A stretch of DNA of 64,000 nucleotides from Malacoraja senta (lineage: Eukaryota). The position numbers and the translations under genes were made by a program. The stretch is from contig CM075989.1 in assembly GCA_038087875.1 (NCBI GenBank), forward strand, positions 19,222,001 through 19,286,000. Reading direction: 5' to 3'. The stretch's first letter is position 1, and every line of letters begins with the position of its first letter. The notes under the pieces are model-generated. The model was not told the DNA's origin and ran no database searches. It saw nothing but the letters and a program-made list of their open reading frames with translations. This document shows positions 1 to 64,000 of this stretch, one piece after another.

Positions 1-24
1 AGCAAATCTCTTTCTCATGTAATG

Positions 25-243
25 TAGACACAAAATGCTGGAGTAACTCAGCGGGACAGGCAGCATCTCTGGATAGAAGGAATGGGTGACGTTTCGGGTC
101 GAGACCCTTCCACAGTTTGAAGAAGGTCTCGAGCGAAACGTCACCCGTTCCTTCTCTCCAGAGATGCTGCCTGTCCCGCTGAGTTACTCCAGCATTTTGT
201 GCCTATCTTCGGTGTAAACCAGCATCTGCAGTTCCTTCCTACA
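25..243. repeat. Fold-back (palindromic) Penelope-terminal-repeat element
   Basis: Two inverted arms of about 85-95 bp meeting at degenerate hammerhead cores (about 110-120). Confidence 0.8.
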
Positions 244-302
244 TATACCCCTTACTGGAGTACATTGTAGATCATTGAAAGTTACATTAGTCAAGTCAAG
301 AG

Positions 303-860
303 TGTTTTTTTTAAATTTTTTTATTAGAAGTACAATTGTATACAATCATATTTTCATAATACATTTTATGTACAGTTTCTTATTTTTTTTAATTTTGTAA
401 TAAAGAAGAAAAAGAAAAAGAAATTAGATAATGAAGAATAAAAAAATGTGAGATATATAGTGTGTGAAAAAGAAAAATAGAGAGTGAAAGAAGAAAGTTA
501 AGAAATAGAAAATAGAAGAAAAAGAGTAAAAGAAGAAAAGAGAAGAAAAAGAAAAGAGAAGTAAGGAGATCGTGTTTAATAATAATAATAATGTATGAAG
601 AGTTATGAAGATATTGCTGGTGCACATGTAGTTTATTTCTATCACCAAATCTTTAAGAACCTCAACTTTCTTTGAAATTCTCCTCAAGGTCCACTTTTTT
701 AACCTAAGCTTTCATCAAGTATAATTTTCTTTAGTCCAATGTCTGCTTGTCTTTTTAAATTATAATTCTGATAATTCTTTTATCTTTTAAAGGCGCTACG
801 TAAGTGTAAAAAGTTGCTATTATTGTTTTGTAGTATTTAACCTATTGTATTAATTTCTTG
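303..860 (-). mobile_element. Probable degenerate L1-like 3' end
   Basis: Terminus tttttattagaagtacaattgta resembles the 45091 element (ttttattagaagcaattgta); pyrimidine-rich UTR on -. Confidence 0.4.
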
Positions 861-922
861 TTGGTTGCACTTTGTGTCTATTCTTGTAAAACAGCATCTG
901 CAGTTCCTTGTTTCTACTGTAC

Positions 923-986
923 CTTCTTTGATGCTCGTCCCTTTCCAAATTGTCAAGATGCATCTGTGTAATTTGATCCACTTTGT
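923..986 (-). CDS. MYO5C: Myosin Vc exon 24 (DKVDQITQMHLDNLERDEHQR)
   Basis: 64 nt, tttttttacag|...|gtacag; phase 1 to 2; resembles EKMDNLTKQLFDDVQKEERQR. Confidence 0.82.
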
Positions 987-1196
987 CTGTAAAAAAAATA
1001 GAAATGATCAAATATGCATTGTGTAGTGGTTATAGAACTGGCTCGGTTCCAATCATCAGTTTCATTAATCAGTGTTAACAACATTGAGGATTCAATGTTA
1101 CAGCAGGGACTTGATCAAAATGGGTGCACCGATTTGCTTTCGTTTTCTCATCTGAGAGTAAATTCTGGATGAAGGTCTCACTTCAAGATCTCCTCC

Positions 1197-1397
1197 AGAA
1201 TCCTGTCTCACTGGAGCGTCATTTGCGTGTCACGCAGATGGCGCGCAAAGATTTTGTACATCCCAAAATCCTGGGGCGGCGGGCGTGTCACTGCCTACGT
1301 CACCACGCACCATGTAATGCACACCATGCGCGCGTCGTGACACGTAAATGATGTCGCGTAAATCACGCACAAATGACGCCCCAGTGGGACAGGCCCT
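1197..1397. mobile_element. Second copy of the same MITE, opposite orientation
   Basis: Interior is the reverse complement of 17090-17270; right end cagtgggacaggccct-taa. Confidence 0.65.
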
Positions 1398-1950
1398 TAA
1401 GTCTCCTCGGTCGCGCTAACTGCACTGTCAGAGGTGATGTTCAAAATGGTTGGTATCTATGTGCAGGTATGCACTCTTTACGCACCCTTCAGTTTACTTT
1501 ATTTTAGAGATACATTGTGGAAACTGGCTCTTTGGCCCACCGAGTCCTCGCCGACCAGTGATCTCCGCACGATAACACTATCCTACACACACTAGGGACA
1601 ATTTACAATTTTACCGAAGCCAATTAACCTACAAACTTGTATGTCTGGGAGTGTGGGAGGAAACCGGAGATCCCAGAGAAAACCCACACAGGTCACGGGG
1701 AGAACGTACAAACTCCGCACCCGTAGTCAGGATTGAACCTGGGACCCTGGCAATGTAAGGCAGCAACTCTACCGCTGTGCCACCGTGACTCCGTTTGGGG
1801 AGATTACCACCGTTTTTCTTCACGCCCAAAGACAGACAGAAGTCATCCAACACTTCTTGGCGGACCTAACACCTGGCGCCATTAATACTTGTGCACTAAC
1901 ATCTCTCGTGTTTGCCTTTCAAAATCTACTTCTGCAGAGAAAAACCATAC

Positions 1951-2044
1951 CTTTCATTTCTTGGGTCTGATCTTGGTGTTGCTTCTTCAACTTCTCATTT
2001 TGGCCCCGCAGTGATAACGTTTCCTTTCGAAGCTCCGACAACAC
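1951..2044 (-). CDS. MYO5C: Myosin Vc exon 23 (VLSELRKETLSLRGQNEKLKKQHQDQTQEMK)
   Basis: 94 nt, cgcag|...|gtatgg; coiled-coil composition, phase 0 to 1. Confidence 0.85.
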
Positions 2045-2202
2045 CTGCGAGAATTAAAAAAAAATAAAAGAAAGAATTAAGATAGAGGCACAAGGAAATG
2101 TAGATTCTGCAACCTCGAGCTGGAGGAACTCAGCGGGTCAGGCGGCGTCTGTGGAGGGAATGGACAGATGATGTTTCGGGGTCCAGATCCTTCTTCGAAG
2201 GA

Positions 2203-2495
2203 AGGCACAGTGGCGCAGCGGTAGAGTTGCTGCCTTACAGCGCCAGAGATCCGGGTTCGACCCTAACTAAGGGTGCTGTATGTACGGAGTTTGTACGTTC
2301 TCCCCGTGACCTGCGTGGGTTTTCTCTGGGATCTCTGGTTTCCTCCCACACTCCAAAGACGTACAGGTTTGTTGGCTTGGTGTAAATGTAAAATTGTCCC
2401 TAGTGCATGTAAGATAGCGTTAATGCGTGAGGATCGCTGGTCAGTGTGGACTCAAGGGGCCGAAGGGCCTGTTTCCACACTCTATCTCTAAACTA
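2203..2495 (+). mobile_element. tRNA-derived V-SINE (HE1-like), representative of about 30 copies in the window
   Basis: A-box tggcgcagcgg, B-box ggttcga, V-domain gcgtgggttttctc...ggtttcctcccacactccaaagac, CR1-like tail gggccgaagggcctgtttcc...ctctaaac. Confidence 0.85.
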
Positions 2496-2630
2496 AAAAC
2501 AAAAGTATTAAGTTGACCTGGCAGTAACTCTGTAGAAAATAGAAAGTTTGATTCTTCCGCATGCATCCCCTTGACAACAGTTCGTTAATCACTTGAATAC
2601 GATTCGGTGTTGTTCCACAAACATAATCAC

Positions 2631-2795
2631 CTGCTCTGTTTGTGACTTGCTTTTCTTCATTTGGTCTTCGATGAATTTCTTTTGCGTCATTGCTTTCTTC
2701 AACTCTTCCTCAACTTTGTGAAATTTACGCGCTTCGGTCGAGTGAAGCGTCGACAGGGAAGTCAAACGTTCCAGCAAGCCTTTGTTCTCTTTGCC
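2631..2795 (-). CDS. MYO5C: Myosin Vc exon 22 (coiled coil: GKENKGLLERLTSL...SKSQTEQ)
   Basis: 165 nt, gccag|...|gtgatt; resembles MYO5C NKENHGLVEKLTSL. Confidence 0.9.
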
Positions 2796-4937
2796 CTGGC
2801 ACCAGACACCACAGACAGGTTCACGAAGATTCAACAATTATTTTATCAACAACAAATTAAATAATCACCAGGTATCAAACAAGACACGGAGGAGTCAAAA
2901 CCGTTCAGTTGTTGAAAAGATTGCATCCAAGTCATTTTAAACTTGCGCAAATAAACTCGAGCCGTGCTATGTTAAGACATAACCGGCACCACGGAACAGT
3001 CCAAAATAATTTTCTTGATATTCAAGTCAAGTCAAGTGAGTTTATTGTCATGTGTCCCTGGTAGGACAATGAAATTCTTGCTTTGCTTGAGCACAACAGA
3101 ACATAGTAGGCATTTACTACAAGGCATTCTATAAATATATACACAATGGTCAATATACTGATAAAGTGCAAATAACAGTATTGGCTAGTAAAGTTCAGTG
3201 TTATGTCCGAGCCAGGTTTAATAGCCTGATGGCTGTGGGGAAGTAGCTGTTCCTGAACCTGGTGAATTTTGCTTATGAATCACATAATAATTCTTACCTT
3301 GGGGTAATTAAGATAGATAGAAACATATCACAAACCTGCTACTCAACTAATTTAATATTTCTGAAAAATTACTTGCATAACTCTACAACTGCATGGAAAC
3401 AGGCCCTTCGGCTAAACTCGCCCATGAAAACCCTTCTATGTTAGTCCCATTTGCCTGCATTTGGCCCATATCCCTCTAAACCTGTCAAAATGTATTTTAG
3501 ATGTTCTTATTGTAACTGCCCCAACTACCTCCTCTGGCAGCTCGTTCCCTACGCTCACCACTCTCTGAGTGCAAAGGCTGCCCCTCAGGTTCCCATGAAG
3601 GCGGACCTCAGAGATTTGAGGTTGCACAGAGCTGCTGCCCCTCTGTAGCAGAGACCCGGGTTCAATCCTGACCTCGGTTGCTGTCTGTGTGGAGGTTGCA
3701 CATTCGCCCAGTGACGGCGTGGATTTTCTCTGGGTGCTCCGGTTGCCTAAACGCCCCCCCCCCCTCCCCCACTGTCAATCTCATCAAACCACTCCAGGTT
3801 CTCCTTGAAAAGCCAAGAGTCTCTGCACAGATGTGGGGTCATCTCAGATGGGTGCACAAAATCATGAGAGGAACAGATCGGAGTCTCTTGCCCAGAGGAG
3901 TGGAATTGAGAACCAGAGGACATAGGTTTAAGGTGAGGCGGGAAAGATTCAATAGGAATCTGAGGGGTAACTTTTTCACACATAGGGCGGTAGGTGTATG
4001 GAACGAGTTGAGTAGTTGAGACAGGTACAATTGCAATATTTAAGAAACATTTAGACACTTATATGTATAGGAAGGATTTAGATGGGCTAAATGCAGTCAG
4101 GTGGGACTAGTGTAAATGGGACATATTGGTCAGTGTGTGCAAGTTGGGCCGAAGGGCCTGTTTTCACCTTGTAAGACTCTATGCCTGCTTTGGATGCATT
4201 TTCAGGGCATCCCATGAAGCCTTCAACACTCCATGACTCCTGCCTCTGGGAATCAACAGGTTGTCTGCCTTCTGGGAAGAACCCCTGTCTTGGAGTCTTT
4301 AGCAGTTGCAACACAGACCTTTTCCCTGAACTACCAAAGTAACACGACACAAGTAGATAGAGTGGTGAAGAAAGCACTTGATATGGCCACCTTCATTGGC
4401 CAGGGTATTGAGTACAAGAGTCGGGATGTCATGATGCAGCTTTATAGGACGTTGGTTGGGCTACTTATGGAACACTGTTTGCAGTTCTGGGCACCCCATT
4501 TATATACTTTCCCCCCCATTGAAACATGCCAAATAGTGAAACTCCTGGATAGAGTGGATGTGGAGAGGATGTTTCCACTAGTGGGAGAGTCTGGGACCAA
4601 AGGCCATAGCCACAGAATAAAAGGACGTACCTTAAGAAAGGAGATGAGGAGGAATATCTTTAGTCAGAGTGTGGTGAATCTGTGGAATTCATTGCTGTGG
4701 AGGACAAGTCATTGGATGTTTTTAAGGCAGAGATAGATAGGTCCCTAATTAGTACTGGTGTTATGGGGAGAAGGCAGGAGAATGGGGTTAGGAGGGAGAG
4801 ATAGATCAGCCGTGATTGAATGGCGGAGTAGACTTGATGGGCTGACGGACTCGATGGGCCGAATGGCCTAATTCTGCACCTACAACTTATGAACTTATGC
4901 AATATCTGTCTAGCTGGCGGGGAAACAGGAAACCCAC

Positions 4938-5084
4938 CTGCTCGTCCAGTTTCCTGTGGAGTTGTTTCACACGAAACGTGAGCTGGATGTTTAAGACAAA
5001 ACGGCGTATACTTTGGTACCTGCGTCTAACCAGCCAAGCGCGGACATGCTTTTGAATTATTACTGCTTTCTGGTCTTTCACCAT
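4938..5084 (-). CDS. MYO5C: Myosin Vc exon 21 (IQ5-6: MVKDQKAVIIQKHVRAWL...RRFVLNIQLTFRVKQLHRKLDEQ)
   Basis: 147 nt, tacag|...|gtgggt. Confidence 0.94.
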
Positions 5085-5941
5085 CTGTAACAAATATTGA
5101 ACAAAGTTAGGTCAACCTTCCATGGTGTCCTACATCAGCAATTGAGAAAATAAAATCTATTTAGTAGTTTCTTATATTTAAAAAAATGCTGTAGAAAAGT
5201 AGCAATGGGCTGTGTCCACCCACTCTCTGCAGGTTCAGGCTGACAAGAGCAGAGCTGTCGCCATGCCTGCTTGAGATTCAAATATGTTCTGTAGTGCATC
5301 TGCCGGTTTAGTTTAGAGATACGGTGCAGAAACAGGCCCTTCGGCCCACCGAGTCCGCACCGACCAGTGATCCCCGCGCGTTAACACTACCCTACACACA
5401 CTGGGGACAATTTTACATTTATACCAAGCCAATTAACCTACAAACCTGTACGTCTTTGGAGTGTGGGAAGAAAACGAAGATCTCGGAGAAAACCCACGCA
5501 GGTCACGGGGAGAACGTACAAACTCCGTAGTCAGGATCAAACCGGGTCTCTGGCGCTGTAAGGGAGTACCTCTTACGCCCCTCCACAGTGCCGCCCAAAG
5601 TTCATGAGAATCCTACTTGGACATGCCGGATCTTCTCACAAGCCTAAGAAAGTGCACTTTGCTGATCACCGCGCCAGTGTGAAGGGCTCAGATCAGGTTG
5701 CTGGTCTGAAGAAGGGTCCCGACCCCGAACATCACCTAACCATGTTCTCCAGAGATGTTGTCCGATCCGTTGAGTTACTCCATCACCTTGTGTCCATGTT
5801 TAGGTTGCTGGTGACATAGATGCCTAGGAGCCTGAAGCTAGCGACCATCTCCACTGCAGCCCCATTGACAAGGACAAATGGCAGACCAACGCCCTCATGT
5901 CGGAGTTGAGCGGGTTGCTCGGCCGCTGGCTTTAGTCTTAC

Positions 5942-6107
5942 CTTCCTGTAGCGTCTCCGGGCCAGCCATCCGCGGGTGTGGGACTGGATGACCACGATGG
6001 CCATCACGATGAGCTGGTAACGCCGCCGTACCAAGAAGCCGCGCCAATGCTTCTGGATAATGACGGTCGCCCACGCTTGCTTCAGGGTTGTGGCCGTCAA
6101 CATGTGC
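5942..6107 (-). CDS. MYO5C: Myosin Vc exon 20 (IQ3-4: IIQKHWRGFLVRR...IQSHTRGWLARRRYRK)
   Basis: 166 nt, tgaag|...|gtaaga; two IQ motifs. Confidence 0.93.
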
Positions 6108-6658
6108 CTTCAATGAAACAAACACATCCACACATTACTTGTGGAATTTCTCTGCCCCAGAAGGCAGTGGAGGCCAATTCACTGGACGAATTTAACAGAG
6201 TTAGTTAGAGCTCTTGGGGCTAACAGAATCAAGGGGTATGGGGAGAAGGCAGGCACGGGTTACTGATTGTGGATGATCAGCCATGATCACAATGAATGGC
6301 GGTGTTGGCTCGAAGGGTCGAATGGTCTCCTCCTGCACCTGTTGTCTATGTTCCTACATTAACCCTATCTATCCCTCTTATTTCAAGAGAGAGTTAGAAA
6401 TAGCTCTAAGGGCTAATGGAATCAAGGAATATGGGGAAAAAGCAGGAACGGGGTAATGACTTTTGATGATCAGTCATGATCAATTGAATGACGGTGCTGG
6501 CTCGAAGGGCCGAAGGGCCGAATGGCCTACTCCTGCACCTACTTTCCATGTTTCTATGTTATAATTTTACATACTTTTATTAAATTTATTTTTTCTTAAA
6601 TTTTGCAATTGTTTTATAAAGCAAGCAATAAATTCATTGTGGCGGGCAGTGTTCCTAC

Positions 6659-6870
6659 CGTATGGTACGCTCTCCACGAACATACTGCTGTAGGATAATG
6701 GCAGCTCGTTTGAGTGTGAGGAACTTTTTTCGTTGAATCCAGCTGCGATAATTTTTCTGAATGGTGATCGATGCTGCCCTAAGTCTGTCTGCGCGGAGTT
6801 TTTCCAAATAGGCCACTTGCCCTGCTCGGAAGAAAATCTTTGTTTTACCAAAGTGAAATTGGTTTGGATC
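6659..6870 (-). CDS. MYO5C: Myosin Vc exon 19 ([26 protein letters not shown]... IQ1-2)
   Basis: 212 nt, tgcag|...|gtagga. Confidence 0.95.
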
Positions 6871-6965
6871 CTGCAGGGAACAAAACAATTATCATTCACT
6901 AAAGTGAAATAGAAAAACTAAAATCCAATATGCTTGGTGTACAGAGTACAACATTGAATCGAATG

Positions 6966-7428
6966 GACTTTCATATGAAGAAAGACTGGATAGACTCGGC
7001 TTGTACTCGCTAGAATTTAGAAGATTGAGGGGGGATCTTATAGAAACTTACAAAATTCTTAAGGGGTTGGACAGGCTAGATGCAGGAAGATTGTTCCCGA
7101 TGTTGGGGAAGTCCAGAACAAGGGGTCACAGTTTAAGGATAAAGGGGAAATCTTTTAGGACTGAGATGAGAAAAACATTTTTTACACAGAGAGTGGTGAA
7201 TCTGTGGAATTCTCTGCCACAGAAGGTAGTTGAGGCCAGTTCATTGGTTATATTTAAGAGGGAGTTAGATGTGGCCCTTGTGGCTAAAGGGATCAAGGGG
7301 TATGGAGAGAAAGCAGGTACAGGATACTGAGTTGGATGATCAGCCATGATCATATTGAATGGCGGTGCAGGCTCGAAGGGCCGAATGGCCTACTCCTGCA
7401 CCTACTTTCTATGTTTCTATGTTTCTAT
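6966..7428 (+). mobile_element. CR1-type LINE 3' fragment
   Basis: Nearly the same sequence as 21100-21563. Confidence 0.9.
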
Positions 7429-8038
7429 GAAAGATACAACATGGAAACGGGCCCTTCAGCCCACCGAGTCCAAGCTGGCGAAATGTGTAGGCAGGAACTG
7501 CAGATGCTGGTTTACACCAAAGATAGACACAAAATACTGGAATAACTCTGCGGGACAGGCATCTCTGGAGAGAAGGGATGGGTGACGTTTCTCGTCCCGA
7601 AACATCACCTATTCCTTCTATCCAGAGATGCTGCCTGTCCCGCTGAGTTACCCCAGCATTTTGTGTCTATCTTTGAGTCCATGCTGACCATCGTTCACCC
7701 ATTCACACTAAATCCACCTGATCACATTTTTTGCACCGTCTCTACACATCAGGAGCAAATTCCTAAGGCCCTACAAATGTACAGTGTCAGACATCACATG
7801 TTGGTCTGAATGGGGCAAGTATCAGAACTGTGATCAGTTAAGAAAAAAAGTGTTGTCACTGACAAGGGTTAATACTATGTAGACAAAAATGCTGGAGAAA
7901 CTCAGCGGGTGAGGCAGCATCTATGGAGCGAAGGAATAGGTGACGTTTCGGGTCAAGACCCTTCTTCACGAAGGAATAGAACTCCAATACTAAGAACTCC
8001 AATACTAAGTTGGACGACAGTGTCCTTTGCATACCGAC

Positions 8039-8150
8039 CTGGATTAAACGCTGCAAGACCCCTTTGCAAATCTGTTTTTTGTCGTTTATTGCCAAATCGT
8101 GTTGCGACATCAAAATACGATAACGGCCGAAGAACTCAAAGTATGTCCAT
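8039..8150 (-). CDS. MYO5C: Myosin Vc exon 18 ([14 protein letters not shown]...[10 protein letters not shown])
   Basis: 112 nt, ttcag|...|gtcggt; converter. Confidence 0.93.
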
Positions 8151-8802
8151 CTGAAAATGAGATATTTACATTTCTGTTTTGCACAACTTCACTTGCTCCC
8201 ACCCAGGGTAGAGGATTTTAAAGGACGTGGGCTGAAGAGGAGAGATTTGAGAGAGGTCTCAGGGGCAGTCTTTGGAGCAGAGGGTTGTCTGGATCTAGAA
8301 CGAGCTGCCAGACACTTTTGAGATACAGCGTAGAAACAGGCCCTTCGGCCCACCAGTGATAGTACACCAGCACTATCCTGCGCACCAGGGACAATTTAAC
8401 TACATTACCAAAGCCAATTAACCTACAAACCGGTCCATCATTGGAGTGTGGGAGGAAACCAGAGCGCCGGAAAAAACTCATGCGGTCACAGGGAGAATGT
8501 ACAAACTCCATACAGACAGCACCCGTAGTCAGGATGGAACCCGGGTCTCTGCCGCAGTAAGGCATCAACTATGCCACTGAGCCACCCTATAGAAGTGACA
8601 CAATTCCGACTTTTGAAAGACGTTTGAACAGATATATGGTTCAGAAGGGTTTAGATGGATGTGGGCCAAATGTAGGCAAATGGGACTAGCCCAACATGCC
8701 AACTTGGTCGGCATGAACAAGATGGGCCGAAGGGCTGGTTTCCCTGCTGTACAGCTCTGAGATTCACACAGTGATGGCAGGATGGCAAAGGCTGTTGTCT
8801 AC

Positions 8803-8889
8803 CTGGAAGGATAACTCTGTGCGCTGATCCGGATCGTCTCCAGTACGCCACATGCTCTCAGCTGCTGGACCACTCTCTTGCAATCATAT
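8803..8889 (-). CDS. MYO5C: Myosin Vc exon 17 ([29 protein letters not shown])
   Basis: 87 nt, tttag|...|gtagac; SH1/SH2 region with Vc-type SAQSYPSR. Confidence 0.95.
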
Positions 8890-9462
8890 CTAAAATCACA
8901 AGTTCAGTTTAGTTTAGAGATACAGCACAGAAACAGGCCCTTCTGCCCACCGAGTCTGTTCCGACCAGTGATCTCCCGTACATTAGCGTTATCCTACATA
9001 CTTGCGACAATTTACAATTTTTACCAAAGTCAACTAACCTACAAACTTGTAGGTCTTTGGAATGTGGGAGGAAACCAGAGCACCTGGAGAAAACCCATGC
9101 AGTCAAGTCTAGAGTGTTTTATTGTCATATGTCCCAGATAGAACAATGAAATTCGTACTTGCTGCAGCACAACAGAATATGTCATCATAATAAATAATAA
9201 CAAAAATTAAGAAAAAAACAAACAAGCAATAACAGTGCAATAATAATAATACTTATTATTTATTTAATTAACGGGCAAACTCCGCACAGACAGCACCCGT
9301 AGTCAGGGTCGAACCAGGGTCTCTGGCGCTGTGAGGCAGCAACTCTACCGCTGCGCCACCCCGCCACGTCACACCATTGAACATGAAATTGATATTTTGC
9401 TCACGTCTTTAGATTATGTAATATTTTAATTTTGGAACCAACTTTAAGAAGTTGACAACTTA

Positions 9463-9567
<105 letters not shown>

Positions 9568-9713
9568 TTAATATAATTTAAAGAGGATTAGAAAGTCAAA
9601 CATTTATTTCTGATTTATTAAATAATTTTAATATAATTTAAGCAGTATTTAAAAAGTTTTTTTTTAATTCACGACTATGTTAGAAGATCTTACTACAGAA
9701 GAAACAACTGTAC

Positions 9714-9848
9714 CTTACTGCCGACTGTGGTCCTGTGTTGCTTGTTAAAGGATTTGAAGCCCGCTCTTGCCGCCCGGACTTTAATATTCGCATTTAGGTT
9801 CCCCGTGGTCGATTCATTGTCTTGGAAGAAATTAGCCAGTAGATGGAT
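9714..9848 (-). CDS. MYO5C: Myosin Vc exon 15 (loop 2: IHLLANFFQDN...KQHRTTVGSK)
   Basis: 135 nt, cacag|...|gtacag; short Vc-type loop 2 ending RTTVGSK. Confidence 0.92.
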
Positions 9849-10330
9849 CTGTGTAATTTTTTTAAAAAGCAAAGACTAAAGCAAAGGCAGCACCTCTAAA
9901 ATGGTAAACATCAAACAACATATGTTTGTCAATGGTGCGATCACCCTGTACACTCACCACCCACTAAGAACAATTTTACAACTTGTGAAATCCAATTAAC
10001 CTTCAAAGCTGCACGTCTTTGGAGTGTAGGAGGAAACCGGAGCACCTGGAGAAACCCCCCGTGGTCACAGGGAGAACGTACAAATTCCACACGGACAGCT
10101 TCCGTAGTCAGGGTCAAACCCGGGTCTCTGCTGCTGTAAGGCAGCAACTCTACCCCTGCGCCATTATACTGTGCCGCCCCTAATCATTAATGTACTGTGT
10201 TATTGATCAGTGTATATTTATCTTTGTGTTATTGTGTTCATGGGCCTGTTAAGTTGCAGCAAGTTAAAAACTTCAATGAAATACTCCTGACTCTCTTAAA
10301 CTATGTTACATTACAGAGATGGTCACAAAC

Positions 10331-10414
10331 CTTACTTTTCTTCAGTACATTGATGAGTTCTTCATACAACGTATCTCTGTTTTTCTCCAGGAATCCTTCA
10401 CATTCATATTGCAC
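10331..10414 (-). CDS. MYO5C: Myosin Vc exon 14 ([28 protein letters not shown])
   Basis: 84 nt, acaag|...|gtttgt; FLEKNRD motif. Confidence 0.93.
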
Positions 10415-11687
10415 CTTGTCGAAATAAGATACTACCATTATTCCAAGCCTCTAAGTAAACAAATCTCATTTTAGTTTTAGTTTAGTTTAGAGATACAGCG
10501 CGGAAACAGACCCCCCCCCAAAGTCCGCACCGACCAGCGATCCCCACACACTAACACTATCCTACACACTAGGGACAATTTTACATTTATACCAAGCCAA
10601 TTAACGTACAAACCTGTACGTCTTTGGAGTGCGGGAGGAAAGCGGCGATCTCAGAGAAAAGCCGCACGGTCACGGGGAGAACGTACAAACTCCGTACAGA
10701 CAGCAGCCGTGGTCAGGATCGAACCCGGGTCTCTGGTGCTGTAAACGCTGCAAGGCAGCAACTTTACCGCTGCGCCACCGTGTTTTAGTTTAGATTGTTG
10801 CACCGAAGTACAGTGCGTAGCGTTTTTGTCATGCGCTATCCGGTCAGTGAAAAAACTGGATAGTACATCTCGTATGTGTATGTGACGAATAAACTTGACT
10901 TGACTATTCATGATTACATCAACCCGTCCACTGTTCAGTTCAGTTTATTGTCACGTGTACCGATCTACAGTGAAAAGCTCTCGTGCAGAATAAGTGCTAT
11001 AATGTTTAGTGCAATCTTATGTTTGATACGTTGATGTTCGTGGAAATCATCAAGGGCAAGGCAGAGACATAGGCAGATCAGATAATACGATACATTCATA
11101 CAATCATGCCCGACTCAAGTATAATAGATAGAACAATGGGGAAGATACAGAGTGCAGAATGTAGTTCTCAGCATTGTAGCCCATCAGTTCCATCGACACG
11201 AAGATAGACAAAAAATGCTGGAGTAACTCAGCGGATCAGGCAGCATCTCTGGAGAAAAGGAATAGGTGACGTTTCGGGTGGAGACCCAAACCTTCTGCAG
11301 TGAAGAAGGGTCTCGACCCAAACCTTCACCTATTCCTTCTCTCCGGAGATGCTGCCTGTCCCGCTGAGTTACTCCCCAGCATTTTGTGTCTATCTTTGGT
11401 GTAAACAAGCATCAGCAGCTCCTTGCTACACAGTTCCATAGACAGTGTGAGATGGGGTTGAGATAAATCGGAGAGTGCCCGATCTCGTGGAAGGACCATT
11501 CAGAAGCCTGATACCAGAGGTGAAGAATTTCCCAAGTCCGGTGGTGTGCGTTTTCAAGCTTCTGGACCTTCTGGCTGATGGGATCAGGGAGGAGGAGGAA
11601 TGACCAGGGTGGGACAAGTCTTTGATTAGGTTGGCTGCTTCTCCAAGGCAGCGTGAAGTATTGACGGAGTGTATTGGAGCCACTCAC

Positions 11688-11813
11688 CTTGTCAGCAAAG
11701 TGCTGGATGATGAAAGCCTTCCTCATCATTCTGGGCTTCTCAAAGAGAGGGTTCTTGTTCAAGTAGTTATTCTGTAGTTTCTGAAGCCAATTGTCCTCTG
11801 TTCCCTGCGGCAG
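11688..11813 (-). CDS. MYO5C: Myosin Vc exon 13 ([13 protein letters not shown]...FIIQHFADK)
   Basis: 126 nt, cacag|...|gtgagt. Confidence 0.95.
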
Positions 11814-13135
11814 CTGTGTAGACAATATGGAGAGACACGAACTTGGAGGATAGACAACAGGCCATTGGTATCTGCAAAGTGCTGGAGGAACTCAGCGGGT
11901 CAGGCAACCTCTGTGGTCAGACGATGTTTCGGGTCAGGACCCTTCTTCAGACTCATGTGCTCCTGGAATCCGAACCAAAACATCGTCTGTCCATTCCCTC
12001 CACAGATGCTGCCTGACCCGTTGAATTCCTCCAGTTCTCCCTTCGTGCTTTGTTCAAGATTGCAGCATCTGCTTGTGTCTCCAGCAGTAAGTTTACTAAT
12101 AGCAGCCAGTTATGGTCTTCAATAGACAAAAATGTATTGTAAACTGCGGCAACAACAAGAATGACAGTGACATCATTTATGCTCTTCCCTTTGGACATCA
12201 CAGCAGTTACTGTACAGTTCGTAACTGTCACTGTATGTCATGTTGTTACTTGTGGGCGGAGCACCAAGGCAAATTCCTTGTATGTGAATACTTGGCCAAT
12301 AAACTTACTTACTTAACCAACCACAGTTCAATGGAATACAGACCATGACCACTCTTACATTGCAGTCCCCCACATATCCCGGAGCATGTTTTATGGTTCA
12401 TTCCATCACACACCAACCTAGTTACCCGGATATACCTCACCGTTTCTCAGGGGTTCTTGAGTAAGCAAAACAATGCACAATACATCAATTTTAAAGTCCC
12501 ATCATTTCCACACCAATCCACATTACAATAGAAAGTGAACTCGCGTTAACCTGAACCAGCGCAAAATATCCACTTAGTTTTGGAGACACAAGAAACTGCA
12601 GATGCTGGAATCTGGAGCAAGTCACAAAGTGCTGGAGGAAGACAGCTGGCCAGGCAGCGTTGGTGTAGGGAATGGGTAGGCAGTGTTTCAAGTCGGGAGA
12701 AAGGGTGGGGGGGGGAGAAAGTTGGATAAGAGAGGTGTGGGGGCAAGAGAAAGCCTGGCGAGGGGGTTGACAACTGGAAGCTGCGTGGTGTAAGTGACAA
12801 AGGTTACAAGTGAAAAGTAGACAAAAGGGTGTGAGATAAGGAGAGGAGGAGTGGAATGTGGAGCCGGAGGGAGAGAGATGGGTGAAAGTGGCATTGGGGT
12901 GGGAGGAACGAGAGTGGATGAAAGGGAAATGAGGGATGGTATGTGGAGGAGGGGGAAGGAGCAGGGTGACCAGGGTGGAGGGAGATGGTGGGTGCCATGT
13001 GTGAACACCAGAGTGGAGGGGGTGAGTGAGGTGAAATTGGAGATGTCAACATTTGTGTTGTGAGCTACCCAGGTGGAATATGGATTGCCAGCGTCTCTTA
13101 AGCAGTCAACAATTATTTAAGAACGTCCTACTTAC

Positions 13136-13276
13136 CAGACATTCCTCATCGAGCAACTCCAATATGCCCATTTTAGCCTCTATCAAGTCAATGCACGGCT
13201 GGTTATCGTTGAACTCTATCAAGGTCCATGGGATGTCCTCCTTCATGTATTCATCTTGTTCCAGTTTAAACACATG
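13136..13276 (-). CDS. MYO5C: Myosin Vc exon 12 ([17 protein letters not shown]...[11 protein letters not shown])
   Basis: 141 nt, tccag|...|gtaagt. Confidence 0.95.
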
Positions 13277-14019
13277 CTGGAGAGATTAATATATTTATCA
13301 GGTCATAAGTGATAGGAGTAGAATTAGGCCATTCGGCCCATCAAGTCTACTCCGCCATTCAATCATGGCTGGTCTATCTCTCCCTCCTAACCCCATCCTC
13401 TTGCCTTCTCCCCATAACCTCTGACACCCGTACTAATCAAGAATCTATCTATCCCGGACTTAATCATATCCACTGTCTTGACCTCCACAAGCCTTCTGTG
13501 CCAAAGAATTCCGCAGATTCCCATTTAAAACGTTTAATCCTCATTTTGTTATATTATAGTCTGTTTAGCTTATTATTGTCACGTGTATCAAGATAGGGTG
13601 TAAAGTTTTTGTTTGCATGCTATCCAGTAAAAAAAAAAGACAATAGATAAATATAATTAAGTCGTCCACAGAGCATAGATAAAGGATAAAGAGTACAACA
13701 GCCTATTTAAAGCATTTAACCAGGAAACATCACAGCTTGTTTTGGAAACAGCACCATCCAAGACCACAAGATATTGCAGCAAATTGTGGACGTAGCCCAG
13801 ACCGTCACACCAACCAACCTCCCTTCCACCAACACCCCACGCTGCCTCGTCAAGGGCAGCAGCATAATCAAGGACGAGCCACCTCCTGGTCTCTCTCTCT
13901 TCTCCCCTCTCCCATCGGGAAAAAGGTTCAGAAGTGTGAAAACGCACACCTCCCCAGCTGCTATCAGGCAACTGAATCATCCTACCACAATCAGAGCTCC
14001 AAACCAAGCTGTGATGTTT

Positions 14020-14885
14020 CCTGGTTCGCTGACGACACCACTGTTATGGGACGTATCACTGATGGTGATGAGTCAGAGTATAGAAGAGAGATCGAGCAAC
14101 TGTCCATATGGTGCCAGCACAATAACCTGGCCCTCAACACCAGCAAAACCAAGGAACTGATTGTGGACTTTGGAAGGAGTAGGATGGGGACCCACAGTCC
14201 CGTTTATATCAATGGTTGAAAGGGTCAAGAGCTTCAAATTCCTGGGCGTGCACATCTCTGAAGATCTTTCCTGGTCCGAGAACAATGATGCCATTATTAA
14301 GAAAGCACATCAGCGCCTCTACTTCCTGAGAAGATTACGGAGAGTCGGTTTGTCAAGGAGGACTCTCTCTAACTTCTACAGGTGCACAGTAGAGAGCATG
14401 CTGACGAGTTGCATCGTGGCTTGGTTCGGCAACTTGAGTGCCCTGGAGAGGAAAAGACTACAAAAAGTAGTAAACACTGCCCAGTCCATCATCGGCTCTG
14501 ACCTTCCTTCCATCGAGGGGATCTACCACAGTCGCTGCCTCAAAAAGGTTGGCAGCATCATCAAGGACCCACACCATCCTGGCCACACACTCATCTCCCT
14601 ACTACCTTCAGGTAGAAGGTACAGGAGCCTGAAGACTGCAACAACCAGGTTCAGGAACAGCTACTTCCCCACAGCCATCAGGCTATTAAACCTGGCTCGG
14701 ACATAACACTGAACTTTACTAGCCAATACTGTTATTTGCACTTTATCAGTATATTGACCATTGTGTATATATTTATAGAATGCCTTGTAGTAAATGCCTA
14801 CTATGTTCTGTTGTGCTCAAGCAAAGCAAGAATTTCATTGTCCTACCAGGGACACATGACAATAAACTCACTTGACACTTGACTT
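14020..14885 (+). mobile_element. Rex1/Babar-type LINE 3' fragment
   Basis: FADDTTVMGRITDGDESEYRREI...FKFLGVHISEDLSW...KAHQRLYFLRRL...SGRRYRSL...FPTAIRLLN*; tail aataaactcacttgac. Confidence 0.85.
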
Positions 14886-15151
14886 GAGAGCAGTCCTGAA
14901 CTACTATCTACCTTATTGATGACCCTCGGACTATCCCTTATCATGTATCTATACACTGTAAATGTGACCATGTATTATCTTTCCGCTGACTGGTTAGCAC
15001 GCAACAAAATCTTTTCACTGTACCTCGGTACACGTGACAATAAACTAAACTGCAACGGTAACATTTAGTGCAAAGATATGGGTAGTTAAGTACAGTCATT
15101 ACCTCTGTTAATCAAGGATAAAATTATAATCAAAATGACAAACATCATTCA

Positions 15152-15307
<156 letters not shown>

Positions 15308-16392
15308 TTACAATAAAAACCCACGTCACACAGTCAGATTCACCAGCATTTGTGTCTTTTCTTGTAAACCAGCATACTTGTCGTCTACAGATTCACGTGC
15401 TTGCTGGTACAATGGAAACATTTAACCAAGGGTTAGAGGGTCCAATATTGAGCATCTTGTTGTTATGTCAACTAGAACACCAACTAGAACACGGTGTGGC
15501 ACGATGGCACAGCGGTAGAGTTGCTGCCTTACAGCGCCAGAGACCCGGGTTCAATCCTAACTAAGGGTGCTTGTCTGTACAGAGTTTGTACGTTCTTCCC
15601 GTGACCTGCGTGGGTTTTCTCCGAGATCTTCGGTTTACTCCCACACTCCAAACACGTACAGGTTTGTAGGTTAATTGGCTTGGTGTAAATGTAAAATTGT
15701 CTCTTGTGTGTGTGTGTGTGTGTGTGTGTGTAGGGTAGTGTTAGTGATAGGAGTAGAATTAGGCCATTCGGCCGACTCGATGGGCCGAAGGGCCTGTTTC
15801 CATGCCGTATCTTTAAACCAAACTGAACTAAACACCGAGTGCGGTTCCACATTAGACGCCATGGACTGAGGAGAAATCATGTCTTTCATAAGGAGAGTTT
15901 AGAGGGCTATCGACCAAATAATCTACCGAATAATGAAAGCTCTAGATAGAGTGGATGTGAAGAGGATATTTCCAGCAGTGGAAGAGTCCAGGACTAAAGG
16001 CCACTGCCTCAGAGTGAAATGACGCACATTTAGAAAGATGAGGAGGATTTCTTTAGCTAGAGGATGATGACCTATGGAATTCATTCCCATAGACGGCTGT
16101 GGGGGCCAAGTCATTGGGTATTTTTTTAAACGGAGGTTGATAGGTTCTTGATTGGTAAGGGCATCAAAGATTTCAGAGGGAAGGCAGGAGAATGTGGTTG
16201 TGAGGGGAAAATAGATCATCCATTATCGAATGACAGCACAAATTTGATAGGCCAAAGGGCCTACCTGCTCCTATATTTTGTGGTTTTATACAGGTAAACT
16301 GGATTAGCCTGGAATGTCAACATGGTCGCCATGGACATGGCGGGCTGAAGGGCCGGTTTCCATGCTGTACAGCTCTATGACTTGAAGTATAG

Positions 16393-16695
16393 GTGGCACG
16401 GTAGCACAGCTGTAGTGCTGCTGCCTTACGGTGCCAGAGACCCGGGTTCGATCCTGACTACGGGTGCTTGTCTGTACGGAGTTTGTACGTTCTCCCTGTG
16501 ACCACGTGGGTTTTCTCCGGGTGCTCCGGTTTCCTCCCACACTCCAACTACATACAGGTCTGTAGGTTAATTGGCTTGATACGATTGTCAATTGTCCCTA
16601 GCGTGTGTAGGATAGCGTTAGTTTGCGGGGATCCCTGGTCGGCGCGGATCGATGGGCCAAAGGGTCTGTTTCCGTGCCGTATCTCTAAACTAAAA
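16393..16695 (+). mobile_element. V-SINE (HE1-like), full length
   Basis: Same tRNA head, V-domain and CR1-type tail. Confidence 0.85.
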
Positions 16696-16750
16696 AAAAA
16701 GCACCGATATCTTCCTGCAGAATGAACGCATCATACACGGTTGCCATTAC

Positions 16751-17016
16751 CCATAAATGTCCAATACACCAATGAAGGTGTATTGCTTTCCGGAAAACTG
16801 CAGAGCCTTGTTGATGTGCTGCACGATGCAGCTGAAGAGGTTGGAGTAGATGTGCTTGGCCAATGCATCCCTGGCGTTGACCGCTTGAACTTTGGTCATG
16901 GGTTTGATCACAGTGTCTGAGCCGGTAGCAATCTTTCGGTGGCAGAGTCCGTAAGCCATCTCCTCCGCCTTCAGCTCAAGAAGTTCACTAAACACTCTAA
17001 GATGATGATCATCACG
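16751..17016 (-). CDS. MYO5C: Myosin Vc exon 10 (RDDHHLRVF...ARDALAKHIY...FIGVLDIYG)
   Basis: 266 nt, aacag|...|gtaatg; start of switch II. Confidence 0.95.
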
Positions 17017-17067
17017 CTGTTTATGAGCAAACAAAGTAGGAGGATGATCATTACAAGTTCATTCTTT

Positions 17068-17285
17068 AGGGCCCGTCCCACTTGGTTGCCATTTACGCGA
17101 CATCATTTACGCCTCACGACACACTCGTCGTGACGCGCACGTGCTGAGCGCATGGTTGGCATTACGCGCGCATGGTGCGTGGTGACGTAGGCAGTCGCGC
17201 GCGGCGCCCCAGGATTTTGGGATGTACAAAATCTTCGCGCGCCATCTGCGTGACGCGCAAATGACTCCCAAGTGGGACAGGCCCT
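17068..17285. mobile_element. Non-autonomous DNA transposon (PIF/Harbinger-like MITE)
   Basis: TIRs agggcccgtcccacttgg / ccaagtgggacaggccct, flanked by ttt / tta; CpG-rich interior. Confidence 0.65.
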
Positions 17286-17759
17286 TTAGACTTCAAAGCT
17301 CTATGGCCGTCTCCGTATTAATTTATTAATTAGTCATCGAGTCATACAATAGTTCAATAGTGCTTCATTTGTCGCAGATGCAACTGCACAGTCTAATCCT
17401 TCATGCATATATTACACATTAAGGTGCCGCCATTATTGGTACCATTATTATTAATCTAGCAAAATTTTAAATTGAATACAGTTTATAGAACGACAGTTAC
17501 CGAAGGGATATGAACTCACTTTGTCCATCATATCTGCTCCAGGAGTTTGGAGCAGCAGTCTATATGCTTTTCGACAGGCACATGGATATGCAGGGAATGG
17601 AAGGGCATGGATCACATGCAGGCAGAGGAGGTTAGTTTATCTTGCATCATGTTCGGCCAGGACTTTGAAGAGCCCGTTCCCGTGCTGTACTGTTCTATAT
17701 TCTATGCTCTGGTGCTCAGAGGGACCTGGATGCTTTTGTATATGAATGTGCAATTAAAC

Positions 17760-18630
17760 GTGACATCTCCAAGTTTGCGGATGACACAAAACTGGATGGC
17801 AGTGTGAGCTGCGAGGAAATTGCTAGTAGGATGCAGGGTGACTTGGATAGGTTGGGCGAGTGGGCAGAAGCATGGCAGATGCAGTATAACGTGGATAAAT
17901 GTGAGATTATCCACTTTGGTGGCAAGAACAGGAATGCAGATTATTATCTGAATGGTGTCAGATTAGGAAAAGGGGAGATGCAAAGAGACCCGTGTGTGCT
18001 TGTACATCAGTCACTGAAAGCAAGCATGCAGTTACAGCAGGCAGTGAAGAAAGCTGAGAGGATTTGAGTTTAGGAGCAAGGAGGTCCTACTGCAGTTGTA
18101 CAGCGCCCTGGTGAGACCACACCTGGAGTATTGTGTGCAATTTTGGTCTCCTAATTTGAGGAAGGACATTATTGCTATTGAGGGAGTGCAGCGTAGGTTC
18201 ACCAGGTTAATTCCCGGGATGGCGGGACTGACGTATGATGAAAGAATGGGTTGATTGTAATTCAGAAGGATGAGAGGGCATCTTATAGAAACATATAAAA
18301 TCATTAAAAGATTGGCTAGATGCTGGAAATTATTTCCTGATGTTAGGGGAGTCCAGAACCAGGGGTCACAGTTTAAGAATAAGGGGTAGGCCATTTAAGA
18401 CTGAGATGAGGAAATACTTTTTCACCCAGAGAGTTGTGAATCTGTGGAATTCTCTGCCACAGTAGGAGGCCAATTCACTGGATGTTTTCAAGAGAGTTGG
18501 ATTTAGCTCTTAGGGCTAAGGGAATCAAGGGGAAAAAGCAGGAACGGGGGACTAATTTTTAGATGATCAGCCATGATCATATTGAATGGCGGTGCTGGCT
18601 CGAAGGGCCGAATGGCCTACTCATGCATCT
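17760..18630 (+). mobile_element. CR1-type LINE fragment (degenerate; includes RT FADDTK motif)
   Basis: ccaagtttgcggatgacacaaaactg = SKFADDTKL; frameshifts downstream. Confidence 0.85.
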
Positions 18631-19186
18631 ATGTTTAGTAAGGCAAATGTCATGATCGGCTTTATTGCACAATGTTTTGAGTGGTGGAAGGAGATATATT
18701 GTTCTAATTACAGAGCCCTGTTGAGACTACATCAGGTAAGGAAGCATGACCCTAATAGAGGGAGAGTAACAAAGATTTACCAGACCATTCCTGGAATGGA
18801 GACTGTGGCAGCTCAGTGGCACCGCTGATAAAGCTGCGGCCTCACAGCGGCAGAGACCAGAGTTCATTCCTGACCTTGGGTGCTGTCTGTGTGGTGTTTG
18901 CACGTTCTCCCTGTGACTGTGTGGGTCTCCTACGGGTGTTCCGGATTCCTCCCGTATCCCCAAGACCAGCAGGTTTGTAGGTTAATTGGGCTCCGTAAAA
19001 TTGCCTCTAGTGCGTAGGGAGTGGATGCGAAAATGGGATAGCATAGAAATAGTGTGAGCGCGTGATCGATGGTCGGCATGGACTCGATGGGCCGAAGGGC
19101 CCGTTTCATGCTGTTTCAATCAATCAATTACTCAATCAATCAATATCAGTGGAGCATCAATGTTAAACATACACAGTAATATTGTA

Positions 19187-19555
19187 CAGGTCCACCACCG
19201 ATTTTCCAGCAACTGGTGATCCTGCACCTCCTTTAATCTGGATGAAGTTACGCCAACGCAAGAGAAACCCCCCCGGGAATTCCCGCCTGAAAATGTGGTG
19301 CCTTGGTCTGGTGAGGCGGCCGATCTCGACCTCATCAGGATTTCCGCGGTCGATCGGCGGGTTGAATTTGTCGCCTGCGTCCAGAGCTCTGGAACTCCGG
19401 CCCAGCCGGAGCTGGCAGGTCCGTCCCCATAGCCGACCTCTGAGGCCGACTTTGTATCTCTGCCCCCCAAAGGCCCCGACCTCTGTCGGTCCGGCAAAAC
19501 GGATAATGCAGCAAGGCTCTGGAACGGAAGTTGCCGGAAAATCAGCGGTGGACCC
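19187..19555. mobile_element. Tc1/mariner (Tigger-like) MITE
   Basis: TA-flanked; TIRs of about 26 bp ggtccaccaccgattttccagcaact / agttgccggaaaatcagcggtggacc (3 mismatches); a related end fragment lies at about 44802-44880. Confidence 0.65.
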
Positions 19556-19596
19556 TACATCATAAATCACGATAGATTTAAATGCTGCAAACTTAC

Positions 19597-19703
19597 TTTG
19601 ACTTCAGATTTTTCTTCATTCAAAGATCTAATTTGTACATTTCCTAAGTGAAGAATTCCTGCCAATACTTTGAAGACATCCATTTGAAAGTCTTTGTTCA
19701 TAC
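19597..19703 (-). CDS. MYO5C: Myosin Vc exon 9 (MNKDFQMDVFKVLAGILHLGNVQIRSLNEEKSEVK)
   Basis: 107 nt, ttcag|...|gtaagt; ILHLGN motif. Confidence 0.94.
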
Positions 19704-20194
19704 CTGAAACACAGATTTCCATTTCCATTGACTGTTGCCGAGTTTCTTCTGTTTTATCACAAGGAACCTCAGCCAGAGCCACCTCAATCAGATTTTAGTT
19801 TTTTTTTTTTTTTAAAAAGAGATACAGCACGGAAACAGACCCTCCGCGCCGACCAGCGATCCCCGCACATTAACACTGTCTTACGCAAACTAGGGACAAT
19901 TTACATTTGCACCAAGCCAATTAACCTACAAAACTGTACATCTTTGGAGTGTGGGAGGAAACCGAAGATCTCGGAGAAAACCCACGCAGGTCACGGGGAG
20001 AATGTACAGACAGCACCCGTAGTCGAGATCGAACCTGGGTCTTGCGAGCGCTGTAAGGCAGCAACTCTACCGCTGCGCCATTGTGCTGCCCTGACAGAAA
20101 GGGATAAGGGAGCAACATTGTTCCAAGGGCAGGGAACAATATTACAATAACACTAACCCACGTCAGAAGTTGTGCCAATCCCCCCCACACTTAC

Positions 20195-20302
20195 CCAGCA
20201 GTGAAAACGTTTTTTGAGTTTCAATGAAATCCGTCTGGTCGTTGACGCCATCAATGACAGCATTTCCACCCTTGCTTACGTAACTGAAGTTTTCTGCAAC
20301 AT
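20195..20302 (-). CDS. MYO5C: Myosin Vc exon 8 (VAENFSYVSKGGNAVIDGVNDQTDFIETQKTFSLL)
   Basis: 108 nt, cacag|...|gtaagt. Confidence 0.93.
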
Positions 20303-20742
20303 CTGTGAATAATTTAAATTCATCTCATTAGAAAAGGTGTAAGACAACACAGGGGAAACTTTAGTTCACAAATGTCGTAACAGAGAACTGCAGATGCTGG
20401 TTTATACCAAAGAGAGGCATAAAAGGCTGGAGGTTAGGCAGCATCTCTGGAGAAAATAGATAGGTGATGTTTTGGGTCAGGACTTTTCTCAGTCTAAAGA
20501 AAGGTCCCAACCTGAACAGCCAGCTATCTATGTTAGCTTAGTTTAGTTTAGACATACAATGTGGAAACAGGCCCTTCAGCCCATTGAGTCCACGCTGACC
20601 AAGGATCACCCATATACTGGTTCTATGTTAACCCCATTTCACATCCTACACACCAGGGGCAATTTACAGAAGCCAATTAACCTACAAACCTGCACGTCTT
20701 TAGAATGTGTGGAGGAAACTGGAGCACCTGGAGAAAACCCAT

Positions 20743-21563
20743 AATGTGGATAAATGTGAGGTTATCCATTTTGGTGGCAAAAACAGGAAAGCAGACTATC
20801 TAAATGGTGGCCGACTAGGAAAAGGGGAGATGCAGCGAGACCTGGGTGTCATGGTACACCAGTCATTGAAAGTAGGCATGCAGGTGCAGGAGGCAGTGAA
20901 GAAAGCGAATGATATGTTAGCTTTCATAGCAAAAGGATTTGAGTATAGGAGCAGGGAGGTTCTACTGCAGTTGTACAGGGTCTTGGTGAGACCACACCTG
21001 GAGTATTGCGTACAGTTTTGGTCTCCAAATCTGAGGAAGGACATTATTGCCATAGAGGGAGTGCAGAGAAGGTTCACCAGACTGATTCCTGGGATGTCAG
21101 GACTGTCTTATGAAGAAAGACTGGATAGACTTGGTTTATACTCTCTTGAATTTAGGAGATTGAGAGGGGATCTTATAGAAACTTACAAAATTCTTAAGGG
21201 GTTGGACAGGCTAGATGCAGGAAGATTGCTCCCGATGTTGGGGAAGTCCAGGACAAGGGGTCACAGCTTAAGGATAAGGGGGAAATCCTTTAAAACCGAG
21301 ATGAGAAGAACTTTTTTCACACAGAGAGTGGTGAATCTCTGGAACTCTCTGCCACAGAGGGTAGTCGAGGCCAGTTCATTGGCCATATTTAAGAGGGAGT
21401 TAGATGTGGCCCTTGTGGCTAAAGGGATCAGAGGGTATGGAGAGAAGGCAGGTACGGGATACTGAGTTGGATGATCAGCCATGATCATATTGAATGGCGG
21501 TGCAGGCTCGAAGGGCCGAATGGCCTATTCCTGCACCTAATTTCTATGTTTCTATGTTTCTAT
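20743..21563 (+). mobile_element. CR1/HER1-type LINE 3' fragment (RT C-terminus, uninterrupted frame), inserted in a V-SINE
   Basis: NVDKCEVIHFG...LYRVLVRPHLEYCVQFWSP...LERRLRGDL-like motifs...FFTQRVVNLWNSLP; tail (tttctatg)n; the SINE resumes at 21564. Confidence 0.9.
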
Positions 21564-21912
21564 GTCACAGGGAGATCGTACAAACTCTGTACAGACAGCA
21601 CCCTCCGTCAGAATTGAACCATGGTGAACTAGTGAACTAGTTGAACCAATTGAACTAGTGCTGTAAGGCAGCAACTCTACTGCTGTGCCATTGTGCCAAC
21701 CTCTTCTCCAGAGATGCTGCCTGATCCGCTGAGTAACTCCAGCATTTTGTGTCTCTCTTTGGTACAAACCAGCATCTGCAGTTCCTTGTTATTACAGAGA
21801 AACTTTATTTCACTAATGTCGCCCTGATTGTATCACAGATTCTTTGTCAGCAGAATAAAACAACTTGCCAGGAAATAGACTTCATGAAGTAGGAAGCTGT
21901 CAAAACACCTAC

Positions 21913-21994
21913 CCAATTTTAGATGCTCAAACTCCTTTCTGTCAGCGGATGCACAGAGTTGGTAGAATATATGATAATTCCTCTCATTTTCTGT
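21913..21994 (-). CDS. MYO5C: Myosin Vc exon 7 ([27 protein letters not shown])
   Basis: 82 nt, tttag|...|gtaggt; [10 protein letters not shown] motif; absent from the supplied ORF track. Confidence 0.94.
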
Positions 21995-22765
21995 CTAAAT
22001 ATAACAAATAGATATGGCAAAGTTATTGCAAAAGGGGTGGTATAATTGGAACATTGGTGTGGTTTATCATTTGATATCATGAGCCAACAATTCAGCGTGA
22101 AATAGGAATGGTGCGTAGAACTACGAGTGTGTTGGTTAATACGTGATGGTGCAGAAAAGAACATAAACTGGTACAGCTTTTTCACACGGTACACAGCGGG
22201 TGCAGCAGCATCTATGGAGCGAAGGAGATAGGCAACGTTTCGGGCCTATTTGTTATATTTTCACACAGAGAGTGGTGAATCTCTGGAACTCTCTGCCACA
22301 GAGGGTAGTTGAGGCCAGTTCATTGGCTATATTTAAGAGGGAGTTAGAAGTGGCCCTTGTGGATAAGGGGATCAGGGGGTATGGAGAGAAGGCAGGTACG
22401 GGATACTGAGTTGGATGAACAGCCATGATCATATTGAATGGCGGTGCAGGCTCGAAGGGCCGAATGGCCTACTCCTGCACCTATTTTATATGTATCTATG
22501 TATCTATGAAACCCTTCTTCAGACAAAGGGTGGTGGGTGTATGGAACAAGCTGCCAGAGGAGGTAGTTGAGGCAGGTAGTTGAGCATCCCAACATTTAAG
22601 AAACAGTTAGACAGGTACATGGATAGGACAGGTTTGGAGGGATACGAACCAAGCGCAGGCAGGTGGGACTAGTGTAGCTGGGGCATGTTAATCGGAGTGG
22701 GCAAGTTGGGCAGAAGGGCCTGTTTCCACACTGTATCACTCTATGACTCTAAAAACATACATTGT

Positions 22766-23240
22766 GTGCAGGAAGGAACTGCAGATGCTGGTTTAAACCG
22801 AAGATAGACACAAAATGCTGGGAGTAACTCAGCGGGACAGGAGGCATCTCTGGAGAGAAGGAAAGGGTGACATTTCGGGTCAAGACCTTTCTTCAGACGG
22901 ATGTCAGGGGAGAGGGAGATACATAGATAAGGATGTGTAAGGTGTGAAACCAGGTCAAAGGGAATGGAGATGAAGGAACATGTAGAATAGATCATTGTTA
23001 GCTGGGAGAAGTAACAACTAAGCAAACAGAGATAAAATGTAGTTGGAGACAGTAAGACTGGTCGGAAAACTGGGAAGGGGGGAGGGATGGCTAGAGAGGG
23101 AAAGCAAGAGTTACTTGAAATTAGAGAAGTCAATGTTCATACCGCTGGGGTGTAAGCTGCCCAAGCGAAATATGAGGTGCTGTTCCTCCAATTTGCGCTG
23201 GACCTCACTCTGACAATGGAGGACAGAAAGGTCAGTGTGG
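22766..23240 (-). mobile_element. Penelope-like element 3' end: GIY-YIG C-terminus, stop and terminal repeat with hammerhead motif
   Basis: Translates [42 protein letters not shown], followed by ...cgtCTGAAGAaaggtcttgacccGAAAtgTCacc... Confidence 0.8.
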
Positions 23241-23263
23241 AAATACATCAGTGTAACCCTTAC

Positions 23264-23407
23264 CTGAAACACCACGCGAGACTTTTCCAGCAGGTACGTT
23301 CTCATGTTGGCGCCGATGATGCGGTACCGGTTATCGAAGCTGATCTCGGTATATTTACCGAAGCGGCTGCTGTTGTCATTACGGGTTGTCTTTGCATTTC
23401 CAATGGC
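23264..23407 (-). CDS. MYO5C: Myosin Vc exon 6 (switch [20 protein letters not shown]...[11 protein letters not shown])
   Basis: 144 nt, ttcag|...|gtaagg. Confidence 0.96.
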
Positions 23408-25932
23408 CTGAAAACAAGGAGATATTGCTGCAAGTCTCTTGAGACAGAACATGCATTAATCATCCTGCAACCATTTAGGAATTGATGATTGGGAAACTTT
23501 AATATGAAACAAATGGTGTGTATTATTTATGGAAGCCTTAGAACATCGAACGTGGAACAGTACAGCACGGGAATAGGCCCTTCGGCCCACAATGTCCGTG
23601 CTGAACATGATGCCAAGGTAATCTCTTCTGCTTGCATGTGATCCGTATCCATGCACCTCTTAAAGCCTCTTAAATGCCAGTATTGTATCTGCCTCCACTA
23701 ATACCCCTGGCAGCACATTCCAGGCACCGAACCCTCTCCGTCTAAAGAACTTGCCCCGCAGATCTCCTTGAAACTTTGGCCCCCTCACCTTAAAGCTGTG
23801 CCCTCTAGTCTTTGACATTTCCACCCTGGGGAATAGACTCTGACTCTCTACCCTATCTATGCCTCTCATAATCTTATTACTTCTATCAGGTCTCCCCTCA
23901 GCCTCTGACACTACAGAAAAAAACAATCCAATTTTTTCCATTTTAATGACGAAAATTTTTGAATTAAGGTATTGAGAGTTGCAAACTGCAGAATACCATT
24001 CACTAAATTTCAATTATTATATATGGACGGGAAAGGAATGGAGGGATATGGTCTGAGTGCAGGTAGATGGGACTAGGGAAGTAAGAAGAAAGAAGGGGGA
24101 AAAAAAAGAAGAAAAAAAGTGTTTGGCACGGACTTGAAGGGCCGAGATGGTCTGTTTCCGTGCTGTAATGGTTATATGGTTATATGGTTATTATAACTTT
24201 AGTTCCATTTAATATTACTCTAGTTCCTATCAGTTTTAACTGCTCTTAGTTAAAAAAGGATAGACTTTAATGTTTATTGCACAGGTGTCAACTTTAAATA
24301 TGCATAAAGAGGGAAGTTTACCCGTTGTAATATTTAATAACAATAGAAGCAGACCATTGAATCGTAGAGTGGGAACTGCAAGGATAAGGCCCATCACCCC
24401 TTCAAAATCAGACTGGTTCTCTACAAAAGCAAGTTGCTTCACTGCCCACACCTGTTTTTTTAAATTCCACTTTCAACGTAAACAAAATCACGAGAGGAAT
24501 AGATCGGATAGACACACAGAGTCTCGTACCCAGAGTATGGGAAAATCGAGAACCAGAGGCCATAGGTTTAAGGTGAGGGTGAAAAGATTTAATAGGTACC
24601 TGAGGGGTAACTTTTTCCACACAAAGGGTGGTGGGTGTATGGAATGAGCTGCCGGAGGAGGTAGTTGAAGCAGGGCCGATCGCAACGTTTAAGAAACATT
24701 TAGGCAGGTGCAAGTATAGGACAGGTTTGGAGGGATATGGGCCCAAAACAGGCAGGTGTGATTAGTGTAGATGGAACATATTGACCGGTGTGGGCAAGTT
24801 GGGCCGAAGGGGTTGTTTCCACGCTGTAAGATTCTATGACTTAGAACATAGAACAGAGCAGCACAGGAAACAGGCCCTTCGGCCCACATTGTCGGTGCCA
24901 AAGATGGTACCAAATTAAACTAATTGAAACTTATTCTGATCTAATTCCTTTTCGAAAGCAATGGCTAAATCTGTGTCTATCACACTGCATACCAACACAT
25001 TCCACAACTCCAGATGGTAACCACCCTATGTGAAAAATGAATTTCTTCATCATCTTTGTTTCAATGCCAATTTTCTTTCATTTGTCTTTTCTGGTTTTCA
25101 TTCATCTCTAACTACTTCATCTAGAAGGTCCTTTATTTTGAAATACCTTTAACACTTTCCCTCTCAACTTGCTCCAAGGATAATAATCTTAGCGTTACCA
25201 GATTTCGTTACATCACTAGAATGTACCCCGTCGCGAATCCCACAAATAATTCTAGATATCTCGCACTGGTCTGAAGAAGGGTCCCGACCTGAACCTGTCA
25301 TCTGTCCACTCTCTCCACAGATGCTGCCTGACCTGCTGAGTTCCTCCAGCACTTTGTGCAAGAAGGAACTGCAGATGCTGGTTTACACCAAAGATAGACT
25401 CAAAATACTGGAATAACCCAGTGAGTCAGGGAGCATCTCTGAAGAAAAGGAACAGGTGATGTTTTGGGTCGAGACCCTTGTTCAGACTGATTAATTACCC
25501 CGTACACTCGCACTATCCTACACAAATTTACAATTTTATCGGTCAATTAACCTACAAACATCTTTGGAGTGCGAGAGGAAACCGGAGCAACCGGAGAAAA
25601 CCCACACGGTAACAGGGAGAATGTGCACACAAGGTCACAGGGAGAGGGTCTGAGCTATAGGGAGAGGTTGAATAGGCTGGGGCTATATTCCTTGGAGCGC
25701 AGGAGGATGAGGGGTAATCTTATAGAGGCGTATAAGATCATGAGAGGAATAGATCAGTAGATGCACAGAATCTCTTGCCCAGAGTAGGGGAATCGAGGAC
25801 CAGCGGACATAGATTCAAGGTGAAAGGGGAAAGATTTAATAGGAATCTGAGGGGCAACATTTTCACACAAAGGTACACAAAAATGCTGGAGAAACTCAGC
25901 GGGTGCAGCAGCATCTATGGAGCGAAGGAAAT

Positions 25933-25968
25933 AGGTAACGTTTCGGGCCGAAACCCTTCTTCAGACCC
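25933..25968 (-). ncRNA. Minimal type-I hammerhead ribozyme motif (intact core), MYO5C intron 5, sense strand
   Basis: gggt-CTGAAGA-A-GGGTT tc GGCCC-GAAA-cg-TT-acct: 4-bp stem I, 5-bp stem II with G-U pairs, palindromic AACGTT stem III. Confidence 0.6.
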
Positions 25969-26516
25969 TTTCACACAAAGGGTGGTGGGTGTATGGAACG
26001 AGCTGCCAGAGGAGGTAGTTGAGGCTGGGACTATCCCAACGTTAAAGAAACAGCTAGACAGGTACATGGATAGGACAGGTTTGGAGGGAAATGGACCAAA
26101 CGCTGGCAGGTGGGACCAGTGTAACTGGGACATGTTGGCCAGTGCGGGCGAGTTGGGCCGAAGGGCCTGTTTCCACACTGTATCACTCTATGACTCTAAA
26201 CTTTACCGCTGTGCCACCGTGCCACCCTATTTAGTTATTAGTTTATTGAATTAAAAGTTGATTGGTCACAAAATCAAAAAAGAGCACAGTATATTAATAG
26301 AAAAAATGTTGATAAACGCAGTTTAACTTTGAATTGATATGGAAATCAGCAACTTGTTGTCTACAATAAAAGCACTGATAAAAAATGATCAAAAATATAA
26401 TTCATACTTTATACCAAACAATGGATTATCTGGTTAGCTTTTTAAAGTTGTTAAGGATTTTAATTGTTTCAAGATTATTGATTATTTAACTGCGGTACCA
26501 CTTTGTCACTTCCTAC

Positions 26517-26673
26517 CTCCGTTATAGGATTGGATGCAAGGACTTTATCTTCGACACAATCCTTGCTGCTGGATTTGCTGACAGTGGCAAAATATCTCAT
26601 GGCATATCGGGCAGATACTGTCTTGCCTGCACCAGACTCTCCGCTCACGATGATAGACTGGTTCCGATTCTTC
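26517..26673 (-). CDS. MYO5C: Myosin Vc exon 5 (P-loop: [28 protein letters not shown]...ASNPITE)
   Basis: 157 nt, gttag|...|gtagga. Confidence 0.96.
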
Positions 26674-27671
26674 CTAACATTAGGAGGCATAGCATTTAGT
26701 TCCCCTTCAAGGAATCTTCATCTGCTTGAAACACAACTAAAATTAATAGTACATGACCTTGTGAGAAAACATTCATAAATTGAAGCCAGGGGAAGCTGTA
26801 GAAGTGGATGCAATTAAGACTTTTAAAAGACATTAATGATATAGGGACAGATATAGGGATAGGAAGGGTTTAGATGGCTATGGACCAAATAGGACTAGCT
26901 TATTTAGCATAGCCAAAATAGGTTGAAGGGCCTGTTTCCATGCTGTCCAGCTGTACATTGAAGAGGCAAACACATCCAACATATGGTGACTAGGATTGTT
27001 GGCATCCTAAAATAAGATTAGCACTTAGTCATTGTATCCAAATCTCAAATAACTATCAGCAGTTCTTGATTGAAAGATACAGCATGGAAAAAGGCCCTTC
27101 GGTCTACCAAGTCCATGCTGACCCGTTCTAATTAGTTCTTCTATGTTGTCCCATTTTCTCATTCACATCCTACACATTAGGGGCACGTTTATAAGCTAAC
27201 TAACCTAAAAACCAGCACGTATTGTGTTATAAAAACCACATATTGGGGCAGGAAACCGGAGCACCCAGAGGAAGCCCACGTGGTCACAGGGAGAACGTGC
27301 AAACTCCGCACGGACAACACCAAAGGTCAGGATCGAACCCGGGTCTCCGGCGCCGTGAGGCAGCAGCTCTACCCTAAGGCAGTATCTTCCATTGGCCAAC
27401 ATTGAAAACACTTTATAAATACTAATCACATACAAAATGGCGGGGGATGGAAGGAGGAATGGTCAGGCCTTGGTAACATCCAAAAACCTGATGCACTTTT
27501 GAAACCCGGGATTTTCATTGAACAGTATCGGATTTCCGCTTGAAAGTGGAATGATTTAGATGGCATTTGTTGTGGTGCAATTACAATCTCACAGAAACGT
27601 TACACATGTCACCATAATTCATGGACATGGATCGGACTTTCATTTTGAACCCAGCGGATGGAGGGATTAAC

Positions 27672-27816
27672 CTGGCCATTTGCTTGTACGCTTCCTCTGC
27701 CACTGCAAAGATATGAGGATCCATATCGCCCATGTTCCGCCCACAGTAGGCATGGATGATGACATCTCCATAGATGGGTAGCTGTTTGTATGGATTAATA
27801 GCCACAAGTATGATAC
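27672..27816 (-). CDS. MYO5C: Myosin Vc exon 4 ([16 protein letters not shown]...[17 protein letters not shown])
   Basis: 145 nt, tttag|...|gttaat; phase consistent. Confidence 0.95.
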
Positions 27817-28889
27817 CTAAAACAAATCAGAAACAACAGTTACCTTTATATACTAAAAGACAAGGGGGTGGGAAGGGGGGGTCACAGTGGCACAGCTGAT
27901 AGAGCTGCTGCCTCACAGTGCTAGAGACCCAGGTTCGATCCTGATCTCAGTTGCTGTCCGTGTGGAGTTTGCACATTCTCCCTGTGCCTACATGGGTTTC
28001 CTCTGGGTGCTCCATTTTCCTCCCACATCCTAAAGATGTGCAGATTTGTAGGTTAATTGGCCTCTGCAAATTGCCCCTAGTGTGTAAGGAGTGGATGAGA
28101 AAGTGGGATAACATAGAACTATTGTGAGTGTGTGATCAATGGTCAACATGGAGCCTTTCCTGATTGAATGCTACATCTTTCATTCAATCACTAAAATTTG
28201 GACGGATATATGGACTGGAAGGATTTGGGGCCAAATGCTAGTAAATGGGACTAGCCAGCTTGCTAACTTGGTCGGAATGGGCAAGGACGGCTGAACGGCC
28301 TCTTACCATGCTAAACAGCTTTTAGTTTTAGATTTAGAGATACAGTGTGGAAACAGGCCCTCCGGCCCACCAAGTCCATGCCGACCAATGATCACCCGTA
28401 CATTAGTTCTGTTCTACACACTCGGGAATATTTACAGAAGCCAATGAACCGACAAACCGAAATTTGGAATGTGGGTGGAAACCTGAGCACCAGGAGAAAA
28501 CCCACACGGTCACGGGGAGAACGTACAAACACCGTACAGAGAGCACCCGTGCTCGGGACCAAACCCGGGTCTCTGGCGCTGTGAGGCATCAACTCTAGCA
28601 ATGAGCCACTGTACCGCCCAAATGTTCACACTCAGAGCATGGCTGATTAAATACAGGATTTGATCTGTGAAACAATTTTTAACCTAGTATGTAAATCCAC
28701 GGTTTATCGTGGTTAACTGGTAGGACTGAAACACAGACTGTCTACTTTAGTAACAGGTGCCGACTCACCCAAGGCCGAGTACATCCGTAGTCAGGATCAA
28801 ACCTGGGTCACTGGCGCTGTAAGGCAGCAACTCCACCGCTTGCGCCACTGTGTTGCCCTCTATGACTCTATTTACCCTTTGCAGCTTCA

Positions 28890-29188
28890 TTAGTTTAGTT
28901 TGGAGATACAACGCGGGAACAGGCCCTTCGTCCCACCAAGTCCGCGCCGATCAGCGATCCCCGCACACCAACGCTATCCAACACACACACTAGGGACAAT
29001 TTACAATTTAACCTACAAACCTGCACCTCTTTGGAGTGTGGGAGGAAACTGGAGCACCTGGAGAAAACCCACGCTGGCCACGGGGAGAAGGTACAAACTG
29101 CGTTCAGACAAGCACCCGTGGTCAGGATCGAACCCGGGTCCTCGGTGCTGTAAGGCTGCAGCTCTACCGCTGCGCCACCGTGCTGCCC
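28890..29188 (-). mobile_element. V-SINE (HE1-like) next to the MYO5C exon 3 donor
   Basis: Full-length copy starting about 9 nt after the GT donor. Confidence 0.85.
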
Positions 29189-29197
29189 ATAACTTAC

Positions 29198-29369
29198 CAC
29201 AGTAAGTGTAGATGAGTTTGGAATCCACGAAGCGGACCTTGAGGTTGTGTAGAACGGCGGGCTCGTGGAGGTAACTGAGCGCTGTGAGGTCATTCTCACC
29301 CACCAGGATCTCCGGGTTCCGCAGAGGCGGCAACAGTGACTTCACCGGATCCACCGGATATTTCAGCTC
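29198..29369 (-). CDS. MYO5C: Myosin Vc exon 3 (ELKYPVDP...[43 protein letters not shown])
   Basis: 172 nt, tttag|...|gtaagt; start of the motor domain. Confidence 0.95.
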
Positions 29370-29914
29370 CTAAAATGCCCAAAACAAACAGTGAAAGAAA
29401 GGAATGTTTCCTTTTCAAATGTACTTGTTGGAATTATGCACTGATCTAGATTCGCCAGGATTACAACGACAGCGGAAATTTAGTATCAAACCAATTCCTC
29501 GACAGCATGAATCAGAGATGCCATGTTTTTATAAATGCCTTGTTTTCAAACTTGACAAACCTTTAGACTTTATTTTAAAGACACAGCACAGAAACAGGCT
29601 CTTCGGCCTACCGAGTCCGCGCCGACCAGTAATCACCCCGTACACTAGCACTATCCTACACACACTGGGGACAATTTACAATTTTACCGAAGCCAATTTA
29701 CCTTCCAACCTGTACGTCTTTGGAGTGTGGGGGGAAACCGGAGCACCCGGGAAAACTCACGCGTTCACCCGGGATAATTTTTCAGCTCAGGACCTTCTTC
29801 AGCTGTGGGAGAACATAGGTTTGCAGTGAAAGTTTCAGGCTCGTCCATAACCCAAATGGTAATAGAAATATCCAAAAATGGAAGGGATGAGTTGGGGGTG
29901 AAGGAGAGGGAGGA

Positions 29915-30510
29915 TGAAGAATTAGGCATGTCCCCCACAACTCTCACCCACTTCTACAGATGCGCCGTAGAAAGCATTTTATCGGGATGAATCACAGCAT
30001 GGTTTGGAAACAGCTCCATCCAAGACAGCAGGAAATTGCAGCGAATTGTGGACGCAGCTCAGACCATCACACAAACCAACCTCCCTTCCATTGACTCCAT
30101 TTATACCTCACTCTGCCTCGGCAAGGCCAGCAGCATAACCAAGAATGAGTCGCACCCTGGCCACTCCCTCTGCTCCCCTCTCCCATCAGGCAAAAGGTAC
30201 AGAAGTGTGAAAACGCACACCTCCAGATTCAGGGACAATTTCTTCCCAGCTGTTATCAGGCAACTACTACAACTAGAGAGCAGTGCTGAACAACTATCTA
30301 CCTTTCTGGTGACCCTCGGACTATCCTTGATCGGACTTTGCTGGCTTTACGATGCACTAAACGTTATTCCCTTATCATGTATCTATACACTGTAAATGGC
30401 TCGATTGTAATCGTGCATTGTCTTTCCGCTAACTGGATAGCACGCAACAAACGCTTTTCTCTGTACCTCGGCACACGTGACAATAAACTAAACTGAACTG
30501 AGCTGAACTG
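29915..30510 (+). mobile_element. Rex1/Babar-type LINE 3' fragment
   Basis: FYRCAVESILSG...QRIVDAAQTIT...PSGKRYRSVKTHTSRFRDNFFPAVIRQL; tail (aactg)n. Confidence 0.8.
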
Positions 30511-33500
30511 ATCTCTACACAATAGGGACAAGTTATGTGTAAGAAGGAACTATAGATGCTGCTTTAAACCAAAGATAGAAACAATAAGCTGGAGTAACTC
30601 AGCGGACCAGGCAGCACCTCTGGAGAGAAGGAATGGGGGGGGGGGGGGGGCGTTTCGGGTCGAGACCCTTCTACAGACCGTCTCGACCCGAAACGTCACC
30701 CATTCCTTCCCTCCAGAGATGCTGCCTGTCCCGCAGAGTTACTCCAGAAATGGAAAGAATCTATCCAAAGGTTGAGTTTAGCCACATTCATATCTTTCTA
30801 AAGTTGTAATATTAGAAGTACAAACATGCTCATTAAATGCAGTCATATGTTAGCCTTTGTCACCACTGCGAAAAAGAATTTGAAGAATGTTCCCTCCTAT
30901 ATTCTCGATCCACGTGAAAGGCTTTTAGGCAAATGAAGAGCCAAGAGGGTGGAGAAACCTGTTTGACTGGCATCTCCATATTTAGTTTCAGGTACAATAG
31001 ACATTCAAAACCATGCTTAAAAACAAATCAAATGAAATAATCAGGAGAATAGATGAAGCTCACAAAGAAATCAAGAGAACTGAAATAAATAAAGGAACTT
31101 GCATTCTTTCCCGTGAATGAAGGAACTGCAGATGCCAAAAATGTTCGCCGAAACGTTCTATCTCCTGAGCGGTAGAATTGCTGCCTTGCAGCGCCAGAGA
31201 CCCGGGTTTGATCCTGACTACGGAGCTGACAGTAGGGAGTTTGTATGTTTCCCCCTGTCACCACGGGTTTTCTCCGGGTGCTCTGGTTTCCTCCCACACC
31301 CCAAAGACGTGCAGGTTTGTAGGTTAATTGGCCTCGTTAAAAATGATAATTTCCCCTAGTGTGTGTAGGATAGTGCTAGTGTACGGGGTGATCGCTGGTC
31401 TGCACGGAGTAGGTGGGCCGACGGGCCCAGTTTCAACGCTGTATCTCTAAAGTCTAAAGATTGCTCAGCTATTGATTATACACCAGACAGGAACAATAAC
31501 TTGGGGGACTGCAGAAACCATGGTCTGTGGAAAATTGGAGGGAAAAGTGTAGCGATGACCGCAATGATGATGTGTTTAGACGTTGTTAGTTTAGAGACAC
31601 AGCATGGAAACAGGCGTTCAGCACACCGAGTCCACGCTGACCAACAATCACCCATACACCAGTCCCACCCTGCATGTTAGGGACAATTTACAGAGCCAAT
31701 TAACCGACAAACCTGGACAGCTTTGGAGAGTGGGAGGAAACCGGAGCATCCGGAAAAATCCCATGTGGTCACAGGGAGAACGTACAAACTCAATAGACAA
31801 TAGGTGCAGGAGTAGGCCAATTCGGCCCTTCGAGCCAGCACCGCCATTCACAGTGATCACGGCTGATCATCCACAATCAGTACCCCATTCCTGCCTTCTC
31901 ACCATATCCCCTGACTCCGCTATCTCGAAGAGCTCTATCTAACGCTCTCTTGAAAGAATCCAGAAAATTGGCCTCCACTGCCTTCTGAGATTCACAACCT
32001 TCTGTGTGAAAAAGTTTTTCCTCATCTCCGTTCTAAATGGCCTACCCCTTATACAGACTGCACCCGTAGTCAAGATGAAACCCGGGTCTCTGGCGCTGTA
32101 AGGCATCAACTCTACCGCTGCGCCACTGTGCGGCCCCAGTGTTGACTCAGTGCATGGCTGGCTTAACATATAATTTGGACTGTGAAACAATTTTTAACCC
32201 AGTATGTAAATCCACAGTTTATCTTGGTTAACTAGTAGGACTGAAACACAGGCTGTCCACTTCATTAACCAGGTGCTGACTCAGCTATGACTGATTTCCA
32301 ACATTAGCAAGTTTGTTCCTTAATGTCACACTGAGTATAGAGAGTCATAGTGTGGAAGCATAGTGTGGAAACGGGCCCTTTGACCCAACTTGCCCAACAT
32401 GTCCCAGCTACACTAGTCCCACCTGCCTGCGCTTGGTCCATATCCCTCCAAACCTGTCCTATCCATGTACCTGTCTAACTGTTTCTTAAACATTGGGATA
32501 GTCCCAGCCTTAACTACCTCATCTGGCAGCTTGTTCCATACACCCACCACCCTTTGTGTGGAAAAAGTTACCCCTTAGATTCCTATTAAATCTTTTCCCC
32601 TTCAACTTGAACCAATGTCCTCTGGTCCTCGATTCCCCTACTCTGGGCAAGAGACTCTGTCATCTCTGTCCATCTAACCAATCTATTCCTCTCATGACGC
32701 TGTACACCTCTATAAGATCACCCCTCTTCCTCCTGCGCTCCAAGGCATAGAGACCCAGCCTATTCAACCACTCCCTGTAGCTCACACCCTCTAGTCCTGG
32801 CAACATCCTCATAAATATCTATCAGGCCTTATTGCAAAATCTCTAATGGTAACCTCTCAACTGGTTTGGAGACTTCAAACACATCTTCTGTGGTGTGTTT
32901 GTCTGAATGCAGGTTATGAGAGCTCTTGGCAGCTCATGTCAAACACGCTAGTCACTGTTTGACAGAACAAAGGGAACAAATTGTACTGGAAACACTTTGA
33001 AAGAAATCGGTTGAGCATCTTTATGTGCCAAGCGTAGGCAAGGAGATTTACTCCAATACCAAACCTACAGCCGTTATATTCTAGAGAGATTCAAGGCACT
33101 GCAGATGCTGCAATCTTGAGCAAAGCACAAAGTGCTGGAGGAACTCAACAGATCCGGGAGCAACTGGAGGGCACGGTGGTGCAGCAGTAGAGTTGCTGCC
33201 TTACAGCACCAGAGACCCAGGTTCAATCCTGACTACATGTGCTGCCTCTATGGAGTTTGTACGTTCTCCCCGTGACCGCGTGGGTTTTCTCTGGATTTTC
33301 CTCCCACATTCCAAAGACGTACAGGTTTGTAAGTTAATTGGCTTTGGGAACAATTATAAATTGTCCCCAAGTGTGGAATGTGTGCTTGTATAATGGGGAT
33401 CGCTGGTCGGCACGGTGGGCCGAAGAACCTGATTCCATCTCGAAACTAAACTAATCTGTGGAGGGAATGGACAGTTGACGTTTTGGGTCGGGACCCTTCT

Positions 33501-35137
33501 TCAGACTGACGGGGGAAGAAAGCTGGAGAAGAGAGGAGAGGGTGGGGCAAAGCCTGGTGAGCGATAGGTGGATACAGGTGAGGGGTGGGGGAGAGGGGTG
33601 ATTAACGGATGGGTGGAGTAAGTGAGAAAGGCTGGAGGTGAAGAAGGGGTAAAAGGGGCTCGAATGACTAATGAGAGGGTGTCAGAGAACAAGGATGTGA
33701 ACAAAGGAGTCGGAAGAAGCGTCTCGACCCGAAACATTCAGTCCAGAGATGCTGCCTGTTTCGCTGAGTTACTCCAGCATTTTGTGTCTATCTTCGATTT
33801 AAACCAGCATCTACAGTTCTTTCCTACACAAAGATGTGGAATATTCACTTTTACAAGGTGGGCCTTTGTACGCCTAAACTCCATTGAAATTAAAAGTTTA
33901 ATTTAAAACCTCAGCCGGTACAGCAATGATGTGGAGCGTCAAGAGCGTTTCATTGTCAGTGAGTTTGTATCAGCAAGATGACAATGCAACGCTGCAACAT
34001 AACAGGCCCATTAACCCAATGGCGCACAGATAAATAATCAATAACCCAATAAATTCATCACAGTAATACTACGTAACCATAACATTATAAAAGGACTGGA
34101 CAAGCTAGATGCAGGAAAAATGTTCCCAATGTTGGGCGAGTCCAGAACCAGGGGCCACAGTCTTAGAATAAAGGGGAGGTCATTTAAGACTGAGGTGAGA
34201 AAAACTTTTTCACCCAGAGAGTTGTGAATTTGTGGAATTCCCTGCCACAGAGGGCAGTGGAGGCCAAGTCACTGGATGGATTTAAGAGAGAGTTAGATAG
34301 AGCTCATGGGGCTAGTGGAGTCAAGGGATATGGGGAGAAGGCAGGCACGGGTTATTGATAGGGGACGATCAGCCATGATCACAATGAATGGCGGTGCTGG
34401 CTCGAAGGGCCAAATGGCCTCCTCCTGCACCTATTTTCTATGTTTCTATAACAGTGCAAAACCAAAGTCCAAAGTGAAACTAAAGACACAGAATACCAAA
34501 TCCAAGATGGTGCCCAAGCAAGGTCGCTCTTTGTGTCACAGGAGTGGATCTGCAATCACACATAACAATCGCTCCACTCTTTTAAATCTCTCCTCTGGCA
34601 GCAGCATTTTTAAACTTTAACTGTGCTCATGCCAGAGACCTGGGTTCAATCCCGACTACGGGTGCTGTCTGTACGAAGTAGGTGCGTTCTCCCCTGACCT
34701 GCGTGGGTTTTCTCCGGGAGCTCCAGTTTCCTCCCGCACTCCAAAGACCTGCAGGTTTGTCGGTTAATTGGCTTGGTTAAGATTGTAAATTGTCCCTAGT
34801 GGATGCGAGCTAGTGTTAGTGAACGGGGATCGCTGGTCAGCCTGGACTCTGTGGGCCAAAGGGCCTGTTTCCACACTGTGTCTCTAAACTGGGGTGGGAG
34901 ATTGCAACCTTCACGTGGTCGACCCTGTTTCGACGAATGCAATCAACCCGACGTGCACAATCAAATAGAACAAGCTGTCCTACAACTTTAGGCTGTGCAC
35001 GCCATACACAAGAAGAAGTCCTTGAAACTAAACTAAACATGGATCTCTAATGAGTAAAAGCAATAGTTGATTGATTTGGCAAGCTTTTCAAACTGTGCAT
35101 CAAATAAAACCAGTTATATATTTCACTGCCAACTTAC

Positions 35138-35248
35138 TGTGCCATCTTCCAGCTGCAGGAGTAGTACATCAGATCCCCTCTGATAGTCCTTGGCGATCTC
35201 TGCCGGGCACCAGACTTCATCAGGGTCAGGAATCCAAACACTATTGAA
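35138..35248 (-). CDS. MYO5C: Myosin Vc exon 2 ([37 protein letters not shown])
   Basis: 111 nt, cacag|...|gtaagt; SH3-like N-terminal segment of myosin V. Confidence 0.93.
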
Positions 35249-36534
35249 CTGTGAAACAGAGCAAAGAAACCAGGTGTTACATTAATATGGGTTAACGTAC
35301 GATTGAGGGAGTGCAGCATAGGTTCACCAGGTTAATTCCCGGGATGGCGGGACTGTCATATGTTGAACGAATGGAGCGACTGGGCTTGTATACACTAGAA
35401 TTTAGAAGGATGAGAGGGAATCTTATTGAAACATATAAGATTATTAAGGGATTGGACATTCTAGAGGCAGCAAACATGTTTTCCATGTTGGGGGAGTGCA
35501 GAACCAGGGGGCCACAGTTTAAGAATAAGGGATAGGCCATTTAGAACAGAGATGAGGAAAAACTTTTTCAGCCAGAGAGTTGTGAATCTGTAGAATTCTC
35601 TGCCTCAGAAGGCAGTGGAGGCCAATTCCCTGGATGCTTTCAAGAGAGTTAGATAAAGATAGCAGAGTCATGGGATATGGGGAGAAGGCAGGAACGGGGT
35701 TCTGATTGTGGATGATCAGCCATGATCACAGTGAATGGCGGTGCTGGTTGGAAGGGCCAAATGGCCTACTCCTGCACATATTGTCTATTGAGTGTTTAAC
35801 GGTGCTGGGCCTGTACCCGCTGGAGTTAAGAAGGATGAGGGGGGGGGGGGGGATCTCATTGAAACCGGATAGTGAAAGGCCTGGATAGTGGATGTGGAGA
35901 GCATGTTTCCACTAGTGGGAGAGTCTAGAACTAGAGGTCATAGCCTCAGAATTAAAGAACATACTTTTAGGAAGGAGACGAGGAGACATTTCTTTAGTCA
36001 CAAGATGGTGAATCTGTAGAATTGATTGCCACAGAAGGCTGTGGAGGCCGTCAATAGATATTTTTAAGATGGAGATTTGCAGATTCTTGATTAGTACGGG
36101 TGTCAGGGTTTATGGGGAGAAGGCAGGAGAACGGGGTTAGGAGGGAGAGATAGATCAGCCATGATTGAATGGCAGCATAGGCTTGATGAGCTGAATGGCC
36201 TAATTATGCTCCTACCACTTCTTAATATTGGAGACATTTTCTCACGTGTATTTGACCTTTGGCGTTTTCTGCCTGTACGGTGTGATTTGAGCAATTATGA
36301 TGTTAAGGAGGCCATACAGGTGCAGCTTTACAGGTCCATTAACACAATACATAAATAATATAAGAAAAAACATAATTAATTAATAATGATATGGTGACCA
36401 CTGCAAGAGTAGAAACAACACTTGCGATTATGTTCGGTCATCATTTTTCAGTATAACCTGATAGAGTCATGCAGCCAAGAAACAGGCCCTTCGGCCCAAC
36501 TTGCCCACTCCAATCAACAGGTCCCATCTACACT

Positions 36535-36897
36535 TAGATACATAGATACATAGAAAATAGGTGCAGGAGTAGGCCATTCGGCCCTTCGAGCCTGCACTGC
36601 CATTCAATATGATCATGGCTGATCATCCAACTCAGTATCCCGTACCTGCCTTCTCTCCATACCCCCTGATCCCTTTAGCCACAAGGGCCACATCTAACTC
36701 CCTCTTAAATATAGCCAATGAACTGGCCTCAACTACCCTCTGTGGCAGAGAGCTCCAGAGATTCACCACTCTCTGTGTGAAAAAGTTTTTCCTCATCTTG
36801 GTCTTAAAGGATTTCCCCCTTATCCTTAAGCTGTGACCCCTTGTCCTGGACTTCCCCAACATCGGGAACAATCTTCCTGCATCTAGCCTGTCCAACC
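36535..36897 (-). mobile_element. CR1-type LINE 3' fragment
   Basis: Reverse complement of the 21200-21563 subfamily. Confidence 0.88.
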
Positions 36898-36959
36898 CCA
36901 TGCCTGCATTTGGGCCATATCCCTCTAAACCTGTCCTATCCATGTGCCTGTCTAACTGT

Positions 36960-37455
36960 TAGAGAGTGTAGCGTAGGTTTACAAGGTTAATTCCTGGGAT
37001 GGCGGGACTGTCATATGCTGAGAGAATGGAGCAGCTGGGCTTGTACACTCTGGAGTTTAAAAGGATGAGAGGGGATCTCATTGAAACATATAAGATTGGT
37101 AAGGGCTTGGACACACTAGAGGCAGGAAACATGTTCCCGATGTTGGGGGAGTCCAGAACCATGGGCCACAGTTTAAGAATAAGGAGTAAGCCATTTAGAA
37201 TGGAGACAAGGAAACACTTTTTCTCACAGAGGGTGGTGAGTCTGTGGACTTCTCTGCCTCAGAGGGCGGTGCAGGCAGGTTCTCTGGATGCTTTCAAGAG
37301 AGAGCTAGATAGGGCTCTTAAAAATAGCAGAGTTAGGGGATATGGGGAGAAGGCAGGAACGGGGTACTGATTGGGGATGATCAGCCATGATCACATTGAA
37401 TGGCTGTGCTGGCTTGAAGGGCCAAATGGCCTACTCCTGCACCTATTGTCTATTG
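36960..37455 (+). mobile_element. CR1-type LINE 3' fragment, second subfamily
   Basis: MAGLSYAERMEQLGLYTLEF...; tail (tattgtc)n. Confidence 0.88.
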
Positions 37456-38988
37456 TTTCTTAAACGTTGGGATAGTCCCAGCCTCAACTACTTCCCTGGC
37501 AGCTCGTTCCATACCCCCACCACCCTTTGTGTGAAAAAGTTACCCCTCAGATTCCTATTATTATGTAATTATGAGAGATTATTAACTAATGATGACAACA
37601 TAGACTGAAGATGCTGGAATCTGGAGCAAAAACAACAAACTACTTGGTAGAACTCATTGGATCAAGCAGCATCTGTGGAGACAGAGTGAGGATCGAATAT
37701 CGGATCAAGTCTCTGCATCAGTTCTACAGATGGCACAGCGGTAGAGCTACTTACTGCCTTACAGCGCAGAGACTTGGGTTCAATTCTGACTACGGGTGCT
37801 TGTCTGCGCGGAGTTTGTACGTTCTCCCCGTGACCCGCGTGGGTTTCCTGTGAGATCTTCAATTTCCTCCCACACTCCAAAGACGTACGGGCGCATAGGT
37901 TAATTGGCTTGGTATAAAATGTACATTTGTCCCTAGTGTAGGGTGGTGTCAACGTGTGGGGATCGCTGGTCGGTGCGGACTCAGTGGGCCGACCGGCATG
38001 TTTCCGCGCTGTATCTCTAAACTAAACAAATCAGTTCTCTGCTTTTAGTGCAGTTAGCTTCTTTGGCCCAAAGTATTTTGCCTCTAACTAAACACAAGTT
38101 CACAAGTCATAGGAGTAGAATTAGGCCATTCGGCCCATCGAGTCTACTCCGCCATTCAATCATGGCTGATCTCTGCCTCCTAGTCCCATTCTCCTGCTCT
38201 TCTCCCCATACCCTCGACACCCGTACTAATCAAGAAACACAAGCCATGATATATTAGTACTGGGCAGTGGCGTGCATAGAAATGCCAATCATATGAGACA
38301 CAATGAACTGCAGGTGCGAGGTTTACATAAAATGACTCAAGGTGCTGGAGTAACTAAGGCTATAATTAAGGACATTTCCTTAAACAAATCTACAGCAGTT
38401 TAAAAGTCTGGATTATATGTGGCACCTGAAATGATGTAATGGTTTACATTGTGGGATGACCTGATATCTTCACGTTGTCAACATTCCAATAATCTTACTG
38501 CAAACGCCTTATGTAAATATGCGTGTGGATCTGTTTTTCTCTCTTACCCCAATTTGGTTAACTCCCTCCTCCTTCAATACAAATCAATTCGGAGTCTAAG
38601 AGTTTAAGATTTGCTACCATATTTTATGCAATCGCTTCCTCTTCTGACAATTCTAGTTTGAGAAGAAGGACTGGACGCCTAAATAAACACAGGAATTAAT
38701 ATTTAGAATCAGCCGACTCTCCATCTCTAATTTCCCTGGCAACGTTTAGTTAACTTTAGGGTTCCCTCGGGCAGCTCACAACGCAGTGGGGGAAAAGAAT
38801 TTCAAGCAAAGCAAGAATTTCATTGTCCTATCAGGGACACATGACAATAAACTCACTTGACTTGACCTGAACTGCAGATGCCAGTTTACACCGAAGAGTG
38901 ATACAAATTGTTGGAGTCACCCGAAACGTCACCCAATCCTTCTCCAGAGATGCTGCCTGGGACAGGCAGCATCTCTGGAGAAGGATTG

Positions 38989-39022
38989 GGTGACGTTTCG
39001 GGTCGAGACCCTTCTTCAGACC
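38989..39022 (-). ncRNA. Minimal type-I hammerhead ribozyme motif (intact core), MYO5C intron 1, sense strand
   Basis: ggt-CTGAAGA-A-GGGTC tc GACCC-GAAA-cg-TC-acc. Confidence 0.6.
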
Positions 39023-39516
39023 GATGTCAGGGGAGAGGGAGATATAGAGATAAGGTAGTGTAAGGTGTGAAAATAGGACAAAGGGAATGCAGATCAAGGA
39101 CAATGTCAAATAGATCATTGTTAGCTGGGAGAAGGTAACGACAGAGCAAACAGCGATAACATGTAGTCGGAGACAGTTGGAAAGCTGGGAAGGGGGAGTG
39201 ATGGTGAGAGAGGGAAAGCAAGGGTTACTTGGTTAAAGAAGTCAATGTCCGGAAGCTGCCCAAGTGAAATATGAGGTGCTGTTCCTCAGCGGTATGAATA
39301 TTGATTTCTCCAACTTCAAGTAACCCCGGCATTCCCTCTCTTTCCACCCCTCCCCCACCCAAGTCGCACCAGCTTCTCGTTTTCACCAAAAAAAAACAGC
39401 TAGCAATGGTCAGTTTCCTTTATCATCGTGATATTGTTTTGCATATCTTTCCTTCATTGTTCTACATCTCTCTACATCATCGTCTATATCTCTTGTTTCT
39501 CTTTCCCTTGACTATC

Positions 39517-39550
39517 AGTCTGAAGAAGGGTCTCGACCCGAAACGTCACC
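39517..39550 (+). ncRNA. Hammerhead motif (intact core, 2-bp stem I)
   Basis: agt-CTGAAGA-A-GGGTC tc GACCC-GAAA-cg-TC-acc. Confidence 0.5.
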
Positions 39551-39984
39551 CAGTCCTCCCCTCCAGAGATGCTGCCTGTCCCGCTGAATTACTCCAGCTT
39601 TTTGTGTCCACCTTCAGCCATGATCAAATTCTTTTCCCCCACTGTGCAGGCTCGAAGGGCCGAATGGCCTACTCCTGCACCTATTTTCTATGTTTCTATG
39701 TTTCAGTGTGTAACTTCAGCATATGCAGTTCCTTCCTACACTTAAAGGTTCCCCAACTCCCTCGAGAGCCCAGCTCCCCCTTATTTCCACTCTAAGGGTA
39801 CAATTCTACACTCCTCCACACCAGAAATCCCTTCTTCTCCCTGCTCCCATCCAGCAGAAGATACAGAAGTTAGCAAGCACGCACGATCAGACTCAGGGGC
39901 AGTTTCTTTCCCTCTGTTTGGCACGGACGTTACCCAATCATCACTGCTTATTACAGCTGATAGATACTAAATATTTAAATAGTG

Positions 39985-40275
39985 CAGCACGGTGGCGCAG
40001 TGGTAGAGTTGCTGCCACACAGCGCCAGGGACCCGGGTTCGATCCTGACCACGGGTGCTGTCTGTACGGAGTTTGTACTTTTTCCCTGTGACCGTGTGGG
40101 TTTTCTCCGGGTGCTCCGGCTTCCTCCCACACTCCAAAGACGTACAGGTTTGTAGGCCAATTGGCTTCTGTAAATTGTCCCTCGTGTGTAGGGTAGAACT
40201 AGGGCACGGGTGACCATTGGTCGCTGCGGAATAGGTGGGCCGAAGGGCAGGTTTCCACGCTGGAGCTCTAAACTA
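39985..40275 (+). mobile_element. V-SINE (HE1-like), full length
   Basis: A/B boxes, V-domain, tail. Confidence 0.85.
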
Positions 40276-40909
40276 AAGATAGACACGAAAAGCTGAAGTG
40301 ACTCAGTGGGTCAGACTGCATCTCTGGAGAAAAGGAATAGGTGGCGTTTCGGGTCGAGAAACTGAAGTCTGAAGAAGGGTCGCGACCCAAAAATGTCATC
40401 TATTCATTCTCTCCAGAGATGCTGCCTGTCCCGCTGAGTTACTCTAGCTTTTTGCATCTATCTTCGGTTTAAACCGGCGTCTGCAGTTCCTTCCGACACG
40501 TAAGATTTACAAGGATAGCCTGGTGTAATTCTAGTGTTGGTTCATTACCATGGTTACTAGACAAATAAAACGGAGGCCAAAGGAGAGGAGAGGTAGTGAG
40601 AAGCAGCAGCTGGCAGCTCGATCGATCGCCTGCCTTTACACTCTGTTCGTTGGAACTCAATCAGGTGACATTATTTACACGTCAGATACTAGAAAGATGC
40701 ATTCTTTTAACTCATTATTTCAGGTACACGGGAACTCAATAAAGTCAAGGCTGCATCAAATCATTCAAAATATCTGTCTTTTAAAGTTCAAGCTACAATC
40801 TAGTGGACAGCGAGTCTCACCCTGGCCACTCACTCTTCCCCCCCTCACCCAGCAGGCAGAAGAGTATAGAAGTGTGAAAACACACATCTCCAGATTCAGG
40901 GACTATTCC

Positions 40910-41280
40910 TTGACTTCTCTAACTTCAAGTAACCCTTGCTTTTCCTCTCTCTCCATCCCTCCCCCTTCCCAGTTCTCCGACCAGTCTGACTGTCTCCAAC
41001 TACATTTTATCTGTTTGTTTTGTTGTTACCTTCTCCCAGCTAACGATGATCTATTCAACATTTTCCTTGATCTCCATTCCCTTTGTCCTATTTCCACGCC
41101 TGACATTTCCTTATCTCCAGTAAGCATCTCCCCCTCCCCTGACATCAGTCTAAAGAAGGGTCTCAACCCAAAATGTCACCCATTTCTTCTCTCCAGAGAT
41201 GCTGCCTGTCCCGCTGAGTTACTCCAGCATTTTGTGTCTATCTTCGGTTTAAATCATCATCTGCAGTTCCTTTCCTACAC
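40910..41280 (+). mobile_element. Penelope-like 3' end, inserted in a Rex1-type fragment
   Basis: gacttctctaacttcaagtaa (DFSNFK*) followed by the same terminal repeat with a mutated hammerhead. Confidence 0.7.
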
Positions 41281-44200
41281 TGTTTCGTCCCAGCTGTTAT
41301 CAGGCAACTGAATCATCCTACCACAACCAGAGAGCAGTGCTGAACTACCTCTTTGGTGACCCTCAGACTATCCTTGATCGGACTTTGCTAGCTTTACCTT
41401 GCACTAAACATTATATTACCTTATCGTGAATCTACACACTGTACATAGTTTGATTGTAATTGTGTATTGACCTTCTGCTGACTGGATAGCACGCAATAAA
41501 AGCTTTTCACTGTACCTTTAATACACGTGGCATTAATAATAATAATTATGAATAATAATAAACTAAATATTAAAGCAACAGGTAGAATATTGAAGGAAGG
41601 AACTGCAGATGCTGGCTTAAACCAAGATGCTGGAGTAACTGAGTGGGACAGGCAGCATCTCTGGTTGGAAGGAATGGGTGACGTTTCGGGTCAAGACAAC
41701 AGAACTTTGAAATCTATTCAATCGCTCATATTAAAGTGTCTCTGCTTGAATCTGCTGACTCTTAAATACTTAAGCAAGTGTATTCCCAAGTGCAGTCTTC
41801 CAGTTGAGTTACGTGTTGGCCCAGAGAGCCTAGACTGTGCCAGGGGACACCCTCCGGAGTTCAATGGGGCAGTGGACACCTGTGTAGGTTGTTGGACCAG
41901 GTGCCAATACAGCAGGGACAGAGAAACCAATGTACTCCTGGGCCATTCTAATTACAAGCTGAAATGGGTACAGTGAAGATTAACGAGGATGTTGCCAGGA
42001 CTCGAGGGCCTGGGCTATAGGGAGAGGTTGACTCTATTCCAAGGAGCGCAGGAGGATGAGGGGTGATCTTAAAGAGGTGTACAAAATCATGGGAGGAATA
42101 GATTGGGTAAATGCACAGTCTTTTACCCAGAGTTGGGAAATCGAGGACCAGAGGACAGAGGTTCACGGTGAGGGGGGAAAGATTTAATAGGAACCCAAGG
42201 GCTAACTTTTCTTTTACCTAAAAGGTGGTGGGTGTATGAAATGAGTTGCCAGAGGAGGCAGTTGAGGCAGGTGGTATCGCCATGTTTAAGAAACAGTTGG
42301 ACAGGTACATGGATAGGACAGGCCGAGAGGGATATGGGCCACACGCAGGCAGGTGGGACTAGTGTAGATGGGGCAGGTTGGTCGATGTGGGCCGAATTAC
42401 CTGTTTCCACGCTGTACGACTCGTTGACTCAAGTCAGGAAATAAAACCGTATTGAACATAGCCTCAAAGTGCTGGAGTAACTCAGCAGGTCAGGCAGCAT
42501 CTCAGGAGGAAAAGGATGGGTGACGTGTCAGGTCAACGGGAAACAACACCTCACCTTTTTCTCCAGCGATGCTACCTGACCCACTGAGTTACTCCAGCAC
42601 TTTGAGGCTATCTTTGGTATAAACCAGCATCTGCAGTTCTGTCTCTATAACAATGTATTGAACTGTTTCAACTAAATGCATTTTTAGTGCTTTCACTTTT
42701 TTATAGGTTTAAGATGAGAGGGGAGAGATTTAATACGAACCTGAGGGGCAACTTTTTTAGTTTAGAGATACTGCGTGGAAACAGGCCCTTTGGCCCACCA
42801 AGTCCATGCTGACCATCGATCACCCGTACACTAGTTGTATGTTATCCCACGTTTCTACCTTGCACACTGGGGACAATTTGACAGAAGCCAACTAACCTGC
42901 AGCTCTGTGGGAGGATATCGGAGCACATGGAGAAAACCCACGCTGTCACAGGGAGAACGTACAAACTTCGCACAGACAGCACCCGTAGTCAGGATCGAAT
43001 CAGGGTCTCTAGTGCTGCAAGGCAGCTATTCTACCGCTGCACCACTGAGCTAGATAGGGCTCTTAAAGATAGCAGAGTCAGGGGATATGGGGAGTAGGCA
43101 GGAACGGGATACTGATCACAGCCATGATCACATTGAACAGCCGTGCTGGCTCGAAGGGCCGAATGGCCTACTCCTGCACCTATTGTCTATTGTCTGCCTA
43201 ACAGAGTGATGTCACACAGAGAGTGCAATGAGCTACTGGAGAAGGGAGTTGAGAAAGATCCAATAAAAAAACATTTCAACAGGTGGATAGGAAAGGTTTA
43301 GAAAGATAATGGGCCAAATAGGAGAAATTGGAACTAACTTAGATGGGGCATCTTGGCCTGCATGGAGTTGGGCCGAAGGGCCTGTTACCGTGCAGTATGT
43401 CTCTATGCCCACTGACGTCATAGTTCACCCTCCTTATCCTAAGAGGGTGCATGTACTGAATCACTCTCTCCCATTCTCAGGGTGATAGGACCAAGCGGGG
43501 AGAAAACGCACACATCTGGTGCTCCTGAGAATGGTGACGTTTTCAACACAGAAAATCTAAAAAAGGAGTTAAAAACTATAAATAAAAAGTTTCGATCATT
43601 TTCAACATGAAGCTGTAGTTCAGATGTCGACAGTGAAGTCCAGGAAAGGAAGGTATTCGAGAACCAGAGCAAGATGTTCTTCTACCATTTAATTTCTCCA
43701 AAAAAATAAATCCTGGCACCTCTTGCGTGGGATTTGGAGCCGGGCCCTGGACGATGAAGCTCAGCGATTACGAAGTCGTATCTGACAGCGTTCCGGGCAT
43801 TTATATGCGCTTGGAATGACCTTTAGGTCACTCCTTCAGAAGCAAGAATCCAATGATTCTCTACAGCCGATTTCCAGGCCACTTAAAGGACCCTCCAGAC
43901 CAGCTATTAGTTTAGTTTAGTTGACAGATACAGCATGGAAACAGGCCCTTCAACCCACTGTGTCCATGCCGACCACGATCACCCCATTCACTAATTCTAT
44001 CCTACGCATTAAGGGCAATTTACAGATGGCCAATTAACCTACAAACTGGAGGAAACTCATGCGGTCACAGGGAGAACGTGCAAACTCCGTACAGACCGCA
44101 CCCATATTCAGGATCGAACCAGGGTCTCTGGTGCTGTAAGGCAGCAACTCAACCGCTGCGCCACCGTGCTGCCCTAAGGTGTTATCAGCACCTTAACGTA

Positions 44201-45090
44201 TTTACTCATGAGTACACTGTATATTCACCGTATCCCCCACACCATCGCCAACTCCCACACCAAAAGCACCCAATACTTACCCACCACCCACCCACTGATC
44301 ACCTCAGTGGTCCCCCCACCAAACAGCTGCACCTCAGTCTCCCCGTCCCCAACTCCAGACCCCAGTCCCTTGACTAAACCACAGCCTAGGACTCTCCTGC
44401 CATCCTTCGCTCTGCACCGTTGCAAGTGCACAAAGGTCTATTGCCAAGCGGCAGACACACAAACGGGAGCACTGTTGTACAACCACTGGTCTCCACCAGC
44501 CTGCTCAGTCAGTAATTACACAAGCAGTTTGCATGCCATCCAGTCAAATCAAATTAAGCCGCACAAAGGGACAACAGGTAGTGCAACGAGAAGAATTCCA
44601 GAGTGCAGAATATACCATTACATCATGGAAGCAAAACATTTACAGAGAAAAGGTCCAAGGTCCACAATGAGGTAGGGTGGAAGATCGGGACAACTCCCTA
44701 GCTTATGGGAGGGCCGTTCGGTAGTCTGATAACACTGGGGAAGAAGCTGTACTTGAATCTTTCTTGTTGGATCTTCATCCTAATACAGATCTAGATCCAC
44801 GTACAGACCCACAACTAATTTTCCGGCACAACTTGGTTTCAGACGGTTGCTGGATTATCCATTTTGCCAGACCAACAGACATCACGTAATAATGAAAAAA
44901 CCACACACTCCCGAGTCACTAATTGTACCCCTTCCCGTGTCTGCTAGAAACTTAAAGAAAACAAATATTAAATGTACATTAAACGTGCTTACGCTTGACA
45001 CCACAACTGTCACCAGAATCAAAGCTTAAAAGCCATAGCTAGAGTTACATGTAAGCAAAATGGGCGACACAGTAGCGCAGCGGCAGAGTT

Positions 45091-45486
45091 AAAAAAAATT
45101 TTTTATTAGAAGCAATTGTACAAGGAGAAAGTAATCGACATAACAATTATACAATTTTCGTACAGCGTCAATTTTAACATTTTTATAAACTAATAACTTA
45201 ATCGGAAAAAAAGAAAAAGGAAAAAAGGGAAAGAAAGAAGAAAAGAAAAAGAAAAGAAAGAATTTCGAGAAAGACACGAAAAAGAAAAAAGAAAACCCCC
45301 AGAACTAACGAAGACGTGAAAGAAGTGGAGATATATCCCACTGCCCTTCCATACCCCCGCTCACCCGACCCTAGCGTCGGTTTTGAGTTTGTGTTCAACC
45401 ATTATGTTGTTGAAGAAATTCAATAAAAGGAGACCAATTTTTGGAAAATTGATCTGGTTTGTCAGTCAAGACGAGCCTTATTTTTT
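45091..45486 (-). mobile_element. L1-clade LINE 3' end inserted in the head of a V-SINE
   Basis: Minus strand KIRLVLTDKPDQFSKNWSPFIEFLQQHNG*, T-rich 3'UTR, AATAAA plus A-tail; diverged 21-bp duplication at the flanks. Confidence 0.65.
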
Positions 45487-47519
45487 CAGCGGTGCAGCGG
45501 TAGAGTTGTTGCCTGACAGAGCTTGCAGCGCCGGTTCGATCCCAACTACGGTGCTGTCTGTACGGAGTTTGTACTTTCTCCCTGTGACCTGCGTGGGTTT
45601 TCTCCGAGGTCTTCGGTTTCCGGTGCAGGTTTGTAGGTTAATTTGCTTGGTTATAAATGTGAATTGTCCCTAGTGTGTGTAGGATAGTGTTAGTGTGCGG
45701 GGATCGCTGGTCGGTGCCGACTCGGCGGGCCTGTTTCCAGGCTCTATCTCCAAACTAAACTAAACTACAAACAAAATAAGCTAAGACTTTCACAAACCAC
45801 TATCACCAACAACTGTAGATGTAAACAAATAACTCTTTCGAGACGGGGAGACACGGCCTGAAAGAGCAGCGCCACGCACAGCGCCACCTGTGGCTGCCCA
45901 TGGGGTTTCAAGTGCGCTCTCGTCATTTTGTCCGGAGTAAGGGAGGTGCCGGACCACCAGTTGTCGGACAATCAGTGGTGGACCTGTAATGACTTCCCTC
46001 TCAGACAACGCCAACCATCTTTCTTGCCTGACAGCTTTAATGATGTGGAGAAACATCATCAGGATATTTGCTTCTCAATCGCTTAATTCAGGGACATTGA
46101 GGTGAAGCAAAAGGGTTTTTTTAGGGCCAGATAACTGGGACGTAAAAATCTTTTGCAGCAGAATATGCAGAGTCCTACAGTATGCAGAAAGGCCCTTCGG
46201 CCCAACTTGCTCACGCCAACCAACATGCCCCATCTGCACTAGTCCCCCTTGCCTGCATTTGGCCCATGTCCCTCTCAACCTGTCCTATCCATGTACCTGT
46301 CCAAATGCTTCTTAAACATTGCGATAGTCCCTGCCTCAACTATCCCCTCCGGCAGCCTCGTTCCATGCAGCCACCATTCTTTGTGTAAAATAGTTACCTC
46401 TCAGGTTCCCATTAAATCTTCCCTCCTTCACCTTAAACCCATGTCCCCTGGTTCATGATTCCCTTTCTCTAGGCAGAAGACTCCGTGCGTTTACCCGATC
46501 TAATCCTCGCATGACTTTGCGCACCTCTATAAGATCAACCCTCATCCTGCTGTGTCACATAAGGTCCTAGCCTGCTCAACCTATCCCAATAGCTCAATCC
46601 CTTGAATCCTGGCAACATCCTCGTAAATCTTCTCAGCCTTCCTTCTGGCTCGATAACATCTTTCCAATAACATGGTGACCAAAACTGAACACAATACACT
46701 CGCTAACGTCTTATATAACTGCAACATGACCTCCCAACAACTACTCAATACTCAACGCAGAGAAAGTTACATTGGGGAAAATTAAAATAACCACCCACTC
46801 AAATGTGTGACAGTGTGAATCACAGACATTTTCATCGTTGGGTGTGGTGCTCCCTGAGAATGAGGAAAGCAGGAATATTCTACAAATTTGTCTCGTGGCA
46901 TCACACACAGAGAATGGTGGAGCCATTCAACTAACCCATTGGGCATCGACCAAGTTCATTATGTAAAATAAAGGCACAAAATGTTGGAGTAACTCAGCAG
47001 GTCAGGCAGCAGACCGAAGAGACCCGACCCGAAACGTCACCTATCCGTGTTCTTCAGATATGCTGCCTGACTTGCTGAGTTACTCCAGCACTTTGTGCCA
47101 TTGCTATGCTGAATGACACTGACTCTAAAAGGTGCACCACTCTCTGTAGTTAACACGTATAGAAAGGAACTGCAGATGCTGGTTTAAACCGAAGACAGAC
47201 ACAAAAAGCTGGAGTAACTCAGCGAGACCGACAAGGAATGGGTTACGTTTTGGCTCTTCAGTCTGCTGCCTGGCCTACTGAGTTACTCCAGCGCTTTGTG
47301 CCTTTATTCTACATAATGAACTTGGTCGGAAACATCACCTATTGTTTCTCTCCAGAGTTGCTGCCTGTCCCCCTGAGTTACTCCAGCTTTTTGTGTCTAT
47401 CTTCTGCAGTTAACATTACTGGGATTCATTTTTCATTCCAGAGTTTTGCAATGGCTTGGATTTAAATTATATCTCGTGGGGTTCAAGCTTTTGTCCTGAG
47501 ATCAAGGGGGGCCCCAGAC

Positions 47520-47690
47520 CTCTCAGAGGTTCCATACTTTATGTATGTATGCTATATGTATGTAATTATGTATGTACTTAATCTATGAACCACTGTTGTA
47601 TAACGTTAGTACCTCCACCAATGTAAAGCACTTTGGTCAACGAGAGTTGTTTTTTTAAATGTGCTATAGAAATAAAAGTGACTTGACTTG
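47520..47690 (+). mobile_element. L2-like LINE 3' tail
   Basis: tgtaaagcactttgg...aaatgtgctatagaaataaa followed by (gactt)n. Confidence 0.5.
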
Positions 47691-48474
47691 ATACTTTAAC
47701 TGCTAACATAGTTACTGAGCAAGTTGGTGGAGATGCATGGCTGTACAACAGTGCTCCAGTTTGTGTGTCTTCAGCTTGGAGATAGAGTCGTGCGAGAGGC
47801 CTTTGTGCACTGCAGAGCGAAGGATGGCAGGAGAGTCCTAGGCTGTGGTTTAGTCCAGGGTCCAGGTGATGGAGGTAGGACGGAGAATTGGTACAGTTGT
47901 TTGGTGGTGGGGAGGGGGGGGGGGAAGTTTGCAGTAACCACTGGGGTGATCAGTGGGTGGGTGCTGGGTGCTTGGGTGAGCACTGCATGCTTTTGGTGTG
48001 GGAGATGGCGATGGAGTGACAATAGACAATAGACAAAAGGTGCAGGAGTAGGCCATTCGGCCCTTCGAGCCAGCACCGCCATTCAATGTGATCATCGCTG
48101 ATCATCCCCAATCAGTACCCCATTCCTGCCTTCTCCCCATATCCCCTGACTCCGCTATTTTTAAGAGCTCTCTCTTGAAAGCATCCAGAGAACCTGCCTC
48201 CACCGCCCTCTGGGGCAGAGAATTCCACAGACTCACCACTCTCTGTGAGAAAAAGTGTTTCCTCGTCTCCGTTCTAAATGGCTTACTCCTTATTCTTAAA
48301 ATGGTGGGGTGGGGGGGGAGATACAGTGACTATAAACAACAGCTAACTTAGTTACTAAACAAACTGGTGGACAATGGTAGTCAGAAAGCAATGGACACTA
48401 ACCAAATAAATGAGATATGACCGATAGCTTCCTAACAAAAGGGATGGTTTTAAAAGGAGGAAAGAAGAATAAAG

Positions 48475-48768
48475 GGCGGCACAGTGGTGCAGCGGTAGAG
48501 TTGCTGCCTCACAGCCAGAGAGACCAGGGTTCGATCCTGACTATAGGTGCTCTCTGTACGGAGTTCGTACGTTCTCCCCGTGACCTGCGTGGGTTTTCTC
48601 CGGGATCCCCGGTTTCTTCCCACTCCAAAGACGTACAGGTTTTAGGTTAATTGGCTTCGGTAAAATTGTAAATTGTCCCTAGTTCGTGGATGGTGCTAGT
48701 GTGTGGGGACCGCTGGTCAGCAGGGACTCGGTGGGCCGAAGGGCCTGTTTCCGCGCTGTATCTCTAAA
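48475..48768 (+). mobile_element. V-SINE (HE1-like), full length
   Basis: A/B boxes, V-domain, tail. Confidence 0.85.
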
Positions 48769-48979
48769 GAATGAAGAGCCTGCAGAGTTTGGGGCAGAAA
48801 GAATGAGATCTAGAGACTGCGGATAGAAAAGGGGGAGAGTTCAGAACGATGAAAAGTTGGAGTTCCGTGTACAATCATTTAATTTTGGACTGAAAGCTTA
48901 ATCCCAGTCAGGCTTACTGATTATTTGAACTGGGTTTGAATTGTTTGAAGACCTGATGAGTTATAGAGCTGTGGAGCAC

Positions 48980-49013
48980 GGTCTGAAGAAGGGTTCCGAC
49001 TCGAAACGTCACC
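48980..49013 (+). ncRNA. Hammerhead motif (intact core)
   Basis: ggt-CTGAAGA-A-GGGTT cc GACTC-GAAA-cg-TC-acc; stem II retained through G-U pairs. Confidence 0.55.
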
Positions 49014-51459
49014 CATCCTTGTTCTCCAGAGTTGCTGCCCGACTTGCTGAATTACCCCAACACTGTGCGTATATCTTCAGCACGGAAACAGGCCCTTTGA
49101 CCCACGTTGTCCGTGCCGACCTCTTTGGTACACTCGTTCTAACCCCATTTGCCTGCATTTGGCCCATAGCCATCTAAACCCTTCCTTTCAAAAGCTGTAA
49201 TCGTATCTCTAATGCAATCCGCTTCTGCAGCCTCCTCTGGCAGTTCTTTCCAGATATGGACTACTCTACAATTGAAAAGGTTACCAAGTCAAGTTTATCA
49301 AGTCAAGTCAAGTTTATTCATCACATACACATACGAGATGTGCAGTGAAATGAAAAGTGGCAATGCTCGCGAATTGTGCAAAAAAAACAAACCCAAACAA
49401 ACTACAAACAGAATGGAACAGAATCACACATTCTTTTTCATATTAAATATTGTGGGAGGAAGGAAAAAGGAAAAAAAACAGCAATTTCCCAGTTCCCTCT
49501 TTACTCTCTTCCCTTTCACTTTAAGCCTACGCCCTCGCATTTTAGAACCCTCTACTCCCGGGGGAAAAAGACTGTGAATGTGAGCGTTCACTTTATCCAT
49601 TCCATGCCCCTCATGATCTTGCACACCTCAATCAGACCACCCCCTCAGCCTTCAGTGAAATAAGTCCCAGTCTATTCAACCTTTCCCTGACACTATAAGT
49701 CCAAGTAACATCCTGGTGAATGTCTTCTGCACCCTCTCCAACTTAATGGCTTCCTTCCTATATCTGGATGACCAGAACTCCACATAGTACTCCAAGTGTG
49801 GCCTCACCAACGACTTGTACATCACAATGTCCTGTATGTCCACGCGAGGTTACTGGGATGAGACCTCTGTGTGTGGGGATCCCTGGTCGGCATGGACTCA
49901 GTGGGCCGAAGGGCCTTTTTCTGCGCTGTATCTCTAAACTAAACTAAGTGACTGCCATAAATGTTTGGGAAAGTGGCCCCGTGCAGTCTGTGAATAGTGT
50001 CGCCTAGGTGTGGTTTGTAGATGAGTCATAGAAAAGTGGCAAGTGTAAAAGACTTGAGATCACCGCAGATGAAAAGGTGCAGTGATTGAGTGAGTCACCA
50101 TTGCTAAACAGGCCGGGCTACAATGGGATGACAAGGTGAAACCATTCCACTTAGAAGATCGACAAGGAAAGGAACCTCAGTCGGCATGTCACTCATGTCA
50201 TAGCAAGTTCTTCACAGCAAGGACTAGGTAGCACAGTGGTAGAGTTGCTGCCTTACAGCGCCAGAGACCTGGGTTCGATCCCGACCACAGGTGCTGTCTG
50301 TATGGAGTTTGTACATTCTCCTCGTGACCTGCGTGGGTTTTCTCAGGGACCTCCCTCCGGTTTTCTCCCACACTCCAAAGACGTCCAGGTTTGTAGGTTT
50401 ATTGGCCTGGTATACCCGTAAAATTGTCTCTAGTGTGTATAGGATAGTGTTAGTGTACGGGGATGGCTGGTCTGCGTAGACTCGGTGGACCGAAGGGCCC
50501 GTTTCCACGCTATATTTCTAACCCAAACTAAACAAAGGAGGGTGCTCATCATGAACTTGAATAGGTACTCGTGATTGGGATGAGAAAATGTGTTTAAACA
50601 GTCTGAAGAAGGGTGAATATATATTAGCATCTGTGGAAGGAACATTTCGGGTCAGGACCCTTCTTCAGACTAAAGATTCTGAAAAGGGATCCTGACCTGA
50701 AACATCATCTCTTCATGTTCTCCAGAGATGCTGCCTGAACCACTGAGTTATCCCAGCATTTTTTGGCTTAAAACCCCCCCACAGCATCTGCAGTTCCTAG
50801 TGTCTATATGGGAGATAACATATCATAAAAATAAAATTAATTAATAAACCTAATGTTTGTGCAAAAAAACATCCAAAGTCCTTGGTGCCATTTTCACTGC
50901 CAAGTACCCTCCCTCCTTCACCTGTGCTAATCTATCACTTGCCAGGTGGACACAAAATGCTGGAGAAACTCAGCAGGTGAGGAAGCACCCATGGAGAGAA
51001 GGAATTCTGAGACCTATGGCCTCTGGTCCTAGACTCTCCCACTAGTGGAAACATCCTCTCCACGTCCACTCTATCCGGGCCTTTCACTATTCGGTGTATC
51101 AATGTGTTCCCCCCTCACCCTTCTAAAGTCCAGTGAGCAAAGGCCCAGTGCCATCAAACGCTCATCATACATTAACCCAATCATTCTTGGGATCATTCTC
51201 GTCAATCTCCTTTAGACCATCTCCAGCACCAGCACATCCTTCCTCAATATGGGGCCCAAAATTGCACACAATACTCCAAATGCAGTCTGACCAGCACCTT
51301 ATAAAGCCTCAGCATTACATTCTAGTTATTTGGTTTAATTTAGAGATACAGCGCGGAAACAGGCCCTTCGGCCCACCGAGTCCGCACTGACCGACGATCC
51401 CCGCACACTAACACCATCCTACACATATTAGGGACAATTTACAATTATACCAAGCCAAT

Positions 51460-51807
51460 TCTACCTGCACACCTGTATACTTGCGCACCTGTATACCTGC
51501 ACACCTGCATACCTACACACCTGCATACCTGCACACCTGCACACCTGCATACCTACACACCTGCATAGCTACACACCTGCATACCTACACACCTGCATAG
51601 CTACACACCTGCATAGCTACACACCTGCATAGCTACACACCTGCATAGCTGCACACCTGCATAGCTGCACACCTGCATAGCTACACACCTGCATAGCTAC
51701 ACACCTGCATAGCTACACACCTGCATAGCTACACACCTGTATAGCTACACACCTGTATACCTACACACCTGTATACCTACACACCTGTATACCTACACAC
51801 CTGTATG
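51460..51807. repeat. 16-bp minisatellite (ctgcatagctacacac)n, copy 1
   Basis: Perfect and variant 16-mer tandem array with no spacers. Confidence 0.95.
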
Positions 51808-52027
51808 CTACCATCCTCTGTGTGAAAAACTCTGGTTCCTAGTAAATCTTTCCCCTCTCACCTTAAATCTGTGTTCTATGGACCACTATTTCCCCTATAA
51901 TCTGCTACACCTTCATATGATCACCCCCTCAACCTCCTGCGCTTCCAGCAATCGGTGAGTGGAAATAGACCGATGGTATACCTACACACCTGTATGTCTT
52001 TGGAGTGTGGGATTTCTACCTGCCAAT

Positions 52028-52351
52028 TCTACCTGCACACCTGTATACTTGCACACCTGCATACCTACACACCTGCATACCTACACACCTGCATAGCTAC
52101 ACACCTGCATAGCTACACACCTGCATAGCTACACACCTGCATAGCTACACACCTGCATAGCTACACACCTGCATAGCTACACACCTGCATAGCTACACAC
52201 CTGCATAGCTACACACCTGCATAGCTACACACCTGCATAGCTACACACCTGCATAGCTACACACCTGTATACCTACACACCTGTATACCTACACACCTGT
52301 ATACCTACACACCTGTATACCTACACACCTGTATACCTACACACCTGTATG
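52028..52351. repeat. 16-bp minisatellite, copy 2
   Basis: Same unit, different variant order and count. Confidence 0.95.
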
Positions 52352-52773
52352 CTACCATCCTCTGTGTGAAAAACTCTGGTTCCTAGTAAATCTTTCCCCT
52401 CTCACCTTAAATCTGTGTTCTATGGACCACTATTTCCCCTATAATCTGCTACACCTTCATATGATCACCCCCTCAACCTCCTGCGCTTCCAGCAATCGGT
52501 GAGTGGAAATAGACCGATGGTATACCTACACACCTGTATGTCTTTGGAGTGTGGGAGAAAACCAGGGATCCCGGGGAAAACCCACGCAGGTCACGGGGAG
52601 AACGTACAAAACTCCATACAGACGGCACCCGTGGTCAGGATCGAACCAACTTTACAGCCGCGCCCACCTCTCGAAAAATAAATGCTAGCATCCCATTCAC
52701 CTTCCTTACTACCGAGTCGATTCGTATCAAATCTGTATTCGTATCGTATCGGATCTGGGGATCCTGGTTCATC

Positions 52774-52807
52774 AGTCTGAAGAAGGGTTTCGGCCCGAAA
52801 CGTTACC
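52774..52807 (+). ncRNA. Hammerhead motif (intact core, 2-bp stem I)
   Basis: agt-CTGAAGA-A-GGGTT tc GGCCC-GAAA-cg-TT-acc. Confidence 0.5.
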
Positions 52808-52869
52808 TATTTCCTTCGCTCCATAGATGCTGCTGCACCCGCTGAGTTTCTCCAGCATTTTTGTGTACC

Positions 52870-53540
52870 TATGAAAGTAAGCATGCAGGTACAGCAGGCA
52901 GTGAAGAAAGCGAATGGCATGTTGGCCTTTATAACAAGAGGAATCAAATATAGGAGCAAAGAGGTCCTTCTGCAGTTGTACAGAGCCCTAGTGAGACCAC
53001 ACCTGGAGTATTGTGTGCAGCTTTGGTCCCCTAATTTGAGGAAGGACATTCTTGCTATTGAGGGAGTGCAGAGTAGGTTTACAAGGTTAATTCCCAGGAT
53101 GGTGGGACTGGCATATGCTGAGAGAATGGAGCAGCTGGGCTTGTACACCCTGGAGTTTAGAAGGATGAGAGGGAATCTCATTGAAACATATAAGATTGTT
53201 AAGGGCTATGACACACTAGAGGCAGGAAACATGTTCCAGATGTTGGGGGAGTCCAGAACCAGGGGCCACAGTTTGAGAATAAGTAGTAAGCCATTTAGAA
53301 CGGAGACCAGGAAACACTTTTTTTTTCCACAGAGTGGCGAGTCTGTGGAATTCTCTGCCCCAGAGGACGGTGGAGGCAGGTTCTCTGGATGCTTTCAAGA
53401 GAGAGGCTCTTAAAAATAGCGGAGTCAGGGGAAATGGGGAGAAGGCAGGAACGGGGTACTGATTGGGGATGATCAGCCATGATCACATTGAATGGCGGTG
53501 CTGGCTCCAAATGGCCTACTCCTACACCTGTTGTCTATTG
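52870..53540 (+). mobile_element. CR1-type LINE 3' fragment, second subfamily
   Basis: QQAVKKANGMLAFI...LVRPHLEYC...; frameshift near the end. Confidence 0.88.
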
Positions 53541-54163
53541 ATTCACAAATTAACTTTTTGGGGATCCTGCACCGGCGCTCCCAAGTCCCTTTTACACCCT
53601 CCCTCCCGTCAAACGAGGGCTCAATGTATTGTTGAACTGTCCATTCAGAGGGAAACAGCCGCTCGCTCTCACTGCTGCAGCATCCTGTTCCAGCAGCCAG
53701 CTAACGTCATGCCTCTGACTCTCTGCCAATGCACCCGAACACGCGTGAAAAGCCACCACTCTCCCCGACAGACAGTCACACCGACCACAGGGAAAGCCAT
53801 GGATTAAAAAGTTGCTTTAACAACACCGAACCTTCAAACATAAAGACAACTTCACAGCCGCGTTGCATATGTCAGGTGAAATCGAGCACCTGACCCACTT
53901 CCCAGCAACAAGTTCAACTCACTTGGAAACTACATGGGGCAGTGTGGTTGGAAACGTTCCTTGCATTGCCACTTTAATGCAGGATTCAACTGTAAAGGTT
54001 TCTGTTCAATTGCTGTTTTATTGTCACCTACACCTGCTTGCAGTGAAATGCTTTGCGTTCCACACAAGCCAGTCAAATCATAAACACAATCATGCATAGG
54101 GGAATCAAAAACTTGTTTAGCTTTGGTGCGGGAGCGCAGAGGAAGTGCAGAGAATGGAGTTAC

Positions 54164-54190
54164 CTTGGTGTACAGTTCAGCCACTGCCAT
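54164..54190 (-). CDS. MYO5C: Myosin Vc exon 1 (MAVAELYTK)
   Basis: Kozak gtgaccATGG, 27 nt, donor AAG|gtaact; matches the MYO5C N-terminus MAVAELYT. Confidence 0.9.
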
Positions 54191-54450
54191 GGTCACAGGG
54201 AAGGTTGTTCCAACAAGCGCCGGGGAGACTGGTTCATGGTCCGGGCTGGACGCTCAAATCCACCTGCCCCGCCTTCCCAGTCCCCTCTCTCTCTCTCTCT
54301 GTCCCTGCCTGTTTTAGACACACAAACACACGGAAAGCAATCCGGCTCAGCTTCCCCAAGTCTGAATCTCTCTCTTGCAGACACGACCTCGTGACCGAGG
54401 GAGTGCCTGTAACTAACTCCTGTAAGTGGCAGGTAGGTCGGAACAAGGCA
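54191..54450 (-). promoter_or_regulatory. Putative MYO5C 5'UTR and proximal promoter
   Basis: Repeat-free, locally GC-richer stretch just upstream of the ATG; GC-box-like ccccgcct (54267-54274), E-box cacctg (54261-54266). TSS cannot be determined from sequence. Confidence 0.45.
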
Positions 54451-54889
54451 GTGAGGGAAAAAAAACACTCGCATTTAACCCTTCAAACTTCTGATAAGGA
54501 CACGGTGTGCAAGTGAGGCGTGAGATAAGGCAATTTAGCATTTAAAATATAACATATCACTCCAGATTAAATACACCACAGTCACACTTGCGTAACTTTG
54601 CAAGATCCATGCAAGTCCCACTAAATTGGCTGTAATGCTTTAAGTAACATTACAAAGTAACATTAGTAAGTCCCCAAAAGTTTATCGAATTTGTGTGTAA
54701 AAAGCTTAGCAGAGAGTATTTTAGCAGTAACTTGCTTTGTCTTCGTGCCGTTTAAATAGTCGTATTAAATCAATTTTAATAACATGTCATTCCATCTTCT
54801 TAAAAAGTCCACGACGCCTGTGCCTTGTATCCCGTTTACAAAGACCTCAAATCGGATAACAGTATTAACTTTCACAGCCCGCGAGTAGA

Positions 54890-55100
54890 CCAGACACAGA
54901 AATACTGGAGTAACTCAGTGGGACAGGCAGCTTCTCTGGAGAGAAGGAATGGGTGACGTTTCGGGTCGAGACCCTTCTTCAGACCGTCTGAAACATCACC
55001 CATTCCTTCTCTCCAGAGATGCTGCCTGTCCCGCTGAGTTACTCCAGCATTTTCGAAATCTACCTTCGATTTAAACCAGCATCTGCAGTTCTTTCCGACA
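54890..55100. repeat. Fold-back Penelope-terminal-repeat element upstream of MYO5C
   Basis: Inverted arms ctggagtaactcag...gggtgacgtttc / gaaacatcaccc...ctgagttactccag. Confidence 0.8.
54952..54985 (-). ncRNA. Hammerhead motif (intact core) between MYO5A and MYO5C
   Basis: ggt-CTGAAGA-A-GGGTC tc GACCC-GAAA-cg-TC-acc. Confidence 0.6.
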
Positions 55101-55424
55101 CATTGAAAATAATGTCCTTCAAAAGAAAACACGATCTCTTTCTTTTAAGAAAGGCAACGTTTTTTTCTCTCATAAACATAATTTGTAAGATGTTACAGCA
55201 ACATAACTTAGTGATCTTGCATCAACCTATTGCCACTTGGCAGTGTAATAATGAACAGCAAAGACAGACACAAAATGCTGGAGTAACTCAGCGGGTTAGG
55301 CAGCATTTCTGGAGAGAAGGATTAGGTGACCTTTCATCAGACAGAGTCAGGGAGTGGGAAACTAGAGGTATGGGAAGGTACAGAACAAAAGCAGAGCCTG
55401 CATCGATGAGCTACAAAAAGTAAT

Positions 55425-55830
55425 GACCACTGCCCAGGCCATCACCGGCTCTGACCTCCCCACCATCGAAGGGATCTATCGTAGTCGCTGCCTCAAAAGG
55501 GCAGCCAAAATCATCAAGGACCCACACCATCCTCCTGGCCACACACTCATCTCACCACTGCCATCAGGAAGAAGGTACAGGAGCCTGAAAACTGTGATGT
55601 CCAGGTTCAGGAACAGTTTCTTCCCCACAGCCATCAGGCTATTAAACACAACGAATAAGCTCTGAGCTCTGAACTGCAAAACACTATATTATTATTGCAC
55701 TATTTATTGAACTTTTTATTTTTTCCCCCATTATGAACTATGTTTACATATTCACATATTCTGTTGTGCTGCAGCAAGTAAGAATTTCATTGTCCCCGTC
55801 CGGGACATATGACATTAAAACACTCTTGAC
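55425..55830 (+). mobile_element. Rex1/Babar-type LINE 3' fragment
   Basis: TAQAITGSDLPTIEGIYRSRCLK...FFPTAIRLLN. Confidence 0.8.
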
Positions 55831-55834
55831 TCTT

Positions 55835-56340
55835 GGAAAGGTGGAGCCCACAATGGTCCATTGTTGGCTGGGTGGTGGTGCCAACAAAGGAATACAAATG
55901 GTGAAATTAGCAAGAGGACTATGGTGGGGCAGGGACAAAGAGAAAGGGGATGTAAGGGTTACTTGAAGCTGGATATAAAATCAATATTCATGCCACTGGG
56001 GTGTAAATACGAGGTGTTGTTCCTCCAATTTGAATTTGGCCTCACTCTGACAGTGGAGGAGGCCCAGGACAGAAAAGTCAGTGTGGGAGTGGGAAGGGGA
56101 GTTAAAATGTTTGGCAACTGGGAGGCCAAGGCAGACTGAGCGTAGGTGTTCAGTTGCCTAGTCAGAGTTTCATCTTAGTTCCCTTTGATCTCTCGTTTTC
56201 ACACCTTACCCTTTCATATCCCTCATTTTCCTCTCCCCTGACTGTCTGAAGAAGGGTCTTGACCCAAAATGTCACCCACTTCTTCTATCCAGAGATGCTG
56301 CCTGTCCTGGTGAGTTACTCCAGCATTTTGTGTCTTTATT
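55835..56340. mobile_element. Penelope-like fragment (GIY-YIG tail on -) with inverted terminal-repeat piece on +
   Basis: Minus strand reads LPVAKHFNSPSHSHTDFSVLGLLHCQSEAKFKLEEQHLVF; a degenerate hammerhead follows on + at about 56243-56277. Confidence 0.7.
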
Positions 56341-58189
56341 CAACATTGCTAAAGTGCAATATAATTTAAGGATGAGGTGTGCTTGAGTTGGGTATGTCAG
56401 CAAATTGGAGCAATTATCTGATGCCTTGGAGACTCTCTTAATGCGAGAAGTGTGGTGATTGGGTCCAGGACCCAAGCTGTCTGTTGTGGAGTGCATAGGT
56501 CAGGACGTGTTGTTAGTCAGGGGGGCAATTCACTGTCGTTGAAAAATTAAAACACTGCAGATGCTGAAACCCCCCCCACAAAATGGTGGAACATCCAGCA
56601 GATCAAGCAACATCTGTGGAAGGAGAAATAGAGATGATGTTTCAGGTCAGAGCCACTTTTGTTAGAATCGTCCCGTTTGCAATGAAGGGTGCGCAAGGAA
56701 CTGTAGATGCTGGTTTATGCAACAACAACAAAAAGACAAAGTGCTGGAGTAACTCAGCGAGTCAGGCAGCATCTCTGGGGAACAATGATGGTTCATATGT
56801 TGTAGCAGCAGAATTGGTCCATTTGGCCCATCAAGTCTACTCCGCCATTCAAAACATGGTTGATCTATCTTTCCCTCTCAACTCCATTCTCCTGCCTTCA
56901 CCCCACAACTCTTGACACCCGTACATCAAAGGTGACAATAGGTGACAATTTGTGTTAGGATCCTTCTTCACTGTGGTTGGGGTAAAGTTGGAAGGTTGGC
57001 AGATGGTTGGATAAAGGTCTCACACTTTTTGTCTTTTAATCTCTGGCTTTTGTCCAACCATCTACCAATCGAACCCCCCCGCACCTGTATCCACCTATCA
57101 CTCACCAGGCTTCGTCCTGCCCCCATCTCTCTCTTCACCACAATAATCAGTCTGATGAAGGGTCATGAACCGAAACATCACCTATCCATGTTCTCCAGGG
57201 ATGCTGCCTGACCCTCTGAGTTACTCCAGCACTTTGTGTCTTTTTTTGTTTGTTATGAAGGGTACCATGATTCTACAATGGGACATAGGCAGATGTAGAT
57301 GGAGTGAGTGGACAGAATACTTGCAAATGGACTTTAATGTCGGGATGTGTAAGGTCAGAGAAGTCATAAAGGCAGATTATTATGTAGATGGCGAGAGGCT
57401 GCGACTGAATGAAGTGGAGGGATCTATGTGCACTGTCTAGTGCGTGAATTACAAAAACCTAGCGGGCAGGTTCAACGAGCTCAGGAAGCAAACTGCAATT
57501 TGGCCTTCATTGCAAAGGGATTAGAGTTTAAAGATAAAGAGGGGCTTTTTTGTTGTTTTACTGATTAGGAAAGAGGAGGGTACTGTAAAGCCAGATGGAT
57601 GGATGTGGATGGAAAGGGGCGAGGGGAGAAGAGGAGAAAGAGGATGATAAAAGGGAAATAGAGGATTCCCATAGGGGATAAGGGAATTCTTATCTGATAA
57701 CTTTTTGTTTCCTTTTCACCTCTACCCTTTGTCATTCACTCCACATCTGCCACCCCCCTCCCCCTCTCTGTATCCACCTATCACTTGAGGCTTTGCCCCA
57801 CCCCCATCTCTCTTTTCCAACTTTCTCTTCCCCCCCCCCCATCTCCATCAGTCTGAAGAAGGGTTCCCAATCTGAAATATCAGCTGTCCATTCCCTCCAC
57901 AGATTGCTGACTGACCCGCTGAGTTCCTCCACCCGGTTTTGTTGGGTTTTTTTTGCTAATTAATCTTATCGAGTCCATGTCACAAGATTAGAAATTGTTC
58001 AGCCAGAGCTGAACACACTTCTCGGCATCTGCATACAATGGCGTCTATCTTGCGCTTCTTGTGCGTGGAAAGATTGGTGGAAACAGGGCCGCGACGTGAA
58101 CGCTCTTTCCTTGACCCCTCCTAATTAATGACCCACTCATGCATTACACACTAACTTCAGACTCAGTATCGACTTTAAATGTTCTGGTT

Positions 58190-58490
58190 AGGAAGCGGCC
58201 GTTCCAGACACCCCAAGCCGCTGAGAGGGTTCTCCCGACTCCGGAGCACCATCACCGGCGAGAGGGCCTGAAACATCGGGCCTCCGTAGCGGCGACTGTG
58301 GAGGCCTCAATAGGCCGACTATGGTGAACATGGGGATGGGACTGGACTTTGTGCCTTCCCCTACAGTGGGAACCATTGTGGGGGGATGTTTTTATGTTTA
58401 ATGTTAAACTTCTTCTTTAATGCTATGTTGTATTTTTATTAGTGTGCTGCAAGGACATCTGAATTTCCCCTGAAAAGGGGATTAATAAAG

Positions 58491-58522
<32 letters not shown>
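58190..58522 (+). mobile_element. Unclassified non-autonomous retroelement with (ATT)n tail
   Basis: CpG-rich body, then gaatttcccc...gggattaataaagta followed by an (att)n tail. Confidence 0.45.
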
Positions 58523-58660
58523 TTAAATGCCACCTGAAATGACAATTCATTAGTATTGCAGCCAAGTAGTATTTTTCTGCAATGCTTGCATTCATAAATA
58601 AATTTACAAATTCGACAGATTTAAACCATAAAAAAGAAGCCAGTTCATAGTGTTGAAATT

Positions 58661-58666
58661 TTTATT
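58661..58666 (-). terminator. Candidate distal polyadenylation signal AATAAA of MYO5A
   Basis: tttatt on +; U-rich sequence (ggcttcttttttatggttt) downstream on -. Confidence 0.55.
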
Positions 58667-59480
58667 TTACAAGTTGGACATTAATTTCCTAAGTCAATAT
58701 ACATTTGCCATAATGCACACAATGACTAATTGCTACAAACGGGAAAGACTAGTGTTTCTGAATTTTTCTGTACATCAATATCATACTCAGTGTTTACTAC
58801 CTGGTTAAACACAATAGGTTTTCAGGTCAATGTCCCTCAACAACATACTATAGCAACACACGTTTTCTTCCATGACCACTGCCGATAATTTAAATATCTC
58901 TAGCTTCTTAACACTAACCGCGAGTAATGTACGTACGTTTTATGATACAAAGAAGTAAAAAGCCATATAAAGCAGAAAACTTGAGACGATATAATATGTG
59001 GGGCAAAACTATAAAGTGCATAAATGATATTTCAAAGGAATATGACCTTCATATTTTGTTCAGCAATTTAGTTACTCATCGTATTCTAAATCAATTCTAA
59101 AGTTTCACTTTCTAAACCCAGAATTTGTCAAAATGGCTTAAAATGAAAGTACTGGTTTTGGGAGGAGACAGTGTTGAGGAGCGGCAACCAGTAACTTGGA
59201 CTTTACCAATTTCCCAGACAATGTTTTTTTTTAAACTTAAATCCGTTCTGTCTACGCAGTTTCTGCTCTCTTGACAAAAAGCCACTTTTTTTTTTTTTTA
59301 AAGATTGCCCAAAGCTTATTATGCTTTTGAAATATGTTATTTTCGGTGAATTGAGCAAACATCTGTAAGGCTCTGGGAACTTTGTCCGTTAAGACGTAAA
59401 GACTGAAATGTGTATAACTGCAAAATCCACTACATGTCATGAGCAAATCAAATATTCAGTATAGTTTCAGTCAATGTTTC

Positions 59481-59578
59481 AATCTGAAGAAGGGTCTCGA
59501 CCCGAAATGTCACCCATTCTTTCTCTCCAGAGACGCTGCCTGTCCCGCTGAGTTACTTCAGCGTTTGGTGTCTATCTT
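59481..59578 (+). mobile_element. Penelope terminal-repeat fragment with hammerhead core inside the MYO5A 3'UTR (antisense to the mRNA)
   Basis: aatCTGAAGAagggtctcgacccGAAAtgTCacccattc...gctgagttacttcagc. Confidence 0.7.
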
Positions 59579-60779
59579 TAATATATAGTCTGATTTGTTT
59601 TCAATAATCTTTGTGGATGAAATAAAGGACTCTGTAGATGTATACAGGGTATTATATTAACTTCTACCCTGTGAGACTTTGAAATACCATACACCTTTCA
59701 GTTATATATTACCAGGACTATAAATAGGCACATATAATACACCATAGAGACTTGTAAACCATTGTCCTGAAACCAGATTTCTGAAATTGGCTGGTTGGTT
59801 CATGAATTAAATAACTTAAAATATGTAAACAATGAAGGGTAGAACAAGTGTATACATTTTGGCCACCATGAAGTGACATTTTAAATCAAATTTATAATTC
59901 AGAGTACCTATTGTCCTTTAAAGTAAGACCTCCCAGAATTGATTCTATAGAACAACATCCGAAGCCATTGGGACAGTGGAATGAAAGCTGTCTAGTGAGA
60001 TTGATGCCTGCATCTTAACTACTGCAACCTGCATGTAACTTGACTCGAACGTCACTAAATACTGAAAAATGCTGAAAATACTGGAGAAAAAAAAAATACT
60101 TCTACTCAGCTTGTTTACAATTGTCATCTTTAACCCTAATATACACAGTAACAAACAAATTAAAGAGCAAGTCCTGTATTGTGAAGTCTCCACAGATTCC
60201 AACAGGAGAGTATTTAAAAGGCCAAACGATATTGTGCCAAATACTGCAAAAAAAAAAAAAGTTTTTTTTCAACTGGCTATATTTTTAATCTGTTGCCAAA
60301 TATCCATCTGAGAATTTGATTACTTTTCAGCGCTTTTGTGCTTTGCCAGAATTGGACCTTAAAATGTTAACTACATGTGAATCAGTTTAAAACGGGCTTG
60401 ATAAATGCATAATGGAGACGTGTTATATTTTTAGTGACATCTTGACGTTACACTGTCTGCTGTCAAATGTGTGCAGCTCAACATATTAAAGGGACACTGG
60501 ACAGATTACCATCATAATTGGCTATGTAAACACCAACAATGTAATCTCTAGATTATATTCTAACAGAGCTTTGTATTCTACATCATTTGTATATAGACCT
60601 TACATAAGAGTTATTCGACAAAATGATGCTATATCAGGCAGTTGTATTCCCCTTAGGTAGATATCTAACGGGTATGGTGTGACCTAATTTACAGTTGTAA
60701 ATTTGAAGTATATTCACTGAAACTGCACAAGAGCAGTCATCACTGGATATTTACTGGAGTTGCATGAAAGTGTTTGGCA

Positions 60780-60785
60780 TTTATT
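60780..60785 (-). terminator. Candidate proximal polyadenylation signal AATAAA of MYO5A
   Basis: tttatt on +, about 95 nt after the stop codon. Confidence 0.35.
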
Positions 60786-60878
60786 TTCAATGTACATTCC
60801 TTGTTAACAGATGCTTCGCCACTGCTCTAGCTGTGTGTAACGGATGGATGTGATCGCTAGTTTTCCAGAACCTTCTCC

Positions 60879-61031
60879 TCACACACGTAACAGGAAACCA
60901 AGGTTCATGCTGCCTGGAATCTGAATGCTTTCAAGCGCTAAAGAAGATGGATTGAACGGGAACGTGACGGGGAATATGTGTTTCGCATCCATTAGCAACT
61001 GCGGAGAGTCTTTTCGATTTTGTAAACGCAC
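60879..61031 (-). CDS. MYO5A: Myosin Va last coding exon ([50 protein letters not shown])
   Basis: Polypyrimidine ctctctccag acceptor, 50 codons plus TGA; near-identical to the MYO5A C-terminus [29 protein letters not shown]; missed by the ORF track. Confidence 0.93.
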
Positions 61032-61544
61032 CTGGAGAGAGAGAGGGGATAAAAAAAAATTAATGGATTAGTATTGTCGGAGTCTTAACGCAATCGGAGT
61101 TTACAAATACTCCCCATAGGTTTCAGATCTCTGTACGTTTAAAAAAAAAAAAAAAAAAAAAATTCAGACATTGAAAGGAAGGTAAATAGAGTTGCTGTCT
61201 TACAGAGCCAGAGACCCGGGTTTGATCCTGACTATGGGTGCTGTCTTGTACGGAGCTTGTACAGTGTCCCTGTGACCGCGTGGGTTTTCTCCGGGTGCTC
61301 CGGTTTCCTCCCACATTCCAAAGACGTTCAGGTTTATAGGTTAATTGGCTTCTGTAAATTGCCCTTAGTGTGTAGGGTGGAATAGTAGGCATTGACTTGG
61401 CATTGACTCGGTGAGGGGGGGGGGTGTTTCCAAGCTGTACCTCTAAAAACTAAACTAATCTATAAATTCTGATGATTGTGAAAAACATACCAAAATACAT
61501 ACTTTTTAATTTCTAGTCAGAAGGGAACATGCAATATTACAAGG

Positions 61545-61646
61545 CTAACAGCATCATCAAGGACCCACACCATCCTGGCCACTCACTCATCTCCCGGCTG
61601 CCTTCAGGTAGAAGGTACAGGAGCCTGAAATCTGCAACATCCAGGT
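61545..61646 (+). mobile_element. Rex1/Babar-type fragment truncated by the gap
   Basis: SIIKDPHHPGHSLISRLPSGRRYRSLKSATSR|NNN. Confidence 0.8.
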
Positions 61647-61846
61647 NNNNNNNNNNNNNNNNNNNNNNNNNNNNNNNNNNNNNNNNNNNNNNNNNNNNNN
61701 NNNNNNNNNNNNNNNNNNNNNNNNNNNNNNNNNNNNNNNNNNNNNNNNNNNNNNNNNNNNNNNNNNNNNNNNNNNNNNNNNNNNNNNNNNNNNNNNNNNN
61801 NNNNNNNNNNNNNNNNNNNNNNNNNNNNNNNNNNNNNNNNNNNNNN
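61647..61846. other. Assembly gap (200 N)
   Basis: Run of exactly 200 N, a typical fixed-length scaffolding gap. Confidence 0.99.
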
Positions 61847-62022
61847 CACTGGAAAAGAAGACACAAGGCACTGGAATAACTCAGCGGGTCAGACACCAGC
61901 CCTGGAGAACATGGATAGGTGAGGTTTTGGGTCAGGACTGATTGTGGTGAGGGGGGGGGGGGGATTTGGGGGATAAGAAAGCTGGGAGTGAGGTGGGAGC
62001 AGGACAAAGTCGGGAGAGTGAT

Positions 62023-62173
62023 AAAAAATGCTGGAGAAGCTCAGCGGGTGAGGCAGCATCTATGGAGAGAAGGAATAGGCGACGTTTCGGGTCGAGAGTC
62101 TCGACCCGAAACGCCGCCTATTCCTTCTCTCCATAGATGCTGCCTCACCCGCTGAGTTTCTCTAGCATTTTTT
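62023..62173. repeat. Near-perfect 75-bp-arm palindrome of Penelope terminal repeat
   Basis: Arms 62023-62097 and 62099-62173, centred on hammerhead stem II (gggtcgaga-g-tctcgaccc). Confidence 0.85.
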
Positions 62174-62547
62174 GTCTACCTTCGATTTTACCAGCATCTG
62201 CAGTTCTTTCTTAAACTGAAGAGTGATAGGTGGATACAGGCGGGGGGAGTTTGATAGGCAGATGGTTGGACAAAAGCCAGAGATGAAAAGACACAAAGTG
62301 TGAGTAAGGATAGGAGGGGTGGAAATTGTGAAGCCAGAGGAAGGAATTAAGCTGGAAGCAGAAAAAAAATTGCTGGAGGAACTTGGTGGGTCAGACAGCA
62401 TCTGCGCTGTGTCTCAAACTAAACTAAACCAAAGCCTCCTATCCTTCCTGTGATGGTGCGACAAGAACTCCACAAACACTCCAAATAGGCTTGTTGGATT
62501 TTTGTACCACCGTTCTGAAATTAATACGTACTCCCTTCAAACCGCAG

Positions 62548-62702
62548 AACTGAAGCCTCGTGGCGTTGCTGTCAACTTGATCCCTGGACTGCCGGCTTAC
62601 ATCTTGTTTATGTGCGTACGCCACGCTGACTACATCAACGACGACCAAAGAGTGCGGTCGTTGCTGACGTCAACCATCAATGGCATCAAGAAGATCCTCA
62701 AG
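62548..62702 (+). CDS. MYO5A: Myosin Va internal globular-tail exon ((E)[51 protein letters not shown]), inverted relative to the last exon
   Basis: 155 nt, cgcag|...|gtatga; matches MYO5A ([23 protein letters not shown]) better than Vb or Vc. Confidence 0.88.
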
Positions 62703-62714
62703 GTATGACGGCTC

Positions 62715-63280
62715 TATAGACAACAGGTGCAGGAGGAGGCCATTCGGCCCTGCGAGCCAGCACCGCCATTCAATGTGATCATGGCTGATCATCCCCAATC
62801 AGTACCCCGTTCCTGCCTTCTCCCCTGACTCTGCTATCTTTAAGAGCCCTATCTAGCTCTCTATTGAAAGCATCCAGAGAACCGTCCTCCACCGCCCTCT
62901 GAGGCAGAGAATTCCACAGACTCGCCACTCTCTGTGAGAAAAAGTGTTTCCTCGTCTCCGTTCTAAATGGCTTACTCCTTATTCTTAAACTGTGGCCCCT
63001 GGTTCTGGACTCCCCCAACATCGGGAACATGTTTCCTGCCTCTAGTGTGTCCAAGCCCTTAACAATCTTATATGTTTCAATGAGATTGCCTCTCATCCTT
63101 CTAAACTCCAGAGTGTACAAGCCCAGCCGCTCCATTCTCTCAGCATATGACAGTCCCGCCATCCCGGGAATTAACCTTGTAAATCTACGCTGCACTCCCT
63201 CAATAGCAAGAATGTCCTTCCTCAAATTAGGGGACCAAAACTGCACACAATACTCCAGGTGTGGTCTCCCTAGGGCCCCT
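62715..63280 (-). mobile_element. CR1-type LINE 3' fragment
   Basis: QFWSPNLRKDILAIEGVQRRFTRLIPG... Confidence 0.88.
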
Positions 63281-63397
63281 TACAAGAACATTTACACATT
63301 GACCTAAATTGGGTCAATGATCTACTTAACCTATTCGTAAACCTTTCGGAATCAGAGAGGGTGACTTCTTGCCAGGGTGGGATTGATTTTTTTTTAA

Positions 63398-63900
63398 GGG
63401 CGGCTCAATGGCGCAGCGAAAGAGTTGCTGCCCCACAGTACCAGAGATCCGGGTTCGATCTTGACGATGGGTGTTAGTCTGCACGGAGTTTGTACGTTCT
63501 CCCCGTGACCGTGTGGGTTTTCCCCGGGTGCTCCGGTTTCTACCCACATTCCGACGACATGCAGCTTTGTAGGTGAATTGGCTTGTGTAAATTGTCCCCA
63601 GTGTGTAGGATAGGACCAGTATATGGGGACCGCTGGTGGGCGTGGATTCGCTGGGCCAAAGGGCCTGTTTCCACGCTGTATCTCTAAAACTAAAAACGAA
63701 AACTCTGAGAGATACAACATGGAAGAAGCCCTTCGGCCCATCGATTCCACGCCAGCCATCAATCACCTGTTCACACTAGTTCTATGCTGTTCCACTTTCT
63801 CATCCACTCCCTACACACAAGGGGAGATTTTCAGAGGCCAATTAACCTACAAACCTGCATATCTTTTGATGTGGGGTGGGGGGGGGGGGGGAACTGGAGC
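63398..63900. mobile_element. Two V-SINEs tail-to-tail (+ then -)
   Basis: Plus copy 63398-63690; minus copy from about 63705. Confidence 0.75.
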
Positions 63901-64000
63901 ACCCTCTAAGCTGGAAAGGGTGCAGAGTGGATTCATGAGGATGTTGTCAGGACTCAAGGGCCTGAGCTATAGGGAGAGGTTGAGTGGGTTAGAACTTTAT

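Follow-up and report, generated by a model that had tools for sequence, protein, structure and literature searches.

Copies of a minimal hammerhead in the window

The window, meaning here the whole 64-kb stretch of DNA that was analysed, contains 57 fragments of one repeat as found by profile search; the same search on the reversed window plus sample gave 0 matches. Thirty-three of the 57 fragments span a hammerhead ribozyme region. Both conserved boxes and the UH cleavage site are present without indels in 9 of these 33, and every intactness criterion is passed by 6. An earlier note on this DNA had reported more than 20 hammerhead motifs, a figure that stands for homologous copies but not for intact ones. 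The six cores it listed are the same six that pass and their letters read as described, except that the first, noted at 25933-25968, is 25934-25967 as a 34-mer. Each of the 15 positions it gave as degenerate has a matching copy. The copies are as follows.

25934..25967, minus strand: intact minimal hammerhead of the subfamily with a UUCG loop and GUU site, heading a short unit of ~94 nt (minus strand) with a 13-nt target-site duplication (TSD) on its flanks
38989..39022, minus strand: intact minimal hammerhead; its copy keeps ~290 nt of 3'UTR and ORF end upstream of the motif
39517..39550, plus strand: intact minimal hammerhead 193 nt 3' of a Neptune ORF stop codon; copy at about 39305-39635
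48980..49013, plus strand: hammerhead intact by rule, in a short unit that starts at the ribozyme edge
52774..52807, plus strand: intact minimal hammerhead of the UUCG-loop subfamily, in a short unit that starts at the ribozyme edge
54952..54985, minus strand: intact minimal hammerhead in one arm of a head-to-head inverted pair; second arm at 54990-55099, plus strand
22768..23235, minus strand: longest copy in the window, with C-terminal codons of a Penelope-like element (PLE) endonuclease domain, a 211-nt 3'UTR and the full ~130-nt tail
22866-22899, minus strand: decayed hammerhead inside the longest copy
40910..41280, plus strand: copy with ORF end, 3'UTR and full tail; decayed hammerhead at 41147-41180
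7..242, unstranded: head-to-head inverted pair of truncated pseudo-LTR (pLTR) ends, both hammerheads damaged
30538..30749, unstranded: head-to-head inverted pair, hammerhead damaged
62021..62215, unstranded: inverted pair with its junction within stem-loop II
5703..59596, unstranded: other decayed or truncated copies, e.g. at 5704, 7968, 11301, 11953, 20492, 25269, 25488, 33506, 33709, 40366, 50670, 56244, 57149, 57850 and 59482

In the copy of 38989..39022, an inverted piece after the tail is predicted to fold the hammerhead into a long hairpin. Stem II of 48980..49013, where two G-U pairs are possible, has a modelled probability of only 0.09 even as an isolated 34-mer. The ~75-bp hairpin of 62021..62215 gives sub-threshold Rfam miRNA matches.

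The window also holds an unrelated SINE-like repeat of ~170 nt (57965-58118, minus strand) with a CPEB3-like HDV-type ribozyme motif at its head. This motif has 1,175 exact core matches and shares its P3/L3 sequence with the mammalian CPEB3 ribozyme; the repeat may point to a relative of this ribozyme among mobile elements.

Architecture and abundance of the motif

The assignment to the minimal type-I hammerheads is supported by the CUGANGA and GAAA boxes, the UH site and the type-I order. The core also has an extra base after A9 and a G10.1-C11.1 pair, and its palindromic 15.1-16.1 positions (ACGU) permit a dimeric helix III. Both stems had to be redrawn. Stem II, previously read as 5 bp with a 2-nt loop, is 4 bp with a CUCG, UUCG or CCCG tetraloop, the fifth pair having probability 0 in all folds. 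Stem I had been drawn with a leading extra G. Of 99 sampled core-intact copies, 51 start with AGTCTGAAGAA and 3 with GGTCTGAAGAA, and in several window copies the extra G coincides with the junction of a truncation or an inversion. In its common form stem I is A-G-U against A-C-C or G-C-C, i.e. 2 bp. Nor do the variants across which pairing was said to be retained amount to covariation. The stem changes are one-sided U-A/U-G wobbles; a two-sided change occurs in 1 of 342 pair cells, a level reached in 327 of 500 shuffles, the subfamilies being too alike for covariation to show. RNAalifold gave no consensus structure on the 57 copies. In context the hammerhead is predicted not to be the lowest-energy fold, and its dimeric form is modelled as 13-31 kcal/mol less stable than the best fold of the dimer. 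Rfam lists no hammerhead family for the window, and gives no hammerhead match for 39480-39660 (the copy of 39517) at E up to 10.

The expectation that the genome holds very many such motifs was borne out by a genome-wide descriptor search, which returned 55,179 sites against 0 for the control. Because an exact 32-mer occurs 10,683 times genome-wide and its control 0 times, the motif is not a product of chance. Well over 100,000 short ends, each with a minimal hammerhead motif that is usually decayed, are present in the genome. The ribozyme-plus-tail segment makes up about 4% of the sampled DNA, which provides enough copies for insertion ends to be mapped precisely.

The host element and the fate of its copies

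Membership in PLE terminal repeats, as the earlier note had proposed, is supported by linkage of the motif to an ORF encoding RT and GIY-YIG domains. The C-terminus of this ORF is joined to the motif in 100 copies (duplicates included), and the order of the element is ORF (RT, CX4CxxC linker, GIY-YIG), pyrimidine-rich 3'UTR, hammerhead and tail. In long copies about 80-240 nt separate ORF and hammerhead, and the tail has two ends, one near 95 nt and the other near 130 nt. There are several subfamilies, with differing UTRs and with the hammerhead and tail common to all. At locus L071, a 572-aa open frame carries YIDD and has a C-X4-C-X2-C at residue 439 (ORF P0003) between RT and endonuclease; its matches to RVT_1 (E 1.7e-5) and GIY-YIG (E 8.7e-4) are both below curated Pfam cut-offs, its nearest Atlas clusters, at 0.97, contain RVT_1, HTH_animal and GIY-YIG, and the hammerhead lies 103 nt 3' of the stop. 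The Neptune clade was called from the linker motif, which Nematis also has, and not from a tree. None of 20 long loci is full-length with a pLTR at its 5' end; the longest is 5'-truncated inside the ORF region.

A head-to-head inverted partner accompanies 194 of 569 fragments. Units flanked by TSDs cluster in length around 95 and 130 nt, and 20 of 110 units have a flanking repeat of 8 nt or longer, compared with 2.4 in controls. Inverted copies and TSD-flanked units are both described as PLE hallmarks (PMC8557442).

The 21 subfamily-diagnostic columns include none in the 15 strict core positions (P=0.015). Five lie within the 34-mer: two are loop bases, one is H17 (C/U), and the other two are A-to-G changes that still leave U-G pairs. 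Differences between subfamilies thus spare the catalytic core, which likely reflects selection in parent elements. Inserted copies decay neutrally, since core CpGs are lost as fast as tail CpGs (31% versus 27%; 27% versus 22% in upstream-anchored copies). Non-CpG mismatches in the anchored copies are lower in the core (3.5%) than in the tail (5.8%, p=0.016); unresolved subfamily variation can account for this, and weak selection may act on some copies. We are highly confident of the joint statement that the pieces are 3' pLTR ends of Neptune-type PLEs and that the copies are neutral. It is also probable that these ends were inserted truncated or inverted, with the hammerhead selected only in active parents and idle in the copies.

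It is unlikely, in our view, that the sequence is conserved for some other reason, such as protein binding or a promoter, and is not or no longer catalytic in this lineage. The 2-bp stem I, absent covariation and unfavourable folding would fit such a state, as would the GUU site of the UUCG subfamily. In the literature, 8 of 9 Xenopus dimers tested did not cleave, and insertion of Poseidon in vitro is reported to be unimpaired by hammerhead mutants (PMC11167929). However, the subfamily changes sit exactly at positions that a hammerhead tolerates, and the anole PLE hammerhead is reported to cleave with the element's protein, a C3G/G8C double change rescuing it (PMC11167929).

Insertion ends at the ribozyme edge

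The 5' ends of copies form a hotspot, with 192 of 563 lying within -5..+5 of the 5' edge of the ribozyme. Put as reverse transcripts, 299 reach the ribozyme and 192 stop at this edge, where the stop rate is 0.058 per nt as compared with 0.003-0.009 farther away. The cleavage site has 20 of 563 5' ends, and 20 positions next to it have 73 (p=0.70). The cut site is not used for making the template, which points to an uncleaved template, as reported in PMC11167929. Non-inverted hotspot copies have unique, non-pyrimidine-rich flanks in 104 of 118 cases. The pile-up at the edge is the one unexpected feature and may mark the start of the element RNA; we found no earlier description of it in the literature searched.

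The earlier note had called the pieces retrozyme-like. In the 1.26 Mb examined for arrays they form no tandem ones, and they are 5'-truncated, often inverted, sometimes TSD-flanked PLE insertion ends. As independent retrozyme-like units, they would self-cleave as dimers and spread via their own (circular) RNA. Their huge copy number and short, uniform, TSD-bearing form agree with this; one passenger-amplified variant indicates that pieces can multiply without the parent, and retrozymes have been reported as PLE derivatives, including in one chondrichthyan (bioRxiv 10.64898/2026.07.22.740005). However, among 119 arrays of period 30 or more in this 1.26 Mb, the whole unit is repeated in one, 1.8 times, and units starting at the cut, as expected from a cleavage-based cycle, are not enriched. 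In addition, the diagnostic bases of short units are common to ORF-bearing subfamilies, and reads over the unit are equal on both strands, as with passive read-through. This reading is largely refuted and very improbable.

A possible origin of the short unit

We propose that capped element RNA would start at the A of TCA-GTC, which are the ribozyme's first bases. Reverse transcription would prime on the tail at the RNA's 5' end and run off the capped 5' end, and the ~95/130-nt unit, the commonest product, would be run-off cDNA, similar to the 'strong-stop' DNA of LTR elements. If, as we infer, every insertion begins in the tail, the hammerhead region would be the part most often copied. In the main subfamily, the edge has an exact Drosophila Inr, 8/10 of the MTE and 4/5 of the DPE, a post hoc match to fly consensus motifs that overlaps letters fixed by the hammerhead itself; one subfamily falls to 7/10 for the MTE. 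Outside the element, 3 of 3,627 Inr sites match as well as this, and the DPE is reported to be rare in humans. The Inr would coincide with the ribozyme's first bases, and MTE/DPE-like contacts would lie over stem II and GAAAC-GUC. This promoter-like edge suggests run-off cDNA of a capped RNA. The first non-matching base is G 25 times of 72 against 15.9 expected (p=0.01), an excess that A-to-G transitions could yield. Run-off from this A is also opposed by the start bases of the first 100 young copies, tallied by hand: the G after the predicted +1 A leads with 39, followed by that A with 19 and the next T with 15. One polyA RNA-seq run had no read-start pile-up anywhere along the element, and the tandem layout that run-off requires is not seen, given the lack of 5'-pLTR elements among the 20 long loci. 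That the short unit arises by run-off from a capped 5' end at this A is offered tentatively, at clearly less than an even chance. The fuller version is more doubtful: the hammerhead would double as a putative core promoter, with the dominant ~95/130-nt insertion a strong-stop-like run-off primed internally on the 5' tail. If true, run-off would account for the inverted 5' repeats of PLEs and for PLE-rich genomes being full of solo ribozyme motifs.

A promoter-free origin within the same element comes not far short of an even chance. On a long RNA, reverse transcription of the 3' end would stall at the border between ribozyme and C-rich tract, or the new DNA would fold back at TCAG-N-CTGA. A pyrimidine-rich tract (83% C+T) does start just upstream of the edge, and perfect inversions centred on this micro-palindrome are found at 1,059 genomic sites. 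Moreover, 74 of 194 inverted fragments end within the hotspot, whose ends cover about 10 nt and not a single base. Copies that continue past the edge, however, seldom stop within the tract and ORF (0.003-0.004 per nt), and 104 of the 192 hotspot copies are non-inverted with unique flanks.

The edge could also be a spliceosomal 3' splice site, as in D. virilis Penelope, where the intron's 3' end meets the 5' end of helix I; short copies would then derive from spliced RNAs. A pyrimidine tract and YAG do stand directly 5' of TCTGAAG in all subfamilies, though the UTR diverges. We consider this improbable: the base after AG is the start in only 15 of 100 young copies, hotspot copies have no common first exon upstream, the sampled DNA contains no spliced junction of ORF end and hammerhead, and no GT..AG occurs among the 15 joints listed from four runs (with 255 more beyond these).

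Relation to known systems

The motif is the known PLE minimal hammerhead. Its class and its link to PLEs have been known since 2014, which makes the finding as first written an ordinary one. The novelty implied earlier does not hold: genome-wide descriptions of these motifs, 'mostly as single motifs' left by truncated PLEs, exist for fish, coelacanth and Xenopus (PMC4209133). Two supplementary files of the published PLE-hammerhead survey contain no shark, skate or ray terms. Published PLE minimal hammerheads have the same two boxes (CUGANGA and GAAA), additional base between A9 and 10.1, G10.1-C11.1 pair, palindromic 15.2/16.2 positions, absence of loop III and pLTR location, and likewise occur as thousands of single copies from truncated PLEs with inverted neighbours. 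Stems II and I are 4 and 2 bp here but 7-8 and 4-5 bp in published Schistosoma families, and our count of 55,179 compares with about 4,000 in coelacanth and 9,000 in Xenopus under differing descriptors.

In Neptune PLEs as described by Craig et al. 2021 (PMC8557442), a GIY-YIG domain likewise lies C-terminal to the RT, with a CX2-5CxxC linker; copies are strongly 5'-truncated, inverted 5' copies occur and a tail of 30-40 nt is optional. The 20 long loci here, by contrast, gave no full-length copy. Metazoan non-LTR retrozymes (PMC7229834; bioRxiv 10.64898/2026.07.22.740005) share the type-I hammerhead, PLE ancestry and many solo copies, but are reported as tandem, with a hammerhead per unit and circular RNA, and arrays are absent here. 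For the proposed promoter, the Inr and DPE of D. virilis Penelope (PMC2377424) are a precedent of a core promoter inside a PLE pLTR, with the start site reported upstream of the intron and not at helix I as proposed here. L1Tc Pr77 (PMC8256844) is a precedent of a ribozyme doubling as a promoter, although that ribozyme is HDV-like.

The literature on other PLEs has reverse transcription beginning internally on uncleaved RNA, at two tail sites close together, and the hammerhead cleaving only weakly, in dimeric form or when the element's protein is present. The Anolis Poseidon element PAc (Frangieh et al. 2024, PMC11167929) likewise has two 3' ends, about 100 nt downstream of its hammerhead, and no insertion ends reported at the cleavage site. 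It belongs to a different clade, its ORF starts inside the hammerhead and, in the parts of that report covered, there is no 5'-end pile-up at the ribozyme edge, unlike here. The end map obtained here bears on the role of PLE hammerheads and on the formation of pLTRs and inverted repeats.

Minimal hammerheads are carried by truncated Neptune-type ends

All six intact cores named in the earlier note are present, and a matching copy lies at each of the 15 positions where it placed degenerate ones (15/15). A search profile built from 15 window copies of the repeat detects 57 window fragments and gives no hit on the reversed sequence. The hammerhead region is reached by 33 of the 57; nine of these 33 keep CUGANGA, GAAA and UH without indels, and in six, the same six, both stems and the palindrome are intact as well. 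In the 1.94-Gb genome (the window being positions 19222001-19286000), an exact 32-mer has 10,683 matches (control, 0) and a core descriptor that leaves stem II mostly free has 55,179 (control, 0). Thirty 40-kb blocks picked by round coordinates, 1.2 Mb in total, hold 512 fragments, 369 over the ribozyme region and 27 fully intact, and fragments of Penelope-like elements (PLEs) fill 4.1% of this DNA. Extrapolated from the 1.2-Mb sample, the genome would hold some 800,000 fragments and about 44,000 motifs in intact form. Rfam gave no hammerhead family match to the window motifs. Taken together, our results indicate that the motifs are real, very abundant and of a known kind, PLE minimal hammerheads in truncated Neptune-type ends, as the earlier note had rightly classed them.

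In four window copies, the upstream part continues through a pyrimidine-rich UTR to the final codons of the ORF:

22898 (-), copy continuing into UTR and ORF
39517 (+), copy continuing into UTR and ORF
39021 (-), copy continuing into UTR and ORF
41147 (+), copy continuing into UTR and ORF

Walking upstream in the genome yielded L071, a natural long copy with a 572-aa open frame and a hammerhead 103 nt 3' of the stop codon. Its frame has sub-threshold Pfam matches to RVT_1 (E 1.7e-5) and to GIY-YIG (E 8.7e-4), contains YIDD and a C-X4-C-X2-C linker, and sits in the Atlas at 0.97 beside RT, HTH_animal and GIY-YIG clusters. The ORF-hammerhead link recurs in 100 copies (duplicates counted), and the ORF-linked subfamilies have UTRs of about 90, 105, 114, 180, 210 and 235 nt. 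By the criteria in the available text of PMC8557442, these sequence features identify the carrier as a PLE of the endonuclease-positive group whose linker is that of Neptune (or Nematis). A full-length element with a 5' pseudo-LTR (pLTR, the end carrying the hammerhead motif and tail) was not found among 20 long loci. In its 5' part, the ORF region of Neptune has a 27-nt tandem repeat whose copy number varies, seen at two genomic loci (L072:6200-6550 (-) and L074:4100-4530).

Short pieces are not retrozymes

Retrozymes, as described in the accessible parts of PMC7229834 and bioRxiv 10.64898/2026.07.22.740005, are tandem repeats with a hammerhead in every unit; the latter has one chondrichthyan among its species, whose families may be in its supplements. 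The short pieces had been called retrozyme-like. No tandem array with the motif occurs in the window, and among 119 arrays of period at least 30 in 1.26 Mb, four rows overlap fragments, with one whole-unit repeat of 1.8 times. This lack of tandem arrays speaks against retrozymes as the identity of the pieces. Same-strand neighbours within 1 kb (n=175) share no spacing. Flanking repeats of at least 8 nt border 20 of 110 short non-inverted units (control mean, 2.4), and repeats of at least 10 nt border 13 (controls, 0.07). Flanked units have lengths near 95 and 130 nt, that is, two 3' ends about 35 nt apart.

Folding and selection

The elements run in the order stem I 5' strand, CUGAAGA, an extra A, stem II, GAAA, C-G, UH and stem I 3' strand, and from this order the topology is that of a type-I hammerhead without loop III. 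Stem II has 4 bp and a 4-nt loop; the fifth pair previously proposed has probability 0 in folding. Stem I usually consists of two pairs, G-C plus either U-A or U-G; the third pair in several window copies comes from a G at a junction. In predicted folds of the isolated 34-mer, stem II has a probability of 0.09-0.98 depending on the copy, dropping to 0.35 or less with flanks, in many cases through pairing of the purine-rich core with the downstream pyrimidine run. The dimeric hammerhead comes to about -6 kcal/mol (-0.1 in one copy), tertiary contacts lying outside the model, and is 13-31 kcal/mol above the best dimer fold. Since predicted folding is unfavourable, the model predicts weak cleavage activity of naked RNA, in line with the PLE hammerheads of PMC4209133.

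Linked non-CpG subfamily differences occupy 21 of 93 columns in 245 near-complete copies, none of them in the strict core of 15 positions (P=0.015). Five fall inside the 34-mer, namely two bases of the loop, H17 (C/U), and two A-to-G substitutions that leave U-G pairs in place. This pattern fits selection for the hammerhead in parent elements. Once inserted, the core decays, as judged from CpG loss, which is 31% in the core vs 27% in the tail, and 27% vs 22% in copies anchored by upstream homology (66/71 copies). Non-CpG mismatches in the anchored copies are lower in the core (3.5% vs 5.8%, p=0.016), which hidden subfamily variation in the tail can explain.

Pairing retained across variants, to which the earlier note had pointed, does not amount to covariation: one of 342 pair cells is two-sided, a result equalled by 327 of 500 shuffles. 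RNAalifold returned no consensus structure on 57 of 67 orf-linked copies, the 10 left out being near-duplicates or deleted or chimeric copies. A genome-wide double-change search gave 658 matches; by hand count, the first 100 comprise 69 with an A-A mismatch and 17 with a standard pair. We rejected these double changes as evidence of covariation, as most of those first 100 are the A-A mismatch variant and 18 of 30 examined loci have the same flanks. A stem I double-change search matched truncation junctions and known subfamilies only. One inverted hammerhead-tail insertion with the stem II A-A mismatch exists in several hundred copies as a passenger in another repeat:

L212, L214, L215, L218-L222, L227-L229, L231, L235-L240 (genomic loci), passenger insertion with common flanks

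A separate repeat headed by an HDV-type motif

Two parts of this analysis seem worth pursuing, and one is a SINE-like repeat of about 170 nt, unrelated to the PLE, with an HDV-type ribozyme motif as its 5' end:

57965-58118 (-), HDV-headed repeat in the window
L154, L182, L190, L199, L204, L271-L282, further genomic loci

Rfam CPEB3_ribozyme scores 28.5 bits on the window copy and 36.3 bits on L279, where it exceeds the 35-bit threshold; nine of 12 loci examined match at E<0.1. The 13-nt P3/L3 core is identical to the Rfam consensus and recurs 1,175 times in the genome (control, 1). By eye, P1 has 6 bp with G-U as first pair, P4 is almost missing and J4/2 has a C, whereas the 7-bp P2 differs from the Rfam CPEB3 consensus on both strands. 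The 5' ends of copies lie on or close to the predicted cut, AAG repeats form their 3' ends, and apparent target-site duplications flank them. In folding predictions, the pseudoknot does not come out as the minimum-energy structure. We rejected a CPEB3 intron as its source because the window's contig has no match to the CPEB ZZ-domain and because there are 1,175 copies. The 3' end resembles an ORF C-terminus, and the repeat may therefore be an internally deleted element, presumably of Ingi/Vingi type. The CPEB3 ribozyme is conserved among mammals, and HDV-like ribozymes are common at retrotransposon 5' ends (available parts of PMC10919898, PMC8256844 and bioRxiv 10.64898/2026.10.24.761493). A shallow search of partly accessible literature found no report of this family.

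Most of the window is filled by the 3' ends of another RT-bearing repeat, which we take to be CR1-like, and by many copies of a second SINE family:

6908-7330, other RT-bearing repeat or second SINE family
20704-21465, same
36972-37370, same
52850-53413, same
62779-63279, same; others occur
51462-52347, 16-nt tandem repeat, about 56 copies

Presumably, the window's repeats other than the hammerhead-bearing one are akin to CR1 LINEs and V-SINEs of a cartilaginous fish. No host exon was identified in the window.

Many copies begin at the ribozyme edge

The other part worth pursuing is a hotspot of 5' ends. When 563 fragments were placed against 64 ORF-linked references, 192 began within 5 nt of the ribozyme's first base (the edge). 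Of the 299 fragments reaching the edge, 192 stop there, 0.058 per nt vs 0.003-0.009 per nt farther off. No excess of 5' ends marks the cleavage site (20, vs 73 summed over the 20 positions around it; p=0.70). Among 118 non-inverted hotspot copies, 104 have unique flanks, in which pyrimidines make up 48% vs 83% in true UTRs; eight others have upstream sequence common to other copies and six are missed inversions. Genome-wide, the 12-mer at the ribozyme start has 170,510 matches (control, 225) vs 12,280 sites in strict pyrimidine-tract context, a pattern that undercounts through decay. A hand tally of the first 100 young-subfamily copies listed, scored by first upstream mismatch with a pattern biased against UTR-bearing copies, gave 15 starts at T3, 39 at G2, 19 at A1 and 20 up to three bases further, while 7 continue. 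Perfect inversions with the edge's TCAG-N-CTGA palindrome as their midpoint occur at 1,059 genomic sites. We found no description of the hotspot in the literature searched, in which few subscription papers were in scope.

The tail of about 100 nt (e.g. window 41181-41280) is conserved between subfamilies as well as the ribozyme is, and each copy has complementary segments, AGATGCTG with CAGCATCT, plus a GAG-TWW-CTC hairpin. The tail is a likely place for the element's protein to bind and prime.

Head-to-head inverted partners at most 60 nt away accompany 194 of 569 fragments; for the window alone the figure is 24 of 57. Like the repeats flanking short units, this is a further hallmark of PLEs. 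Such inverted pLTR pairs form long near-perfect hairpins:

62022-62173, inverted pLTR pair, sub-threshold Rfam miRNA match
11222-11372, same
38926-38997, same
30634-30715, same

The Rfam miRNA matches (MIR1858, MIR2118 and others) were rejected, all being below threshold and the top ones (62022-62173 and 11222-11372) being inverted pLTR pairs. In one polyA RNA-seq run, possibly from another species, 20,362 of 7,335,232 reads fall on the element, with the two strands covered about equally across hammerhead and tail and with a depth step at the edge, as in the DNA copies. As about a third of fragments are paired and both strands occur in polyA RNA, the pairs may be a large source of dsRNA in host transcripts. 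The same run showed no pile-up of molecule ends on the element; small cleavage products escape polyA libraries, and this null is therefore weak.

Proposed mechanism

Each insertion would begin in the tail, and ribozyme and tail would be the most copied part because every insertion starts there. We favour run-off as the cause of the hotspot, on a capped RNA whose start would be the ribozyme edge. The edge has an exact Drosophila-type Inr, 8 of 10 MTE and 4 of 5 DPE positions at proper spacing (fly consensus motifs), a match equalled by 3 of 3,627 background Inr sites; however, it was noticed post hoc and shares letters fixed by the hammerhead. Reverse transcriptases can add a base opposite the cap, and the first foreign base is G in 25 of 72 copies vs 15.9 expected (p=0.01), but transitions could explain this excess. 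The commonest start also lies one base past the predicted +1, and no capped ends were seen. Stalling or fold-back at the edge is about as likely a cause; a splice acceptor at the edge is less likely than either.

For such a promoter, the accessible texts offer precedents: D. virilis Penelope has an Inr+DPE promoter within its pLTR (PMC2377424), and in L1Tc a ribozyme doubles as promoter (PMC8256844). In anole Poseidon, according to the available part of PMC11167929, two internal start sites of reverse transcription lie about 110 nt beyond the hammerhead, the RNA used as template is uncleaved, and cleavage by the hammerhead requires the element's protein. By analogy, both observations made here, a pair of 3' ends and no excess of ends at the cleavage site, would match that system.

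What the first reader, a model, noticed from the sequence alone, without database searches (positions are those of the whole stretch)
61647..62702. MYO5A exon on the opposite strand beyond a 200-N gap: probable mis-oriented contig
Seen: the MYO5A terminal exon is on - (60879-61031), so its upstream exons should follow on - to the right. Instead, the first exon after the gap is an intact MYO5A globular-tail exon on + with good splice sites, and it normally lies several exons upstream of the last exon. Inference: the contig right of the gap is flipped; a real inversion or a paralogous fragment is less likely. Automated annotation would truncate or split MYO5A here.
Basis: partly seen in the sequence, partly recalled or inferred. 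Interest (0 to 1): 0.7.

Follow-up and report, generated by a model that had tools for sequence, protein, structure and literature searches.

The report
Assembly flip splits skate MYO5A gene
An intact internal exon of the myosin Va gene sits on the opposite strand from the gene's last exon, across a 200-N placeholder gap, most likely because a short piece of this skate genome assembly was placed backwards; it matters as a curation fix and is likely not new biology.

Summary
Observation confirmed. The window's only gap is exactly 200 N (61647-61846). Left of it, on minus, lie the MYO5A last exon (residues 1830-1879 of a skate model) and, 6.7 kb downstream, MYO5C with 24 exons in order: the conserved tandem pair. 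Right of it, on plus, lies an exon with AG/GT sites for residues 1518-1569, 51/51 identical to skate MYO5A and 32/51 to MYO5C. Residues 1570-1829, with the DIL domain, are absent from the window. The exon looks live: a probable RNA contig from a relative fits only this exon and runs on at both ends, and all 4 differences in relatives are synonymous. All 32 chondrichthyan MYO5A models examined run 361 residues from this exon to the C-terminus. The repeat cut at the left edge does not resume on the right, and no listed contig bridges the gap. Best reading (0.85): a short contig carrying the tail exons was scaffolded backwards. Orientation is inferred, not shown: the contig's far end lies outside the window and no long reads were available. 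Rivals: retained haplotype duplicate (0.07), real inversion (0.05), extra gene copy (0.03). An ordinary assembly artefact.

The parts
910..54190 (-). MYO5C, first 24 coding exons (residues 1 to about 1015), in order; gene continues left of the window
   Evidence: ATG exon at 54190-54164 matches the start of the Leucoraja MYO5C model; 23 further exons collinear on minus; one exon 94% to skate MYO5C, best PDB match myosin Vc
58650..60878 (-). Probable MYO5A 3' UTR; left end approximate
   Evidence: 58561-61031 is only 4% self-repeat against 56% for the window; AATAAA on minus at 58661-58666; the end is inferred
60879..61031 (-). MYO5A terminal coding exon, residues 1830-1879 plus stop
   Evidence: 50/50 identical to two skate MYO5A models, 26/50 to skate MYO5C
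61032..61646 (-). 3' part of the last MYO5A intron, ending inside a retroelement fragment (61541-61646, on plus) that is cut by the gap
   Evidence: 91% to the copy at 14545-14650; that copy goes on past the homologous point
61647..61846 (.). Scaffold gap of exactly 200 N; likely a placeholder of unknown true size
   Evidence: 200-N placeholders are reported for another assembly (PMC12134992, passage)
61847..62547 (+). 3' part of the intron upstream of the plus-strand exon; repeat-rich, with a 157-nt palindrome at 62020-62176
   Evidence: orthologous DNA contigs in organism C (records 29 and 32)
62548..62702 (+). Internal MYO5A globular-tail exon, residues 1518-1569, starting in phase 1 and ending in phase 0
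   Evidence: 51/51 to three skate MYO5A models, 32/51 to MYO5C; splice sites; probable RNA contig fits 62547-62702 only (record 24)
62703..64000 (+). Following intron, mostly interspersed repeats; next exon not reached inside the window

Best explanation
An intact internal MYO5A exon lies on the plus strand right after a 200-N gap, opposite to the gene's last exon, most likely because a short contig holding the tail exons was scaffolded in the wrong orientation. Shown: exon identities, strands, splice sites, the gap, MYO5C in tandem on minus. Inferred: the contig starts 700 bases upstream of the exon for residue 1518, so it cannot hold the earlier exons; the last exon is on the left contig, so it should end inside the last intron. 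It is therefore likely bounded at both ends within MYO5A, perhaps about 10 kb long if introns are like those of MYO5C here, a size that Hi-C orients poorly. Reversing it would restore a normal gene.
For: Strand switch coincides with the only gap, exactly 200 N. Left side has MYO5C directly downstream of MYO5A on the same strand, as reported for vertebrates (PMC6372264, passages). Exon is MYO5A: 51/51 against 32/51 for MYO5C. 32 of 32 chondrichthyan MYO5A models examined (15 species) have 361 residues from this exon to the end. A 1099-nt probable RNA contig of organism B fits only 62547-62702 with 469 and 474 letters beyond, while a DNA-like contig of organism C runs through both splice sites (records 24 and 32). 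4 of 4 exon differences in relatives are synonymous, where 112 of 459 possible changes are. The cut repeat does not resume right of the gap and the flanks do not overlap. Contigs of organisms A and C both run exactly 130 letters left of 61847 (records 3 and 29), which suggests shared sequence there and no break at this edge. Short contigs are the ones Hi-C misorients (PMC7672694, passages).
Against: No call shows orientation directly. The contig's far end, the predicted second gap and the exons for 1570-1829 lie outside the window, and no whole genome is held. Only short Logan contigs were available; 15 joints were listed and 333 not shown, 32 pieces listed and 118,869 not shown, so the lack of a bridge is weak. 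The RNA contig comes from another organism and its RNA status is a guess. That Hi-C was used is an assumption from the gap size.
Confidence: 0.85

Rival explanations
1. False duplication: the right-hand contig is the other haplotype's copy of the MYO5A 3' region, retained and scaffolded in inverted orientation. It would run on plus through the tail exons and a second last exon. Also an assembly artefact.
For: The window cannot show where the right contig ends. Run X1 differs from the window at 62529 while X2 agrees, so allelic variation exists here.
Against: The left contig would still lack its upstream exons at the gap, so a second error is needed. No overlap between the flanks inside the window. 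Contig depths on the right (29 and 37 in X1) are not lower than the two other long X1 records listed (19 and 21), but the tool warns that depth is no copy number.
Confidence: 0.07
2. Real intragenic inversion of the tail exons, most plausibly heterozygous in the sequenced animal, with the assembler breaking at both breakpoints. It would remove the cargo-binding tail from one allele.
For: A heterozygous inversion would also put gaps at the strand switches (general knowledge, no call). The left edge lies in a retroelement copy that seems absent from organism C: its contig leaves the window sequence at 61541 and goes on for 354 other letters (record 25).
Against: Sequence left of 61847 extends the same 130 letters in organisms A and C. 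No listed joint or piece links the two flanks (lists cut). Loss of the last 269 residues in a homozygous dog came with dilution and severe neurological signs (PMC8535926, abstract and passages), so a fixed inversion is very unlikely; carriers were healthy, so a heterozygous one is not excluded.
Confidence: 0.05
3. The plus-strand exon belongs to a real extra copy or paralogous fragment beside a complete minus-strand MYO5A further right.
For: The rest of the gene cannot be seen in the window.
Against: Exon identical in protein to orthologues, intact splice sites, only synonymous differences, and an orthologous intron at about 94% over 343 bases with organism C. No second MYO5A-like gene name appears among the chondrichthyan rows of the 120 hits listed of 1350.
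Confidence: 0.03

Closest known systems
Vertebrate MYO5A-MYO5C tandem locus (PMC6372264, passages)
   Same: MYO5C lies directly downstream of the MYO5A last exon on the same strand; both genes' exons match skate orthologues.
   Different: In this assembly one internal MYO5A tail exon lies on the opposite strand beyond a gap, and residues 1570-1829 are not where they should be.
Local contig orientation errors in Hi-C scaffolds (PMC7672694, passages)
   Same: A probably short contig at a fixed-size gap, reversed against its neighbour and disrupting a gene model; the paper reports 4.3% local errors for 3D-DNA in a human test set, worse for short contigs.
   Different: The scaffolding method here is unknown and the second bounding gap was not seen; the paper's rates come from short-read contigs and another tool.
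MYO5A loss-of-function alleles (Griscelli syndrome type 1, dilute mouse, Dachshund frameshift; PMC8535926)
   Same: If the arrangement were real it would remove the globular tail, as the dog allele does.
   Different: No evidence that the arrangement exists in the animal.

Membership tests
MYO5A orthologue exon | Closer to myosin Va than to Vb or Vc | tested here: met
   PDB: Va 93-95 bits, Vc 69, Vb 65; 51/51 to skate Va, 32/51 to skate Vc
MYO5A orthologue exon | Intact frame and canonical splice sites, used in a spliced transcript | tested here: met
   AG/GT and open frame; probable RNA contig of a relative stops at both exon ends. Not shown in this organism's own RNA.
MYO5A orthologue exon | Synteny with MYO5C downstream | tested here: met
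   MYO5C on minus from 54190
Mis-oriented contig | Strand switch falls at an assembly gap | tested here: met
   200-N gap lies between the two exons; the only gap in the window
Mis-oriented contig | Flanks are not contiguous in the assembled orientation | tested here: inconclusive
   No overlap, cut repeat not resumed; no listed bridge, but lists cut and contigs short
Mis-oriented contig | Second gap at the far end, and reversal restores exon order and the cut repeat | not testable with these tools
   Outside the window; no genome held; no notes on neighbouring windows
Mis-oriented contig | Long reads or Hi-C contacts favour the reversed orientation | not testable with these tools
   All 24 listed runs are kept as Logan contigs
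Real inversion allele | Reads join the two flanks in the assembled orientation | tested here: inconclusive
   None among 15 listed joints and 32 listed pieces; 333 and 118,869 not shown
Rex1/Babar retrotransposon (the cut repeat) | Reverse transcriptase of the Rex1 clade | not tested
   Only the 3' end is present; fragment gave no Pfam match, a longer copy gave PF09004. The link of that domain to Rex1 is recalled; one paper search for it found nothing.

The most novel reading that the evidence does not exclude
The sequenced skate carries a real, heterozygous inversion of the MYO5A tail exons, with one breakpoint in a lineage-specific retroelement: a natural Griscelli-type null allele in a cartilaginous fish that the assembly happened to capture.
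Probability: 0.04. Interest if true: 0.45.

Novelty: not a real feature. Interest (0 to 1): 0.12.

Why it matters
If the best reading holds, it is a curation fix: a gene model built on this assembly would likely lose or misplace the cargo-binding tail of myosin Va, and could be misread as gene loss or rearrangement in skates. Exon order gives a cheap way to orient such a contig. It opens no biological question unless long reads show a real inversion.

Tried and rejected
Whole-genome look for the remaining exons: no genome held. Earlier notes near this place, in this genome and in relatives: nothing. Run search: no RNA holder listed on record; not used as evidence. No contig of X1, X2 or X3 covered 61450-61535; a hole proves nothing. 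No reads were laid over both exons together, so an RNA joint between them is untested. Strand skew as an orientation marker: T-A skew right of the gap -0.016 against -0.041 +/- 0.044 in MYO5C bins, uninformative. Exon versus intron divergence to organism C: 4 of 155 against 16 of 188, p 0.021, but this counts 4 unlisted differences as intronic; only 12 intronic ones are listed, so it is treated as weak. Loose ends at 61646 are a consensus of 28 to 46 contigs from many repeat copies and say nothing on this copy. Idea that the exon belongs to MYO5C or MYO5B: rejected. Idea of a hidden minus-strand exon at the same place: rejected, stops in all three frames. Pfam found nothing on the 52-residue exon alone.

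Full report
Observation. The window has one gap, exactly 200 N at 61647-61846. On minus, 61031-60879 is a coding exon ending in TGA, preceded by a pyrimidine tract and AG; it matches the last 50 residues of myosin Va in the PDB. On plus, 62548-62702 is a 155-nt exon with AG and GT sites; it matches myosin Va residues 1468-1518 of 1828. All three minus-strand frames over it contain stops.

Identity. The exon search returned 1350 proteins, 120 listed; the full-length top hits are ray, skate and shark MYO5A at 100%. In skate numbering (P0025, 1879 aa) the plus exon encodes 1518-1569 and the terminal exon 1830-1879. The plus exon is 51/51 to three skate MYO5A models and 32/51 to two MYO5C models; the terminal exon is 50/50, 50/50 and 49/50 to the three skate MYO5A models. 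The organism is therefore probably a skate (inference). The 260 residues between the exons include the DIL domain at 1711-1813 and are absent from the window. I took the 32 named chondrichthyan models among the listed hits (P0005-P0037, leaving out the unnamed 142-aa P0027; 15 species, many isoforms): 32 of 32 have 361 residues from this exon to the C-terminus. That search can only find models that hold this exon, so it does not count broken models. That about six exons cover the missing part is recalled from the human gene and was not tested.

Left side. A second class V myosin runs on minus from an ATG exon at 54190 through 23 further exons in order down to 910. It is MYO5C: 94% to the Leucoraja model, best PDB match Vc. 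MYO5C directly downstream of MYO5A is the reported vertebrate arrangement (PMC6372264; 12 of 19 passages seen). So the left contig is laid out normally, and the anomaly begins at the gap.

The gap edges. The left contig ends inside a retroelement fragment, 91% like the copy at 14545-14650. A uniform 200-N gap is used as a placeholder in at least one other assembly (PMC12134992; one passage), so its true size is likely unknown.

Public runs. 24 runs were listed, all as Logan contigs; two of organism A hold 0.94 and 0.65 of the words, and the best may be the source of the assembly, so it is no independent support. I laid 4 of 24 on 61450-62730. A 1099-nt contig of X3 (organism B, RNA by guess) fits only 62547-62702, with 469 letters before and 474 after, whereas a contig of X9 (organism C) runs through both splice sites: the pattern of a spliced internal exon. 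The flanking letters were not printed, so I did not see that they are the neighbouring exons. The four exon differences in B and C are all synonymous; 112 of 459 possible changes are, giving about 0.004 for four of four, or 0.015 for the three shared ones. The changes are not polarised, so this shows constraint on the orthologue and not on this individual's allele. Record 3 (X1) and record 29 (X9) both run exactly 130 letters left of 61847, which suggests that both species share the sequence inside the gap and that this edge is no breakpoint private to organism A; the letters were not printed. No listed joint or piece bridges the gap, but 333 joints and 118,869 pieces were not shown and the contigs are short. 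Record 25 (X9) leaves the window sequence at 61541, where the retroelement starts, which suggests the insertion is absent in organism C.

Mechanism. Shown: exon identities, strands, splice sites, gap, tandem MYO5C. Inferred: the right contig starts 700 bases upstream of the exon for residue 1518, so it cannot carry the earlier exons, and the last exon is already on the left contig. Unless it is a duplicate, it must end inside the last intron, so it is a short contig bounded twice within one gene. With the MYO5C spacing seen here (34 kb for 23 exons) that would be roughly 10 kb, a guess. Short contigs are those that Hi-C scaffolding orients worst (PMC7672694; 12 of 21 passages seen). Reversing it gives the native order. 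Confidence 0.85.

Rivals. A retained haplotype duplicate in inverted orientation (0.07) needs a second error to explain why the left contig has no upstream exons, but cannot be excluded from inside the window. A real inversion (0.05) would cut off the cargo-binding tail; a homozygous loss of the last 269 residues in a dog came with coat dilution and severe neurological signs while carriers were healthy (PMC8535926; abstract and 9 of 9 passages), so only a heterozygous form is plausible. An extra gene copy (0.03) fits poorly with full identity and intact orthologous intron.

Limits. No genome is held, no neighbouring notes exist, and no long reads, Hi-C or RNA of this organism were seen. No read set was laid over both exons together. 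The claim about automated annotation was not tested. An earlier unreviewed note describes a similar flip between two gaps in a shark genome; it is an analogy and no support. I did not search the literature for this particular assembly error and make no claim that it is unreported. No supplements were read; none is likely to bear on the claim.

Verdict. A real strand conflict in the assembled sequence, most likely an assembly orientation error in a well-known gene. Interest 0.12.

Noticed in passing
window 62020-62176: Near-perfect palindrome: two 78-nt arms of a common short repeat, 95% complementary, 1 nt apart, 170 bases from the contig start.
   Followed up: no
window 61541-61646: The retroelement fragment at the gap edge seems absent at the orthologous place in organism C, whose contig goes on with 354 other letters from 61541 (record 25); possibly a lineage-specific insertion that contributed to the contig break.
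   Followed up: partly
window 910-54190: MYO5C 5' part is complete and collinear on minus, 24 exons for residues 1 to about 1015, with a first intron of about 19 kb.
   Followed up: yes
window 62529: Run X1 of organism A reads C where the window and run X2 have T, near the acceptor tract of the plus exon: an allele or a consensus error.
   Followed up: no
window 58561-61031: The probable MYO5A 3' UTR of about 2.2 kb is almost free of interspersed repeats (4% against 56% for the window), with several candidate poly(A) signals on minus.
   Followed up: no
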